The notes under the pieces were generated by a model, which saw only the letters and a program-made list of their open reading frames with translations, was not told where the DNA came from and did no database searches. The position numbers and the translations under genes were made by a program. Source: Syntrophales bacterium (GTDB lineage Bacteria > Desulfobacterota > Syntrophia > Syntrophales > UBA2210). From it: a DNA stretch of 64,000 nucleotides. Position 1 is the stretch's first letter, and each line of letters starts with the position of its first letter. The stretch spans positions 1,152,001 to 1,216,000 of the forward strand of contig CAXXNF010000002.1 of assembly GCA_963666365.2 (NCBI GenBank), given 5' to 3'. This document shows positions 1-64,000 of the stretch, in pieces.

Positions 1-97
1 ACTTCTCAGGGGATATCGCGGCAGAGACTGAAGGGCGTGTATGCGGAATACTCTATGAGCCGCTATTGCCACAGAGAGATACGCTGCAGCGCATCGT

Positions 98-2095
98 TCA
101 GACATCCAGCTCGAACACCAGCACCGAACGGGCAGGCAGGTATACTTTCAGCATATGGAGAGGGGCTGTGCCCGGATCGGGAAGGGAATAGAAGGTCATA
201 GTGGAATCAACCAGGTCCTGGCCGCCGAACTTTCCGGCATCCGTATTCAGGACAATCCGGTAGGTTCCTGGTTCCACGGCAAAACCGTAGTCGGTGAACG
301 ACACGGAGGGATTGAAATTGAAGGCACACACAAGGGGCCCTCGGTTGAAAACAAGCACCTGGTCTGACTGACGGGCAGCGACAAGGCGGGGTTTCGCCTC
401 TTTGAGGATTTCATTACTCCCGAAAATGCGCAGCATCTCCCGGTCGAAAGCCCCGAGAAATTTGTATCTGAGGTCCGGATGATCGGCCAGGCGCCACTGC
501 CTTCTCGCATAATGATAGGACCAGTTATTGCCCTCACGAGGAAAGTCGATCCATTCCGGATGCCCGAATTCATTTCCCATGAAATTCAGATAGCCTCCCC
601 CGGCGGTGGCAATCGTCACCAGGCGGATCATTTTGTGCAAGGCCATGCCGCGATCGATAATCAGACTCGTACTTGCCAGATTCATGCGGTCATACATTTC
701 CGGACCCATAAGACGGAAACTGATCGACTGGTCTCCCACAAGGGCCTGATCATGCGATTCAGCATAATTAATGGTCAGTTCATCATTGCGCTTCCGGGTA
801 AGTTCGTAATACAGCTCCCCCACGTCCCAGAATTCATCGGGCCGTTCTTTTATCACCTTGATCCAGTAATCGGGCACACCCATTGCCAGGCGGCAATCAA
901 AACCGAAGCCGCCGTCCTCGAACGGGGCCGCAACACCGGGCATCCCACTCATCTCCTCGGCGATGGACAGGCTTTGCGGATTCACCTGCTTGATTACCCT
1001 GTTTGCCAGCATCAGATAGGTAATTGCATCTTCATCCTGTCTACCGTCAAAATACATCGAATACTCAGTGAAATTCCGTGCAAGACCGTGATCCAGATAG
1101 AGCATACTGGTCACTCCATCGAATCGAAACCCGTCGAATCTGAACTCTTCGAGCCAGTAACGGCAATTCGAAAGAAGAAAATGCAGCACCTCATGTTTCG
1201 CGTAATTAAAACACAGGGAATCCCAGGCGCTGTGCAGCCGTCTCGCCCCCTCATGAAAATACTGTGAGGGGTTTCCGTCAAAACAGGCGAGGCCTTCGAC
1301 TTCATTCTTCACCGCATGCGAGTGGACCAGATCCATAATCACAGCCACCCCCCGGTCATGTGCGGCATCGATCAATGCCTTCAGATCTTCGGGCGTGCCG
1401 AAGCGGGAAGAAGGCGCGAAGAAGCTTGACACGTGATAGCCGAAAGATCCGTAATAGGGATGTTCCTGAACCGCCATCAACTGGATAGTATTGTAACCCC
1501 CCTCCACGATGCGGGGGAGCACATGCCTGCGGAATTCATTGAACGTCGCAATCCGTCCCTCCTCGGAGGCCATGCCCGCATGCGCTTCGTAAATAAGCGG
1601 CGGCCTGCCCGTTGTATCGATCCATTCGTTCCTCCACTCGTAGGGTTCATCGGGCGCCCAGACCTGCGCATTGAAAATCTTGGTAGTGTCGTCCTGGACA
1701 ACACGGTTCGCCCAGGCCGGTATCCGGTCCCCCTGTCCCCCCCTCCAATGAACCGAGAGCCGGTACAGATCCCCATGGTGAAGTGCCGTGATGGGCAGAC
1801 TGATTTCCCAGACGCCGTCGCCTCTTTTTTGAAGCAGGAAATCCTCCTGTTCCCGCCAACCGGTGAATTCCCCGATGAGATATATGGTCTCGGCATTGGG
1901 CGCCCATTCTCTGAATACCCACGCATCATCCCTTTTGTGCATCCCGAACCACAGGTGCCTCAACGCACACTCCTGAAGGTTTGCATGAGTGCCGATCAAT
2001 TCCCTTTCCTTTTGAAGCGCTCTTTCATGCCGGGCGGCAACCCAAAGGGCATAGGGCTCAAGCCATGGATCATTACGTACAATAGTGAGTTTCAT
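98..2095 (-). CDS. glgB: 1,4-alpha-glucan branching enzyme (GH13, GH13_8-like)
   Basis: 665 aa; FREWAP, IYEAH, GFRFDGVTSM (nucleophile), AEEMSG, YAESHDQ and LNFMGNEFGHPEWIDFPR motifs. Confidence 0.95.
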   Translation of the reverse strand: MKLTIVRNDPWLEPYALWVAARHERALQKERELIGTHANLQECALRHLWFGMHKRDDAWVFREWAPNAETIYLIGEFTGWREQEDFLLQKRGDGVWEISLPITALHHGDLYRLSVHWRGGQGDRIPAWANRVVQDDTTKIFNAQVWAPDEPYEWRNEWIDTTGRPPLIYEAHAGMASEEGRIATFNEFRRHVLPRIVEGGYNTIQLMAVQEHPYYGSFGYHVSSFFAPSSRFGTPEDLKALIDAAHDRGVAVIMDLVHSHAVKNEVEGLACFDGNPSQYFHEGARRLHSAWDSLCFNYAKHEVLHFLLSNCRYWLEEFRFDGFRFDGVTSMLYLDHGLARNFTEYSMYFDGRQDEDAITYLMLANRVIKQVNPQSLSIAEEMSGMPGVAAPFEDGGFGFDCRLAMGVPDYWIKVIKERPDEFWDVGELYYELTRKRNDELTINYAESHDQALVGDQSISFRLMGPEMYDRMNLASTSLIIDRGMALHKMIRLVTIATAGGGYLNFMGNEFGHPEWIDFPREGNNWSYHYARRQWRLADHPDLRYKFLGAFDREMLRIFGSNEILKEAKPRLVAARQSDQVLVFNRGPLVCAFNFNPSVSFTDYGFAVEPGTYRIVLNTDAGKFGGQDLVDSTMTFYSLPDPGTAPLHMLKVYLPARSVLVFELDV

Positions 2096-2203
2096 AGAAA
2101 TACAGTGTCTTGCGCATTCGTGTTTTTACCTGTCCCGGACAATAAAGCTCGAACAATACGATGCCTCTGTCCCTCTTCAGTCAGTTGAGGTCATCATGAC
2201 AGA

Positions 2204-3772
2204 TTACAGCTTTGTCGGCCAGCCTGCGAGGAGATGCCTGCCCATACCCTTGTTCTTCGAATCCCGTACAATCTTCAGCACCTTTATCAGGTAGTCGCGC
2301 GTCTCTTCCGGATGAATCACATCCTGAATACCATACATCCGTGCCGCCGGATAGGGGGACGAATCGGCCATCATCTTTTCGACCAGCTTGGTGCGTTCTT
2401 CTTCCGGAAGTCCCCCAAAGACCACGTCGGCACCGATCTGAGGATCCATGAAACTGATCTCGGCGGTGGGCCAGGCCACCATGAAATCGGCCCCTGCGCC
2501 GGCGGCGCACATGTTGACCAGGGCCTGCCCGTACCCCTTCCGGATCAGCACGGTAATTTTCGGCACCGTCACCTGGTAAAGCGCCTGTAGATTGTTCACG
2601 ACTCTGGCGCCGACCCGTTTGATTTCCGCTTCCTTGCCGGTAAGATGGCCCGGCGTATCCACGAAGAATATCAGCGGAATGTTGAAGGAGTCGCAATGGC
2701 ACATGAAGCTGGTCGCCTTTTCCAGGGCATCCGTGTCGGTGGCGCCTGCGTTGACGATGGGGTTGGTGGCAATAAATCCCACTGTTTCACCGCCGACCCG
2801 GGCGAGGCAGGTAATAAGCATTGTGCCGAAAAAGGGTTTGTACTCCAGAAATTCACCCCCATCGACAATGCATTCGATGATCTTGTGCATATCGTAGGAA
2901 CGACGTCTCCGTTCCGGCATAATGTCGAGGATCTTCTGCATGCGTTCTCCCGATCCGGAAGGGACCGGTCGTCTGGGAGGAAGCTCTTTGTTGTTCGACG
3001 GCATGTAATCGAGATACGTTCTGATAATGCGAAAACAGTCCTCTTCGTCTTCGGCAACCTGATCGGCCATGCCGGTGATCCTCGAATGGACTTCCCAGCC
3101 CCCCATCTCCTCGGCGCTGTACTGCTGACCAATCGCCTTCCCCAATGCCCTGGGACCGGAGACGGCGATGGACGCACCTTTGACGATAATGGTGAAATCT
3201 GCCAGGCAGGACTGCCAGTCGGGAACTCCGTGACAATCCCCCATTGCCGCCATCACATAGGGGACCTCCCTGAAATGGCTGTAACCCCAGCGGGCCATGT
3301 CGTCGCCCACACCGTGAAACAGCATTCGCCCCGAGTCCTGCAGATCGGGAATCCGCTGCCCTCCGGCCTCGCCGAGCCAGATCATGGGGATGCCGTATTC
3401 ATAGAGCTGTCGCTTCAGAATCCCCATTTTTTTATTGTTGATCATGGCGCTCGAACCCGCCAGGACCGTAAAGTCGTTGGCGAATATGCCCACCCTCCTG
3501 CCACTGATGGTTCCGTAACCGATCACCAGGCCGTCGGCGGGTGTCTTTCCCTCCATGCCTGGAATGTCGGATGCGCAGAGAGCGCCCAGCTCGAAAAAGG
3601 ACCCCTCATCAAGGAGTGTGCCGACTCGCTCCCGCGCCGTCAGTTTCCCCTTGTCATGCTGTTTCCTGATCTTTTCAGGACCGCCCTGGGCACGAGCCCT
3701 CTCCTTTCTCAACTCCATATCCTGAATCAATTCTTCAAATGCCATGGTGTGTACACCTCTCCGTATATCCAT
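2204..3772 (-). CDS. Acyl-CoA carboxylase/decarboxylase carboxyltransferase subunit (start may be 3745)
   Basis: GKLTARER, DFTVLAGS, AEEMGG, FNIPLIFFVDTPG, KITVLIRKGYG motifs. Confidence 0.9.
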   Translation of the reverse strand: MDIRRGVHTMAFEELIQDMELRKERARAQGGPEKIRKQHDKGKLTARERVGTLLDEGSFFELGALCASDIPGMEGKTPADGLVIGYGTISGRRVGIFANDFTVLAGSSAMINNKKMGILKRQLYEYGIPMIWLGEAGGQRIPDLQDSGRMLFHGVGDDMARWGYSHFREVPYVMAAMGDCHGVPDWQSCLADFTIIVKGASIAVSGPRALGKAIGQQYSAEEMGGWEVHSRITGMADQVAEDEEDCFRIIRTYLDYMPSNNKELPPRRPVPSGSGERMQKILDIMPERRRRSYDMHKIIECIVDGGEFLEYKPFFGTMLITCLARVGGETVGFIATNPIVNAGATDTDALEKATSFMCHCDSFNIPLIFFVDTPGHLTGKEAEIKRVGARVVNNLQALYQVTVPKITVLIRKGYGQALVNMCAAGAGADFMVAWPTAEISFMDPQIGADVVFGGLPEEERTKLVEKMMADSSPYPAARMYGIQDVIHPEETRDYLIKVLKIVRDSKNKGMGRHLLAGWPTKL

Positions 3773-4522
3773 TTATAAACCAAGATAGCTTTTCCTTACT
3801 ATTTCATTGCCGAGCAGTTCTTCCGGGTTTCCTTCAGCCATAATCTGCCCTTGTGACAACACATAATTTCGCTTAGACAGGTCGAAGGCAAAACCGATGT
3901 CCTGTTCCGTCAATAGGACGGTAATGCCTAATTTGTGGACGTCCTTTATACGGTCGAACATGTCTTCCTTCACCTTTGGCGCCAGTCCGACCGATGGTTC
4001 ATCGACCATCAATAATCGTGCCTGCGACATTAAAGAACGTCCGATGGCCAGCATGGTTCTTTCGCCTCCCGATATGGTTCCGGAGACCTGATTTTGCCGG
4101 TCCCGAAGAACAGGGAACAACTGATAGACTTTGTCGAGGTTTTCATTGATCACCCTTTTATCTCTGCAAAGATAGGCGCCGGCCAAAAGATTTTCTTTGA
4201 CTGTCATTTCTCTGAAAGGTCTTCCTCTTTCAGGAGTCAGGACCAATCCTCTTTTGACAATTTCGGACGCTGGCAGGTGGTGTATTTCCTTGCCGTCGAA
4301 TTTTACGCTTCCCTCGATCGTTATTTTTCCTCCGACCGTACCTCGCATGATCTCTTTTTCCCATCGGACCAATCCCGATATGGACCGGAGCAGAGTCGTT
4401 TTCCCTGCGCCGTTGGGACCTACAAGGGAAATCATTTCACCTTCATTCACATGCAGGCTTACATTATTAAGCACCATCGCTTTATCGTAGAGAACAGTTA
4501 GGTTATGTACCTCAAGAAACAA
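3773..4522 (-). CDS. livF: Branched-chain amino acid-type ABC transporter ATP-binding protein
   Basis: GPNGAGKTT Walker A, ISGGE signature, VDEPSVGLAP. Confidence 0.9.
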   Translation of the reverse strand: MFLEVHNLTVLYDKAMVLNNVSLHVNEGEMISLVGPNGAGKTTLLRSISGLVRWEKEIMRGTVGGKITIEGSVKFDGKEIHHLPASEIVKRGLVLTPERGRPFREMTVKENLLAGAYLCRDKRVINENLDKVYQLFPVLRDRQNQVSGTISGGERTMLAIGRSLMSQARLLMVDEPSVGLAPKVKEDMFDRIKDVHKLGITVLLTEQDIGFAFDLSKRNYVLSQGQIMAEGNPEELLGNEIVRKSYLGL

Positions 4523-5291
4523 GTTCTTTTACCTCCTTCCCGATATAGGCCTCAATGACATCCCTGTTGTGAACCACCTCTTCAGGCGTTCCGGTGGCAA
4601 TGATCTTCCCGAAGTTAATGACGATGACCCTGTCGACAATTCTCATCAGTTCGGACAACTTGTGCTCGACTATCAGCATCGCCGGACCCTCACTGTGGAG
4701 CCTGCCGAATCGGCCTCCTTTGTGAAGTCTCTTTAACGAGTTTGCAATCAGTTTTGTTTCTGCTGGATTAAGGCCACCAAAAGGCTCGTCCAGCAGCAGC
4801 ATGTCAGGTTCGGTTGCAATTGCCCGTGCCAGTTCGAGCCGTTTGAGATCGCCATGAGACAGAATAGCGGCCTGTTCACGCGCCTGGTCTGCAATACCAC
4901 AAAATTCCAAAGCATCGTTTGCACGCAATTCCACCGTTTTCACCCATTCACCTTTTCTTCTGGAGCGAGGGCAAAGACATGAGACCATCACGTTTGCAAT
5001 CACAGGCAGATGGCGAAAGGGCTTTACTATCTGAAAAGTGCTTGCGATTCCCATGTTGACCGTTTTTGAAATCATCTGTCCCGTAATATCTTTCCCTCTG
5101 AAGCGAACCTTTCCCGATGAAGGTTTTAATATTCCCATCAGCATTCGAATAATCGTCGATTTACCTGCACCGTTCGGTCCAATGAGTCCCACCATTTCGT
5201 CTCGCCCGATTGAGAAACTCACTCCGTCAACGGCCCGCAGACCTCCAAAGTCCTTTGTCAGTTTTTCGACCTCCAAAAACGGTTCTCCCAT
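4512..5291 (-). CDS. livG: Branched-chain amino acid-type ABC transporter ATP-binding protein
   Basis: FGGLRAV, GPNGAGKST, LDEPFGGLNP, VIEAYIG. Confidence 0.9.
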   Translation of the reverse strand: MGEPFLEVEKLTKDFGGLRAVDGVSFSIGRDEMVGLIGPNGAGKSTIIRMLMGILKPSSGKVRFRGKDITGQMISKTVNMGIASTFQIVKPFRHLPVIANVMVSCLCPRSRRKGEWVKTVELRANDALEFCGIADQAREQAAILSHGDLKRLELARAIATEPDMLLLDEPFGGLNPAETKLIANSLKRLHKGGRFGRLHSEGPAMLIVEHKLSELMRIVDRVIVINFGKIIATGTPEEVVHNRDVIEAYIGKEVKELVS

Positions 5292-6986
5292 TTAATCCTC
5301 CTCAGACCTGATCTCTCTGCGCGATACTTTGCCTATATCGGTTTTGGGGATTTCACCGACAAAATCAATTATTCTCGGTATCTTGTAGTGCGCAAGCTTG
5401 CCCTTGCAGTATTCGATGATATTCGCCTCCGATACATGCCCCCGGGCATCACTTTCGAGAACGATAACCGCTTTTACATTTTGACCTACCTTTTCATCGG
5501 GCACGCCCACAACTCCGACTTCCTTAATGTCGGGGTGCTCTTTCAGAACTTCTTCGACTTCCCTGGCAAACACTTTGAGACCTTTGTATTTAATGAGATC
5601 CCTCTTCCGGTCATAAATATAAAAATATCCGTCTTCTTCCATGCGTGCAAGATCACCCGTCCTCCACCACCGCCGACCGTCTATAATCGCTTCGCATTCT
5701 TTCGTTGCTTCCGGATTATTCCAGTAGCCCCTGGTGACTTGCGGCCCGTCGATAACCAGTTCTCCCGTCTCGCCGACGGGAAGATAACGGTCTTCATCAA
5801 CATCAAGTATTGCCGCCAATGTGCTCGGCATGGGGATTCCGATGGAACCGTATCTCTGCTTGCCGAGTAAATTGGTATGCACTCCGTATGTTGCTTCCGT
5901 TAAACCATACCCTTCAGTGATCTTCGTTCCCGTTCGTTCTTCCCAGTCTCGTGCCGTAAATTCATGAAGCGAATCGGCGCCGCAATTGATATATTTCAGT
6001 TTCTTCCAATTCACTCTGTCGGTCTTTTCATAATCCTTCAACATTTCATACATCGTCGGTGCGCTCATGAAATAGGAGGCGCCGGACTTGACCATGGCAT
6101 TCAAGATGTCATCAACATCAGGGGTGGTTATTACCGTAAGGTCATAACCGCTGAAAAGGGCAATTATCATATTTGCCTGACCGCCGACGTGATAATAGGG
6201 CATAAAGTTGACAATCCCTTCCTTTCCATCAACGAGTTCGGTCGCGACTTCGCGACACTGGTAGTAGTTCGCTATTACGTTGTAGTGGCTGATCATCACG
6301 CCCTTCGGGGGTCCCGTTGTTCCACCGGTGTAATGCAGCGAGATAACATCTTCCGGGGGATCGATCGTAACGACGGGCGGATTCGGGTTATGTGCGGCAA
6401 TGAGGTCCTGAAGGCGGACGATCCCGCCCTTCTCATATATTTGAGGAGTGGGGGCGGCCATTTTCTGGTAGACCCCTCTCAATACGCTTTTCCCCATCAT
6501 TTTTTTTAATTTTGGAAGCGATTCCGATATATTGGTAAGAATAACATGTTCCAGTGCAATTCCCGTCCTCTCAAAACCTTCATACAATATATCCTGGCAG
6601 ATAATGCTCCTGGCGCCGCTATCGGTAAGTTGATGCTTGATTTCACTTGAAACATATACCGGGCTGATAGGCGTGACAATGATGCCAAGCTTGGCCGCCG
6701 CAAAAAAGCTTATGACAAATTCCGGGGAATTCAATAACAAAAAGGCTACTCTGTCCCCCTTTTTGAAACCGAGATCCGCAAACGCCGTTGCCAGGCGGTT
6801 TACCTTATCTCCCAGTTCTCGGTAGCTGATTTTGTTTCCGTAATATATGATGGCTGTTTTCTTATCCCATTTTTTCACCGCTGCATCAAATGCCTCACCT
6901 ATCGATATGGACGGCACTTCTATGTCCTGCCGCATTCCCGGAAGATAATGATCAAGCCAAGGTCTTTCTTCATATACTGACTTCAT
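5292..6986 (-). CDS. AMP-binding acyl-CoA synthetase (long-chain fatty acid-CoA ligase-like)
   Basis: YTGGTTGPPKG, EGYGLTE, RTGDL, DRKRDLI, PKTDIGK motifs. Confidence 0.92.
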   Translation of the reverse strand: MKSVYEERPWLDHYLPGMRQDIEVPSISIGEAFDAAVKKWDKKTAIIYYGNKISYRELGDKVNRLATAFADLGFKKGDRVAFLLLNSPEFVISFFAAAKLGIIVTPISPVYVSSEIKHQLTDSGARSIICQDILYEGFERTGIALEHVILTNISESLPKLKKMMGKSVLRGVYQKMAAPTPQIYEKGGIVRLQDLIAAHNPNPPVVTIDPPEDVISLHYTGGTTGPPKGVMISHYNVIANYYQCREVATELVDGKEGIVNFMPYYHVGGQANMIIALFSGYDLTVITTPDVDDILNAMVKSGASYFMSAPTMYEMLKDYEKTDRVNWKKLKYINCGADSLHEFTARDWEERTGTKITEGYGLTEATYGVHTNLLGKQRYGSIGIPMPSTLAAILDVDEDRYLPVGETGELVIDGPQVTRGYWNNPEATKECEAIIDGRRWWRTGDLARMEEDGYFYIYDRKRDLIKYKGLKVFAREVEEVLKEHPDIKEVGVVGVPDEKVGQNVKAVIVLESDARGHVSEANIIEYCKGKLAHYKIPRIIDFVGEIPKTDIGKVSRREIRSEED

Positions 6987-8088
6987 TTTTGGGCTTCCTT
7001 TCTTGCAATCCTTCTTTTCTTTTCATTTTTTCGGGATAAAGATCGGCTCTGCATGATCTGCATCGCTTTCGCCAGAATACGTTCACTAATTTGCAGCGAG
7101 GGCACTTGACCTCGATTTTGTCTAAGACCCACACAGTAATTCCCTCGGGCATAAAGAGCAGGGTAAAAATCAAAATTATGGCAAGAACCAAAAACCGTAT
7201 CTTTTCTCCCAGGTCGAAGAGGGAGAGAATCTCCGTCATGGGATAGAGAATAAACACGCCTGCAACCGCGCCATAGATGGTGCCAAGACCTCCAAATATC
7301 GACCAGAGAAGTGCGTTAAAGGAAAAGAAAAGCTCCAGTGTGGAAGGCCCGGCGATTCTCAGGTAGTGAGTATAGAGCCCACCGGCGATTCCTGCAAAAA
7401 AACCGCTTACCGCAAAGGCGAGCAGCTTGTATTTGGTGGTATTTATACCGGAAGTTCTGGCGGCAATCTCATCTTCTCTCAGTGCATGCAAAAGAATGCC
7501 TATTCGCAGGTATTTACTTCCTGCATCGGTAAACTTGTACATGACGAATATACACACGGTAAATGTGATGGCTATAATGTAATAGCTTACCACACGGGAC
7601 TTTGAAAAGACCGACACGCCGAAGAGTCCCAATTCGCCCCCGGTGACATCGGAAAATACAAATACCAGCCCGACAAGAATCAGAGGAAAAGACAACGTCA
7701 CGAGGGCAAGGTACATCCCCCGCAATCTGAGCGCCGGGATACCGACTATCAAACCGACGAGCACGGCGGCGACGGCCCCGATGGGAATGGTTATCCAGGG
7801 AGGCCAGTGCAGGTTAATATTTATGAATGCCGCCGCGTAGGCTGCTACACCGAAAAAAAGACCGTGGCCGAGATTCAATTGACCCGCGAATCCGGCCAGG
7901 ACGTCCCAGCTGGCTGCAAATATGGCAAATATGATGGCCAGGGTGACAATTCGAAGATAGTATGGTTCCTGCGTCACTACTGGTAAAAGGAACAGGCACA
8001 CAAAAAATATCAATGCAATAACCCGCCCCGGAATTGACAGCACCTCGCCTCGAAGCCACCGGTGAAACAAGTACAGATACCCTTTCAT
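6970..8088 (-). CDS. livM: Liv-type ABC permease with C-terminal CxxC..CxxC tail
   Basis: GQLNLGHG, LRLRGMYLALVTL, ALREDEIAA; multiple TM segments; CPRC...CRSC at the C-terminus. Confidence 0.88.
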   Translation of the reverse strand: MKGYLYLFHRWLRGEVLSIPGRVIALIFFVCLFLLPVVTQEPYYLRIVTLAIIFAIFAASWDVLAGFAGQLNLGHGLFFGVAAYAAAFININLHWPPWITIPIGAVAAVLVGLIVGIPALRLRGMYLALVTLSFPLILVGLVFVFSDVTGGELGLFGVSVFSKSRVVSYYIIAITFTVCIFVMYKFTDAGSKYLRIGILLHALREDEIAARTSGINTTKYKLLAFAVSGFFAGIAGGLYTHYLRIAGPSTLELFFSFNALLWSIFGGLGTIYGAVAGVFILYPMTEILSLFDLGEKIRFLVLAIILIFTLLFMPEGITVWVLDKIEVKCPRCKLVNVFWRKRCRSCRADLYPEKMKRKEGLQERKPKNEVSI

Positions 8089-8957
8089 AGCCGTTCCTCC
8101 TCAAAGATCACACCGAACAGGCCTTCTGGTCGTATCAGGAGTACAAGTACCATTACAACCATTGATGCGGCGCCTCCGAGAAAGGCGCCTCCGGGTATCA
8201 TAAAGACAACAATGCTTTCCGCGTAGCCCAGTATAAACGAGGCAACAACGGCGCCTCCGATGCTTCCCGCACCGCCCAATATAACGGCAGCCAGCACGAT
8301 GACGAGCGGTTGCCCCCACATGAGAGGGCTAATCATATAAATGGGGCCCATGACTGCGGCTGAGACGGCAGCGAGACCCACGGAAATCGCCATTACGATC
8401 ACGTAAATGCGTCGCACGTCGATGCCCATGAGATTTGCGATTTCGCTGTCCTGAGCCACGGCGCGTATCGCGTTTCCAAGCTTTGTTTTCGACAACATGA
8501 TCCACAAAATGATCAAAATCAGCATACTGAGGAAAAACGCAAATATATGTTGATATGAAACGTTTGTACCTCCAATATCCAGAAATCCCTCGGCAATGTG
8601 TGGAATTGCCCTGATTGTTCCGCCGAAAATCAGAAGAAGAATTTCCTGAAACAGCGATGCAATTGCCACGGCAATAATCATCACAGCGAATTCGTGTTCC
8701 TTTATTCGATCGAAAAAGAGATAGAAGCACAGTATGCCCAATATCACAGTCACAACCACCGCCAGGAGTATCGAAGGAAAGAGGGGGAGATGAAGCATGG
8801 AGGTCCCCACGAAGATCAAGTATGCCGATACCATGTAAAAGGCAGTGTGTGCCATATTAAGAATTCTGGCGACACTGAAGATGAGCGCAAAACCGACAGC
8901 CAGCAGTGCATATATTCCGCCCACGATCAATCCGTTAATAAGAATATTTAATAACAT
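8085..8957 (-). CDS. livH: Liv-type ABC permease
   Basis: YALLAVGFALIF, GNAIRAVAQD, RPEGLFG. Confidence 0.9.
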   Translation of the reverse strand: MLLNILINGLIVGGIYALLAVGFALIFSVARILNMAHTAFYMVSAYLIFVGTSMLHLPLFPSILLAVVVTVILGILCFYLFFDRIKEHEFAVMIIAVAIASLFQEILLLIFGGTIRAIPHIAEGFLDIGGTNVSYQHIFAFFLSMLILIILWIMLSKTKLGNAIRAVAQDSEIANLMGIDVRRIYVIVMAISVGLAAVSAAVMGPIYMISPLMWGQPLVIVLAAVILGGAGSIGGAVVASFILGYAESIVVFMIPGGAFLGGAASMVVMVLVLLIRPEGLFGVIFEEERL

Positions 8958-9053
8958 TGATTAGATACCTCATATCAGATTGGAAGAAACTAACGGGTTC
9001 AGTAAAGCAAAACTCAGCACATATGCCCGTTCGCAAGATACAAGCCGATGGAC

Positions 9054-9095
9054 TGTGCATGCCCTCTCTTTAGGATGCAAGAGAAGGCATACACA
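9054..9095. other. Intergenic stem-loop between the substrate-binding gene and livH (possible mRNA stabiliser or attenuator)
   Basis: tgtgcatgccctctctt ... aagagaaggcatacaca imperfect inverted repeat. Confidence 0.45.
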
Positions 9096-9112
9096 TAAAC
9101 CGTTCCATTGAT

Positions 9113-10477
9113 TTATTTTTTACTCTTCCAGTATTCTTTTACCCAGGGAGGAACTTCATATTCAACCGCACCGTCAAGTTTTATTTTGTCCCAGCCCGAC
9201 GCCATACCGGCCGCGATCACCGCGGGGTGTATTTCGTTTCCATCGGGCCATATGGAGAGAAACTTGCCGTCGCGCCATTGAGCGGCGAACATGTAGGTAT
9301 AGTCGGGACCAACCATGAGATCATGCGGCCGCTCGTGATCACGCGGCGTAAAGGCGACGCGACCGATTGTACCCACGTAGTCAACTTTTTCCAGCACAGG
9401 AATCAATGCATCGCTGTCGAGAGTACCGGCCTTTTCGATGGCATCTTTCAGGTAAAAGAGCGCATCATAATTGATATTTGCCGTGTACATGGGTTCTTCT
9501 TTGTAACGTTCAACGAATTTATCCCAGAAGGGGAGAGATTTTTCGGAAAATTTGGCGCGAGGAGAGCCTGATGTTTCTTCATAATTACACATGCCTCTCG
9601 TACCGTCCCAATGTGACATTTTCCCTGCTTCAACATTGACTCCAATGAGACAGGCCGGTATTTTTAATTCTCCCCACTGTTTTCCGTAAATGTTTCCGAC
9701 CGGTCCGGCGCTCACCTGGTAAATTATGTGGGCGCCCGCCGATTTGATTGCTGAGAATTCGGCGGTAAGATTTGTTGCCTGCACACTGGGGCGCCACTCT
9801 CCTATTACCTCACAGTCCATTGCAGCAAAGAGCTTCTTTGCCAACTGAGCAATTGGGTCAATCCATATGGCCTTGTCCATAAGGAGCGCGACTTTCGGCT
9901 TTTTGATCCCAAGTTCCGACTTGATTTTTCCGACAGCAGTACTGATCTGAGCGAAGTAATTTAATGCCTGTGGAGTTGAGCAGACCCAAATTCTGAACCA
10001 ATATTTATATCGATCATAATCTTTTGCAATGCGCTTATTCAGCTCAGGATGCGTGCCGCCGGTCGCAAGATAGATCACCTTGTTGTCGGCCATGACTTCC
10101 TGCTGCGCCAATGTCCCCTGCGAACTGTAGCCGCCAAGAACAAAGTTGACCTTTTTGACTGATATGAGTTTTTCTATCGCACTGACCGCATCGGTCACGC
10201 TCAAAAAACAGTTGTCGTCCGCTACCACAACCTCATAATCGTATCGTTCACCTTTGATGACAACCCCTCCGGCGGCATTGATTTCATCCGCCGCCATTTC
10301 CGCTCCTTTTGCGATATGCTGCCCGACGACGAATTTCATAGGTGCGGAAACGCCTATTTTTATTGTTTTATTTGCGCTTGCATATAGATTGGATGGCTGG
10401 AAAACAACTACCATCGCCACAATAAGTAATGACAACTGAATAAGTTGACGGACCTTACACCTTCCCCTTCTGTTCAT
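9113..10477 (-). CDS. ABC transporter substrate-binding protein (LivJ/K-like)
   Basis: Signal peptide, IKIGV, GAEMAADEINAAGG, YDAL..L.DAIEKAGTLD; first gene of the liv operon. Confidence 0.88.
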   Translation of the reverse strand: MNRRGRCKVRQLIQLSLLIVAMVVVFQPSNLYASANKTIKIGVSAPMKFVVGQHIAKGAEMAADEINAAGGVVIKGERYDYEVVVADDNCFLSVTDAVSAIEKLISVKKVNFVLGGYSSQGTLAQQEVMADNKVIYLATGGTHPELNKRIAKDYDRYKYWFRIWVCSTPQALNYFAQISTAVGKIKSELGIKKPKVALLMDKAIWIDPIAQLAKKLFAAMDCEVIGEWRPSVQATNLTAEFSAIKSAGAHIIYQVSAGPVGNIYGKQWGELKIPACLIGVNVEAGKMSHWDGTRGMCNYEETSGSPRAKFSEKSLPFWDKFVERYKEEPMYTANINYDALFYLKDAIEKAGTLDSDALIPVLEKVDYVGTIGRVAFTPRDHERPHDLMVGPDYTYMFAAQWRDGKFLSIWPDGNEIHPAVIAAGMASGWDKIKLDGAVEYEVPPWVKEYWKSKK

Positions 10478-10795
10478 AGATTCATCCTCCTTTTTGTTAT
10501 GCTACATCCATTGCATCTCCTGTAACGTCATATTTTTACTTAACATCACCTGTTTTCTCATCATGCTTCATTTGTTTCATTTCAATACGATAGAATCCCT
10601 CCAATTGTATCCCTTAGTTAAGTCTTTATATTGAAAACTGTCAACATAAATTCAATATTATCATACATAGTAATCTCTTATACCCTGAAACAAAATACAA
10701 CTCTGTTGCCCGGTAACGTGAAAACAGGTAGTGTGCCTTCCTTCGCATCAAAAGCATTTCCGCTTTCAATAAACTGTGGATGCACAATCACGCTT

Positions 10796-11401
10796 TTATT
10801 TCTCAAGCCGGGACAATAGCGCTTTTATGGTTTCTCTTTGAGTGGCACACAGGATCGTGTGCAGGCCCTCCTCCGCCGCTCCGCGGACATACTCGGCCCT
10901 GTCATCCACAAAGAGCGACTCAGAGGGCGCGCATTCGAGCTTCTTGAGCGTCAGGCGGTAAATTCCCGCTTCGGGTTTGCATATCTTTTCCCTGCATGAA
11001 AAGGTTGCCATATCGAACATCCCGTAGTTGCACTCATAAAAATATTGAACGGCAGGCTCCTCGGTATTTGACAGAATCGCCGTCTTAAAACCGCGGGCCT
11101 TCAGTGATGCGGCCAGTGAAAACATTTCGCCCCTTGGGGAATAGGCCTGACGGAACGCCTCATTCCATAGCGAAGGGCTATTCGGTAGCGGTACGTGCAA
11201 CTCACCGCATACTCTTCGCCAAAACTCCTCTTCGGAAAGAAAACCTCCCTGAAATTCGAATGAATGCCGCGCATGCGCCTCTTGAAAGCGATCGACAGTC
11301 GTTCCCAACGCGGTACTGCAATAGGACAATAGACCGGGGACGGGGTCATCGATCAGGACGCCTCCCCAGTCAAATATCACCGATTTTATTGTATCTTTCA
11401 C
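10796..11401 (-). CDS. HAD-family phosphatase/hydrolase
   Basis: FDWGGVL motif I, LSNT, KPEAGIY, LFVDDR. Confidence 0.88.
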   Translation of the reverse strand: MKDTIKSVIFDWGGVLIDDPVPGLLSYCSTALGTTVDRFQEAHARHSFEFQGGFLSEEEFWRRVCGELHVPLPNSPSLWNEAFRQAYSPRGEMFSLAASLKARGFKTAILSNTEEPAVQYFYECNYGMFDMATFSCREKICKPEAGIYRLTLKKLECAPSESLFVDDRAEYVRGAAEEGLHTILCATQRETIKALLSRLEK

Positions 11402-11473
11402 CTCTCAACTACTGCCCTTTTTCATCAGCCTGCCATGACATGGGGAACCCCTGTCCTTGACGGTGTTTTCCCT

Positions 11474-12286
11474 TCAGCCCTTCCCACGGGGATCACCAGG
11501 CAGGTAATAGCCGGTGACCTTTTTGTAGGCTTCCGATGTCCTGTTCCCCGGGATTCCGTCTATCTTCACGAAAATACCCGGGAATGTGTTCAACCATCGC
11601 TGAAGGTTTTCAGCGCTCGTGCTGCTGTCCGAAAGTGCCGACTTGTTCGTCGAATATCTCACAATCAGGGGTGCTGTGTCCGCTTTCACCAACGGCTGAT
11701 CTTCGAATTCCACGAATCCATGTTCCGCCATCCGTCTCAGCAGCACCGCCGCCCCGCATTGTCTGGAGACGGCGGTATCCGACCACGTGCCGTCGGATAC
11801 GTATTTCCCTTGCCGGTAGTGGTTTGAAAATCCCCATAGATAGGGGGACAGCACATAGGGGTGATAGAGGCGATAGCCCCACCCGTTGTAACGTTCCAGC
11901 TGATACAGGGTACCGGCGAGCCCCCAGTCGAGATGCGAATCGAGTTTTCTCAACGACAACGCGTCAAAGGCGCTTTCCTCCCAGATGAAGGGAGGATCGC
12001 CCTTTTTCGGCCGCCCTGCAGGCACGTGAACAGTGCGGCCGGTAAGCGGGTCGCCGTTGTGCAGATGACGTGCAAAATCAAGCCCCGCTTCCATAGTGTG
12101 GACCGCCGCAACAAAACCCCAGGGAACTCCTGCCTGCTCACTTACCTTCCGATACCGCGTTTCATGTGACTTCAGCTTCGCAACCAGGCCGTCAACAATG
12201 GCCGCTTTCTCGGGCCGAATACTGCAGGTGTCAAAAAGCTGCTCATAGTGTCGGCGCAGTGTCTCTGTAAATCGCACGGTTGCCAT
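11474..12286 (-). CDS. Lysozyme-like protein with C-terminal peptidoglycan-binding-like segment
   Basis: HTMEAG, HLHNGDPL, ERYNGWGY, SPYLW, GKYVSDG; LQRWLN...IDGIPGNRT at the C-terminus. Confidence 0.75.
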   Translation of the reverse strand: MATVRFTETLRRHYEQLFDTCSIRPEKAAIVDGLVAKLKSHETRYRKVSEQAGVPWGFVAAVHTMEAGLDFARHLHNGDPLTGRTVHVPAGRPKKGDPPFIWEESAFDALSLRKLDSHLDWGLAGTLYQLERYNGWGYRLYHPYVLSPYLWGFSNHYRQGKYVSDGTWSDTAVSRQCGAAVLLRRMAEHGFVEFEDQPLVKADTAPLIVRYSTNKSALSDSSTSAENLQRWLNTFPGIFVKIDGIPGNRTSEAYKKVTGYYLPGDPRGKG

Positions 12287-12333
12287 TAATTCACTCCCTT
12301 TTTATCTCGAAGAGAGCATGCGGGGCGGACGAT

Positions 12334-12846
12334 TCATAGATAGTATCCACTTCCAACGACCCATCCGAAGGGCTTGAAAAGAAGTACGTAGGACCGTTTA
12401 GGATGTGGTGCGGTTTCTCCCTTTTTCGAGAACAAATACTCGGTATAGCCGCCGCCGGCACCGCCAATTGCAAGAAACTTCTTGACATAACAGATGCCGT
12501 TGCTGTCCCTGTCCTCGAGGCGATTTCTCCCTTCCACATCGGTACGCCCGTAGAGTACCACGTTCACACCCTCTGTCGTGTCGGCCCAGAAATACCCTTC
12601 CGTCCCATACCTCAGATCGCGCAACAGATCGGCGCCGAGTTTTTTCGCCTCATCAAGTGTAAGTTCACCCCTCTGATGCTTTGCATAGAGCGCCTGAAGC
12701 ATGCTGACCGCAGTTTCCACCTCACACTTGATCAGCAGATCCTGTGCCGATGAACTCGCCCGCTCTTCAGCCTGCGACACCAGGGGCGCCCATAAAAGGG
12801 CAATCACAAGAAAGCCCGCCGCTACCGCTGTCAATGTCTTTTTCAT
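12334..12846 (-). CDS. Secreted single Cache-domain protein
   Basis: Signal peptide; LRYGTEGYFW, GGGYTEYLFSK, PKRSYV, GWVVGSGYY. Confidence 0.85.
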   Translation of the reverse strand: MKKTLTAVAAGFLVIALLWAPLVSQAEERASSSAQDLLIKCEVETAVSMLQALYAKHQRGELTLDEAKKLGADLLRDLRYGTEGYFWADTTEGVNVVLYGRTDVEGRNRLEDRDSNGICYVKKFLAIGGAGGGYTEYLFSKKGETAPHPKRSYVLLFKPFGWVVGSGYYL

Positions 12847-13007
12847 GTGTGCGACCTCCTATATTTACTTTTTGTATGCTCGCTCTGATTCCGTAAATGA
12901 ATGAGCTGCCTGTATGTACTCGGATGGAACCGGAAATATTTTCTTCAGCAAGAGCAGGAATCCCACCATTGCACCCATTATACACACTATGAGCACTATC
13001 GCATACA

Positions 13008-14765
13008 TCACGCGTCTCCCTTACCCGTCCCGGCACTATGTACCTCCCTGTGCAGGATGCACTGCAAAACGGCCAGCGCACAGGTGTAGGCAGCCTCAAC
13101 CCCTTCATATCCCAGGCGGTTGCTCAACAAACTGGCTCTGATGTTATAGGGAGTATCCGAACTGTAGTGCAGGATCCCTATATCAAAGGCGCGCGTCGCT
13201 TCGATCCGGATCGGCTGCTGCCTGGGCGCCGGCCGGCCGTGCAAGTGCTCATAAAGAGCGGAAAGATAGGGACCTGCTTCCATTTCGATACCGGTAAAGT
13301 CCTCTTTGTGCAGGTGCTTGACGGAATCCCAATTGTGCAGAAATGTACCCCGCACTGTCACCGACTTCTGATCGTCAAACACGGCCATACTCCCGAGGTG
13401 TCCGACAAGATTCCGTACCGAAAAACAGTTTTTGAACATATAGCGATTTTGGGTGTGTTCGTCACTTATTTCCGAAGGGATCATAATATCCCCCAGGCGA
13501 CCAATCATGGCAGCGGATTTTCCCATAATGTACACGCCTCGTAAATCTTTCGCCCTGTCGGCAATCTGTGACATAATATAATAGGCTGAAAAACCAAGAG
13601 GATAATCGATATTCAGAATAATAGCCCGACTTTTTTTTAAAACACTTGAATAATTCCGGTTCAAACGCGGATCAATACGGTCCGGATCTATACGGCTCAC
13701 ATCTATGACTTGTGCTTCCTGATCGAGAAAATGTTCATGTCCGAAACGCTGCAGACCGGCCTTCGCTTCCATTTCCCTTTGGATCTTAAACAGATAGGGG
13801 TCGCTTTCCACATATTGTTTCTGAACATAATAATAGAAATTCAGTGCTGCTTCTCTGTCCTCTCTTCGGAGCCACTCCCATTTACGGGAAAGTTCCTTAT
13901 TACCGCTTTCGAGCGCATGGGTCATCAGTTCGTGACGATAGCGGTATGCAAATCCTGAAATAAGGTTGGCGAGGCTGTGCGTGTTACTGGAAACCAGGTA
14001 GAGCGGACGCTGTTCAATTCCGGCATCGCGAAAATGTTCCACAAGATTCATCCACCACCGTTTTACCGCTTTTTTGTACTCGTTGTGATCTGCGGAAAGC
14101 ATTTTTATCCGAAAGTTTTTCGGGGCTGATGCAACAGCTGCAATTTTTTTATCCCACTGATCTCCCCACACCTCCATCAGCATTTCGTAATCGCCGGTCG
14201 ATACCCCCAGGGCCGCTTTCAGGGCGCCGCCAATCGACGAGGCCTTTATGCGGCCATTTTTTACCTGTTCTATAAAGGTCAATCGGTTCAGGCGTACGTG
14301 CATTTTGTTCCATTCAATTTGAAAGGCGCACAGGGACGGAACTAAGTCATCTATGTCGGATATACTGGACGGACATACCGCAAGGGTATCGCGACCGTTG
14401 AACAGGGTCTTTCGTCGTCTGGCCTGCGCGGGCGCAGGTTCCCACGCATCGATGTCTTCATAACTATAGGCCCTGAACACATAATCTCCGGCCCCTATGA
14501 CCACTTGATTCACCAGTTCCATACAGTCAGGCAACCGCAATGCCGAGTAAAGAAACGCCGAAACTGTTACCGCCTCCGCCGCTGCATCGCGGTGCAGGCT
14601 GGAAGAGGCGGATCGATGGAAACTTTCGAGGCAATCTACGGTAATTTCACCCGCTCCACTGAGCAACGCATGATAGGCGTTCACGTACTGTTCGATCAGC
14701 CGGTCTTCCGCAAAAGAAGAAGAGCGTGTATCCGGTTTGATTTTCTGGAGTATTCTGTTAAACAT
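13008..14765 (-). CDS. Conserved protein (DUF6909-like) with nucleoside phosphorylase-like C-terminal region
   Basis: 585 aa; ARRR, QIEWNKMH, NIDYPLG, MGKSA..G..GDIMIP, IEMEAGPYLSA, YSSDTP. Confidence 0.65.
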   Translation of the reverse strand: MFNRILQKIKPDTRSSSFAEDRLIEQYVNAYHALLSGAGEITVDCLESFHRSASSSLHRDAAAEAVTVSAFLYSALRLPDCMELVNQVVIGAGDYVFRAYSYEDIDAWEPAPAQARRRKTLFNGRDTLAVCPSSISDIDDLVPSLCAFQIEWNKMHVRLNRLTFIEQVKNGRIKASSIGGALKAALGVSTGDYEMLMEVWGDQWDKKIAAVASAPKNFRIKMLSADHNEYKKAVKRWWMNLVEHFRDAGIEQRPLYLVSSNTHSLANLISGFAYRYRHELMTHALESGNKELSRKWEWLRREDREAALNFYYYVQKQYVESDPYLFKIQREMEAKAGLQRFGHEHFLDQEAQVIDVSRIDPDRIDPRLNRNYSSVLKKSRAIILNIDYPLGFSAYYIMSQIADRAKDLRGVYIMGKSAAMIGRLGDIMIPSEISDEHTQNRYMFKNCFSVRNLVGHLGSMAVFDDQKSVTVRGTFLHNWDSVKHLHKEDFTGIEMEAGPYLSALYEHLHGRPAPRQQPIRIEATRAFDIGILHYSSDTPYNIRASLLSNRLGYEGVEAAYTCALAVLQCILHREVHSAGTGKGDA

Positions 14766-16118
14766 CTATCCGAAATAATGATCGAGATTGAAAAGAAGCA
14801 TAAGTGCAATGGCATCAATTACAACCAGTTCAACGGATATCTGATTGGTTTTTCTGCAGGCCCACTTTACAATTGTCCAGCTCAGGCATCCCCAGATGAT
14901 TCCATGGGTAATGGAATGAGTTAAGGGCATGCTGATCATTGCCATAAAAAAAGGGATGGCATCGTCAAATCGTTCCCACCGGACATATATCAACGGCTTC
15001 AGCATGAAAACCCCCGCCAGCACCAGTATGGGCGCCGTTGATAACGGTGGAATCAGGGACAGAAGCGGCGACAAAAACATGAAAGGGAGAAATAGCAGCC
15101 CTGCCACCACGGCGGTCAGCCCTGTCCGCCCGCCTTCCCGTATGCCTGTGGAGGATTCAATATAGGCGGTAGCCGGGCTGGTTCCTATCAGCGCAGACGC
15201 GGTAACGCCGATGGCGTTTACCTTCAGCGAGCGTACTACATTCCTCGGATCACCCTCCTCATCAACAAGATCGCCTGCTTCACAGACGCCCACGCAGGTG
15301 GATAAACAATCAAAAAGACAGGTAAAGAGCAGCACAAACATGACAGGCCACAGAGAGAGCTTCGCTGCCCCGATTATGTCAAGACGCATGAAGAGGCTGA
15401 AATCGGGTGCGGCATACCACCCATCCCAGTGGATCACCGTCGCATGTCCTTGAGGAATAGCCTGCGCAATTCCCCAGAAACGTCCGATGGGCCACGCCAG
15501 CAATGTGGTTGCCAGAATGCCAAGAACAAAACTCCCACGCACTTTACGCACTACCAGCGCGGCAGTAATTAAAAAACCCGAGAGAAAGGTCAGCGTAGTC
15601 GCATCGAGTGAACCATAGGTCCAGCCCCCGGTATCGGCACTCATGATAAACCCTCCCGACTCAAGCCCTATCATGGCGATAAAAAGCCCAATCCCTCCGG
15701 CCAGTCCGTAACGAAGCATAGGAGGTATGGCGGCTAGCAACCGTTTTTTCCGGTCTATAATCATGAGCACTATAAAAATGAGACCTGCATAGAACACACA
15801 ACCCAGAGCCACCTCATAGGGTACGCCCTCCGAGCGCGATACGGCGTATACAAACAACTGATTTATCCCCATGCCGGGGGCCACGAGAATCGGATTGTTG
15901 GTGTATACACCCATGAGTATGCTGGTGAACGCGCTGACAATTACTGTCGCGGTCAGAACGGCGCCGTAGGGCATATCCGCCCCCCGGAGAATGGCAGGAT
16001 TCACTACAATTACATACATGCCTGACAAAAACGTGGTTACTCCGGCAAGCACTTCCGTCTTCACGTCCGTGCCGTTGTGCGTCAATTCAAAATAATCAGC
16101 CATCGTATAGAGTATCAC
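14766..16118 (-). CDS. NCS2/AzgA-family purine permease
   Basis: EVLAGVTTF, VNPAIL, APGMG, AYIESSTGIREGGRTGLTA. Confidence 0.9.
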   Translation of the reverse strand: MILYTMADYFELTHNGTDVKTEVLAGVTTFLSGMYVIVVNPAILRGADMPYGAVLTATVIVSAFTSILMGVYTNNPILVAPGMGINQLFVYAVSRSEGVPYEVALGCVFYAGLIFIVLMIIDRKKRLLAAIPPMLRYGLAGGIGLFIAMIGLESGGFIMSADTGGWTYGSLDATTLTFLSGFLITAALVVRKVRGSFVLGILATTLLAWPIGRFWGIAQAIPQGHATVIHWDGWYAAPDFSLFMRLDIIGAAKLSLWPVMFVLLFTCLFDCLSTCVGVCEAGDLVDEEGDPRNVVRSLKVNAIGVTASALIGTSPATAYIESSTGIREGGRTGLTAVVAGLLFLPFMFLSPLLSLIPPLSTAPILVLAGVFMLKPLIYVRWERFDDAIPFFMAMISMPLTHSITHGIIWGCLSWTIVKWACRKTNQISVELVVIDAIALMLLFNLDHYFG

Positions 16119-16172
16119 TTATATCCATTGAAGTGAGCAGCGGTTCGCCGAACCATGAGTATTCACAATCAT

Positions 16173-16631
16173 TTATTGTATGCTTGGGGGCACCTGGGTT
16201 ATGGGTGCGTTCTTCTTTATCGCCCCGCTCTGTTCCAAGGCAGCCATGATCTGCTTTAACTTGTTAAATAGATCGACGGCCGCATTGGGAGTGAGCACCA
16301 AACGGCACACCGGATACTGTCGCCCCGTCGGCGAATTGGGCGGTTTGGGCTCGTCCATCCGGATCGTGCAAAATTCGATTCGCATGGTGTGCCCGTCAAA
16401 GGTGAACGTGCGGGTGGAATCGGCAAAGGTCTCTGAAATTTCCGGCCTGTCTACAAATCGGATCTGCAGACTATGCGACTGTGGGGCATTCGGGCTTGAC
16501 ATCAGGGATATCCTCCTTTTTTTTGACTCCTTCATATACCCACCGCAGCGCGTCATTTTCAACCATTTTATTGATGATCCCGCAGAAATTGCAGGGGGAA
16601 TAATTCTCGTCTTTATTGTACTTCCCCCCAC
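16173..16631 (-). CDS. Hypothetical protein (real start probably near 16504-16535)
   Basis: Natural-looking core VDRPEISETFADS...RIEFC...CRLVLTPNAA; no family recognised. Confidence 0.6.
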   Translation of the reverse strand: MGGSTIKTRIIPPAISAGSSIKWLKMTRCGGYMKESKKRRISLMSSPNAPQSHSLQIRFVDRPEISETFADSTRTFTFDGHTMRIEFCTIRMDEPKPPNSPTGRQYPVCRLVLTPNAAVDLFNKLKQIMAALEQSGAIKKNAPITQVPPSIQ

Positions 16632-16703
16632 AGGAGAAATTGTGTATGAAAGGGATCATGACATAATCCATCCCTTTGCAAAGCGGGAGTTAAAAATCGT
16701 GAT

Positions 16704-17645
16704 ATGGTGAATCGTCTGATCTTCCTGTTCATTCTCTTACTGTCGCCGGCAGGATTTCAGGCAACCGCCGTGGCTGACGTAGAAACGCCGTGGGCGGTCG
16801 AACTGCATGTGAAGCGTTACATCGGAAGCCACACCTCCTATGAATTCGGCAACCCCTTTCCGCCCTGTCAGGCGCCCTTGAGTCGACTGGAATTTCCCAT
16901 AGACACCTGGTGGGCAGGAGGTGAAGTGACGGGGCGATTCCCCCGCATCTCTCTGGGGGTTGAAATCATGAGAAACATAAACCGTGACTCCGACGGCGCC
17001 TTTGTCGATTCCGACTGGGATGACGAAAACGCCCCACAGGTCAAGACGATTTACTCACAGTCGGAATGCCGTATGGAACCGAGTTACATGATTTGCGGCA
17101 ACGTGGATCTGAAAATAGCGGACTGGATGGGGCTGCCGGCATGGTTCGATCTAAGACCGGTTGCCGGCATCCGCTGGCAGCGGTTCGAACTCATAGCCCA
17201 TGATGGCGAAGAATTCTTTCCGCTGCAGGAATCAATCCCGGGCGAAGGGATTCATTTCACGCAGACCTATCGGCAGTATTTTCTCGGCTTGAAAATGGAA
17301 TACAATCTGGAAAGGCATATCAAGACAGTGCCGCTCACACTGCTCTGTCAGATTGACTGGGCCTACGTCGAAGGCGACAACAGCGATCATCACTTACTCA
17401 GAGTGGGAAACCGCTGGACCTACGAGAAAACCCATGGAGAGGCGTGGCACATCTCTGTGGGAGCGAAAACCGGTCTGACCAAAAATGTGAATGTCACCGT
17501 GGAGGCGGAGTATCTCCGCATAACGACCCACGGGTCACACCGTTTGACCAACGAGATATTCGATATCGACATAGGCTTCGATCACGGGGTCAAGGTATAC
17601 TCGGAGCAGAAAAACATCATGTTCAGCCTGGAGTACCTGTTTTAA
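16704..17645 (+). CDS. Omptin-family outer membrane protease
   Basis: Signal peptide, LSRLEF, D-S-D-W and D-H-H motifs matching omptin catalytic pairs, C-terminal YLF beta-signal. Confidence 0.78.
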   Translation: MVNRLIFLFILLLSPAGFQATAVADVETPWAVELHVKRYIGSHTSYEFGNPFPPCQAPLSRLEFPIDTWWAGGEVTGRFPRISLGVEIMRNINRDSDGAFVDSDWDDENAPQVKTIYSQSECRMEPSYMICGNVDLKIADWMGLPAWFDLRPVAGIRWQRFELIAHDGEEFFPLQESIPGEGIHFTQTYRQYFLGLKMEYNLERHIKTVPLTLLCQIDWAYVEGDNSDHHLLRVGNRWTYEKTHGEAWHISVGAKTGLTKNVNVTVEAEYLRITTHGSHRLTNEIFDIDIGFDHGVKVYSEQKNIMFSLEYLF

Positions 17646-17702
17646 GTACGGGGCACCCCCTCACCTCACCATCACAGCACGTGTGGTTCCCCTGCCTGCC
17701 CC

Positions 17703-18521
17703 CTATCGGTGGTGAGATGTCGTGGTGTGGCCGTGAGTGGTGGTCGTATCTTTGTCGCCCGTCGTTTCGACGACGGTAACAACAGCCGCGGCGGCAATAC
17801 CTGCAGCCGCCGCAACGGTTCCCGCCGTGATCCCCGCGGCCGTGCCTATGCCTGCAGTCGCTCCGGCCGCTCCAGCAGCACTTGCTCCCGCCCCGGCAGC
17901 ACCGGCGCCTGCGGCGCCCACTGCGGCTGCCGAAACAGCGATTGCCCCGCCGCTGATGACAGCGGTCTGGCCGGCAAATATCATAGTGGTTGCCAAAACG
18001 GCACCCGTTGTCGACAGCGCCGAAACAGCCATCTCACCTTCTGAACATATCACTGACACGGTTTCCTGATCATCATCATCGCTGACCACCACAAATTCAA
18101 ACCCCGTGCCCCGGACGCCGGCGACGGCGGTTCGTGAAGATACCTCAAAAATGGAATCCCCACCGATAAATTTCTTTACCATTGCATTAAGCTTACCGAC
18201 CGCCATGAAAAACATACCCTGGCGACTCCCGTCTTGAACAGTAAATTCCTTCACCTCGAATCTGGAATTAGGGGAAAGGATGACGGTACTTTCATCATTG
18301 AAAAGCAACGCAGTCGACGAATCCTTTTCTGTGATGATCACATCTTTCACTTCAATGGGCGAGTTAATGACAGGCCTTGTCCGCATACCCTCTCTTTGCA
18401 GGACAACATCCCCCGCAACAGCAGTAAAATGACCAACCGCTGCAGCCAGAAGCGGCGCAGGAACAAATAGTTGAAAAATCACAAGGCATGCGATGAATAA
18501 ATTTATTTTTTTTAACATCAT
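17703..18521 (-). CDS. FecR-domain exported protein with Ala/Gly-rich and Thr/His-rich tail
   Basis: Signal peptide, F.DES.V.L..NS, TAVAGVRGT FecR motif; tail TTTTHGHTTTSHHR. Confidence 0.8.
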   Translation of the reverse strand: MMLKKINLFIACLVIFQLFVPAPLLAAAVGHFTAVAGDVVLQREGMRTRPVINSPIEVKDVIITEKDSSTALLFNDESTVILSPNSRFEVKEFTVQDGSRQGMFFMAVGKLNAMVKKFIGGDSIFEVSSRTAVAGVRGTGFEFVVVSDDDDQETVSVICSEGEMAVSALSTTGAVLATTMIFAGQTAVISGGAIAVSAAAVGAAGAGAAGAGASAAGAAGATAGIGTAAGITAGTVAAAAGIAAAAVVTVVETTGDKDTTTTHGHTTTSHHR

Positions 18522-18560
18522 AGCGCCTCCTTCATGACCTTTTGCGCATTTGCCAAGGTT

Positions 18561-18742
18561 TTATTCCGTCGTAACTTCCTTTATGCATTCACCGCTGGCA
18601 AGAAAATCTATCATCTCCGGAGAATAATATTGCCAATCCCGGTGTATCGGATCAACCTGCCGAGGATCAAAATGTGTGTGTCGCGATTCGGCACATCCGT
18701 AAAGAACAAAAATCACCGCTACAAATATAAGATTTATTTTCA
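18561..18742 (-). CDS. Small putative lipoprotein
   Basis: GTG start, hydrophobic stretch ending in lipobox-like LYGC; upstream of the FecR gene. Confidence 0.4.
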
Positions 18743-19000
18743 CTGCCCTCTTCCTCGGCGCAATAACATAGGACAACATCATGCAAACCCCATATGCCCG
18801 TTCCCAAAGGTCAAATCACCAATTGCGGTTGCTCGTTAGGATACACAGCTCTCCACCACACAACATGGTTCTTACCCGTACCCCGCATGCAATTGGCCGA
18901 TTGTCCAATGTCAGCACTACGTGCATCAGTGCTGCCTGTGAATGTAACCTCGATTCCTCATGATATCAAGGAGAAAAAGCGTTCCTGTCGTGCTGTCAAT

Positions 19001-19050
19001 AATTATGCGCACTGTCCCCGACCTTAATTCCGGGGACAGTATACTTAATT
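19001..19050. repeat. Back-to-back pair of Y1-element ends (diverged end 19001-19020 plus 25-bp TIR 19026-19050)
   Basis: aattatgcgcactgtccccg followed by aattccggggacagtatacttaatt. Confidence 0.8.
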
Positions 19051-19796
19051 CAGTGTTTCCCTTTCGGCCCCGGTTTTTGTTTCCGAACTACACGGTCAAT
19101 AACCTTCTCGACGTAATCAACAAATTGACTGCTTCCCAACGGCCTGCCTGTCCTCTCGTGTAAACGTAAGCGCTGCCCATCTTTATCTTGCACATCCAGC
19201 TTCAGGAACGAATGCCAGTCAGGTACAAGAGCAATTAACGGTTCAACTTTGATTAAATTGTCATCCTCTCCCCGTATGTGAGCACGAGCACTGCTCCACT
19301 TGTAATCCGCAGGCCTCGTCACAAGGCCCGCCCGAACGGGGTTCAACTCGATATATCGAGCAGCAGCAAGGAGATGCAGCTCGTCCATTGGGAAAGAAAA
19401 AAAGCGCTCCTGCCACAAGTGCCCGCGCCACTCGTGGCTGAAATTTATCATCCGCGTATATTGCCGGTGTGCTTCGCCAATCGCAAAGCGTAAGCTGTCA
19501 GACCGTGAGGGAACCGCAATGAGATGTACATGGTTCGGCATAAGACAGTATGCCCAGATTTCAACACTGTGCTGTGTGCATGACTGCCTCATAATGTTGA
19601 TATACTGCCGATAATCATTGTCAGAAAAAAAGTCTGCAGTCGCCGATTTCCCCGCTGAGTGATGTGATGGGGAACATCAGGAACAACAATCCGAGCCATT
19701 CGTCCCACTAATTCAGTGCGTCTCCTTTCAACTTCTGACTGTCAATAATTATGTATACTGTCCCCGGAATTTGGAAAGTATACTGTCCCCGGAATT
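19026..19796 (-). mobile_element. TIR-bounded Y1/HUH transposase element, copy 1
   Basis: TIRs at 19026-19050 and 19747-19771 (24/25 inverted match), extra partial end at 19776-19796. Confidence 0.85.
19050..19708 (-). pseudogene. RAYT-like Y1 tyrosine transposase, frameshifted
   Basis: 1-bp deletion near 19631 relative to the other copies (659 vs 660 bp); YCLMPNHVHL HUH motif, YIELNPVRAG. Confidence 0.88.
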
Positions 19797-19842
19797 AAGA
19801 CGAAATTACGAGCCCCCAGAATTACGCTGAATTATCCCGGAA

Positions 19843-20172
19843 TTACCCAGAATTATCGCCCCCAAAATTACTCTTATCTCGGGATTCACTTTCATCGGAA
19901 TATTCTCTTTTTTTAAACAATTCTTTCATGCATATTTTTAACGCACCTCCACCTATATTTGCTTTTGAAATAGCAGTTATCATGATAAGCAAGAAAAAAA
20001 ATATAGCAATTAATGGTATTGAAATATATTGAGGTAAGTAACTGCTTATAAAAATAATTAGTTTTCTGAATATCCAGACAATAAACCAAAAAGTAGGAAA
20101 TATAAGTAGTGCAACAAATACACCCGCTACAATTTTAACTATGCTGCTCAATTTTTCTTTTTTTGTGGGCAT
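19843..20172 (-). CDS. Putative immunity protein 3 (small membrane protein)
   Basis: AT-rich, 109 aa, two hydrophobic segments, 8 bp downstream of the orphan Rhs CT. Confidence 0.7.
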   Translation of the reverse strand: MPTKKEKLSSIVKIVAGVFVALLIFPTFWFIVWIFRKLIIFISSYLPQYISIPLIAIFFFLLIMITAISKANIGGGALKICMKELFKKREYSDESESRDKSNFGGDNSG

Positions 20173-20180
20173 ATTATAAC

Positions 20181-20799
20181 CTATTTACAAGGAGATGATT
20201 TATTTTCATTGATATCTTCTTCGATTTTTTGAAAATAAAATAATAAAGGATCAAATGTTGTCCTTACTAATAAATCAGTCATACCTTGCCCAAGGCTGTT
20301 TGCTTTTACTTCCAAATAATCTCTTTCAGCATCAGAATATTCGTAGTGCCAGTCATACCAATTTGGTCCATGTTTTTTCCATTGCAGCCCCTCCGGATCC
20401 ACTCCGTTCACTGGATCGTTCATGCAGTATCCGTAGAGGTCGGTGCTGCCGCCGGCGAAGAGGATGGGGTCTTTGGCGGTCCAGCGGCCGGTGTCGGGAT
20501 CGTAGTCGCGGTGGCCGAATCTGATGAGGCTGGTGTCGCGGTCGTGGAGCCCCCCGGCAAAGCCGAAGGGAATCGCAAGTGTCGGGTTGCTGTCTGTGAT
20601 GATGGTGCCGAAACTGTCGTAGATGGTTTCTTTTACTATATTTCCGCTCTCGTCGGCAACTGTTTTGAGCGAGCCGACCTGATCATAGGCCAAATAGTAG
20701 GACCCGCCGCTTGTGGTCATGGCATAGGGCATTCTGCCGTCAGCATATTCAAAGCGCATGAGCAGGGCGTCGCTTCCATCATAGACGGCAAGCAGCCTG
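20181..20799 (-). pseudogene. Orphan Rhs module 3: about 410 bp core fragment plus 68-aa variable C-terminus
   Basis: 20388-20799 nearly identical to the main rhs core end; DPVNGVDPEG then unique CT; truncated 5 bp from a TIR. Confidence 0.88.
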
Positions 20800-21135
20800 A
20801 TCTTAATTCCGGGGACAGTATACTTAATTCAGTGTTTCCCTTTCGGCCCCGGTTTTTGTTTCCGAACTACACGGTCAATAACCTTCTCGACGTAATCAAC
20901 AAATTGACTGCTTCCCAACGGCCTGCCTGTCCTCTCGTGTAAACGTAAGCGCTGCCCATCTTTATCTTGCACATCCAGCTTCAGGAACGAATGCCAGTCA
21001 GGTACAAGGTAAGCGTACGACCAACTCATATAGCAAAAGAATTTTACATGAAGTACGCTGTACCTAAAACCGGTACAGCCGGTGCTCTTTGATAATATGA
21101 TTACGGGATTCAACCGCCGGAATACGGTGCACTGA

Positions 21136-22746
21136 TTATTGTTTTCCCTGGATGATCAGGCCCCGTTCATCCCTGGGCACAGGCTTCCACTGATCGGGAA
21201 GCAGTTCCCGCAGGCGGTTTACGGGATGGCTCATGATCCGCCGAAGCATGTCGTCAAAGTACTCCCAGGGGTTGACGTCGCAGTTTTTGCAAGATTGAAC
21301 GAGACCCATATAAAGGGCCGCCGCCCGGCCGCCCCGTTCGCTGCCCACGAAGAGCCAGTTTTTTCGACCTACCGCTATGGGCCGAATGGCGTTTTCCGCC
21401 AGGTTGTTGTCGGGTCTTAACCGTCCGTCTTTCAGATAGCGGCAGAGCGCCTCCCGCTGATTCAGGGCGTAGTTGATGGCCGTCCGCAACGGCTCCGAGG
21501 GCGTCGTCCGGGGCCTCAGTTCCTCAATCTTTGCAAAGATTCCCTCAAGCAGCGGCGTTGCATGCGCCTGCCGGAAACGGCGCCGCTCCTCGGGCGTCAT
21601 CTCGGCACAGGGGGTCTCCACCTCGTGATAGAGCCGGGCGATGCGGGCAAGGATGTCCGTGGCCTCTTGAGGACGCGATGAAACCGCCTCGTCGAACTTC
21701 CGTCTGGTATGGGCCCAGCAACCCACTTCGATAATCTCTTCTTTTTTGAAAAGTTCGTCGTAGCCGCCGTAGGCGTCGGCATGGACGTACCCCTGGTAAT
21801 CATTGAGATACTCCAGTGGGCGCGTCTTGCTCCGATCAATGGAGAAGTCATAGGCCGTCAGCGGCGGTCCCGGACCGCCCCGCAGATAGACCCAGAGACG
21901 GGCCTTCTTTACCTTGCCGTTTCCCTTGACCTGCAGAGGAACGGGCGTATCGTCGGTAAAGAGCACGTCCCTCTCAAGGACGGCCTTTTGAAGCACTGTT
22001 TCCAAGGGACGAATGCTCTCATAGACCTGCATGAGCCAGCTGGTTTGGGTGGCCCGGGGAATGTCCACTCCTTCCCGCTCCAGAATGCTGTTCTGTCGGT
22101 AGAGAGGCAGATGATCGGCGTACTTGCTGACGATCAGATGAGAAAGCAGCCCCACGTCGGCTTTGCACTTGGCGATGGGGTGATCGGGCAGCGAGGCGGC
22201 GATGACGCCGGCGGTAGATTCCGATGCCTCCGGCAGCGCATACTGGGGCCGCTTGTAGACGTTGACGATCAGTCTCCCCGGCCGGTATTCCAGCTTCTCC
22301 GAGACTTCCACGGAAATGACCTTCAGGGGTGCGCCCGTGTCCGCATCGATCTTTTCATCCTCGGGCACGTCCAGCAGAATCTCCACCCGTTCGAGATGCT
22401 CCGGAATGGGAACCCGGCCGTGATGCCGGGAGGCCTTGCGGGGCTTCTTGACAGTCTCTGTGGCAGAAGCGTCTTCGAACTGTGCTTTCACCGCCGCATT
22501 CTGCTCTAATGATTGAAGCACCATGTCGTCGAACATCAGCTGACCGGGGTTGATCTTTTCGGACTTGCGGCCGTAGAGCCGTTTCAGCAGCTGTTCCATC
22601 TGATGCTGCAGGGTGGTCAACTGGCGCTGGGCGGATTCGAGCTTCTGGGTAAGCGCTTCGATCTGGGCATCCTTTTGGGCGGCAAATTCCAGAATCCAGG
22701 CAGCATCTTTTCGGTCGATAATCTCTTGTGCTTCCGTCAATATCAT
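21136..22746 (-). CDS. tnpC: IS66 DDE transposase
   Basis: LYGRKSEK, KYADHLPLYRQ, DDTPV, CWAHTRRKF, DNNLAENAIR, GRKNWLF. Confidence 0.95.
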   Translation of the reverse strand: MILTEAQEIIDRKDAAWILEFAAQKDAQIEALTQKLESAQRQLTTLQHQMEQLLKRLYGRKSEKINPGQLMFDDMVLQSLEQNAAVKAQFEDASATETVKKPRKASRHHGRVPIPEHLERVEILLDVPEDEKIDADTGAPLKVISVEVSEKLEYRPGRLIVNVYKRPQYALPEASESTAGVIAASLPDHPIAKCKADVGLLSHLIVSKYADHLPLYRQNSILEREGVDIPRATQTSWLMQVYESIRPLETVLQKAVLERDVLFTDDTPVPLQVKGNGKVKKARLWVYLRGGPGPPLTAYDFSIDRSKTRPLEYLNDYQGYVHADAYGGYDELFKKEEIIEVGCWAHTRRKFDEAVSSRPQEATDILARIARLYHEVETPCAEMTPEERRRFRQAHATPLLEGIFAKIEELRPRTTPSEPLRTAINYALNQREALCRYLKDGRLRPDNNLAENAIRPIAVGRKNWLFVGSERGGRAAALYMGLVQSCKNCDVNPWEYFDDMLRRIMSHPVNRLRELLPDQWKPVPRDERGLIIQGKQ

Positions 22747-22798
22747 GAGCGGGCGTATAGCACATAACTATAATAATGTCAAGTGTTTATATTATTTT

Positions 22799-23140
22799 TT
22801 ATGCACATATTTTGTACCGTTTTCCCACTTTTTTCGGCACGATTCCCTCAAGGAGCATGGCCAGATCCCGGCGCTCGATATGACCGTCGCGGGACTGCCG
22901 GGAAGGCAGCACGAAGGACCCCTGCTCCAGACGTTTCAGCCAGATGGCCATGCCGTCGCTGTCCCAGTACAGGAGCTTCACCATGTTCCGCCGCCGGTTG
23001 ACGAAGACGAAGAGTGATCCCGAAAGGGGATCGGCGCTAAGTTCGGCGCGGACAATGCCGCACAGGCCGTCGAAGGACTTGCGCATGTCGCAGGGGCTGC
23101 GATAAAGATAGATGCGTGCCGATGCTGTCAGGCCGAACAT
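22799..23140 (-). CDS. tnpB: IS66 accessory protein
   Basis: DMRKSFDGL, LFVFVNRRR, KRLEQGSF. Confidence 0.95.
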   Translation of the reverse strand: MFGLTASARIYLYRSPCDMRKSFDGLCGIVRAELSADPLSGSLFVFVNRRRNMVKLLYWDSDGMAIWLKRLEQGSFVLPSRQSRDGHIERRDLAMLLEGIVPKKVGKRYKICA

Positions 23141-23457
23141 GGGGAACCATTATGAAGCGTTTCAATAACGGTGCGCAGGGTAACGGGATCGAAGCCGCGT
23201 TCCACTTCGATGGAAAGAAGCGGCCCCATGCAAATGCGAATGCCGGCATAGTCGGCCGTCGAGGATGCAAGTTCGATAAATCCCTGTTGTCCTTGCGGTT
23301 CAGTGAGTTTCCGGCGCCAGGAGTAGAAACTTGCCGTATTGATCTGATGCATCTGGCACCAGGCCAGACCGCTCATCCCGCTTGCGATCTGCCGCTCTAC
23401 GATGGCCGACCAGTGGGCGGTGCGTTCTTGTTGTGTCATAGGGCATCCTCCAATCAT
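23128..23457 (-). CDS. tnpA: IS66 accessory HTH protein
   Basis: SGMS..AWC...I...SFYSWRRKL; overlaps the tnpB start. Confidence 0.88.
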   Translation of the reverse strand: MIGGCPMTQQERTAHWSAIVERQIASGMSGLAWCQMHQINTASFYSWRRKLTEPQGQQGFIELASSTADYAGIRICMGPLLSIEVERGFDPVTLRTVIETLHNGSPCSA

Positions 23458-24137
23458 GAAATGTGTTCATGACGGGAAGCTATAATCCAATGTGCGTTCA
23501 AGCGAAAGATGAGTTGGTCGTACGGTTACGGTACAAGAGCAATTAACGGTTCAACTTTGATTAAATTGTCATCCTCTCCCCGTATGTGAGCACGAGCACT
23601 GCTCCACTTGTAATCCTCAGGCCTCGTCACAAGGCCCGCTCGAACGGGGTTCAACTCGATATATCGAGCAGCAGCAAGGAGATGCAGCTCGTCCATTGGG
23701 AAAGAAAAAAAACGCTCCTGCCACAAGTGCCCGCGCCACTCGTGGCTGAAATTTATCATCCGCGTATATTGCCGGTGTGCTTCGCCAATCGCAAAGCGTA
23801 AGCTGTCAGACCGTGAGGGAACCGCAATGAGATGTACATGGTTCGGCATAAGACAGTATGCCCAGATTTCAACACTGTGCTGTGTGCATGACTGCCTCAT
23901 AATGTTGATATACTGCCGATAATCATTGTCAGAAAAAAATGTCTGCAGTCGCCGATTTCCCCGCTGAGTGATGTGATGGGGAACATCAGGAACAACAACC
24001 CGAGCCATCCGTCCCACTAATTCAGTGCGTCTCCTTTCAACTTCTGACTGTCAATAATTATGTATACTGTCCCCGAAATTTGATGGCGCCGAATAATTAT
24101 GTATACTGTCCCCGAAATTTCTGTCCCCGGAATTCTA

Positions 24138-24506
24138 TTAAAACCTTTTCTTTCTGTAAAAAAATATAAAAAAAATTCTAATGGGCCAAGCCAAGAAAAC
24201 CGCAATAAAAACGAAAATCGCGCTGATGTTTGGTATGGCTTTAATAAAGAATGAAGCCGCACCGTTAAGAAGAGTCAAGGTGGCCATCAAAAAGCATATA
24301 GCCGCTGCCAACCGATCCCCCATGTTTAAAATTTTTTTTTCTTTGAGATCAGGAAAGAAGAAATGGTCTATATCGAATCTATTTTTTATGATTTTTCCTT
24401 TGTTGTGCCAAATTCCTTCTATAAACATTAAACCGATCATAATCATAATAAAAGCAAGGATGGTGTTAATAGCTATAGGCGATGTCATACCACTCTCACT
24501 TTCCAC
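24138..24506 (-). CDS. Putative immunity protein 2 (small membrane protein)
   Basis: AT-rich, 122 aa, about three hydrophobic segments, overlaps the orphan Rhs CT stop. Confidence 0.7.
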   Translation of the reverse strand: MESESGMTSPIAINTILAFIMIMIGLMFIEGIWHNKGKIIKNRFDIDHFFFPDLKEKKILNMGDRLAAAICFLMATLTLLNGAASFFIKAIPNISAIFVFIAVFLAWPIRIFFIFFYRKKRF

Positions 24507-26112
24507 ACGGCGATGATGAAGTCCTTATTGGTGTTGTAAAGTTAACTGGTAAACCTAACCCCAAGCCCAAACCAACTGAAACTCCATCGATATATTTTAA
24601 GGGATCATACCATGCTTTATTAGGATCAAACTCATTCCTTAAGGTGATCTGAGCACCACCATATCTGCCTGAACCAATCGCAATCGTTGACCCAGCTTGG
24701 TTACCTGTTCCACTTAAATCTGAGACACCCGCTGAAACACCAATATCTGCCCACACACCAGCCACGGCCTCAGGTTTTGGATCTGTCGCTACTAAATGAC
24801 CTGATGCATCTAAACTTGTTAGCTGTGAACCTACCGTGCCTCCAACTGCAACGGGCCAAGGGCCAGTCGGAGCATGAACACCAGCGTTATAAGAAAACAT
24901 CCATCGCCCCTCCGGATCCACTCCGTTCAACGGATCGTTCATGCAGTATTCGTATAGGTCGGTGTCGCCGCCGGCGAAGAAGATGGGGTCTTTGGCGGTC
25001 CAGCGGCCGGTGTCGGGATCGTAGTCGCGGTGGCCGAATCTGATGAGGCTGGTGTCGCGGTCATGGAGCCCCCCGGCAAAGCCGAAGGGAATCGCAAGTG
25101 TCGGGTTGCTGTCTGTGATGATGGTGCCGAAGCTGTCGTAGATGGTTTCTTTTACTATATTTCCGCTCTCGTCGGCAACTGTTTTGAGCGAGCCGACCTG
25201 ATCATAGGCCAAATAGTAGGACCCGCCGCTTGTGGTCATGGCATAGGGCATTCTGCCGTCAGCATATTCAAAGCGCATGAGCAGGGCGTCGCTTCCATCA
25301 TAGACGGCAAGCAGCCTGGTCAATCCGAGCCAGAGGTATTTTTCGATGATGACGCCATTGACTGCTTTGGCGATCCTTCGCCCCAGCGGATCATGAACGT
25401 AATCGATGGCGGTGCCGTCGGGAAGCGTGACGCCCATAAGTTCTCCCCGGCTGGAGTAGTCGTAGGTGGTGGTGTTTCCCGAACCATCTGTTCTGGTAGT
25501 CAGAAAGCCGTCCACGCTATACTGATAGGAAGTGTCCCCGACCGTCAGAAGGTGATCCTCGTCGGAGTAGGCGTAACTCCTGCCCGCAATCCCCCTCAGA
25601 CTGTTCATCTCATAGACCCTGACGCCGCTGAGATCATACTGGTATTCTTCCACCAAATTCCCGTTTTCATGCACTGTGCACAGCCGACCTGCGCAATCGT
25701 AACCATAATCGTAGGAGTTTGTTTCACCGCCGATGGTTTCCGTTTTTTCGATGATTCTCCCGTTGCTGTCCCGAACGGCGTGCCAGCCGGCTACCGGTTG
25801 GGAGGCAATGCTGCAGGTTTCCTCTTCTAATTCGCCATAGCCGTTATAGCTTCTCTCCACTGACAGATTGCCGTCAGCAACAGATTCGGGAAGACCGTTG
25901 CCGCTATTTCTGGCAATGGAGAATCGTCCCGCACCGGTAAGCAGACGATCCCTGTCATAGGAATATTCTTCCCTGTCGCCGGCATAGGCAACCCCAACAA
26001 GATTGAAGTCGCTATTGTAGGAGAAGCCGAGCGACTGCGCAATCGTACCGCTGTGATGCGCTTCGGTGACCAGTGTTCCGTCGTAGCTGTAGTCGATTGT
26101 CTCCGTGCCGCT
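24496..26112 (-). pseudogene. Orphan Rhs module 2: 1206-bp core fragment plus 136-aa variable C-terminus
   Basis: 24907-26112 nearly identical to 29393-30598; DPLNGVDPEG then unique CT; truncated 5 bp from a TIR. Confidence 0.9.
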
Positions 26113-26117
26113 AGGGG

Positions 26118-26291
26118 AATTCCGGGGACAGTATACTTAATTACTGACAGCCGGTAATTAAAAGACTGGCAGACCGTTGGGAAGCAATCAGTTTACAGAT
26201 AATGTTGAAAAACTGTTTGACCGTATGGTTCGCAGACAGAAGCCTTGGCCGAAAGGAAAAAATCTGAATTAAGTATACTGTCCCCGGAATT
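26118..26291 (+). mobile_element. Miniature non-autonomous TIR element (174 bp)
   Basis: Perfect 25-bp inverted ends; interior encodes a diverged Y1 transposase C-terminus (KTGRPLGSNQF...QKPWPKGK). Confidence 0.85.
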
Positions 26292-26380
26292 TGAATTATG
26301 TCGCTGGTCCAGTTTTGCCGGACCGGTTCCTCTTGAACAATTGTTGCCTTTGGGCAACAGTTTTTACTTTTGATTTGGTG

Positions 26381-26420
26381 AATTCCAGGGGCAGTAAATA
26401 AGTATGCTGTCCCCGGAATT
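26381..26420. repeat. Degenerate empty TIR doublet
   Basis: aattccaggggcagta-aat-aagtatgctgtccccggaatt. Confidence 0.7.
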
Positions 26421-26492
26421 AGCATAAATATGATTTGATAACAAGAGATTGAAAGGGGGATAGGAAGAAGTGCGATTTCTGGTGCGGTCACT

Positions 26493-26915
26493 TCATTGCC
26501 TTTTTATGAGCCATTCACCTCCCCGTTTGTACAGAATGAGGGGATTGTCCGATTGGTGTGTATTACCATATACTCTTACCCATCCTTCCGAGGGACATGA
26601 CCCCGCCCAGTATGTACGGATCGTATATTTACATTTTCCTTGACTCCCCTGGCTTTCCGTGGGTTTGACGCATTTGGTGCTTTTTGCCGGGACATACAGG
26701 TCGATGGGATTTCCCCACGTGCAATCGCCTATTCCGGATCCGCTTCCGCAAGGACTTCCACCGGAATCGACGCATATATATACGTGCCACCCTTTGCTCT
26801 CCGTATTTTTGATACAGATACCCGCCGATACGGTAGTAACCGACAGGAGTAAGATGATCAAAGGAATGGCCATATACCCGGTTATTATTCTTAATATTGG
26901 CGCGATCTTCATCAT
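26493..26915 (-). CDS. Secreted Cys-rich hypothetical protein
   Basis: Strong RBS (aaaggaggg), signal peptide ending VSA, 7 Cys in the mature part. Confidence 0.75.
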   Translation of the reverse strand: MMKIAPILRIITGYMAIPLIILLLSVTTVSAGICIKNTESKGWHVYICVDSGGSPCGSGSGIGDCTWGNPIDLYVPAKSTKCVKPTESQGSQGKCKYTIRTYWAGSCPSEGWVRVYGNTHQSDNPLILYKRGGEWLIKRQ

Positions 26916-27020
26916 TGATATCCCTCCTTTATTGGAAAATTAACCTTATTCCATCTTCCCCCTTTCTGTAAGTAATGTCCTTCTGAGAAGGTAATGTCAA
27001 GATAATTTTGACTATTTTGG

Positions 27021-27832
27021 AATTCCGGGGACAGTATACTTATTGGAATTCCGGGGACAGTATACTTAATTCAGTGTTTCCCTTTCGGCCCCGGTTTTTG
27101 TTTCCGAACTACACGGTCAATAACCTTCTCGACGTAATCAACAAATTGACTGCTTCCCAACGGCCTGCCTGTCCTCTCGTGTAAACGTAAGCGCTGCCCA
27201 TCTTTATCTTGCACATCCAGCTTCAGGAACGAATGCCAGTCAGGTACAAGAGCAATTAACGGTTCAACTTTGATTAAATTGTCATCCTCTCCCCGTATGT
27301 GAGCACGAGCACTGCTCCACTTGTAATCCGCAGGCCTCGTCACAAGGCCCGCCCGAACGGGGTTCAACTCGATATATCGAGCAGCAGCAAGGAGATGCAG
27401 CTCGTCCATTGGGAAAGAAAAAAAGCGCTCCTGCCACAAGTGCCCGCGCCACTCGTGGCTGAAATTTATCATCCGCGTATATTGCCGGTGTGCTTCGCCA
27501 ATCGCAAAGCGTAAGCTGTCAGACCGTGAGGGAACCGCAATGAGATGTACATGGTTCGGCATAAGACAGTATGCCCAGATTTCAACACTGTGCTGTGTGC
27601 ATGACTGCCTCATAATGTTGATATACTGCCGATAATCATTGTCAGAAAAAAATGTCTGCAGTCGCCGATTTCCCCGCTGAGTGATGTGATGGGGAACATC
27701 AGGAACAACAACCCGAGCCATCCGTCCCACTAATTCAGCGCGTCTCCTTTCAACTTCTGACTGTCAATAATTATGTATACTGTCCCCGAAATTTGATGGC
27801 GCCGAATAATTATGTATACTGTCCCCGAAATT
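27021..27832 (-). mobile_element. TIR-bounded Y1/HUH transposase element, copy 3
   Basis: Doubled ends at 27021-27042/27047-27071 and 27769-27793/27808-27832. Confidence 0.85.
27071..27730 (-). CDS. RAYT-like Y1 (HUH) tyrosine transposase, intact
   Basis: HHITQRGNRR, YCLMPNHVHL, GHLWQERF, YIELNPVRAGLV, YKWSS. Confidence 0.92.
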   Translation of the reverse strand: MGRMARVVVPDVPHHITQRGNRRLQTFFSDNDYRQYINIMRQSCTQHSVEIWAYCLMPNHVHLIAVPSRSDSLRFAIGEAHRQYTRMINFSHEWRGHLWQERFFSFPMDELHLLAAARYIELNPVRAGLVTRPADYKWSSARAHIRGEDDNLIKVEPLIALVPDWHSFLKLDVQDKDGQRLRLHERTGRPLGSSQFVDYVEKVIDRVVRKQKPGPKGKH

Positions 27833-27837
27833 ACGCC

Positions 27838-28612
27838 CAGTATACTTAATTCAGTGTTTCCCTTTCGGCCCCGGTTTTTGTTTCCGAACTACACGGTCAA
27901 TAACCTTCTCGACGTAATCAACAAATTGACTGCTTCCCAACGGCCTGCCTGTCCTCTCGTGTAAACGTAAGCGCTGCCCATCTTTATCTTGCACATCCAG
28001 CTTCAGGAACGAATGCCAGTCAGGTACAAGAGCAATTAACGGTTCAACTTTGATTAAATTGTCATCCTCTCCCCGTATGTGAGCACGAGCACTGCTCCAC
28101 TTGTAATCCTCAGGCCTCGTCACAAGGCCCGCTCGAACGGGGTTCAACTCGATATATCGAGCAGCAGCAAGGAGATGCAGCTCGTCCATTGGGAAAGAAA
28201 AAAAACTCTCCTGCCACAAGTGCCCGCGCCACTCGTGGCTGAAATTTATCATCCGCGTATATTGCCGGTGTGCTTCGCCAATCGCAAAGCGTAAGCTGTC
28301 AGACCGTGAGGGAACCGCAATGAGATGTACATGGTTCGGCATAAGACAGTATGCCCAGATTTCAACACTGTGCTGTGTGCATGACTGCCTCATAATGTTG
28401 ATATACTGCCGATAATCATTGTCAGAAAAAAATGTCTGCAGTCGCCGATTTCCCCGCTGAGTGATGTGATGGGGAACATCAGGAACAACAACCCGAGCCA
28501 TCCGTCCCACTAATTCAGTGCGTCTCCTTTCAACTTCTGACTGTCAATAATTATGTATACTGTCCCCGAAATTTGATGGCGCCGAATAATTATGTATACT
28601 GTCCCCGAAATT
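27838..28612 (-). mobile_element. TIR-bounded Y1/HUH transposase element, copy 4 (tandem with copy 3, one end truncated)
   Basis: Partial end cagtatacttaatt at 27838-27851; doubled ends at 28549-28573 and 28588-28612. Confidence 0.85.
27851..28510 (-). CDS. RAYT-like Y1 (HUH) tyrosine transposase, intact
   Basis: 219 aa, differs from copy 3 at two residues (ERF/ESF, PAD/PED). Confidence 0.92.
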   Translation of the reverse strand: MGRMARVVVPDVPHHITQRGNRRLQTFFSDNDYRQYINIMRQSCTQHSVEIWAYCLMPNHVHLIAVPSRSDSLRFAIGEAHRQYTRMINFSHEWRGHLWQESFFSFPMDELHLLAAARYIELNPVRAGLVTRPEDYKWSSARAHIRGEDDNLIKVEPLIALVPDWHSFLKLDVQDKDGQRLRLHERTGRPLGSSQFVDYVEKVIDRVVRKQKPGPKGKH

Positions 28613-28623
28613 ACGCCAGGATG

Positions 28624-28971
28624 TTATTGGAGCCTGTTTGTTGTTTTTATTATCCCCATTTTCATCAAAATATACATAAAAACAAAAAAGGTGGGCACAA
28701 AACTGCAAAGATAATAAGATCCTAATTTTTTCATTAGGCTTATATCTTCGACAAAAAACCATATAATCTTAACTGGAAACCAAATTGCAGCAAATCCAAA
28801 TAAAACAGGAAGAGCAATCCTCCATAATATGTCAAATCCATACAACCAAAAATTTCTTTGTCTTTTTTCAACAACAATATATTTTTTAAATTTATTTACA
28901 TAGACGAGCAAGGCGCTAACTCCTAAAGCCACCAGTATTGCAAAAAGACATACAATGATTTTAGCTGCCAT
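28624..28971 (-). CDS. Putative immunity protein 1 (small membrane protein)
   Basis: AT-rich, 115 aa, three hydrophobic segments, 19 bp downstream of the main rhs. Confidence 0.72.
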   Translation of the reverse strand: MAAKIIVCLFAILVALGVSALLVYVNKFKKYIVVEKRQRNFWLYGFDILWRIALPVLFGFAAIWFPVKIIWFFVEDISLMKKLGSYYLCSFVPTFFVFMYILMKMGIIKTTNRLQ

Positions 28972-28990
28972 AATTATATCTCACAATCAT

Positions 28991-31900
28991 TTAATAGTTA
29001 GCATTAGCATGAAGTGTCGTTGACACCCCTCCAGCTATAGCGCCACTGAAAAAGGCAGCATCAACAGCTACTGTTCCCCCTTTGAGCATAGCCGTGCCAG
29101 CACCTCCCCCAATAGCACCAGCTAATGCATTAATTGCAACAGAAAGTGTGTCAATATGACCGCACGGCTTTGAAATTTTTTGTCCAATTAGATCCGATGT
29201 TACTCCAACACCTGCCCCTATTGCCGCATTCACTAGAACAGATGAGCCAAACGATATTCCCGCCAAAGCTCCAACAGCGGCACCCATGAAAGCCCCTTTG
29301 ATAATACTTTCTCTCTTGAAAATTGCATCGGCAGTTCCAATTGCGGCACCCACAGCGGCACCAACTCCGGCAGCGGCCAAATTTATAAACAACCCCTCCG
29401 GATCCACTCCGTTCACTGGATCGTTCATGCAGTATCCGTAGAGGTCGGTGCTGCCGCCGGCGAAGAGGATGGGGTCTTTGGCGGTCCAGCGGCCGGTGTC
29501 GGGATCGTAGTCGCGGTGGCCGAATCTGATGAGGCTGGTGTCGCGGTCGTGGAGCCCCCCGGCAAAGCCGAAGGGAATCGCAAGTGTCGGGTTGCTGTCT
29601 GTGATGATGGTGCCGAAGCTGTCGTAGATGGTTTCTTTTACTATATTTCCGCTCTCGTCGGCAACTGTTTTGAGCGAGCCGACCTGATCATAGGCCAAAT
29701 AGTAGGACCCGCCGCTTGTGGTCATGGCATAGGGCATTCTGCCGTCAGCATATTCAAAGCGCATGAGCAGGGCGTCGCTTCCATCATAGACGGCAAGCAG
29801 CTTGGTCAATCCGAGCCAGAGGTATTTTTCGATGATGACGCCATTGACTGCTTTGGCGATCCTTCGCCCCAGCGGATCATGAACGTAATCGATGGCGGTG
29901 CCGTCGGGAAGCGTGACGCCCATAAGTTCTCCCCGGCTGGAGTAGTCGTAGGTGGTGGTGTTTCCCGAACCATCTGTTCTGGTAGTCAGAAAGCCGTCCA
30001 CGCTATACTGATAGGAAGTGTCCCCGACCGTCAGAAGATGATCCTCGTCGGAGTAGGCGTAACTCCTGCCCGCAATCCCCCTCAGACTGTTCATCTCATA
30101 GACCCTGACGCCGCTGAGATCATACTGGTATTCTTCCACCAAATTCCCGTTTCCATGCACTGTGCACAGCCGACCTGCGCAATCGTAACCATAATCGTAG
30201 GAGTTTGTTTCACCGCCGATGGTTTCCGTTTTTTCGATGATTCTCCCGTTGCTGTCCCGAACGGCGTGCCAGCCGGCTACCGGTTGGGAGGCAATGCTGC
30301 AGGTTTCCTCTTCTAATTCGCCATAGCCGTTATAGCTTCTCTCCACTGACAGATTGCCGTCAGCAACAGATTCGGGAAGACCGTTGCCGCTATTTCTTGC
30401 AATGGAGAATCGTCCCGCACCGGTAAGCAGACGATCCCTGTCATAGGAATATTCTTCCCTGTCGCCGGCATAGGCAACCCCAACAAGATTGAAGTCGCTG
30501 TTGTAGGAGAAGCCGAGCGACTGCGCAATCGTACCGCTGTGATGCGCTTCGGTGACCAGTGTTCCGTCGTAGCTGTAGTCGATTGCCTCCGTGCCGCTGG
30601 TAACGGATGCCACCTTTGTGCCGCACAGATAGGTATAGTGTATGCTTCCTTCCGGTGTAAGAACCTGCGTGAGCCGTGCGCCATCGTAGATATGTTCAAT
30701 CCGGTTTCCCGAGGGGAATGTGGTGCAGATAAGGCGCCGGTCTTTGTCATAGAGATAGCGATACGCCCCGCTGACAGGCGCCTGATAGAGCGAAAGATTG
30801 TTGACCCTGTTATAGTCGAAGATATGGCTGACGGAGGCGGGCGTCACAAGGGTTTCACGATTTCCATTTGCATCATAGCCGAAGTAAAGAACGCTATCGT
30901 CCGGCCGATAGAGGGCCGTCATCCGCCCTGCCGGGTCATAGTCATAGGTAGTGGTGAAACCCTGCGGATCGGTCCAGGAAGAGCAAAATCCTTCACCGTT
31001 GTAACTCCAGGTCATCTGCCGTGTTCCCTGTGTCAGAGATGTAAGCCTTTCTCGTCCATCGTAGCCGTAGAAGGTGTCAAAAAGACCGGGGACGCTGCTG
31101 CTTGTGATAAGAAGGGTTGCCGAGTCGTAGGCAGTGTTCGCGGTCCTTCCCTCCGGCGAGATTGCCGTCTTTTGTGACTGAATGACATCCTTTTCTAGAA
31201 CCGCAGCATTGCCGTTAACATTGACGGTTTCGGTAATCAGATCGAAAATCCCGTCGCTGTCGGTGTCTGCATACGATTTGCTCCGTTCGGTCGTCCGCTC
31301 CAACCCCGAGGGAGTGCGTTCCGTCATGGTCGTTATGTAAGGGTATTTATACTGCGGGTCCGTATCGTAGGTAAAGGCAAGATTCATTCCGCAGGACAGT
31401 GTCTTCTTTACCGAAAGACCGTCGGCCGATCGATTGAACAGAGTGGCGCTCCCGGTAGGATCAGTAATAATGGACGCGTATGCCCCTGTTGAATCAGTCC
31501 TATCCAGATAGGATGTCCTATTGCCTTCCGCCGTGAGAACATTGACAAGAACGGCCCCGTTTTCAAGGAGGGCTCGTTCATAATTCCAGCATCCGCCTTC
31601 TTCATCGAGTGCATCGGTAAGTCGACCGGTTGAATCGAAGAGGTGATCGAATCTGTTTCCCGACGGTTCCGTCTCGACGAGCAAAAGCCCCTCGGGCGTG
31701 TAATCAAAGGTGTAAACGGCGCCATCGGGACCTGTAACACCGGTAAGATGGTTGTGCTCATCTATAGTCAACGTGGTAATCAGCCCGTCGGAGGAGACAA
31801 TGGCCGTGGGAATGCCGTCTCCATCGCGTTGCAGTGCAACGACAGCGCCGAAACGGTCATAAATGGCAGTCAGGTTATTATTATCGTCGTATTCGAATCG

Positions 31901-34900
31901 GTACAGCATCACCCCAGTATCGGGATCTATTGTTTGTGTATGCAACCCCGCAGCGGACATAATATAGGCCATGCCGTCATTATCGACAAACACAAGGTCG
32001 TCGCTTTCGGTGTAATCATTGAACACGGCGGGCAGTGCCACTTTTCGCACGCGCTGGTAACATACAATAATAAGATGCCCCGCACCATCTATTGTAATTC
32101 CTGTTGGTACACACACCCCTGTTCCTGTCGCAGGCACACCCTCGTCATTGTTGTCCTGACTGCCGTTACCCGCCACGGTTGTGATATTTCCGGCAGTATC
32201 GACCTTTCGAATTTTATTGCCACTCGGATCCGTGATATAGAGATTGCCGATTTGATCGACGACAACGTCCCGGGGACCGGCAATGCCCGCCTCAACTGCA
32301 GGTCCGCCATCACCGGATGATTCCCTGCGGCCGTTTCCCGCCACTGTGCTGATAACGCCTGATGTATCTATTTTTCTCACCCGACAGTTGTAGTTGTCTG
32401 ACAGATAAATATTCCCACGCATGTCAACGGTCATTCCATAAACCCGGGAACTCAGTTGCGCATTGAGGGCGTTTCCGCCATCACCGCCCCATCCTTCTTC
32501 ACCGTTTCCCGCAATAGTAGTAATAATGCCCTGTGTATCCACTTTTCTGAGCCGGCGGCTTCCCAACTCCATCAGGTAGAGGTTTCCTTCGGTATCGACG
32601 GTAATCGCTTCGACATAATCAATCCCCGCATTGACGGCAGGTCCGCCATCGCCACTGGAACCCCATATGCCATTGCCCGCCACGGTGGTAATGACGCCCC
32701 GTGTATCAATTTTTCTAATACGACAGTTGCATGTGTCGGCGATATAAAGATTTCCTTCGCGATCGAGAGCAATGCCGTTCGGATAATCCAGTTGTGCGTT
32801 GACCGCAAGCCCGCCGTCACCGCAATAACCGGCTTGGCCGTTTCCCGCAATAGTAGTAATGATCCCATCAGAATCGACCTTTCTCATGCACTGATTCCCC
32901 GTATCGACAATATAGTAGTTGCCTTCCGCATCAGCAGCAACGTGTCTCGGATATCTGAATCGCGCATCAATCGCCGGTCCTCCGTCGCCGCTGTATCCGC
33001 TTTCCTGCACACCCGCGACAGTGTTGATAAGCGAAATATTATTTTCACACCGTTCGCCGTTCCCCTTCGAGATAAATGATGGATTGACAGGATCAAGTTT
33101 GTGATGCATCGACAGCGTCCATCCTTCGGCGATGGTGGCTACATGGTCTCGATGAACCATTGCATCTCTGTTCTTCCACAGGACGACTTCAGATCTGCCC
33201 AGTATGGGATATGGTTCCACGCCTGCAAAGCCAAAGGCCTGTGCAAGATCCATCCGTGCCCCAGCAAACCAGATATCGTATACGAAGCCTGTTTGAATGC
33301 GTACGGGAACAGCGCCTTCTACAGGGTTCCCCAGAAAATCCATCCCGTCCCACTCAACCTGTGTTACCTGATAGGGCAGCGGATCCAAGGTGCTCTCGAA
33401 GGTTCTCCCCGCCACCGTGACCTGAACCATAATGCGTTTCAGGCTTGCCGGCACAGTCTCGCCGCTGACAGGAACGGTAATTACCGTTTTGTAACTATGC
33501 ACACGGTTGCTTGCATAGTGAAGGGTGATATCTGTTCCCGCAACATGAATATCTTCATGAAATGTGCGGCTTCGTTCCTCTACAAAAGAATTGAGGGCGG
33601 TAGTGCAAGTTTCTTCTTTCACTTTTTCCTGATCGACGAGGGGTTCCACCTCCGGATTGGGAGCTGTCGCATCAGCGGGCATTGAATAGGGCCAATTGTA
33701 ATCGACAGGCGTAAAATGTGACACTGCTGCACGCCAGAACGTTTCATTCGGCGGATAGTGAAGCGGATCATTCAAGCCCTGCACTTCATCGGCAACAAGG
33801 CCATCGCCGTTCAGATCATCCGCCGTTTCGTCACCGTCGGCATCGAGGGCATCGGCAATCCCGTCGCCGTCGGTGTCGAGCAGTCTCACAACGACGCCGT
33901 TTTCGGCGGGGACCCAGACACCACGGTCTCTATTGTAGAATCCAACGGGGACAACGGCGCCGACGGGGAAGCCAAGAAAATTGTCAATCCAGGTGACTAC
34001 CGGTTTTTCGAACCGCACCCGCTCGATCCCGTCTACTTCCAGCTCGACGCAGTACGTATAGGCGGAAGTGGGCGGGAGCACGGAGGGCATGGAATCTTCG
34101 GTCGTATATTCCGTGGCCCGCGCAGTGATGGTGGTAAGTTCAAGAATGTCGTTGCCGGCTTCGTCCGTCATGTAGGCGCGGTTGTCACCGGTAAAGACGA
34201 TCGAGCAGGCGCGGCTGCCGAACTCGTCGATTACTACGCTGCTTTGGTGCGCTACTGCCGTTGTGGGATTTCCATCAAAGGTAAAGGTGGTGGAGCGGGG
34301 ATCCCGTGCAATCATCCGGATGGGTTCAGCCGCGACGACATCGTTCCAGGGAACAAAGACCTTTCGCTGCGCACTGCAGAATTCCTCTTTATAATATGTG
34401 AGAACCACCGTTCCCCCACCCTCGACGGGAACACTGAAAAAGCCGGTATCGTCGGTATAGGCAGTTCCATATTCGGGGTGGCTATAAATTGTGACGGCAA
34501 CACCCGAAAGAGGTGAATCATCATCGGCGACGACCATCCCCCGCACGATCGAAAAGCGCCGGGAATCATATCTATCCAGCGTGGCATCGGCAGGGACCAG
34601 CTCCTGATATCGTGCGCCGAAGGAACCCTCGGGGAGGACTTCCGGGGTTCCCTCGACCACGATTACGGCTCGTGCACGTGCCGAGCCGTGGGGGCCGCAT
34701 GCAGTAATGCAATACGTGGTGGTATGTGCGGGGGTGACAAGACAAGAACCGGAGGTGGATACCGCGCCGATGCCGTTGTCGATAACTACGAACGCGGCGC
34801 CTTCCGCGCTCCAGGAGAGCGTGGCTGCACCGTCTTTGTGAATCACCGATGGCGTCGCTGCGATTGTCACGGTGGGAGGTGATGCTTGTGATTCCTGCGT

Positions 34901-35284
34901 GATAACGACCGTAAGAACGGCGCCCGGCTTGCCATCAAGTGCCACCGTAATTGTGTTGTCATCGATAAGATCAATTGTTTCTTCGATCGTGTCGGTATGG
35001 CCTTTAAAATCTCGTGGAGTAAATATCGGAATGCCATTCACATCGATACGCGCACTCGAAACGGCATGCTTTTTATTTCCATCGCCATTATAAACCGTAA
35101 GGCGTCCCGCGCCGGCCGCTGCAGAAAATGCATCCACCGCAACGGCGGGCTTCCCTTTACCCCTGGCGTAGACTTTCGGCCCAAAGACCGCGGTGACATC
35201 CGCAAAGGAAACAGTGTGTATACACATAAGAACCACCACAAATACTCCAGTCAGAACGATCCTTTTCATGATTCCCTCCTTCAA
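28991..35284 (-). CDS. Teneurin-like Rhs/YD-repeat protein with NHL repeats and polymorphic C-terminus
   Basis: Signal peptide MKRIVLTG...SFA; about six NHL repeats (ITTVAGNG..GDGG.A); YD repeats; PFGFAGGL..RDYDP.TGRW...DPEG core; 133-aa Gly/Ala-rich CT. Confidence 0.92.
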   Translation of the reverse strand: MKEGIMKRIVLTGVFVVVLMCIHTVSFADVTAVFGPKVYARGKGKPAVAVDAFSAAAGAGRLTVYNGDGNKKHAVSSARIDVNGIPIFTPRDFKGHTDTIEETIDLIDDNTITVALDGKPGAVLTVVITQESQASPPTVTIAATPSVIHKDGAATLSWSAEGAAFVVIDNGIGAVSTSGSCLVTPAHTTTYCITACGPHGSARARAVIVVEGTPEVLPEGSFGARYQELVPADATLDRYDSRRFSIVRGMVVADDDSPLSGVAVTIYSHPEYGTAYTDDTGFFSVPVEGGGTVVLTYYKEEFCSAQRKVFVPWNDVVAAEPIRMIARDPRSTTFTFDGNPTTAVAHQSSVVIDEFGSRACSIVFTGDNRAYMTDEAGNDILELTTITARATEYTTEDSMPSVLPPTSAYTYCVELEVDGIERVRFEKPVVTWIDNFLGFPVGAVVPVGFYNRDRGVWVPAENGVVVRLLDTDGDGIADALDADGDETADDLNGDGLVADEVQGLNDPLHYPPNETFWRAAVSHFTPVDYNWPYSMPADATAPNPEVEPLVDQEKVKEETCTTALNSFVEERSRTFHEDIHVAGTDITLHYASNRVHSYKTVITVPVSGETVPASLKRIMVQVTVAGRTFESTLDPLPYQVTQVEWDGMDFLGNPVEGAVPVRIQTGFVYDIWFAGARMDLAQAFGFAGVEPYPILGRSEVVLWKNRDAMVHRDHVATIAEGWTLSMHHKLDPVNPSFISKGNGERCENNISLINTVAGVQESGYSGDGGPAIDARFRYPRHVAADAEGNYYIVDTGNQCMRKVDSDGIITTIAGNGQAGYCGDGGLAVNAQLDYPNGIALDREGNLYIADTCNCRIRKIDTRGVITTVAGNGIWGSSGDGGPAVNAGIDYVEAITVDTEGNLYLMELGSRRLRKVDTQGIITTIAGNGEEGWGGDGGNALNAQLSSRVYGMTVDMRGNIYLSDNYNCRVRKIDTSGVISTVAGNGRRESSGDGGPAVEAGIAGPRDVVVDQIGNLYITDPSGNKIRKVDTAGNITTVAGNGSQDNNDEGVPATGTGVCVPTGITIDGAGHLIIVCYQRVRKVALPAVFNDYTESDDLVFVDNDGMAYIMSAAGLHTQTIDPDTGVMLYRFEYDDNNNLTAIYDRFGAVVALQRDGDGIPTAIVSSDGLITTLTIDEHNHLTGVTGPDGAVYTFDYTPEGLLLVETEPSGNRFDHLFDSTGRLTDALDEEGGCWNYERALLENGAVLVNVLTAEGNRTSYLDRTDSTGAYASIITDPTGSATLFNRSADGLSVKKTLSCGMNLAFTYDTDPQYKYPYITTMTERTPSGLERTTERSKSYADTDSDGIFDLITETVNVNGNAAVLEKDVIQSQKTAISPEGRTANTAYDSATLLITSSSVPGLFDTFYGYDGRERLTSLTQGTRQMTWSYNGEGFCSSWTDPQGFTTTYDYDPAGRMTALYRPDDSVLYFGYDANGNRETLVTPASVSHIFDYNRVNNLSLYQAPVSGAYRYLYDKDRRLICTTFPSGNRIEHIYDGARLTQVLTPEGSIHYTYLCGTKVASVTSGTEAIDYSYDGTLVTEAHHSGTIAQSLGFSYNSDFNLVGVAYAGDREEYSYDRDRLLTGAGRFSIARNSGNGLPESVADGNLSVERSYNGYGELEEETCSIASQPVAGWHAVRDSNGRIIEKTETIGGETNSYDYGYDCAGRLCTVHGNGNLVEEYQYDLSGVRVYEMNSLRGIAGRSYAYSDEDHLLTVGDTSYQYSVDGFLTTRTDGSGNTTTYDYSSRGELMGVTLPDGTAIDYVHDPLGRRIAKAVNGVIIEKYLWLGLTKLLAVYDGSDALLMRFEYADGRMPYAMTTSGGSYYLAYDQVGSLKTVADESGNIVKETIYDSFGTIITDSNPTLAIPFGFAGGLHDRDTSLIRFGHRDYDPDTGRWTAKDPILFAGGSTDLYGYCMNDPVNGVDPEGLFINLAAAGVGAAVGAAIGTADAIFKRESIIKGAFMGAAVGALAGISFGSSVLVNAAIGAGVGVTSDLIGQKISKPCGHIDTLSVAINALAGAIGGGAGTAMLKGGTVAVDAAFFSGAIAGGVSTTLHANANY

Positions 35285-35640
35285 AGCAGCAATTCATTGC
35301 GTGCGGGCGGCGGGATCTTCCTTCACTTCAGCAGGCGCCATACATATGCCGGCGCCTCAGGGGTCCATGCCCCGTCGCCGTTAAATGGATTTATTGCGGT
35401 TTGTGGTGAGGATAGAGGTTGAGGATTGCTCTGATGTGGACTCTGCAATAAGGTTCGGACACTGAAAAAAAATAAACGTTTTTATAGTAGCGCCTTATAA
35501 ATTCAAGCGCATACCACCGAAACCACGAATCGAAAGCAGTTAATGATGTAAGGCTGCATAGTACCTCAAAAGGCAATGAAATTTAATACTGAATTACTAC
35601 GGTAAAAATTGCGCTCATTCCAGGTAGTTCAACCCCTGGG

Positions 35641-35850
35641 AATTCCGGGGACAGTATACTTAATTACTGACAGCCGGCAATTAAAAGGAGAAGTAATGTA
35701 ATTAAAGGACTGGCAGACCGTTGGGAAGCAATCAGTTTATAGATAATGTTGAAAAACTGTTTTACCGTATGGTTCGCAGACATAAGCCTGGGCCGAAAGG
35801 AAAAAATCAGAATTAAGTATACTGTCCCCGGAATTATAGTCCCCGGAATT
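35641..35850 (+). mobile_element. Miniature non-autonomous TIR element (195 bp) plus partial extra end
   Basis: TIRs at 35641-35665 and 35811-35835, partial 35839-35850; interior homologous to 26143-26266 with a small insertion. Confidence 0.85.
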
Positions 35851-35863
35851 ATACCCTGTTGCG

Positions 35864-37342
35864 CTAGTACTGGATGCCGCCGGAGTCACCGCTTTTCTTA
35901 ACCGTCATGCCGAAATCATCGAAGAACTGATCGTTCGCGGCATTGGAATCGTAAAAGGCATGGACGCCGATTTCGGCGGGTCTCTCCGTGCCGAAACTCC
36001 CCGAGGTAAAAGTTGCATCAGCAATGACAGTGCTTTCTTTCCACACGACTGTACCGTCTACCACGGTGGCGTCTCTCGCGGTGGGCCAGGACGGAGATGA
36101 TGAATTGCTTGTTCCTGATCCTATGCATACATAACAATGACCGTTCTGCGAAGCCGGGCGCACCACATCACCACCGTCATAGGCGGTGGTGCCGTGCCAT
36201 GTGTAGTGAGCGCTGTAATCCGACCAGCGCACAGGATTGAAGAGGCTGTAATTCCAGCTTCGTGTTCCCCGAGGGTGTGCTCCCGTTCCCTGTACATAGA
36301 CATAGATATAATTTTCACGGGTACCACTGGGACCCGAATACAGCTCATCCACCTTCACGAGAATAGTGGACCAGTCTTTCAGCGCGCCACCGTCGATTAC
36401 TCCGTATGAACTCGACATCTGACGGTGATCGATAAGTGAATAGGTCCCGTTAATCTTTTTCCATAGCACGGCATGCACGTTTCCGTCGCGAAGAGAAGAA
36501 AACGTGGCAAACTCCGGAGAGGTGATCCAGGACGGCGCCTTTTTATCATAAGCTATGGACCTGAAAAAGGACACACCATAGGAACTGTCGTCGCCGGGAT
36601 CCAGGTTTCCTTTCGTATTCAGACGAAAGGAAAGTCCCATCATATAGTATTCCCCCTTTTTTCCCTCGGATTCTACATTGATCTTCACCTGCATCGCGTA
36701 GCTGAGCAGCTGATCGTTATTATTCCATGAAGCCTCGAAGTCCGGTGCGTCGTCATTGCCGTCCCAGTCCATATTGAGCATTGCCTCGTTCCCCTTGAAC
36801 TGAAGGGCGGTTTCGCCCCCCGAGGGACCTGTCGAAACAAGAGAGACGTCGGTACCCGTACCGGCATCCCATGTTTCATCCAGAGAGGTGTCGCCGTTTT
36901 CGTCGAATCCAATCGATGCCGGCGGATCATTGCCGGGCAGCGTGGCTGTCGCCTTCACCACATTCCAGGTTATCTTTCGTCGCGTCGATATCCAGCCCGA
37001 TCCCTGAATCCCCGTAGATTCTATCAGCAGGCGGGCGTTGTCGCCGGGGTTATCGTAACTTTTCACTGCAAACCGGTCCCCGTTGCTCAGTGTGTAGGTG
37101 GTCAGGGTGTCTATCTTCGTTCCATCGGCAATAAAGAGCTGCAGCGCATAGCGCCCTCCCGATTCGGCAAGATAGTAGGCCCTGGCCTGACGATTGGCGA
37201 AAAGCTCCCCATAGGTGGCGGTGGTCGTCACATACAGCATCCCGGCGGCAAGTATTGCAATGACCGTCATCGTTACAATGAGACCGATGAGAATCAACCC
37301 TCTCGGCTTTGACAGCATTTCAGACGACTGCATCGTATTCAC
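35864..37342 (-). CDS. PilX/GspK-like large minor pilin with C-terminal putative adhesin domains
   Basis: RG|LILIG prepilin site lacking E5, RAYYLAESG, W..TTAY..GDVV...SPSWP...DGTVVW module. Confidence 0.75.
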   Translation of the reverse strand: MNTMQSSEMLSKPRGLILIGLIVTMTVIAILAAGMLYVTTTATYGELFANRQARAYYLAESGGRYALQLFIADGTKIDTLTTYTLSNGDRFAVKSYDNPGDNARLLIESTGIQGSGWISTRRKITWNVVKATATLPGNDPPASIGFDENGDTSLDETWDAGTGTDVSLVSTGPSGGETALQFKGNEAMLNMDWDGNDDAPDFEASWNNNDQLLSYAMQVKINVESEGKKGEYYMMGLSFRLNTKGNLDPGDDSSYGVSFFRSIAYDKKAPSWITSPEFATFSSLRDGNVHAVLWKKINGTYSLIDHRQMSSSYGVIDGGALKDWSTILVKVDELYSGPSGTRENYIYVYVQGTGAHPRGTRSWNYSLFNPVRWSDYSAHYTWHGTTAYDGGDVVRPASQNGHCYVCIGSGTSNSSSPSWPTARDATVVDGTVVWKESTVIADATFTSGSFGTERPAEIGVHAFYDSNAANDQFFDDFGMTVKKSGDSGGIQY

Positions 37343-37822
37343 CTATAAATTTCGAGGACGGACACGTTTGGTAAACTCAATTACCACACCATCCGCCCCG
37401 TTTAACGCGATGGTAAATTCTATAATTCGTCGTGTCGACGTCCATGTGGTTTCGTGCGCACCGTCATGGGCATCATAATAGCCCAGTTCGAAACTGTCGA
37501 CCTGATCGGTGAGAATATCGCCGTCATAGGTGATCGTGTTTCCCGCCATTGAAAGCGTGTGATCATAGAGCATCCCGGCACGATAAGAGGAAAACGAAAT
37601 GGATTCGGGACCTGCCGCACTGACCGAGCTTACATTATTCAGTTCTTTCATGAGCTTTGCCATCGTCACCTGTCCTTTTTGCACAAGGGCGACATTCCCC
37701 TTCGCAAACAAGAACCCCTGCACAATCGATACGATCCCTATCCCCGCCGCAGTGGCGATTATTCCCACCATGGTAAGCACTATAATCACTTCGATGAGTG
37801 TAAATCCCTTGTTTTTCGGCAT
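37343..37822 (-). CDS. Type IV minor pilin/pseudopilin (PilW-like)
   Basis: KG|FTLIEV N-methylation motif. Confidence 0.85.
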   Translation of the reverse strand: MPKNKGFTLIEVIIVLTMVGIIATAAGIGIVSIVQGFLFAKGNVALVQKGQVTMAKLMKELNNVSSVSAAGPESISFSSYRAGMLYDHTLSMAGNTITYDGDILTDQVDSFELGYYDAHDGAHETTWTSTRRIIEFTIALNGADGVVIEFTKRVRPRNL

Positions 37823-37916
37823 ATTCTTCTCACCTTGTACCTTTCCTCTTCCCCGACGGGGGATTAAGGAAAGGGGGAGTTTTTGTCTTCGAGACCATCA
37901 CTACCTGACCAGACCG

Positions 37917-38333
37917 CTATTGCACAAAAATAACGGTAAGTATTTCGTTCTGGTCATTTGCAATGGTCACCTTGAGTTTATTCGGCGGATCGCCCTCTGC
38001 TAATGCGGCTTCAGTCTCGTTTGTAAATTTCATGAATCTGTTTTCAATCACACTGTACTGCCCATATGAGTTGCTCTGATCGCTGCCTTCGGCGCCTATG
38101 CGTGCCTGAAGTCCGGGCAGGCTCGATGCGTAATTCTCCAGATAGTCTGCGGTAATATTTTCCATGACCTGTTGCAGTGCAAGGCTCTTCTGCAGGCGGA
38201 ATATCGGCACGGCGCTCTGGGTCATGGAAGTGCCGAAATACTGATACATGACGGCGCCGAAGATCGCCACAAGGGCAAGTGTCACAATAAGCTCAATGAG
38301 GGTGAAGCCCCTCTGAATCCGCACTCGTCTCAT
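37917..38333 (-). CDS. Type IV minor pilin/pseudopilin (PilV-like)
   Basis: RG|FTLIEL. Confidence 0.85.
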   Translation of the reverse strand: MRRVRIQRGFTLIELIVTLALVAIFGAVMYQYFGTSMTQSAVPIFRLQKSLALQQVMENITADYLENYASSLPGLQARIGAEGSDQSNSYGQYSVIENRFMKFTNETEAALAEGDPPNKLKVTIANDQNEILTVIFVQ

Positions 38334-38791
38334 TGGATAAATCCCGTATTCTTTGTAATCCTTATGGTATGGGACTCACCGCCTCCTGAAAGCGTGACGG
38401 ACACATCCGAGATTCCGGGACTCCCCCACTCATCATAGGTCACCGTTAAACCGGACACCGAATAGCCGGAAGGCAGTTGGTGCGTAGATGAATCGTCATT
38501 AGGCAGGCTATGGGGCCATGTGGCGCCGTCTCGTAACACCGTGTAGGAATTACCGCCAAAGGTCACGCTCCAGGGCACATCATCACTGAGCGCCCGGTAT
38601 TGCACAAACCGAAGATGCGACTTCAGAATATCCACTTCGGAATAGAGCGCAAAGGATGCCTGCGAGAGAATTGCCGCAACGGCAACAGCGGCAATAATGC
38701 CGAGCACCACAAGAACGGCAATCATCTCTATCAGAGTGAAGCCGCTGTTGCCTTCAGAAGCTCCTTTTGGCGTGCAGTCTGTGATACTCAC
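38330..38791 (-). CDS. Type IV minor pilin/pseudopilin (FimT/GspH-like)
   Basis: SG|FTLIEM; LKSHLRFVQ; C-terminal ITKNTGFI. Confidence 0.85.
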   Translation of the reverse strand: MSITDCTPKGASEGNSGFTLIEMIAVLVVLGIIAAVAVAAILSQASFALYSEVDILKSHLRFVQYRALSDDVPWSVTFGGNSYTVLRDGATWPHSLPNDDSSTHQLPSGYSVSGLTVTYDEWGSPGISDVSVTLSGGGESHTIRITKNTGFIQ

Positions 38792-38835
38792 GGGCTTGTC
38801 TCCGGTTAACGTTCTAAAAACGCATTGTAATCAGT

Positions 38836-38862
38836 ATACAGACAGTGTGAAGAAAAGTCACC
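38836..38862 (-). promoter_or_regulatory. Putative ECF promoter of pilin operon 1
   Basis: GGTGAC-N15-CTGTAT, same pattern and spacing as 39794 and 50265. Confidence 0.55.
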
Positions 38863-38902
38863 CGTCATTAAGTGAAATCGGTCACAACAAACCGGAGTAG
38901 GG

Positions 38903-39322
38903 TTACCAACGCTCTTTTTGCTCTTTAAAAAAAACCAAAAAAACAGTAGGTGAAAAGATTTTGACGCCACGGCATCTTTCATGTGGAAAATGCTTTTGAT
39001 TTCCCGTCACAATACCCAGGGATTGGCTTGCAAGGGCAACTTCGAGAAATGGTTCATCATCGGGATCGGAGAGCGATTCAAACAAAGGGGACGGTGCAAC
39101 AGCGCAACCTTGAGATATCATGTAGTCCAGAAAGGCAACAATTTTTTCTTCTTCAAATCCAAACTTCTCTCGTCGAAGGACTTCTTCGTATTCTGAAATA
39201 ATTCTTGCATCAAAAGAAATCGTCAGTTCCCCCGATGAGAGCATACGTACGATTTCGCCGCAGGCGCCGAAGGGCGATAAAAGACCGGCCACAAGAACAT
39301 TGGTGTCAACGACTACATTCAT
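38903..39322 (-). CDS. PIN-domain toxin
   Basis: VVVDTNVLV, DPDDEPFLEVA, IVTGN. Confidence 0.88.
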   Translation of the reverse strand: MNVVVDTNVLVAGLLSPFGACGEIVRMLSSGELTISFDARIISEYEEVLRREKFGFEEEKIVAFLDYMISQGCAVAPSPLFESLSDPDDEPFLEVALASQSLGIVTGNQKHFPHERCRGVKIFSPTVFLVFFKEQKERW

Positions 39323-39621
39323 TACGCACGCTTTTCGCGAACAGATTTAATTTCGGCATTTATTTCATCAAGTGTGATCTTGTCTTTTCCCCTCTCTCTC
39401 GACCGTCGTTGGATAGAAGCGACAGCCTCGACAGATCGTAATCTACGAAATGTCGCCAGCGATTCTTCTAGATTTCCGTCATTTATTGCGGCGAGAATGG
39501 CTATGGGCCGACCATTGCTCGTAATAACCATCTCTTTTTCGACAGGCAATTCTTTCCAGATTTGTGCAGACTTGCCTCTTAAGTCCCGGACACTTAGAAA
39601 TTTCATTGTTTTGTCCTCCAT
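39322..39621 (-). CDS. Phd/YefM-family antitoxin
   Basis: FLSVRDLR, VITSNGRPIAIL; coupled to the PIN gene. Confidence 0.85.
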   Translation of the reverse strand: MEDKTMKFLSVRDLRGKSAQIWKELPVEKEMVITSNGRPIAILAAINDGNLEESLATFRRLRSVEAVASIQRRSRERGKDKITLDEINAEIKSVREKRA

Positions 39622-39793
39622 TCGTGGCCTCGATTATGCACACATTTGTCACCCACTGTCAACTTTTTTAGGCAGGTTCTTGAAATAGCATTATGACTTG
39701 ACGGCCCCTTAAAAAGTCGCATCTCCCTCCCCTGGGAGGCTGGGTCATGATTGGCGATTAGTCGTTGCGACCAACCGTAATTCATATTTCTAT

Positions 39794-39820
39794 TGTGACT
39801 TTTTGTGTGCTCGATTGTAT
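39794..39820 (+). promoter_or_regulatory. Putative ECF promoter of the anti-sigma-like gene and pilin operon 2
   Basis: TGTGAC-N15-TTGTAT. Confidence 0.55.
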
Positions 39821-39835
39821 ATCTAGTACAGACAC

Positions 39836-40456
39836 ATGAAACTCATCATCGGACATCAGGATAGTGCCATGAAAGAATTTAAAGATATTATCGAGCAGAT
39901 AGAAACCATGCCGGCCCTTTCACCGTCGAATGATTTTACGGCAGCCGTCATGAATCGGCTCCCCCATTATCAGGTCGCCGTGCAACCGCTCTGGAAAAGA
40001 ATTATCGACCCACGGCAGATCCTCAAACGCAGCTTCACGAAGGATGAATGTTTATTCTTTTTCTTTATGGCAGGGGCATTTCATCTGATCATGGCCGTAA
40101 TTCTTTGCATCGGGTTCAGGGGACTTTACGTTTCCCTTCCTCATACTGGGTGGCTGATCACCCAGCCGGCGCTTTCACTGCTTGCCGCCTTCGGTTTTAC
40201 GTCCCTGGGCGTCCTCTTGCACAAGCAGCATGTGCACGCCCTTAAAACCATTCAGATCGGCATTGCCGCCTATATCTTACTGGTACTGTTAAATGCATTC
40301 ACCCTTTACCAGAGTCTCAATATTCCCCTTATTATGATGTTGCTGCTTTCCTTCACTGTCGGCGGTGTTTTGCTGGGAATCATACTTACTGTGGTTGTGC
40401 ATCAATGGGCACGGCCGCCGTTACACACTGAATGCCCGGAGCACGCAGTAAAATGA
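39836..40456 (+). CDS. Membrane protein, anti-sigma-like (start may be 39869)
   Basis: N-terminal PSNDFTAAVMNRL resembles anti-sigma N-termini; four hydrophobic segments; stop overlaps the next ATG. Confidence 0.55.
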   Translation: MKLIIGHQDSAMKEFKDIIEQIETMPALSPSNDFTAAVMNRLPHYQVAVQPLWKRIIDPRQILKRSFTKDECLFFFFMAGAFHLIMAVILCIGFRGLYVSLPHTGWLITQPALSLLAAFGFTSLGVLLHKQHVHALKTIQIGIAAYILLVLLNAFTLYQSLNIPLIMMLLLSFTVGGVLLGIILTVVVHQWARPPLHTECPEHAVK

Positions 40457-40935
40457 GAATACTCACTCGACATAATGCCGGATTTACCATAATCGAGATC
40501 ATTGCCATACTGGTGGTAATCGGCATCATAGGGGTAACCGTCGTGGGCCGCCAGATATCCCTTGGCACGGAAGCCCGCACACAGGCAAGCATTATAAAAA
40601 ATCACCTGCGCTATGCGCAGAGCCTCTCCATGAACTCCAACATGATATGGGGGATCGAGTGTGACGGCAGCAAATACTGGCTTTTTAAAAACGGTCAGGA
40701 CGGCACTACGGACGACAAGGTCATGCTGCCCGGAGAAGATTCAACGGAAGTGAGTCTCTCCGACAAGGGTATCAGTATGGGTTCCTTCACAGTTGCATTT
40801 ACGAGAGAAAAGGGAGAACCGGGCGAAGATGCCGACGCCTCGCCCGTGGCGAGTGCCAACATCACCATTACCGTAACCGGCGGCGGCGATTCCGAAACAA
40901 TCACGGTTACAAGAAACACAGGGTATATACCATGA
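40453..40935 (+). CDS. Type IV minor pilin/pseudopilin (FimT/GspH-like)
   Basis: AG|FTIIEI; IKNHLRYAQ; VTRNTGYI; paralogue of 38330-38791. Confidence 0.85.
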   Translation: MRILTRHNAGFTIIEIIAILVVIGIIGVTVVGRQISLGTEARTQASIIKNHLRYAQSLSMNSNMIWGIECDGSKYWLFKNGQDGTTDDKVMLPGEDSTEVSLSDKGISMGSFTVAFTREKGEPGEDADASPVASANITITVTGGGDSETITVTRNTGYIP

Positions 40936-41354
40936 GACACGTATTCACAAGACGCCGCCAAAGGGGCTTCTCACTGATCGAAATCATCGTGAGTCTGATG
41001 ATCGTGGGCATCATGTCGGCAGTGGTCTACTCCTACATGGGAAGCACCCTGACGAACAGTGTGTTTCCCGTGCTGTGGCTGAACGACGCCCAGAAAGTAA
41101 ATGAAGTCATGGAACAGATCAAGCGCGACTACGATGAAGAATTTCCTTCTCACACAGGTTCTGCCGCTCCGTGGATAGAAACGTTTTTCGATAATGAAAT
41201 TTATCCTACCTATCGCTCAGATGTCGATTCATTGACATATGTACTCGGCTCTTTTGATGGAAATCTCGTCTGGACGAACGACTCCAGCAGCAAATATCTG
41301 AAGGTAACACTCACTAAGAACCTGCAAAAGGTCATAGGGGTATTTTCGGAGTAG
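40932..41354 (+). CDS. Type IV minor pilin/pseudopilin (PilV-like)
   Basis: RG|FSLIEI; VMEQI..DY; paralogue of 37917-38333. Confidence 0.85.
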   Translation: MRHVFTRRRQRGFSLIEIIVSLMIVGIMSAVVYSYMGSTLTNSVFPVLWLNDAQKVNEVMEQIKRDYDEEFPSHTGSAAPWIETFFDNEIYPTYRSDVDSLTYVLGSFDGNLVWTNDSSSKYLKVTLTKNLQKVIGVFSE

Positions 41355-41358
41355 GCCA

Positions 41359-41919
41359 ATGGCGGAAAAAAGCAGACAGGACACAGCACGAGGCACGCCC
41401 GGATTCACGCTTATCGAGGTAATTGTCACACTGGTCCTTGTGGGAATACTTGCCGCGACCGCGGGGATGGGCATCGTCTCCAGCGTGAGAGGCTACCTTA
41501 TGGCCCAGGAAAACGCCACCATCGCCCAGAAGGCGGAGCTGGCGCTGCGCAGGATCACCATTGAACTGCGCCTGGCAAAAAATATACGAGACTGCAGCTC
41601 CGACAACTCCGACTATGTAGTCGTCGATTACGATGAAGAGGGAACCGACTCAATGTACATCAAGCTTGTAGGAAGTGACATAAAAATGCTCAGCGGCACG
41701 ACAGCGCCGGGCGTGTCGACGGGTGATGTGCTGGTGAGCGGTGTCAATGGTTTTACCATGGACTTTTACAGATATGACGATTCCGGCACTCCTACATGGA
41801 CTGCAGCAGATGACTTTGACCAACTGGGCATTATTTTTATAGAACTGAGCCTTGACAGAAACGACGGGGATACACAGACATTCAGGACGGCCGTACACCC
41901 GGGCGATCCGGAAACGTAG
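41359..41919 (+). CDS. Type IV minor pilin/pseudopilin (PilW-like)
   Basis: PG|FTLIEV; AGMGIVS.V.GYL; paralogue of 37343-37822. Confidence 0.85.
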   Translation: MAEKSRQDTARGTPGFTLIEVIVTLVLVGILAATAGMGIVSSVRGYLMAQENATIAQKAELALRRITIELRLAKNIRDCSSDNSDYVVVDYDEEGTDSMYIKLVGSDIKMLSGTTAPGVSTGDVLVSGVNGFTMDFYRYDDSGTPTWTAADDFDQLGIIFIELSLDRNDGDTQTFRTAVHPGDPET

Positions 41920-41973
41920 CATATAATTAAAAATAAGTATACTGTCACATTACAAGCATCAGGAGGTGCTGCT

Positions 41974-44025
41974 ATGATACACATGCTAAAACATTTATTC
42001 ATGACCGGGAAGGATGCATTGAAACACCCGCGCCGCTTCAAAAAGCAGCGCGGGGCGGTTCTCGTGGTCGTTATCGTTACCATGACGATCGCCGCCGGTC
42101 TCGGCGCCGCCATGCTTTCAATGACCTCGACAACCACCACCGAAGATACGACGGCCAACCAGGGACAAAAGGGCATGTATCTGGCCGAATCGGGCCTGCG
42201 ATATGCCGCGGGCGAGTACCGGCGGGCAGGCACGGTGGAACAGCAGGATGCCATGCTGCGAGTGCTTCATGACAACACCTACCAGCTCGGCGGCGGCAAT
42301 GAATTCAACCTGGATATCAGACCCTATTATTTTGAGGCTGTGGAAGTAACCGGCGGCGCTCTCAAGATGCGCCCTTTCGGAGGCATCCCCCACTGCTTTG
42401 ACGGCGGCGCCGCCGACGGCGTGGCCGGCTACCTCAAGTCGGGAACCACAAAATACGACTACACCTATTCAGGCACGACCGTTGCCGCCGAAGGTGACGA
42501 AACCTTCCTCTATTTCAATTCGATCAGTGATTCGGGTTCTATTGTGGCGGGAGATATCGTCTTCCCGGTCTGTCGCGTCAATGGGGATGCCACTGTTTCA
42601 AAAAACGGAGATATATCTATCCAATCGGGTACCGGCATCGAGATTTTCCCTCCCGAAAACTGCCGGTTCAGGATCAACAATGTAGGAACGGTCTATCGCT
42701 ACAAGAAGCTCAATCTTGCAGACAACCTTTTAGAAACTATCACACAGGTCGATAATCCCGGAGCCGCGTTTACGCTCACGCTGACAGATGGAAATTATAT
42801 AGTCCCCGAACGGTTCATTAAACTTACCTCTTCCGGCAGCGTCGGCACCGCGGGCGCCGAGACAACCCGTGACGTGGCCTTCGACCTTGCCGTGGAACAG
42901 GTAACAGGGACACTTGCATTGTACGGCATATTCGGCAATGAAAAAGTTCTAGTAAAAAACAGCGGACAAATCACGAGCTATGATTCGACGAATTTCTCTG
43001 GATATCCGCCGGCATCGACCGCACAGGCATCGGTATGTTCAAATGAAAAAGTGCAGCTTGAAAACAGCGCCTACATTGACGGGAACGTCTATCTTGGAGA
43101 CGACGGCAACGACCCGCCTGCTGAGGCCGCGTTAACTTTAAAAAATTCAGCCTCTATCTCCGGTGAGAGCATCGATGTCGACCGAGTTACTTCCGATCCT
43201 TTTGCTATCGGCGCATGCAGCGGTGCGTTTGCGGGTTACTTTGACGCAGCGGAAAGCATCAACGACAATCTGAATGCCGATTTGGCGAAGCCGATCATTG
43301 CTGACAATAAAATAAGCCTCTCTTGCAGTGGTGGCAGCGGAAGCGGCGGAAGCGGCAGCGGTGGCAGCGGTCACTCATCCATATGGGATTGGTTGGTAGG
43401 AACGGCGTGGGCAAAGAAAAGCGGTGGTAGCGGCGGTAGTGGAAGTGGCGGTAGCGGCGGTAGTGGAAGTGGCGGTAGCGGTAGCGGCGGTAGCGGCAGC
43501 GGAAGCGGAGGCTGTGGGCATAGCGGAAGCGGAGGCTGCGATTGCAATATGACCTTATACGGCAAGACCGGTGGTTCTTCCTTCTATGTGACTGAAATTA
43601 CACTCAGTAATGAAGCAACACTTACCATTGATACGACAGGCGGACCGGTGAATATCTACCTGGAAGGCAATCTGGAAACTGCGAATGACACAAAAATTAA
43701 AGTATTGGGAAATTCGAAGGCAACCATCTACCTTTCAGGCAAATTAACGGCAAAAAACGACAGTGAAATCAACAAGACCGAAAGGAATCCTCCCAACCTC
43801 ACCATTTATTCTTGCTCTACCGAAAATATGGTATTCGAGAATGACACCGTGTTTGCCGGCGCTGTTTTTGCGCCGAATGCGACTATCACGGTTAAGAACG
43901 ATGCCAAAATCTACGGTGCGCTGTGGGGCAATAAAATACAAATCGAGAACGACGGCAAGGTATACTTCGATACATCTCTGACAAACGCGTTTTCGGCAGG
44001 AAGCGGGTATACGCTCAAGCCGTAA
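41974..44025 (+). CDS. PilX/GspK-like large minor pilin with Gly/Ser-rich insert and repetitive beta-rich C-terminus
   Basis: RG|AVLVV, YLAESGLRYA, GAVFAPNA...IYGALWG C-terminal motif. Confidence 0.78.
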   Translation: MIHMLKHLFMTGKDALKHPRRFKKQRGAVLVVVIVTMTIAAGLGAAMLSMTSTTTTEDTTANQGQKGMYLAESGLRYAAGEYRRAGTVEQQDAMLRVLHDNTYQLGGGNEFNLDIRPYYFEAVEVTGGALKMRPFGGIPHCFDGGAADGVAGYLKSGTTKYDYTYSGTTVAAEGDETFLYFNSISDSGSIVAGDIVFPVCRVNGDATVSKNGDISIQSGTGIEIFPPENCRFRINNVGTVYRYKKLNLADNLLETITQVDNPGAAFTLTLTDGNYIVPERFIKLTSSGSVGTAGAETTRDVAFDLAVEQVTGTLALYGIFGNEKVLVKNSGQITSYDSTNFSGYPPASTAQASVCSNEKVQLENSAYIDGNVYLGDDGNDPPAEAALTLKNSASISGESIDVDRVTSDPFAIGACSGAFAGYFDAAESINDNLNADLAKPIIADNKISLSCSGGSGSGGSGSGGSGHSSIWDWLVGTAWAKKSGGSGGSGSGGSGGSGSGGSGSGGSGSGSGGCGHSGSGGCDCNMTLYGKTGGSSFYVTEITLSNEATLTIDTTGGPVNIYLEGNLETANDTKIKVLGNSKATIYLSGKLTAKNDSEINKTERNPPNLTIYSCSTENMVFENDTVFAGAVFAPNATITVKNDAKIYGALWGNKIQIENDGKVYFDTSLTNAFSAGSGYTLKP

Positions 44026-44033
44026 TTTTGAAA

Positions 44034-44078
44034 AGGGGACATCATGATGGTTAATTTTCTGTGGTGTCCCCTCTTTTT
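44034..44078 (+). terminator. Rho-independent terminator after pilin operon 2
   Basis: aggggacatca ... tggtgtcccct followed by cttttt. Confidence 0.6.
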
Positions 44079-44270
44079 GTGTGTTACAAACATCATGGTT
44101 CCGTAACGAGCGCCTTTAGGCCGGCTTGAGAAGCTTTGCAGAACCTCATACAATAATTAATTTCGTCTATATCATTAGATTCCGGATCAAGTTCGGCGGG
44201 GTATCCGGTTTTTTTTAATGCTTTCTGGATTCCGTTTCAAGCCCGGACAGAAGGCAAATTAAGAACAAAT

Positions 44271-45071
44271 ATGACACCACCAAAATCCAATATCTACGCA
44301 AGTGATTCGCAACCCACCACCATGGCACTCATTTCTATGGATCGTTTTGGTTTAAAAATCTTTATCTTTTGTGTACTTACCGAGGTCACACTAGTTCTTG
44401 CGGACTTATTTCTGTACTTTGGCGATCTGCCTTTTAAGCAAATCCGTAATTATTTCGACATGACACGCGAGATGAATCTCCCGACATGGTTTTCCAGCGT
44501 TCAATTGCTTACGACAGGCGTATTCGCAGGGTTGATCGCTCTAAGAATTAAAGTGAGTAAAGCACCAAAATGGAAAATAATCGGTTGGGCGGTGCTTTCA
44601 TTATTTTTCACGTACATGGCTGTCGACGACGCCACCTATTTTCATGAGCGCATTGGCGATGTCTTTGATTCGATTTGTGATGGACAGGTACCGGCAGGCT
44701 CATCTTTGCTGGGTTGCATGTGCGATTATCCGAACTACTATTGGCAAATTCTCTTTGGTCCTTTCTTTTTAGGTATGGCCCTTTTTATTCTCATTTTTCT
44801 CTGGAAAGAGCTTACATCACCGGAATTAAAGTTCTATCTGATCCTTGGCATCACCTGCTATACAATCGCGGTGGGACTTGATTTCATAGATGGAAACAAA
44901 TCGTGGTATCCCTGGATTATCAAAAACACTTCGTTCAATTTTAAAGAGGCGCAGCATTGCACCAGGGTTCTGGAGGAGTTTATTGAATTATACGGTACAA
45001 CGCTGTTCCTTCTGGCATTTATCAGTAAATTGACACATTCCCTAAGAAATTTTGAAGTGAGGTTCATCTAA
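44271..45071 (+). CDS. Multi-pass membrane hypothetical protein
   Basis: About six hydrophobic segments; E.NLPTWFSS, DD...FHE, EEFIELYG motifs. Confidence 0.75.
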   Translation: MTPPKSNIYASDSQPTTMALISMDRFGLKIFIFCVLTEVTLVLADLFLYFGDLPFKQIRNYFDMTREMNLPTWFSSVQLLTTGVFAGLIALRIKVSKAPKWKIIGWAVLSLFFTYMAVDDATYFHERIGDVFDSICDGQVPAGSSLLGCMCDYPNYYWQILFGPFFLGMALFILIFLWKELTSPELKFYLILGITCYTIAVGLDFIDGNKSWYPWIIKNTSFNFKEAQHCTRVLEEFIELYGTTLFLLAFISKLTHSLRNFEVRFI

Positions 45072-46374
45072 CCATAGACCGCCGACTTCTTTCCCCCTCC
45101 TCTTCCATCAACTCGCCAGTCGTTCCAGACCGCGATACACACGCCAACTAAGTACATTAATTCATAAATAGGGTTACGTATAATGGGCTTGCTTTCGGAA
45201 CATATTTGTGGCAACATTGCAACCAAGGAGGTTGCATATGCCAAGAAAAAGCCCATATTCCATAGTTCTGACAACGGCGGAGGAAAAAGAGTTAACCGCG
45301 CGCGCAAACAAATATACGCTACCATATTTTGCAGTTTTGCGCGCAAAGATGGTTCTCCTTGCCGCCCAAGGGTTCAGCAATGACGAAATCGCAAAACGCC
45401 TTGATACACCACGTAAAGTTGTCAGCATGTGGCGAAAACGTTTCTTTGAAGAACGCCTCCTGGGACTGGAGGAACGCCCCCGTCCCGGACGCCCCCGGAT
45501 TTTTTCCCCCGGAGATCGTCATGCAAGTTAAGGCGCTTGCCTGTGAGCTGCCCTCGATCCATCAAGTGCCGATTTCTCGATGGAGTGTTGCCGATCTGGG
45601 AAGGGAAGTTCGAAGATCGGGATTTGCAGCCACAATAAGTAACAGCACCATATGGCGATGGCTTCACGACGACGCCATCCGTCCTTGGCGTTATCGTTCC
45701 TGGATATTTCCTCGTGATCCGCAATTTGCCGAGAAAGCCGGGAGAGTCCTGGATCTCTATGAAAGAGTATGGAACGGGCAACCTCTTCAGGATGATGAGT
45801 ACGTCCTGTCTGCCGATGAAAAAACAAGCATCCAGGCGCGCCGCCGCCGTCATGCCACCTATCCGGCGCAGCCGAATGAAGTGATGAAAGTGGAGCATGA
45901 GTACGTCAGGTGTGGCGCTTGGGCGTATATTGCCGCTCTCGATGTTCATCGCGCGAAATTGTTTGGTCGATGCGAACGCAGAAGCGGTATCGTTTCTTTC
46001 GATCGACTCGTTGACGATGTAATGCGCCAACCGCCCTATGCCACAGCGAGGCGCGTTTTTTGGATTGTTGACAATGGATCTTCTCATCGAGGACTTCGTT
46101 CCGTGGAGAGATTGCAATCTCGCTATCCCAATCTCGTACTTGTTCATGCTCCCGTCCATGCAAGTTGGTTGAATCAGATCGAAATTTATTTCTCGATACT
46201 CCAACGCAAAGCCCTTGTGCCCAATGACTTCAAATCTCTTGAATCGCGTAAGCGTACGACCAACTCATATAGCAAAAGAATTTTACATGAAGTACGCTGT
46301 ACCTAAAACCGGTACAGCCGGTGCTCTTTGATAATATGATTACGGGATTCAACCGCCGGAATACGGTGCACTGA

Positions 46375-47985
46375 TTATTGTTTTCCCTGGATGATCAGGC
46401 CCCGTTCATCCCTGGGCACAGGCTTCCACTGATCGGGAAGCAGTTCCCGCAGGCGGTTTACGGGATGGCTCATGATCCGCCGAAGCATGTCGTCAAAGTA
46501 CTCCCAGGGGTTGACGTCGCAGTTTTTGCAAGATTGAACGAGACCCATATAAAGGGCCGCCGCCCGGCCGCCCCGTTCGCTGCCCACGAAGAGCCAGTTT
46601 TTTCGACCTACCGCTATGGGCCGAATGGCGTTTTCCGCCAGGTTGTTGTCGGGTCTTAACCGTCCGTCTTTCAGATAGCGGCAGAGCGCCTCCCGCTGAT
46701 TCAGGGCGTAGTTGATGGCCGTCCGCAACGGCTCCGAGGGCGTCGTCCGGGGCCTCAGTTCCTCAATCTTTGCAAAGATTCCCTCAAGCAGCGGCGTTGC
46801 ATGCGCCTGCCGGAAACGGCGCCGCTCCTCGGGCGTCATCTCGGCACAGGGGGTCTCCACCTCGTGATAGAGCCGGGCGATGCGGGCAAGGATGTCCGTG
46901 GCCTCTTGAGGACGCGATGAAACCGCCTCGTCGAACTTCCGTCTGGTATGGGCCCAGCAACCCACTTCGATAATCTCTTCTTTTTTGAAAAGTTCGTCGT
47001 AGCCGCCGTAGGCGTCGGCATGGACGTACCCCTGGTAATCATTGAGATACTCCAGTGGGCGCGTCTTGCTCCGATCAATGGAGAAGTCATAGGCCGTCAG
47101 CGGCGGTCCCGGACCGCCCCGCAGATAGACCCAGAGACGGGCCTTCTTTACCTTGCCGTTTCCCTTGACCTGCAGAGGAACGGGCGTATCGTCGGTAAAG
47201 AGCACGTCCCTCTCAAGGACGGCCTTTTGAAGCACTGTTTCCAAGGGACGAATGCTCTCATAGACCTGCATGAGCCAGCTGGTTTGGGTGGCCCGGGGAA
47301 TGTCCACTCCTTCCCGCTCCAGAATGCTGTTCTGTCGGTAGAGAGGCAGATGATCGGCGTACTTGCTGACGATCAGATGAGAAAGCAGCCCCACGTCGGC
47401 TTTGCACTTGGCGATGGGGTGATCGGGCAGCGAGGCGGCGATGACGCCGGCGGTAGATTCCGATGCCTCCGGCAGCGCATACTGGGGCCGCTTGTAGACG
47501 TTGACGATCAGTCTCCCCGGCCGGTATTCCAGCTTCTCCGAGACTTCCACGGAAATGACCTTCAGGGGTGCGCCCGTGTCCGCATCGATCTTTTCATCCT
47601 CGGGCACGTCCAGCAGAATCTCCACCCGTTCGAGATGCTCCGGAATGGGAACCCGGCCGTGATGCCGGGAGGCCTTGCGGGGCTTCTTGACAGTCTCTGT
47701 GGCAGAAGCGTCTTCGAACTGTGCTTTCACCGCCGCATTCTGCTCTAATGATTGAAGCACCATGTCGTCGAACATCAGCTGACCGGGGTTGATCTTTTCG
47801 GACTTGCGGCCGTAGAGCCGTTTCAGCAGCTGTTCCATCTGATGCTGCAGGGTGGTCAACTGGCGCTGGGCGGATTCGAGCTTCTGGGTAAGCGCTTCGA
47901 TCTGGGCATCCTTTTGGGCGGCAAATTCCAGAATCCAGGCAGCATCTTTTCGGTCGATAATCTCTTGTGCTTCCGTCAATATCAT
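46375..47985 (-). CDS. tnpC: IS66 DDE transposase
   Basis: Identical protein to 21136-22746. Confidence 0.95.
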   Translation of the reverse strand: MILTEAQEIIDRKDAAWILEFAAQKDAQIEALTQKLESAQRQLTTLQHQMEQLLKRLYGRKSEKINPGQLMFDDMVLQSLEQNAAVKAQFEDASATETVKKPRKASRHHGRVPIPEHLERVEILLDVPEDEKIDADTGAPLKVISVEVSEKLEYRPGRLIVNVYKRPQYALPEASESTAGVIAASLPDHPIAKCKADVGLLSHLIVSKYADHLPLYRQNSILEREGVDIPRATQTSWLMQVYESIRPLETVLQKAVLERDVLFTDDTPVPLQVKGNGKVKKARLWVYLRGGPGPPLTAYDFSIDRSKTRPLEYLNDYQGYVHADAYGGYDELFKKEEIIEVGCWAHTRRKFDEAVSSRPQEATDILARIARLYHEVETPCAEMTPEERRRFRQAHATPLLEGIFAKIEELRPRTTPSEPLRTAINYALNQREALCRYLKDGRLRPDNNLAENAIRPIAVGRKNWLFVGSERGGRAAALYMGLVQSCKNCDVNPWEYFDDMLRRIMSHPVNRLRELLPDQWKPVPRDERGLIIQGKQ

Positions 47986-48037
47986 GAGCGGGCGTATAGC
48001 ACATAACTATAATAATGTCAAGTGTTTATATTATTTT

Positions 48038-48379
48038 TTATGCACATATTTTGTACCGTTTTCCCACTTTTTTCGGCACGATTCCCTCAAGGAGCATGGC
48101 CAGATCCCGGCGCTCGATATGACCGTCGCGGGACTGCCGGGAAGGCAGCACGAAGGACCCCTGCTCCAGACGTTTCAGCCAGATGGCCATGCCGTCGCTG
48201 TCCCAGTACAGGAGCTTCACCATGTTCCGCCGCCGGTTGACGAAGACGAAGAGTGATCCCGAAAGGGGATCGGCGCTAAGTTCGGCGCGGACAATGCCGC
48301 ACAGGCCGTCGAAGGACTTGCGCATGTCGCAGGGGCTGCGATAAAGATAGATGCGTGCCGATGCTGTCAGGCCGAACAT
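48038..48379 (-). CDS. tnpB: IS66 accessory protein
   Basis: Identical protein to 22799-23140. Confidence 0.95.
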   Translation of the reverse strand: MFGLTASARIYLYRSPCDMRKSFDGLCGIVRAELSADPLSGSLFVFVNRRRNMVKLLYWDSDGMAIWLKRLEQGSFVLPSRQSRDGHIERRDLAMLLEGIVPKKVGKRYKICA

Positions 48380-48696
48380 GGGGAACCATTATGAAGCGTT
48401 TCAATAACGGTGCGCAGGGTAACGGGATCGAAGCCGCGTTCCACTTCGATGGAAAGAAGCGGCCCCATGCAAATGCGAATGCCGGCATAGTCGGCCGTCG
48501 AGGATGCAAGTTCGATAAATCCCTGTTGTCCTTGCGGTTCAGTGAGTTTCCGGCGCCAGGAGTAGAAACTTGCCGTATTGATCTGATGCATCTGGCACCA
48601 GGCCAGACCGCTCATCCCGCTTGCGATCTGCCGCTCTACGATGGCCGACCAGTGGGCGGTGCGTTCTTGTTGTGTCATAGGGCATCCTCCAATCAT
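48367..48696 (-). CDS. tnpA: IS66 accessory HTH protein
   Basis: Identical protein to 23128-23457. Confidence 0.88.
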   Translation of the reverse strand: MIGGCPMTQQERTAHWSAIVERQIASGMSGLAWCQMHQINTASFYSWRRKLTEPQGQQGFIELASSTADYAGIRICMGPLLSIEVERGFDPVTLRTVIETLHNGSPCSA

Positions 48697-49055
48697 GAAA
48701 TGTGTTCATGACGGGAAGCTATAATCCAATGTGCGTTCAAGCGAAAGATGAGTTGGTCGTACGGTTACTGAATCGCTCAAAGCACGAATCCTTGGCTTTC
48801 AAAGTTATTACGAACAAATTGCTGAACCATTCAAGTGGAAATTTACTCGAAACGATCTCAATATTTTGCTCAACAAGCTCAAACTGACGCAGTCGTCTTC
48901 AGAATGTATCGCTGCGTAAATACGTAACCGAATTTATGAACCGCTGTACTAAGCATAATTGCGTAACCGGGGAACGACAAAAAGGGGTCTTGTTACAAAA
49001 TCGTCAATTATTCTACATTGACAAACGGTTCGTAGGGTGTGTATAAATACACATT

Positions 49056-49244
49056 ATGGATAGCCGACAGATTATAAAAATACTCATACAACATGGCTGG
49101 TGTGAGGTCGCTCGGGTCGGTTCCCATGTTCAATTTCGGCATCCGGATCGAAAGGGCCGTGTAACAGTGCCGCATCCTAAGAAGGACATACCAATCGGCA
49201 CGTTAAAAAGCATAGAACGCCAATCGGGCATCAAATTTGATTGA
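49056..49244 (+). CDS. hicA: HicA toxin
   Basis: GSHVQFRHP, VTVPHPKKDIPIGTLKSI; upstream TTGACA and TATAAA boxes. Confidence 0.92.
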   Translation: MDSRQIIKILIQHGWCEVARVGSHVQFRHPDRKGRVTVPHPKKDIPIGTLKSIERQSGIKFD

Positions 49245-49650
49245 GGTGACTATCGTGGCAAATTACATAGCTATTGTCCATAAAGATACAAATACTGACT
49301 TCGGCGTGTCGTTTCCCGATTTCCCCGGATGCATTACAGCGGGAAAAAGCATCGATGAAGCCAAAGACCTTGCACAGGAAGCATTGATCCTTCATATTCA
49401 AGGACTGTTTGAAGACGGACAGCAGCTTCCCCTGCCTTCAAAGCTGGAAGATATAATGGCCAATACCGATTATTCTGATGCGGCCGCCTATCTTGTAGTA
49501 GCTGTTCCCGACGCAAAGCTTAGAACGGTAAGAGTTAACATTACTGTTCCCGAAATAACACTGAAGCAAATTGATGCAGCGGCTAAAAAGCGCGGAATGT
49601 CTCGATCATCGTTCCTTGTACATGTAGCGCAACAGGCAATGCATTCGTAA
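49237..49650 (+). CDS. hicB: HicB antitoxin (start probably GTG 49255)
   Basis: FGVSFPDFPGCITAG, C-terminal RVNIT...SRSSFL ribbon-helix-helix. Confidence 0.92.
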   Translation: MIEVTIVANYIAIVHKDTNTDFGVSFPDFPGCITAGKSIDEAKDLAQEALILHIQGLFEDGQQLPLPSKLEDIMANTDYSDAAAYLVVAVPDAKLRTVRVNITVPEITLKQIDAAAKKRGMSRSSFLVHVAQQAMHS

Positions 49651-49657
49651 AAAGGTG

Positions 49658-50215
49658 TTACCCCTTGTCTTCCATCAACTCTCGCAGTCTCTCCAGACCA
49701 CGATACACCCGCATCTTGGCGGCGCTTTGCGAAATACCTGCAACCTCGGCAATATCGCTGAAAGAGAGCCCCTGCTGAAATCTCAATATGAGTACCTCCC
49801 TGAGGTCTTCCGAAAGCTGCAGAAGCGCCATGTGCAGCCTGTCCATATCCTGCCCGTTCATCACAGAGCGTTCCGGGTCCTTGAATTCGGCATCCCCCTG
49901 CTGTTCTCCATGAGCAGGAATCAGTGGGTCAGCGGCAACGGTTCTCCCCGCCTTCTTCAGGTGATTTCGAATCAGATTGAGGCCGATCGTATAGAGCCAG
50001 GTAAAGAAGCTGCGGTTGCGGTCGAAGTGGGAAAGCTTCTCATAGGCCCTTACAAAGGTCTCCTGGGCAAGATCTTCGGCATCGTCGTAATTGCCGGTCA
50101 TACGGTAGGCGAGATTAAGCAGAGGGGTTTTGTAACGATCGACAAGCAGCGCATACTCATGGCGATGTCCCTGGCAGATGCGCTTGATGATCTGATTTTC
50201 TTCCCGATCGTTCAT
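49658..50215 (-). CDS. ECF sigma factor
   Basis: DAEDLAQETFVRAY, SFFTWLYTI, LSFSDIAEV, KMRVYRG. Confidence 0.92.
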   Translation of the reverse strand: MNDREENQIIKRICQGHRHEYALLVDRYKTPLLNLAYRMTGNYDDAEDLAQETFVRAYEKLSHFDRNRSFFTWLYTIGLNLIRNHLKKAGRTVAADPLIPAHGEQQGDAEFKDPERSVMNGQDMDRLHMALLQLSEDLREVLILRFQQGLSFSDIAEVAGISQSAAKMRVYRGLERLRELMEDKG

Positions 50216-50238
50216 ATCAGTGTTCGTCTGCCCTGTGT

Positions 50239-50265
50239 CTACAATGCTCGGGTTCCGTTGTCACA
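50239..50265 (-). promoter_or_regulatory. Putative autoregulatory ECF promoter
   Basis: TGTGAC-N15-TTGTAG ending 23 bp before the ATG. Confidence 0.6.
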
Positions 50266-50278
50266 TTAATTGAAGGGT

Positions 50279-50412
50279 GGCAGTCCCATAAAAAGCCGCC
50301 GTTGATCTCTTACGTCATTCCGGGCTTGACCCGGAATCCAGTCCTGCCACTGACCCATGGATTCCTGCCTCCGCAGGAATGACGCTATTTTTTGACTTTT
50401 TGCGAGCCCATC
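50279..50412. repeat. MITE-like unit containing a CGTC-type palindromic doublet (50313-50384)
   Basis: cgtcattccgggcttgacccggaatcca ... tggattcctgcctccgcaggaatgacg between ...taaaaagcc / gactttttgcgagcccatc ends. Confidence 0.6.
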
Positions 50413-50696
50413 AAAGATTGAGAATATCTATCATCATTTCAAAATGTCTGTCGAGAAATTTTATGCATATCACGTCAAGCGATCCATCATCTCCGTGTCT
50501 TTGCCTTTTCCGTCCAGTGTTGTGATACCATGAATTGCAACCTCGCATTTTCACCTGCGAAAAATGAAATCATGGCTTCGCGGCCATGATTCTATTTATC
50601 GCTTGCCTAGGCTGATATTTTTACGCTATACAAGAACTTACAAATACAAAAAGGAACGTGTGGAGTCGGATTTGTTTAAAAGGGTGAGTTGAAAAC

Positions 50697-50921
50697 ATGG
50701 AAAAATTAATTAAGATTCATCTGGAAAAGTTGCCCGAGGGGCTATATCTGACAACCTCTGAAGATATTCAAGGGTTGGTCGCGCAGGGAAGAACAATCAC
50801 TAAAACGATCGAAATCGCAAGAGACGTTGCAAGAAAGCTCTTAGAAGAGCAAGGAGAACCGGCAGTAAAACTGGAAACATTGAGCGATTCTTTTGAATAT
50901 CCTCTACTTGTAGGAATATAG
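50697..50921 (+). CDS. HicB-like antitoxin
   Basis: EKLPEGLYL..S.DIQGLVAQGRT; directly upstream of the hicA-like pseudogene. Confidence 0.8.
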   Translation: MEKLIKIHLEKLPEGLYLTTSEDIQGLVAQGRTITKTIEIARDVARKLLEEQGEPAVKLETLSDSFEYPLLVGI

Positions 50922-50924
50922 AAG

Positions 50925-51197
50925 ATGGGACAGTTGTCCGGATTCAAATATCGAGACATTGTACAACGTCTCAAATTATTTGGATTTTAGTTTATTCGAC
51001 ACGCTTCGGGAAGCCATGAAATTTGGCACAATAAATCGACGGGACGCTATACTACAATCCCCAATCACACAGGTGATATGCCCCAAGGAACACTCAAGGC
51101 AATATTGAAACAAGCAGGTATTTCAGCCGAAGATTTTTTAAATAAAAATACTCGTAAAGGGCGACAGCAGTACCAACTAAAAAACGACCACAAGCAT
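50925..51197 (+). pseudogene. hicA: HicA-like toxin with amber stop at codon 22, reading in frame into the downstream glycosyltransferase
   Basis: MGQLSGFKYRDIVQRLKLFGF*FIRHASGSHEIW...TTIPNH.GDMPQGTLKAILKQAGIS; TAG at 50988-50990; no stop before 51198. Confidence 0.85.
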
Positions 51198-52091
51198 ATG
51201 GGCATTGAATCCGTTCCGACAGATATAAGCATCATCATCCCCGCGTTCCGCGAAGAAGCAGCTCTCGGTTCTGTGGTGCAAAAAATCCAGGAAGTAATGT
51301 TCACATACGCCCGCACATACGAAATTCTCGTTATCGACGATGGCTCCGACGACAACACCGCTGCGGAAGCACGCAACGCAGGGGCGACAGTAATCGCCCA
51401 CCCCTACACCATAGGAAACGGCGCCGCCGTCAAAACCGGCATCAGAAACGCCAGGGGCGCCTACCTTGTCATGCTCGACGGCGACGGCCAGCATGATCCG
51501 CAGGACATTCCCCGGCTTCTTGAAAAACTGGACGCCTATGATATGGTCGTGGGTGCACGAACAGCTCAATCGCAGCAGTCATTCCAGCGCAGACTTGCCA
51601 ACAGGATCTACAACCTCTGCGCATCCTACATCTGCAAGCGAAAAATCGACGACCTGACGTCGGGGTTCAGGGCGATCAAAACAGAAATTGCACGGCGGTT
51701 CGTCTATCTCATTCCGAACACCTTTTCCTACCCGACCACCCTCACCCTTGCCATCGTGCGGGCGGGTCACAGCCTCGTCTACGTGCCGATCGACACAAAA
51801 TGGCGATCCGGAAAAAGCAAAATAAAACCCGTGCAGGATGGGGCGCGCTTTTTCCTGATCATCATAAAAATCGCCACCCTCTTTTCGCCCATGCGGGTGT
51901 TCCTGCCCGTCAGCGTCATCGTATTCCTCATCGGCCTGGGGTATGGGCTCGTCAAAATATTCTTCATGGACGCCCGCTACGGACCCACCTCGGCCATGCT
52001 GATGACCATGGCCGTGGTGATCTTCATGGTGGGACTTGTCTCCGACCAGGTGGCGCAACTGAGATTCGACAGAAGCGAAGACCGGGAGTAG
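51198..52091 (+). CDS. GT2 glycosyltransferase (DPM1/GtrB-like) with C-terminal TM helices
   Basis: ISIIIPA, VIDDGSDD, LDGDGQHDP, DLTSGFRA. Confidence 0.9.
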   Translation: MGIESVPTDISIIIPAFREEAALGSVVQKIQEVMFTYARTYEILVIDDGSDDNTAAEARNAGATVIAHPYTIGNGAAVKTGIRNARGAYLVMLDGDGQHDPQDIPRLLEKLDAYDMVVGARTAQSQQSFQRRLANRIYNLCASYICKRKIDDLTSGFRAIKTEIARRFVYLIPNTFSYPTTLTLAIVRAGHSLVYVPIDTKWRSGKSKIKPVQDGARFFLIIIKIATLFSPMRVFLPVSVIVFLIGLGYGLVKIFFMDARYGPTSAMLMTMAVVIFMVGLVSDQVAQLRFDRSEDRE

Positions 52092-52168
52092 TGCGAACAA
52101 AGTCATGGATTGATTTAAAAAAACATTTTTGATATTTATGTATTGTTAAGTAAAAAGGAGCGGAATAA

Positions 52169-52387
52169 ATGAACAATAATGAGTTGATTTTCTTAATAGA
52201 AGAAGATCCCGAAAGCGGATATAACGCCAGAGCACTCGGCCCGTCCATCTTTGTTCAAGGTGAAACCATTGCAGACCTTAAAAACAATATAAAAGACGCT
52301 CTTGAATGCCATTACGATTCGAAAGAAGATATTCCTCAGATTATCAGGCTGCATATAGTCCATGATGAGATCTTTGCCTATGCCTAA
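52169..52387 (+). CDS. HicB-like antitoxin
   Basis: EEDPESGYNARA...IFVQGET; overlaps the hicA start. Confidence 0.75.
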   Translation: MNNNELIFLIEEDPESGYNARALGPSIFVQGETIADLKNNIKDALECHYDSKEDIPQIIRLHIVHDEIFAYA

Positions 52388-52628
52388 GGTACCAAGGGAC
52401 ATCTCGGGCAGGGAACTGGCAAAGCTTCTTATCGGATACAAATACAAAATCGCAAGGGAATCGGGAAGCCATATCAGATTGGTTTCAACGTATCAAGAAG
52501 CAGAACACAAAATCACCATACCGGACCATCAACCTATAAAAATAGGAACGTTAAATAACATTTTGAGCGACATCGCAGAATATCTGAAGATCTCAAAGCA
52601 GAAGCTTATTCAGAAACTTTTTGAATAA
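52380..52628 (+). CDS. hicA: HicA toxin
   Basis: MPKVPRDISG, GSHIRL, ITIPDH..IKIGTL. Confidence 0.88.
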   Translation: MPKVPRDISGRELAKLLIGYKYKIARESGSHIRLVSTYQEAEHKITIPDHQPIKIGTLNNILSDIAEYLKISKQKLIQKLFE

Positions 52629-52714
52629 AAAGACATTCAAACATACTCAACATCTGTCCTGGAGCCACCCCCTTTATATATAAAGGACCACACCCTAATA
52701 GCTTTCCCCGTTGG

Positions 52715-52845
52715 AGGCTCTGTCACGATTGCCGATTCGTCATTGCGAGCGACCACAGGGAGCGCAGCAATCTCGTAGTATCAGCCTATGAGGTTGCTTC
52801 TTCGGTCGTGATACTCCCTCACGGTGACATTACGACACAGCCCTC
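52715..52845. repeat. MITE-like unit containing a cgtcattgcgag...gcaatctc palindrome
   Basis: Core 52738-52774 recurs at 53508-53544; flanks gaggctctgtcac / gacacagccctc are inverted. Confidence 0.55.
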
Positions 52846-52848
52846 TAA

Positions 52849-52916
52849 CAGGCTACATATAGTTCATGATGAGATCTTTACCTATGCCTAAGGTACCAAG
52901 AGACATCTCGGGCAGG
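52849..52916 (+). repeat. 68-bp duplicate of the hicB/hicA junction (52345-52412)
   Basis: Direct repeat with a few substitutions. Confidence 0.85.
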
Positions 52917-53029
52917 AAAAATGTCTTAATTCTTGCAGATAGAGACAGAATGATCTAAAATGCTTTCGCGTGTATATGCAGACAAACGATACGCAACTGG
53001 ATTGCGATCTTTGATTCGGGGGGACTTAA

Positions 53030-53251
53030 ATGAATAATTATATAGAAATTGATCACCAAATCTGCGGGGGTAAGCCAGTAATTCGTGGAACAAGGATTAT
53101 GGTGAAAAATATATTGGGCATGGTGGCCGGCGGGTACACGATTGATCAGATTGTTGCAGCCTATCCCGAGTTAACAGCGGATATGGTCCAGGGCACATTG
53201 GAATACGCGGCACAAATTATAGATGAAGAACAGGTAATAGCCATTGCCTGA
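53030..53251 (+). CDS. DUF433-family antitoxin
   Basis: ICGGKPVIRGTRI, YPELT. Confidence 0.9.
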   Translation: MNNYIEIDHQICGGKPVIRGTRIMVKNILGMVAGGYTIDQIVAAYPELTADMVQGTLEYAAQIIDEEQVIAIA

Positions 53252-53338
53252 GCTCCCCTTACGTTTTCTTCGGAAAATACCATACCAAACAGCTTGATCA
53301 TCATTGACAATTACAAAATCAGAATAAGAAAAATGTAG
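53244..53338 (+). pseudogene. Internally deleted PIN-like (DUF5615-type) toxin remnant
   Basis: Start ..LRFL overlapping the DUF433 stop, joined to a ..SLIIID..KIRIRK end. Confidence 0.5.
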
Positions 53339-53657
53339 TAATTATGACATGAGAGTCTGTTATTTTCTCACTTTTTGATCCTCTTAAAATCCAAGAGATT
53401 TACGCTCGCTTATTCCAAAGACCCACGCACCAATAGCTTCTCCCTTTGAAAAAATGAACCGAGGGGAATTTCTCCCCGCAGTGCCACGAATAACGCAGCG
53501 TTACCTTCGTCATTGCGAGCGACCGCAGGGAGCGCGGCAATCTCACCTTTCGATGTGTTCAATATGCTCCGGGCATGGCGTGAAAAACAAAAGCGTCGTC
53601 CAGCCAACTGTATGACCTGTATTGTACATTTAATCACGAACAGCCCATACCCAAATT

Positions 53658-54311
53658 TTGAACGAAATTAAAAAGCAGATCGAGGTGCAATATGAAATTA
53701 CAACTTGCATATTGCACCAATATTGGCCTACATTACTCGCTATTGCAACGGCCGAGGCGAGAATTGTTAACGACACGGGAGTGTCTCATACCACCGCCCG
53801 CTCCTGGATAACCCTGCTGGAGGCAAGCTACATTCTGTTTGTTCTGCCTCCATGGTATCGAAACATATCAAAGCGTTTGATAAAATCTCCAAAACTATAT
53901 TTTTACGATGTCGGGCTGGCAAGTTACCTCCTGGGGTTGGAAAACGAACAGCATGCCAACCGACATCCCTTACGGGGAAATCTCATCGAAAATCTTGTTG
54001 TCATGGAAGCGGTCAAATATCGCTTCAATAGAGGCAAGCAGAGCAATCTCTGTTTTTATCGCGACGCAAAAGGAAATGAAGTTGACCTGATACTGGAGAT
54101 CGGCCCCGACCTTTTCCCCATCGAAATCAAGGCGGGTGCAACCATTGCATCAGACTATTTCAAGGGATTGAACTATTTCAAAAAGGTTGTCCCCGATCTT
54201 CCCTGGGGAAGCGGTCTGATTTACGGAGGAGCGGATCGACAAACCCGCAGCGATACCCGCATTTATCCCTTGTCGTCCACAGAAGAAATGCTCCGCGAAA
54301 TTGATAAATAA
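53658..54311 (+). pseudogene. C-terminal fragment of an AAA/DUF4143 ATPase
   Basis: KSPKLYFYDVGL, GNLIENLV, EVDLI..PIEIKAG; no P-loop. Confidence 0.8.
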
Positions 54312-54364
54312 CACGAAATACAGATCCTTCAAAAAAATCCCTTGACAATGCTCCCGCATCTGTT

Positions 54365-54946
54365 ATGAGTAGAATAACTGCTCATAAAGGTGCAATGATG
54401 GACAGTCTTTTTGCGGGCATCATATCCTCGAAAACAAGAATCAAGCTCCTGGTGCGATTCTTCTTCAATCCCGGCACAAAGGCATACTTGCGGGAACTTG
54501 CAAAGGAACTCAACGTCTCATCCAACGCCGTCCGCGAAGAACTGAACCAGCTCACGGAAACCAGACTCCTCACATCAGAAAAGAACGGCCGCAACATCTA
54601 CTACACCGCAAACACACAGCACCCCCTCTTCCCGGAATTGAAATCCATGGTCGGCAAGGTCCTCGGCCTCGATCAGGTCATCGAAAGCATCATCACACGC
54701 CTGGGCGATCTGGAAAGCGCCTACCTTATTGACGACTATGCCGAAGGCAAAGACACAGGCATCATCGACCTCGTGCTGGTGGGAAACATCGACCAGTACC
54801 ACCTCAACGACCTGAGCAGAAAAACTGAACGATACATCAAGCGAAAAATTCGCTCCCTAGTCTTATCCAGAGAGGAATTCGAAGACTTTCTGCCCACACT
54901 GGAAAACAGACCGCATTTTCTGGTGTGGGAGGAAAAGAAAGGTTGA
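54365..54946 (+). CDS. wHTH plus nucleotidyltransferase-like protein
   Basis: SKTRIKLL, YLRELA...NAVREEL, DYAEGKDTGIIDLVLVG. Confidence 0.75.
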   Translation: MSRITAHKGAMMDSLFAGIISSKTRIKLLVRFFFNPGTKAYLRELAKELNVSSNAVREELNQLTETRLLTSEKNGRNIYYTANTQHPLFPELKSMVGKVLGLDQVIESIITRLGDLESAYLIDDYAEGKDTGIIDLVLVGNIDQYHLNDLSRKTERYIKRKIRSLVLSREEFEDFLPTLENRPHFLVWEEKKG

Positions 54947-54957
54947 GCGGACAGAAC

Positions 54958-55344
54958 ATGAATAAAACAGCGCTCAAAAAAATTATACGACAAGGCGAAT
55001 CGGAAACGGTTGAATTCAAATCCAGCTTTGACATTGCAGCAATTGAAACACTTGTCGCTTTTGCTAATGTGGGGGGCGGCGTTGTTCTTGTGGGTGTGGC
55101 GGATTCAGGAAAAATTGTAGGTGTTCAGCGTGCAAAACCACCCAGAAGACCACTCAGAAAAATGAAAACCCAAGATCAGATACTGGAACTTCTACGCGAA
55201 AACCCCCGCCTCACACGTAGCGAGATAGCCCAACTGCTGGGGAAAACTTCAAACACCATTAAGGAACACCTGGCCACGCTCAAGTCAGAAAACCGTCTGG
55301 AACGTATCGAAAGTGACCGCGATGGTTATTGGAAGGTAAAATAG
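54958..55344 (+). pseudogene. Internally deleted AlbA_2 (Schlafen-like) plus HTH regulator
   Basis: GESETVEFK..AFAN..GG.VLVGV.DSG joined directly to a C-terminal HTH ending GYWKV. Confidence 0.65.
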
Positions 55345-55356
55345 AAAATGGAAGTT

Positions 55357-55553
55357 GACTACGCCGAAGGCAAAGACACAGGCACCATCGACCTCGTGCT
55401 GGTGGGAAACATCGACCAGTACCACCTTAACGACCTGAGCAGAAAAACTGAACGATACATCAAGTGAAAAATTCGCTCCCTGGTCTTATCCAGAGAGGAA
55501 TTCGAAGACTTTCTGCCCACACTGGAAAACAGACCGCATTTTCTGGTGTGGGA
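55357..55553 (+). repeat. 197-bp duplicate of the 3' end of 54365-54946 (54734-54930)
   Basis: Near-identical direct repeat, with a CGA>TGA stop in this copy. Confidence 0.9.
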
Positions 55554-55682
55554 ACAGAGGGAAAGCTGAACTGAGCAGAGGAAGAGGTGATTAAGCGGGC
55601 CGTTTTGTTCCGCAGCTCCACCAATCTTCCCCCATCAAGAAGTTACAACCCTTGTGATGTAACTTACGGGGCGGAGCTGAAT

Positions 55683-55749
55683 CCGGCGAATGTAAAAAAT
55701 AATCCCATCCCACCATTTTCCATTTTAATCGTTTACTTTACTACATATC
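55683..55749 (+). repeat. 67-bp duplicate of the ATPase upstream region (56538-56604)
   Basis: ccggcgaa.gtaaaaaataatcc...acatatc direct repeat bracketing yoeB-yefM. Confidence 0.85.
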
Positions 55750-55773
55750 ATGCTGGTGGGGCAAAAGAGAAAG

Positions 55774-56028
55774 TCAGTAGTGATATTTCAGTTGTGCAAT
55801 GAGAATCGCATCATCCGAAACTTTATACACGAATCTATGTTCATCATTTATCCGCCTGGACCAGTATCCGGACAGGGCATGTTGCAATGGTTCAGGTTTG
55901 CCAACACCCTCAAAAGGGTTACGTGTTGTTTCCTTAATGAGGGTGTTGATACGGCAAAGAATTCTTTTATCAGTTTTTTGCCAATAGAGGTAATCGTCCC
56001 AGGCATGATCTGAGAAAATAAGCTTCAC
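55774..56028 (-). CDS. yoeB: Txe/YoeB toxin
   Basis: AWDDYLYWQ, GKPEPL, WSRRINDEHR, C-terminal HY. Confidence 0.93.
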   Translation of the reverse strand: MKLIFSDHAWDDYLYWQKTDKRILCRINTLIKETTRNPFEGVGKPEPLQHALSGYWSRRINDEHRFVYKVSDDAILIAQLKYHY

Positions 56029-56276
56029 TCTAAAAGCTCCTTTTCATTTCCTTTGCCATTTTCGAGTTGGGCGATAGATTCAATCAGACGTCTTGTGTTT
56101 TTCGGTGACCGCAACAGGTAGGCTGTCTCTTCAAGGGCTTCAAAGTCCTCAAGGGACATAATAACCACAGATTCCGATGATTTACGTGTTACAATCATCG
56201 GGGCGCGGTCTCTGCAAACTTTTTCCATTGTTTTCGCAAGGTTTTGCCTTGCGGCTGTATAGGTTATGACTTCCAT
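56025..56276 (-). CDS. yefM: YefM antitoxin
   Basis: YTAARQNLA, LEETAYLLRSPKN. Confidence 0.93.
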   Translation of the reverse strand: MEVITYTAARQNLAKTMEKVCRDRAPMIVTRKSSESVVIMSLEDFEALEETAYLLRSPKNTRRLIESIAQLENGKGNEKELLE

Positions 56277-56356
56277 TTCGGCACCTCCTGTACAGCATAT
56301 TGTACGTATCAAGGGGCAAATGTCAACAGCTTTCTCGCCTCATACTCGCGTTGCAC

Positions 56357-56385
56357 AGCGAAACATGAGTTGGTCGTACGCTTAC
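56357..56385. mobile_element. Solitary IS66-like terminal inverted repeat
   Basis: agcgaaacatgagttggtcgtacgcttac, 27/29 match to the IS66 end at 23501-23529. Confidence 0.75.
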
Positions 56386-56422
56386 CTTCACAGAACGAGA
56401 CCTGTATAATTCCCTTTTCTGT

Positions 56423-56495
56423 CTTGACCCGGAATCCAGAAAGTGCGTGAAACTGGATACCTCCCGGACTTGATCCGGGACCTGCCGGTATGACG
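56423..56495. repeat. CGTC-type palindromic repeat remnant
   Basis: cttgacccggaatcca ... tggatac...ccggacttgatccgg...ggtatgacg; related to 50313-50384. Confidence 0.55.
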
Positions 56496-56646
56496 AAATT
56501 GATGGTTTTATGAGGTTCTGCAAACCAGGTCTCGAAACCGGCGAACGTAAAAAATAATCCTATTCCACCATTTTCCATTTTAATCGTTGACTTTACCACA
56601 TATCGTGTATTAATATGTGCCATGATAATACACAAATTGTTTTATA

Positions 56647-58062
56647 GTGGTTGTTAAGGGAAGATATCCGATGTTTAATCGACGGGCAATTGAAGACATC
56701 AAAACATGGTATCGACAGAGCACGCGCAAACCATTGGTTATCCGTGGAGCAAGGCAGGTGGGGAAAACAACCGCGGTTCGCCTTGCGGCAGAACAACTGT
56801 CCGTCAGAGTCATTGAAATCAACCTTGAGCGGCACAGGGAACTTGAACCTCTGTTCCGGCATTACAAGCTGGATGAACTGATGTTCAATTTTTCACTTAT
56901 TTGCGGAGAGAAGATTACAAACTACGATAATATAATTCTGTTTCTCGATGAAGCACAGTCAACACCATCCGCCTATTCCTGCTTGCGATATTTTTCAGAA
57001 GACATACCTGGCCTGGCCGTCATTTTAACGGGTTCTCTGCTCGATCAAGTACTCAATGACACCCGGGCGGCAACACCCGTCGGCCGCATCGAGCCCTACT
57101 TCATGGGACCATTATCATTTGAGGAATTTCTTTGTGCAACAGGTGAGACCAAGGCATTGCAGACCATTGAAATGCTTGACGCTCGGAACATGCACCTGAC
57201 GCCCGATTCCGTGCATAACGACATGATGTCGCTCGTCCGGCGTTACACGCTGACAGGTGGAATGCCCGGGTGTATCCAGCTTGCAATCGATACACATTTC
57301 AGTCATGCGGAAATTCTTAAACATCAAACGGCGTTGATTCAAACCTATAAGGATGACTTCGCCAAATACACCGGAACTGCGGATGCCCTGCGGCTCAATG
57401 CGTTCTTTAACGGAATTTTACGGCAGGTGGGTTTACAGTTTTCACATAAACAGGCCCACGAAATTGCTGTCATGACGAGCGGAGATAATCGACAGTTAAA
57501 CGCGGCTATCGAGCTTTTTGTGAAGGCCCGCTTATTTTATCGCGTGCTTCACAGCAATGCGGCCAGCATCCCATTGGGCGCTGAAACCAAAATAAGAATC
57601 AGCAAATTTTTATTTATTGACATTGGATTGTTACTGGCTGCACAGGACCTGCCCCCTCAATCAATCATGAGCGCACCTCTCGAACTGGCCAACCATGGCG
57701 TATTGGCAGAACAGTTTGTAGGCCAGCAACTGCTCTATGCAAAAGAGGGCTATATTGAGCCCGAATTATACTACTGGCAACCGCCAAAGTCAGAGGGTCA
57801 GGCAGAAGTTGATTTTCTCTTTCCCTGTGCAAATCGGATATACCCCATAGAAGTTAAGTCCGGATCAGGGGGCACGATTAAATCATTACATTCGTACGTC
57901 ATTAAAAAAGAAGCCGACCAGGCCGCGGTAATCAGTTCCGCCAAACCCTCAGCCGGCCAACTGGTGGCAAAAGTAAATAAAGTCGAGCGCAAATTCAGAT
58001 TGCTCAACATCCCCTTTTACCTGGTGCATCGACTGGAGCAACTGTTAACGGAACATTACTGA
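56647..58062 (+). CDS. AAA-family ATPase with DUF4143 domain (start probably 56671)
   Basis: GARQVGKT, FLDEAQ, TGSLL, GGMP, EVDF..PIEVKSG. Confidence 0.9.
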   Translation: MVVKGRYPMFNRRAIEDIKTWYRQSTRKPLVIRGARQVGKTTAVRLAAEQLSVRVIEINLERHRELEPLFRHYKLDELMFNFSLICGEKITNYDNIILFLDEAQSTPSAYSCLRYFSEDIPGLAVILTGSLLDQVLNDTRAATPVGRIEPYFMGPLSFEEFLCATGETKALQTIEMLDARNMHLTPDSVHNDMMSLVRRYTLTGGMPGCIQLAIDTHFSHAEILKHQTALIQTYKDDFAKYTGTADALRLNAFFNGILRQVGLQFSHKQAHEIAVMTSGDNRQLNAAIELFVKARLFYRVLHSNAASIPLGAETKIRISKFLFIDIGLLLAAQDLPPQSIMSAPLELANHGVLAEQFVGQQLLYAKEGYIEPELYYWQPPKSEGQAEVDFLFPCANRIYPIEVKSGSGGTIKSLHSYVIKKEADQAAVISSAKPSAGQLVAKVNKVERKFRLLNIPFYLVHRLEQLLTEHY

Positions 58063-58091
58063 CAATGAGAAAGTCAGGCAAAAGCCTATGA

Positions 58092-58257
58092 TTCTCGAAC
58101 TTGTGTATGAAAATCCGAATCTGACGCGCAATGAGATGGCCCAATTGCCGGGAAATAGTTCAACTACCATTAAGAAACACCTGGCCACGCGCAAGTCAGA
58201 AAACCGTCTGGAACGCATCGGAAGTGACCGCGACGGCCATTGGAAGGTAAAATAGAA
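58092..58257 (+). repeat. Degenerate duplicate of the HTH tail at 55181-55347
   Basis: cacctggccacgc.caagtcagaaaaccgtctggaacg...ttggaaggtaaaatagaaa shared. Confidence 0.8.
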
Positions 58258-58291
58258 ATGTAAGATGACGATAGCAATATTACTTAACTTT

Positions 58292-58424
58292 GACGGTCCC
58301 GCAAAAATTCAAAAATAGTGTAAGTCTTACGGCGATAGGAATCCACAACTACTTGACACGGTTTGATTTCATGCGATACTTGTAATCACAAAAAAGCTCA
58401 AAATCGACTTTTTACGGAACCATC
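58292..58424. repeat. MITE-like unit with gaYggtYccgYaaaaa ends
   Basis: gacggtcccgcaaaaattc vs reverse complement gatggttccgtaaaaagtc. Confidence 0.5.
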
Positions 58425-58504
58425 TAAATTGACACTATTTCAAATTGTAGCGATAAATAAACTACGCAAAAAAATAAACACGTCAATAAAATGGTAAATA
58501 TGAA

Positions 58505-59590
58505 ATGCGTTATAAGGGAAATAAAATAAAACTATGTTACATCCTGTCTTATCGATGTCCAAATTATGTCAGAACGAGAACTCTCATTGAGGCCCTTAGG
58601 AGAATTGATAATTTGCTATTATTTCAAGCTGTAAATACTAGCGAAGGATTATTTCGTTATGTACAAACATTGATTTTACTGCTTAAAATTAGGATAAAGA
58701 AAAATCCTGATTATTACATCTTAGGATTTAGAGGATATGAAATATTTTGGATAGTTAGGTTTATTACACTTGGAAAAATATTAATTTATGATCACATGAT
58801 GTCACCATATCACAGCATGGTGTACGAAAAAAACAGCATTAAACGAGGTGGCTTGATTGATAAATTAATCTTTTTTTATGAAAAACTAATATTACATAAA
58901 TCTGATTCAATATTAACTGACACTGATTTACACAAATATTTTTTTTGCAATCGATTCTCAATTGAGCCTCGCAAGATCCATTCAATACCAGTTGGTGCAG
59001 ATGAAGAATTATTCAAGCCCTCTCCTTCCGCCAGCAATAACATCAGCAATTCCTTGAATGTTCTTTTTTACGGTTCATTTCTTCCCCTCCATGGCGTTGA
59101 TATCATGCTTACGGCTGCATATCTTCTAAAAGACATGCCTATAACTTTTACTCTTATTGGAGGAAGAGGCAAATCCTATAGAAACTTTTTTAAAAAAAAG
59201 AAATGTTTAAAACTTAACAACATAATTCACTACAAATGGGTTCCATACCAACAACTTCCGCTTTTAATACGCAGATCAGATGTATGCTTATGTGGCCCTT
59301 TTGGTGATACCACTCAGTCACATCTTGTTATCACAGGAAAGACTTTTCAATGCATGGCTATGTCTAAGCCTGTTATTATAGGTAAGATCAATGATGATTA
59401 TGGTTTCCGAGATAAGGAAAACTGCCTTTTAGTTCCCCAAGGAAATGAGAAGAATCTTGCAGATGCATTAGTTTGGTGTTTTGATAATAAAGAGAAATTA
59501 TCGTTAATAGGAAAAAACGGATTAATACTTTACAGGAATAAATTTTCTATTGATTTTATAAAAAATATTATTGAAGAGATTTTAGACTAA
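58505..59590 (+). CDS. GT4-like glycosyltransferase
   Basis: VLFYGSFLPLHG, KTFQCMAMSKPVI, LLVP.GN...LA; AT-rich. Confidence 0.85.
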   Translation: MRYKGNKIKLCYILSYRCPNYVRTRTLIEALRRIDNLLLFQAVNTSEGLFRYVQTLILLLKIRIKKNPDYYILGFRGYEIFWIVRFITLGKILIYDHMMSPYHSMVYEKNSIKRGGLIDKLIFFYEKLILHKSDSILTDTDLHKYFFCNRFSIEPRKIHSIPVGADEELFKPSPSASNNISNSLNVLFYGSFLPLHGVDIMLTAAYLLKDMPITFTLIGGRGKSYRNFFKKKKCLKLNNIIHYKWVPYQQLPLLIRRSDVCLCGPFGDTTQSHLVITGKTFQCMAMSKPVIIGKINDDYGFRDKENCLLVPQGNEKNLADALVWCFDNKEKLSLIGKNGLILYRNKFSIDFIKNIIEEILD

Positions 59591-60324
59591 TGAAATACTA
59601 TACTCCTAGGTTCCTTTTTCGAAGGCATGAAGTGTTAAAAAAAATCAAAAGCGGAAATACTTTTTTAGAAATTGGTCCCGGTAGCTTAAACCTTACAGCA
59701 GATATTCTTAAATATTATAACCATGGAACACTTGTAGATTTTAATCCATTAATATATGATTTTTACGACAGTTTTGAATGGTCTACTAAAAATAAATTAC
59801 ATCTTATAGTTGGTAATTTTATGAATATCACATTGAAATCAAAATATGATTGTATTATTGCCTGTGAAGTCATGGAACATATCAAGTATGATGTTTTATT
59901 TTTAGAAAAAATATATACACTCCTTAGCGATCATGGTTGTATTATAATTTCGGTTCCTGCAAAAAAAGCTTTATGGGCAAGGGATGACGAAATTGTTGGA
60001 CATTACAGGAGATATGAAAAAACAGAAATCATGAAAATGATTATGCAATTAAATTTTAAAAACATAGAAATCGTTTCATATGGTTTTCCATTTCTCAATC
60101 TTCTCAGATGGCTAAGAATTATTCTTGCAGGTGTGCAGATAAATAAATTAACATTAAGCATGAAAGCAAGATCCCAATATAGTGGAATTAGCCCCTTAAA
60201 TAATATTTTTAAACTTACGGGATTTTTATTTAACAAATATACAGCCTATCCTTTTTGTTTATTTTCTGCTTTATTTAACAATTATGATTTATCAGACGGT
60301 TATTTAATTACTGCTAATAAATAG
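59590..60324 (+). CDS. Class I SAM-dependent methyltransferase
   Basis: LEIGPGS, EVMEHI, SVPA...W...D..VGHYRRY. Confidence 0.85.
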   Translation: MKYYTPRFLFRRHEVLKKIKSGNTFLEIGPGSLNLTADILKYYNHGTLVDFNPLIYDFYDSFEWSTKNKLHLIVGNFMNITLKSKYDCIIACEVMEHIKYDVLFLEKIYTLLSDHGCIIISVPAKKALWARDDEIVGHYRRYEKTEIMKMIMQLNFKNIEIVSYGFPFLNLLRWLRIILAGVQINKLTLSMKARSQYSGISPLNNIFKLTGFLFNKYTAYPFCLFSALFNNYDLSDGYLITANK

Positions 60325-60370
60325 ATATTTATTTAGTTTTTTATTTATTTTATCTATTAGAGTAAGAGAT

Positions 60371-61189
60371 ATGGCAGAAGTTAATTTAAGAAAAACAGGC
60401 GAACGCATAGTTCCTGAAAAAATTAAATCGTGTGATGAATATCTCCTCTATTTGAGACACATGTTTGCTTATAAACAGGCGTCTCATTTTTTAAATAACA
60501 ATAACAATGTGCTAGAAGTTGGATGTGGTGAGGGATATGGAACTCATTATTTATCACATCGCGTTAAAAACATAATCGGCCTAGACATAGATGAAAATAC
60601 CATAAAACATGCCGCGGCAAAATATAGCTCTGACAATTGTACTTTCAACTTTTTCGATGGATTAAATATTCCTTATGAAGATAATATTTTTGATGTGGTA
60701 ATTTCTTTTCAAGTAATTGAACACGTATTTAATGATTTTGATTTTGTTTCAGATATATATAGAGTTATGAAAAAAAATTCTAATTTTATTCTTACCACTC
60801 CGAACAGAAAATATAGACTTAAAAATAATCAGCAACCTTGGAATAGATTTCATGTAAGAGAATATTCGGCAATTGACTTAAATAATTTATTAAACCGCAC
60901 ATTCAACAGTGTAAATATTTGGGGCATACGTGGTAATGATGATATTCAAAAGAATGAAATAAAAAGGGTAAAACAAATTTTAAAGATACAGTCATTTGAT
61001 CCACTTAATTTAAGAAGATGCATACCGGGCAGGTATCAACCTATAATCATTACGCTATTAAAAAAAATTATCAATAGAAACAATAATATAGAGGGTGATT
61101 TTCAAAACAAATATACTGTAGATAACTTCCAAATAAAAAAGTCTGATATTGATAGTAGTCTGGATTTATTAGCTATTTGTACAAAATAA
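60371..61189 (+). CDS. Class I SAM-dependent methyltransferase
   Basis: TGER, VLEVGCGEGYG, SFQVIEH, TTPN, FHVREY. Confidence 0.9.
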   Translation: MAEVNLRKTGERIVPEKIKSCDEYLLYLRHMFAYKQASHFLNNNNNVLEVGCGEGYGTHYLSHRVKNIIGLDIDENTIKHAAAKYSSDNCTFNFFDGLNIPYEDNIFDVVISFQVIEHVFNDFDFVSDIYRVMKKNSNFILTTPNRKYRLKNNQQPWNRFHVREYSAIDLNNLLNRTFNSVNIWGIRGNDDIQKNEIKRVKQILKIQSFDPLNLRRCIPGRYQPIIITLLKKIINRNNNIEGDFQNKYTVDNFQIKKSDIDSSLDLLAICTK

Positions 61190-61293
61190 ATCTACTTCAC
61201 CGCAAGCAGCGGGTATTTTTAAACGCATTTAACGCTCAAGGGACGGGTACCTAAAATTCAATGTGATTTCAATGTCAGTTTCCATGGTATTAT

Positions 61294-62304
61294 TTGGGGA
61301 TAACATATCGGCTATTACGTGATCTATTTTGGAACTTGCAACCATATACATATTTTGAAAAGAATCACATCATGATCGAAAATAGAACCTACTCCATAAT
61401 TGTTTTATTACTTGTAGCTATAGCACTATTGGCATATTTATATTATCACCCTCAAGCACTAACATTATTAACTAATGCGAGCATCATAAATATAATATCC
61501 CTGATTATTATTCGAATATTCTTTCAGATAATAAGTGGTCTTATACTTCGTGACTTTGTTTCCATATTCGGAACAGTGCTTAAGTTCAAAGAATGGTTTG
61601 GTCTTTCTATTATTACTACAATGGGGAATTACATATCACCCTTTTCAGGTGGAATGATTGCCCGTGCAGCTTACTTGAAATATCGCTATGCTTTTTCTTA
61701 TGCACAATTCACCTCTCTTCTTGCTGCCAGTTATTTAATATTCTTTTGGGCTGTAGGGTTTGTAGGCCTTATTTCTAGTTTAACTTCTGAAATAACCTCA
61801 ATTCTTATGTGGCGAGTGGGTTTATTTTTTTTTATTATTTTACTATTATCGTCACTATTAATTTTACTACCACCAATAAAAATATCTTACAGAAATCCTT
61901 TGATACAATTTATAAATAAGGCAATTGATGGTTGGACCCTTATTCGGAATGACAAAACTTTACTTTTCAAATTAACATTGTATTCACTTACAAGTATTTT
62001 TCTAAATGGACTTTCTTTCTGGCTAGCTTTTATTTCACTAACAAATATTCAATTTTCTTTTAAAACAATATTTCTAATAAGCTTACTTTCAATATTTTCA
62101 TTTCTTTTTAATCTTACACCCAGCAATTTGGGGATTCAAGAAGCAATAGTTAGCTTGGCTTCTGTCATATTTGGTATAGGAACCAGTATTGGCTTAATGG
62201 CCTCATTACTTATTAGAGCAACTTCTTTGATTCCAATCTTCACTCTTGGCCCAATTTTTAGCTTAATACTCACACGAGAACTTAAAGCATATAAACATAA
62301 CTGA
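61294..62304 (+). CDS. Flippase-like membrane protein (LPG synthase TM-type; start probably 61372)
   Basis: GNYISP.SGG..RAAYLK, TPSNLGIQE; many TM segments. Confidence 0.8.
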   Translation: MGITYRLLRDLFWNLQPYTYFEKNHIMIENRTYSIIVLLLVAIALLAYLYYHPQALTLLTNASIINIISLIIIRIFFQIISGLILRDFVSIFGTVLKFKEWFGLSIITTMGNYISPFSGGMIARAAYLKYRYAFSYAQFTSLLAASYLIFFWAVGFVGLISSLTSEITSILMWRVGLFFFIILLLSSLLILLPPIKISYRNPLIQFINKAIDGWTLIRNDKTLLFKLTLYSLTSIFLNGLSFWLAFISLTNIQFSFKTIFLISLLSIFSFLFNLTPSNLGIQEAIVSLASVIFGIGTSIGLMASLLIRATSLIPIFTLGPIFSLILTRELKAYKHN

Positions 62305-62400
62305 AATAAAGTTATTTATAGCCCAAAATGTCATTTTTCGATTTGAAAATTATTTCCCAGACATGCAAGTTTCCTTTATCGATAAAAAAGGAGACACCAC

Positions 62401-62977
62401 ATGAATTCCGGGAAAACCGTCTTTGCCCAGTTGATGGACTTTGTCACCACATACGAGTTTCGAAAATGCGTCGATCGATACAACGGCAATCGCAACGTTA
62501 TAAGCTTTTCCTGCTGGGATCAGTTCCTCTGCATGGCCTTCGCTCAGCTCACTTACCGAGAAAGTTTGAGAGATATTCAGGTCTGCCTGCGTGCCACTCA
62601 GCCCAAGCTGTATCACTTGGGGATTCGCGGGTAGGTTTCCCGCAATACGCTCGCCCATGCAAATCAGAACCGGGATTGGAGGATTTACGCCGATTTTGCC
62701 CAGACTCTCATAGTAAAAGCCCGAAAGCTTTACGCCGGAGATTCCTTCGGCATCGAACTGGATCAGGCAGTATATATATGCCTTGGATTCGGCCACTATC
62801 GATCTTTGTCTGGCACTCTTTCCCTGGGCAGAATTCCGGAAGCGCAAGGGCGCGGTAAAACTTCATACGCTTCTGGATCTGCGCGGCAACATTTCTTCCG
62901 TGGAAATCATCACCAAAGGCAAAATTCACGACGTGAACATCCTGGACGACTTGATCTTGGAGGCTGGGGCCATCTAC
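62401..62977 (+). pseudogene. IS4-family (DUF4372-type) transposase with nonsense mutation, frameshift and truncation
   Basis: MNSGKTVFAQL, ESLRDI; TAG at 62632; shift at tatatata near 62771; DSATIDLCL, KLHTLLDL. Confidence 0.85.
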
Positions 62978-64000
62978 GAGACCTTTGAATAACGACCAGT
63001 TTCTTCAAATTCGGTTTTTGGGACCATTTTTTGAACGGAAAAGCATTTTTGCCTAGAACGACCGTTCTAGCCGCACGCGATATTTTGTTATGATGAGTCC
63101 ATGTTACCTCCAGTATCAATCAATTTCGGGGCAGCTAACGCTCCCCCGGGGACATATGCGCATAGCACCCCCTTTCTTATGCCGGAACCACCTTTATTCC
63201 TCTCAGGAGATTGAAGGCCATCTGCCTGAAGAGGGCATCAATGCCATTCTTGATCAACCTGGGGAACCTGGCCCGGAAGGCATTGTGGTGAAGATGGGAA
63301 AGCCCAAAGTACTGTTCGACAATATAGCGTTTTTTCGATATCTGCTTGTTCCGTTCTATTTCATAGTCCGTCAGCTTTGCCGTGGTTGTGTCCTTTCTCA
63401 TAATGCCGTCTGCAATATTGTTCATACTGAGAAAGGCCCTGTTCGGCTCGCCGAAGTACCCTTTATCGGCATACACCTTTTTGATAGGCTCGTCGGTATG
63501 ACAACTGCCGGCGACGCAGAGGGGAAGATAGGGGCTGTCGTTATGGGATGCCGGCGTTATTTCGGTGGCAAGGACAAATCCGTGGTGTATGTCGACAGAG
63601 GCATGCTCTTTGAGACCAAAGTGGGGGACATCGTTTTTCACCGTCCAGTCGGAGTCAAGATCGCGAGAATATTTAAGCGGTTTTCCCATTTTGTCCACTT
63701 TACCCTCGGGAGTGTTTCGTTTATGTTTTTCTTCTTTGAGCTTTTCCGTGCTGAGGGGATGACTGGCGGATTTCACCAGGCGGGCGTCAATGGCGATGCC
63801 TTCATTTATGGTTAACCCCTTGGCATCAAATTGAGAGAGGAGTTCATGATTGATTGCACGCATGGTTTCTTTGGACAATCTTCCTCTGAACCGGGAGAAG
63901 GTGGAGTGATCGGGCGCGGGATCATCGAAAGAGAGCCCCAGGAACTTTTTGAAAGAGATGCGATCGTTGATCTGGGTTTCCAGTTCGGGATCGGAATCGA
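62978..64000 (-). mobile_element. IS5-family element (runs off the window end)
   Basis: Probable end gagacctttgaataa at the IS4 breakpoint. Confidence 0.7.
63177..64000 (-). CDS. IS5-family transposase (5' partial)
   Basis: DRISFKKFLG, PDHSTFSRFR, AIDARLV, FGLKEH, YADKGY, RYIVEQYFG. Confidence 0.9.
   Translation of the reverse strand, partial: DSDPELETQINDRISFKKFLGLSFDDPAPDHSTFSRFRGRLSKETMRAINHELLSQFDAKGLTINEGIAIDARLVKSASHPLSTEKLKEEKHKRNTPEGKVDKMGKPLKYSRDLDSDWTVKNDVPHFGLKEHASVDIHHGFVLATEITPASHNDSPYLPLCVAGSCHTDEPIKKVYADKGYFGEPNRAFLSMNNIADGIMRKDTTTAKLTDYEIERNKQISKKRYIVEQYFGLSHLHHNAFRARFPRLIKNGIDALFRQMAFNLLRGIKVVPA

Follow-up and report, generated by a model that had tools for sequence, protein, structure and literature searches.

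A TIRtron family has partitioned an Rhs polymorphic-toxin array of one full-length gene and two displaced orphans

The window analysed here, a stretch of 64,000 nucleotides, carries on its minus strand (19026-35835) an array of one full-length rhs gene, two orphan modules of the form core'-CT-immunity (a truncated rhs core, a C-terminal region and an immunity gene) and four copies of a TIRtron, a unit of about 780 bp in which a 219-aa RAYT-like HUH/Y1 protein (TIRYT) is encoded between 25-bp inverted repeats containing GGGGACAG. Two gene-less mini-elements, doublets and partial ends belong to the same array. The full rhs gene and both orphans matched the TEN_YD-shell, RHS_repeat and TIGR03696 families, and family-profile scans gave no match for the CTs or the immunity ORFs; we regard each CT as a putative toxin neutralised by the putative immunity ORF downstream of it, an assignment made from position only.

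Read along the minus strand, the array begins with a gene-less mini-element (MITE; 35835..35641, 195 bp) with inverted 25-bp ends, 356 bp upstream of the rhs start; its interior is about 80% like the 3' end of the Y1 element and is inverted relative to the Y1 genes. The rhs gene (35284..28991, 2097 aa) encodes TTR, NHL, YD shell and Rhs-associated core, then CT1, and is followed by the 115-aa ORF imm1 (28971..28624). Two tandem elements come next. TIRtron A (28617..27838) has a doubled left end (28612..28549), an intact Y1 gene (28510..27851) and a right end truncated after GTATACTG, at which it forms a head-to-tail joint with TIRtron B (27837..27047). The latter consists of a doubled left end (27832..27769), an intact Y1 gene (27730..27071, 219 aa) and a right end (27071..27047), and an extra solo repeat of right-end type, with 2 mismatches, lies at 27021..27045. 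Then follow a 140-aa ORF between repeat copies (26915..26493), which has no family match and, as judged by eye, a hydrophobic N-terminus and many Cys residues, a degenerate empty doublet (26420..26379; a repeat and, 12 nt from it, an inverted partial partner) and the second mini-element (26291..26118, 174 bp), 96% like the first.

Orphan 2 (26112..24496) is made of core' (26112..24907), 98.8% identical over 1206 nt to positions 30598..29393 of the full gene, and CT2. Behind it come imm2 (24506..24138, 122 aa), a partial repeat AATTCCGGGGACAG (24122..24135), which is a stutter copy with its end at ACAG, and TIRtron C, interrupted by an IS66. The left part of this element (24119..23530) holds the doubled left end and Y1 codons 1-163, and the right part (21008..20805) the Y1 3' end and the right end (20829..20805); the IS66 between them (23529..21009, 2521 bp, three ORFs) is inserted in the Y1 gene with an 8-bp target duplication and is one of 8 identical copies in the genome. 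Orphan 3 (20802..20181) comprises core' (20802..20388), 99.3% identical over 415 nt to 29807..29393, and CT3, and is followed by imm3 (20172..19843, 109 aa). A stutter run of truncated repeat starts (19850..19798) lies outside the left end of TIRtron D (19797..19026), which has a doubled left end, a frameshifted Y1 gene and a right end at 19050..19026, and which is directly followed by a degenerate left-end-like repeat, GGTCGGGGACAGTGCGCATAATTATTGACAG (18990..19022). This order, obtained from ORF, family and repeat positions, is the one given in the original prediction, which had nevertheless overlooked the interruption of the third Y1 copy by an IS66 and the frameshift in the fourth.

Every toxin/immunity module boundary in the array holds a TIRtron or a TIRtron end-repeat, and what comes after each CT-immunity module is a complete element, a gene-less mini-element or a remnant. 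With up to 3 mismatches allowed, the repeat AATTCCGGGGACAGTATACWTAATT gave 16 matches, all of them within 19026-35835 and 0 elsewhere in the window, against an expected count of 0.00 (100 shuffles); with shorter partial copies this makes about 20, as had been claimed. The distances reported earlier could also be reproduced. Core homology of orphan 2 begins 5 bp from the mini-element end (26112/26118) and that of orphan 3 begins 2-5 bp from the right end of TIRtron C (20802/20805), and the distance between immunity stop codon and full or partial end is 11, 3 and 0 bp for imm1, imm2 and imm3, the stop of imm3 overlapping a partial repeat. The unique immunity sequence extends to the outer end of the repeat, where the stutter differs from joint to joint. 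Stutter copies usually stop at GGGGACAG, and the tandem A/B junction is located at the same place. As a mark specific to rhs loci, stutter had to be rejected, being found at 55/149 ends outside such loci and at 4/11 within them.

The element belongs to an already known class, as the original prediction had suggested. TIRtrons and their TIRYT proteins were described by Di Nocera, De Gregorio & Rocco (2013, PMC3733652), and Quentin et al. (2018, PMC6006769) equated TIRYT with TnpA-Y1 subclass 2.1, present in 14.9% of their strains. In the window, 25-bp inverted ends flank all four Y1 copies, the left end being doubled, and GGGGACAG, present in every repeat copy, agrees with the GGGGWSAS motif as defined in PMC3733652. 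The Y1 protein matched Pfam Y1_Tnp (E 5e-14), its best NCBIfam match was REP_Tyr_transpos with 77.7 bits, just short of the cut-off of 80, and HVH and Y..ELNPVRAG can be seen in its translation. Subclass 2.1 proteins have a C-terminal extension with an HTH-like domain; the window protein extends some 80 residues past its Y1 core (219 aa vs 121-146 positions of the core), and no HTH family match was reported. Two other classes were considered and rejected: IS200/IS605, because transpos_IS200 scored 22.8 bits, with a cut-off of 55, and the element has inverted ends, and REP/RAYT (REPtron), because there are four gene copies, no GTAG hairpin form and 48 core matches in 4.0 Mb. Whether a link between TIRtrons and rhs had already been reported was left as a question by the original prediction; our literature searches found no such paper, and the word Rhs occurs in neither PMC3733652 nor PMC6006769.

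The link itself is real and recurs in other genomes. The layout of immunity stop, left end, Y1, right end and truncated core is found independently elsewhere, and we counted five independent right-end|core' joints in three genomes, with gaps of 2-9 bp to the truncated rhs core: window CT3, window CT2, L121 (5 bp), L122 (9 bp) and L127 (2 bp). The core length retained at these joints varies from about 120 to 1206 nt. The repeats of L122 and L127 differ from that of the window, their Y1 proteins being 63% and 45% identical to that of the window, respectively, and in L121 Y1 is present only as a C-terminal remnant. In ordinary contexts, the median distance from the Y1 stop to the next ORF is 136 nt, and it is 36 nt or less in 5/45 cases. 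When loci for which a genome had been picked were excluded, 4 of the 10 repeat loci in five genomes lay within about 2 kb of an rhs core end. An rhs gene lies no more than 6 kb away at 8 of 73 distinct exact-repeat loci from many phyla, with the repeat on the downstream side of the core in 7 of the 8; separately, duplicated flanks abutting repeat ends were noticed in a few of the 73 (L032, L038). This recurrence of the layout in distant bacteria is a hint that the element assists in assembling arrays of this kind.

There are genomes in which the repeat hardly occurs outside rhs cassette joints. In the relative G014, 12/13 repeat matches are located at cassette joints of its 3 rhs arrays, in direct orientation and one per cassette, and in G041 all 5 of 5 lie beside its 3 rhs loci. 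The 12 copies of G014 share one module and may have a single event as their source: a single decayed module stands at the head of at least 9 orphans, and G014 lacks a Y1 gene whose repeat is identical.

It is nonetheless quite possible, if somewhat doubtful, that these joints reflect passive colonisation, in which selfish TIRtrons land in rhs loci and the enzyme has no part in cassette movement. Rhs loci would then be attractive as large, dispensable, IS-tolerant DNA, or as DNA that carries copies of TIRtron ends; joints would arise from insertion into the core or into the short immunity|core' spacer, followed by homologous recombination between alleles or element copies, and amplification would come from hitch-hiking as arrays grow and cassettes spread horizontally. 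Consistent with this explanation, the unrelated IS66 is near rhs in 3 of 8 cases in the genome of the window, as enriched there as the repeat, and a classical IS200 occupies the immunity|core' spacer of another array. Stutter at ends outside rhs loci, together with tandem elements, suggests self-targeting. The module common to the G014 joints fits passive spread as well, and other IS do occur in or at rhs arrays, namely rve (4/30) and DDE_Tnp_1 (1/12) in G014, or 5/42 together, and rve and DDE elements (2/9) in G041. These fractions, however, are below those of the repeat in the same two genomes. Moreover, if all of the 120-1206 nt of core' were equally open to insertion, five independent landings 2-9 bp from a core start would seem unlikely, and no rhs gene simply interrupted, with both junctions present, was seen in the approximately 15 rhs-linked loci that we read.

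The association has clear limits. In the 4.0-Mb genome, the 14-mer core of the repeat (at most 1 mismatch) occurs 48 times, 17 in the array and 31 elsewhere, with 7 inverted doublets, and is not confined to this locus; Y1 copies at least 97% identical were found by genome search in this array only. In the genome-wide test of enrichment next to rhs which the original prediction had proposed, only 2/24 repeat sites outside the array are within 3 kb of rhs (binomial P 0.16). The TIRtron is a generalist element: no rhs is near 65/73 sampled repeat loci or 77/80 Y1 loci. Away from rhs its neighbours are mostly ordinary genes (125 ORFs, 34 loci), and no other polymorphic toxin was found beside the repeat in these 125 scanned ORFs, which come from 239 selected (34/65 loci). 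For a comparison of strains, there were no close relatives of the element: among 40 related genomes the best Y1 identity was 62%, and among 80 metagenome loci it was 66%. The read data were short-read contigs from 4 runs, which stop at repeats, IS66 and the core duplication; the apparent joints in such contigs correspond to doublets of the repeat at other sites in the genome or have flanks of 20-70 letters. The contigs speak neither for nor against rearrangement, and no circle or strain variant was seen.

Some joints also lack the repeat, namely L030, the second orphan of L001, the second joint of L127, and G212, whose orphan array holds a CT2 homologue (68%) followed by an imm2 homologue (46%). 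In L127 (G038), the core starts of the element-bearing and the element-free joint are within about 4 nt of each other, which suggests that the cut point there was not set by the element and which is in line with passive colonisation. The original prediction had named relatives with the same cassette ends and no repeat as evidence against itself, and to that extent it is weakened, because G212 and G038 carry such ends. Two joints inside the Y1 gene (L003 orphan 2, L002) resemble plain deletions, again as passive colonisation would have it, and no microhomology, shared motif or pseudo-end motif was found upstream of the five cut points in full-length cores.

On balance, a causal role of the TIRtron in cutting or joining cassettes appears plausible, with a chance of being right that we put close to even. 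The mechanism we prefer, at just under an even chance as judged from sequence comparisons, is one in which an element end participates in forming the joint. With the right end as its fixed point, an end-directed event would extend back into the core of rhs; candidates are one-ended (ISCR/IS91-like) mobilisation, aberrant excision and nick-induced duplication. The product would be a unit [core'-CT-imm-TIRtron], closed by a right end|core' joint. Homologous recombination through the core could then put a new CT on the full gene, with the displaced CT left behind as an orphan beginning at the element end, and joint modules might later spread by homologous recombination alone, which would fit the single decayed module at the head of the G014 orphans and the lack there of a Y1 gene with an identical repeat. 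In ISCR/IS91 one-ended capture, one end is fixed and the other variable, and captured genes come to lie beside the element. Single-tyrosine Y1 enzymes, on the other hand, are known for peel-and-paste transposition and not for rolling-circle capture, which counts against this mechanism. The broader claim, that TIRYT enzymes cut out and rejoin [core'-CT-immunity] units at repeat ends and so build or reshuffle toxin arrays across phyla, we regard as unlikely, though not far-fetched.

An integron-like process, in which TIRYT would excise and integrate CT-immunity cassettes site-specifically at a repeat acting like attC, seems to us very improbable. Integron cassettes have a hairpin-forming site after each cassette, and HUH enzymes act on single strands, which they cut and rejoin at sites associated with hairpins; the repeat after each cassette, the direct one-per-cassette repeats of G014 and the cassette-specific junction stutters would agree with such a process. 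Yet no cassette flanked by the repeat turned up in two places, the CT2/imm2 homologue of G212 has no repeat, the G014 arrays have no Y1 gene of identical repeat, cassettes carry core of variable length, as from homologous recombination and not from a fixed site, and most repeats are away from any toxin gene. No integrase-family match was obtained among the 16 ORFs scanned in the region, where the only recombinases are those of Y1 and IS66. Of the integron-like capture and reordering proposed originally, the link to cassette boundaries is supported; most repeat and Y1 loci are without rhs, and the G212 cassette is repeat-free.

Elements might also have been retained for expression, however they arrived, if the left end or the Y1 transcript drove or terminated orphan toxin/immunity transcription and was kept by selection; we consider this hardly probable. 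In its favour, Y1 is co-oriented with rhs in 9/9 loci (window, L018, L030, L122, L124, L127, L130, L137, L138; tallied by reading, without a script), the left end and 5' leader are retained and fused to core' at the G014 and L003 joints, and the Y1 stop of TIRtron C (TGA) is in frame with the open frame of orphan 3. But Y1 is co-oriented with its neighbours in 56/84 cases anyway, and against this background the 9/9 has a P of only about 0.03. Nor were promoter-like sites (28 vs 18.9 in shuffles, sd 4.0) or terminator-like sites (23 vs 18.2, sd 4.6) above shuffles in a scan of 18800-36200.

The gain and upkeep of orphan modules have so far been explained in outline only, via homologous recombination through the core. 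A recurrent boundary element joins two questions, the origin of the orphan 5' edge and the role of TIRYT, and makes both testable: a candidate nick site (after GGGGACAG) and a candidate substrate (the single-stranded repeat) can be named, and the predicted product is a fusion of a right end with an rhs core. If TIRYT does cut and rejoin cassettes, this would be an HUH-nuclease-driven cassette system for polymorphic-toxin arrays, and the first cellular role for the large RAYT-group-1/TIRYT family. Should the link be passive, it would still document a strong and so far unreported instance in which a mobile element hitch-hikes on toxin cassettes.

Among known systems, the window element shares with TIRtrons a RAYT-like Y1/HUH protein longer than classical RAYTs, terminal inverted repeats with GGGG[AT][CG]A[CG] (here GGGGACAG), and repeats that also occur solo, as dimers and in clusters genome-wide; it differs from those described in having four near-identical gene copies at one locus, stereotyped at rhs cassette boundaries. 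With REP/REPIN-RAYT it has in common the enzyme superfamily and short intergenic repeats, often inverted doublets, but it has no GTAG-type REP hairpin, its ends are 25-bp inverted repeats and its gene is multi-copy. The likeness to ISCR/IS91 and to integrons is one of analogy only, as the enzyme is a single-Tyr Y1 and neither a Y2 rolling-circle enzyme nor an IntI tyrosine recombinase. Rhs orphan arrays and C-terminal displacement are reportedly the subject of Jackson 2009 and Koskiniemi 2014. As in such arrays, a full rhs gene is followed here by core'-CT-immunity orphans with near-identical core fragments. CT exchange in these arrays is usually attributed to homologous recombination through the core. 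Poole et al. (2011, PMC3150448), in the sections consulted, mention IS or transposon genes disrupting orphans, with no specific boundary element; in the window, by contrast, each orphan core is bounded on its 5' side by an element end. Finally, polyimmunity loci beside XerC/D, for which Zhang et al. (2012, PMC3482391) proposed that the recombination function helps gene accumulation, and which are also mentioned in bioRxiv 10.64898/2026.07.13.738213, resemble our locus in that a recombination function adjoins a toxin/immunity array, but they involve tyrosine site-specific recombinases, with no Y1/HUH enzyme or TIR repeat, unlike the window.

The rhs array lies on the minus strand at 19026-35835 of the window (G000:C2:1152001-1216000), in a genome (G000) of 4.0 Mb and two contigs. 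A scan of the window with the repeat AATTCCGGGGACAGTATACWTAATT gave 16 matches with at most three mismatches, every one of them within these limits, against none in 100 shuffles. Using Pfam and NCBIfam, we identified a 2097-aa Rhs protein (28991-35284, minus strand) with TTR, NHL, YD shell and Rhs-associated core, two orphan genes with a YD-shell end (orphan 2, 24496-25860; orphan 3, 20181-20759), four Y1_Tnp ORFs and three IS66 ORFs (21136-23457). These databases returned no family for the 492-aa ORF upstream or for three small ORFs, one of which follows each variable toxin C-terminus (CT) on its 3' side. A 140-aa ORF between repeat copies (26493-26915), with neither a family match there nor a second copy in the genome, is possibly a passenger gene. 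Self-comparison aligned orphan 2 with the full rhs gene at 98.8% over 1206 nt, beginning at 26112, and orphan 3 at 99.3% over 415 nt, beginning at 20802; the sequence puts the first start 5 bp away from where a 174-bp mini-element ends, and the second 2-5 bp away from a Y1 element's right end. The anatomy given in the original prediction was thus borne out, although the IS66 and a frameshift in one Y1 gene had been overlooked. Y1 copy C ends in a TGA stop (20829-20831) that shares its frame with orphan 3, and beyond the stop this frame remains open across the right repeat and on into the core; Y1 remnant and truncated core are in phase at another locus, L121, too, and out of phase at L122.

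In each Y1 unit (about 780 bp), a 219-aa gene stands between a doubled repeat on the left and a single one on the right. Unit A is joined head to tail to unit B, the right end of A stopping after GTATACTG; unit C is interrupted by IS66 at 21009-23529, with an 8-bp target duplication, and it is unit D whose Y1 gene is frameshifted. Two mini-elements, 96% alike, are about 80% similar to the Y1 unit in its 3' part. The 219-aa protein bears HVH and Y..ELNPVRAG motifs, and its best NCBIfam match is the REP-associated tyrosine transposase, at 77.7 bits with a cut-off of 80. Di Nocera et al. (2013, PMC3733652) gave the names TIRYT and TIRtron to RAYT-like genes between inverted repeats with a GGGGWSAS motif, and Quentin et al. 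(2018, PMC6006769) equate them with subclass 2.1. As GGGGACAG of the window repeat matches this motif and the Y1 gene is RAYT-like and lies between inverted repeats, the TIRYT identity given in the original prediction proved correct: the window element belongs to a known, barely studied kind, the TIRtron.

Truncated repeat starts outside the outer end of the element, which we call stutter, are a general feature of element ends in rhs loci and elsewhere (4 of 11 ends inside rhs loci vs 55 of 149 outside). Such runs lie at 19798-19850 and 24122-24135 in the window, at 7950-8030 in L122 and at 6715-6750 in locus L123, all outside the outer end. Because the last letters of the stutter copies are usually GGGGACAG, and the tandem junction between units A and B falls there too, we infer a candidate nick site at this point. 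The stutter itself suggests either that the nick falls 14 nt from the end or that the element has repeatedly inserted into its own end.

The joints between element and truncated core have a recurrent form. In five independent cases the outer end of the element lies 2-9 bp from the core: at CT3 of the window (gap 2-5 bp, 415 nt of core retained), at CT2 via a mini-element (5 bp, 1206 nt), in L121 (5 bp, about 190 nt), in L122 (9 bp, about 180 nt) and in locus L127 of genome G038 (2 bp, about 120 nt). At ordinary loci, the distance from the Y1 stop to the next ORF has a median of 136 nt and does not exceed 36 nt in 5 of 45. L121 holds only a C-terminal Y1 remnant, with the same repeat core as in the window, while in L122 and L127 the repeat differs and Y1 is 63% and 45% identical, respectively, to that of the window. 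Other joints, in genome G014 and loci L003 and L124, have a left end that is connected to the core through 60-110 nt of element leader, with the first 20 Y1 codons in addition in L003, and we read them as probable decayed elements. The aligned G014 joints have one module common to all nine and differing stutters, and at five of the nine the immunity stop is 22-73 nt from the repeat. That such ends are kept for the sake of expression is very unlikely.

How closely the element is tied to rhs varies. In the window's own genome, the 14-mer core of the repeat (one mismatch at most) occurs 48 times, 17 times in the array and 31 times elsewhere, with 7 inverted doublets. Y1 copies at least 97% identical are confined to the array, and seven diverged paralogues (33-58% identity) lie outside it, the genome totals being 14 Rhs-associated core matches and 16 Y1_Tnp matches. 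A strongly diverged Y1 gene (34% identity, 293-aa frame) has an exact left-end-type repeat about 180 bp ahead of it (G000:C1:399381-399997). The zone within 3 kb of an rhs frame, 3.0% of the genome, holds 5 of 13 Y1 loci (binomial P 3e-5), 2 of 24 repeat sites outside the array (P 0.16) and 3 of 8 IS66 copies (P 0.001). In this genome, enrichment of the repeat near rhs is therefore not clear outside the array, whereas an unrelated IS is enriched. The eight IS66 copies, on contigs C1 and C2 of G000, encode identical 536-aa transposases; two are in the window (21009-23529 and 46378-47985).

Of 41 related genomes, counting G000, 28 have Y1 relatives, none above 62% identity. The exact 25-mer occurs in at least 118 stretches of species genomes labelled as many phyla, these being MAG labels that may err. 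Among the matches listed, rhs lies within 6 kb of 8 of 73 distinct flanked 25-mer loci, and in 7 of those 8 the repeat is 0.5-4.5 kb downstream of the core. The ORFs beside the repeat at 34 other loci (125 scanned of 239 selected) are mostly ordinary genes, together with a few toxin-antitoxin genes. Five genomes picked for holding rhs-linked 25-mer loci were checked whole: all five repeat matches of G041 (3 loci) are beside its three rhs loci, and all three matches of G042 (2 loci) and 2 of 4 repeat loci of G044 also adjoin rhs; with the selection loci excluded, 4 of 10 repeat loci in the five genomes are no more than about 2 kb from a core end. Forty relatives were sampled irrespective of the repeat. 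In one of them, G014, the 16 core ends are spread over three orphan arrays and one further locus, and 12 of the 13 repeat matches lie inside the three arrays, heading orphan units. Control elements are in or at rhs arrays far less often (rve IS, 4 of 30 in G014 and 1 of 6 in G041; DDE_Tnp_1, 1 of 12 and 1 of 3). Among 80 metagenome-contig loci chosen blind to rhs, each holding a Y1 relative (56-66% identity), rhs-like sequence is present at 3. Both the association and its stereotyped geometry are genuine, and in some genomes they go far beyond general IS richness; the element is nevertheless a generalist. At two loci without rhs, duplicated segments of 268 bp (L032, 1800-2066 and 5355-5622) and 173 bp (L038, 5825-5997 and 6127-6298) adjoin repeat ends within 2-4 bp, one of them beside an inverse-autotransporter gene.

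Several observations speak against a catalytic role. Locus L030 and the second orphan of L001 have joints without any repeat, and at the orphan joints of L018 a different hairpin repeat (GCAAAAATAGGGACACTCCCCCATTTTTATAG; 6100-6480, 9790-9960, 11640-11760), also with stutter, replaces the TIR. L127 (G038:C14:158000-171000) offers a filled versus empty comparison, since core end of the main gene, CT and immunity gene are duplicated at the array's far end (6193-7726 and 9338-10667, 88-92% identical) and the older copy has no TIRtron after it; the element-free joint and the element joint begin their cores within about 4 nt of each other. CT2 and imm2, found in 2 of 401 genomes of the phylum (G000 included), have homologues (68% and 46%) in an orphan array of G212 with no repeat. 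At the five joints, no motif or microhomology was found at the cut points. Cassettes can exist without a TIRtron. The G014 arrays contain no Y1 gene beyond one weak fragment at an edge, and the eight TIRYT genes of G014 have a variant repeat. A true integron-like system is very unlikely. Passive insertion, followed by homologous recombination and hitch-hiking, would agree with the L127 comparison and less readily with the small gaps at the five joints, and we regard it as possible, if somewhat doubtful.

Two other rhs loci of G000 also hold Y1 sequences. L001 (G000:C1:375000-390000) has a broken classical IS200 (5650-6340) in the spacer that separates an immunity gene from an orphan core, and its main rhs gene (6956-12724) is Tc-like, as it has SpvB, TcdB_toxin_midN and FG-GAP domains. 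L002 (G000:C1:724000-743999; features at 3830-4600 and 6981-7200) contains another TIRtron family (Y1 37% identical, repeat GGTAAAAGGGGACAGATTTATTTATT), which begins about 10 bp after an rhs stop with no immunity ORF between; further upstream, a truncated core adjoins a Y1 gene that breaks off after the HUH motif.

Our preferred reading, to which we give a little less than an even chance, is that the element end takes an active part in making the joints. A joint might come from one-ended capture, from aberrant excision or from duplication induced by a nick, and modules would afterwards spread through core homology. The word 'Rhs' is absent from the main text of both TIRYT papers (Di Nocera 2013, PMC3733652; Quentin 2018, PMC6006769), and in main texts open without subscription we found neither a RAYT-Rhs link, nor a polymorphic toxin with a tyrosine transposase, nor, in the wider Rhs and orphan literature, a boundary repeat. 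Orphans disrupted by IS and transposon genes are mentioned by Poole et al. (2011, PMC3150448), and polyimmunity loci that adjoin XerC/D genes are noted by Zhang et al. (2012, PMC3482391).
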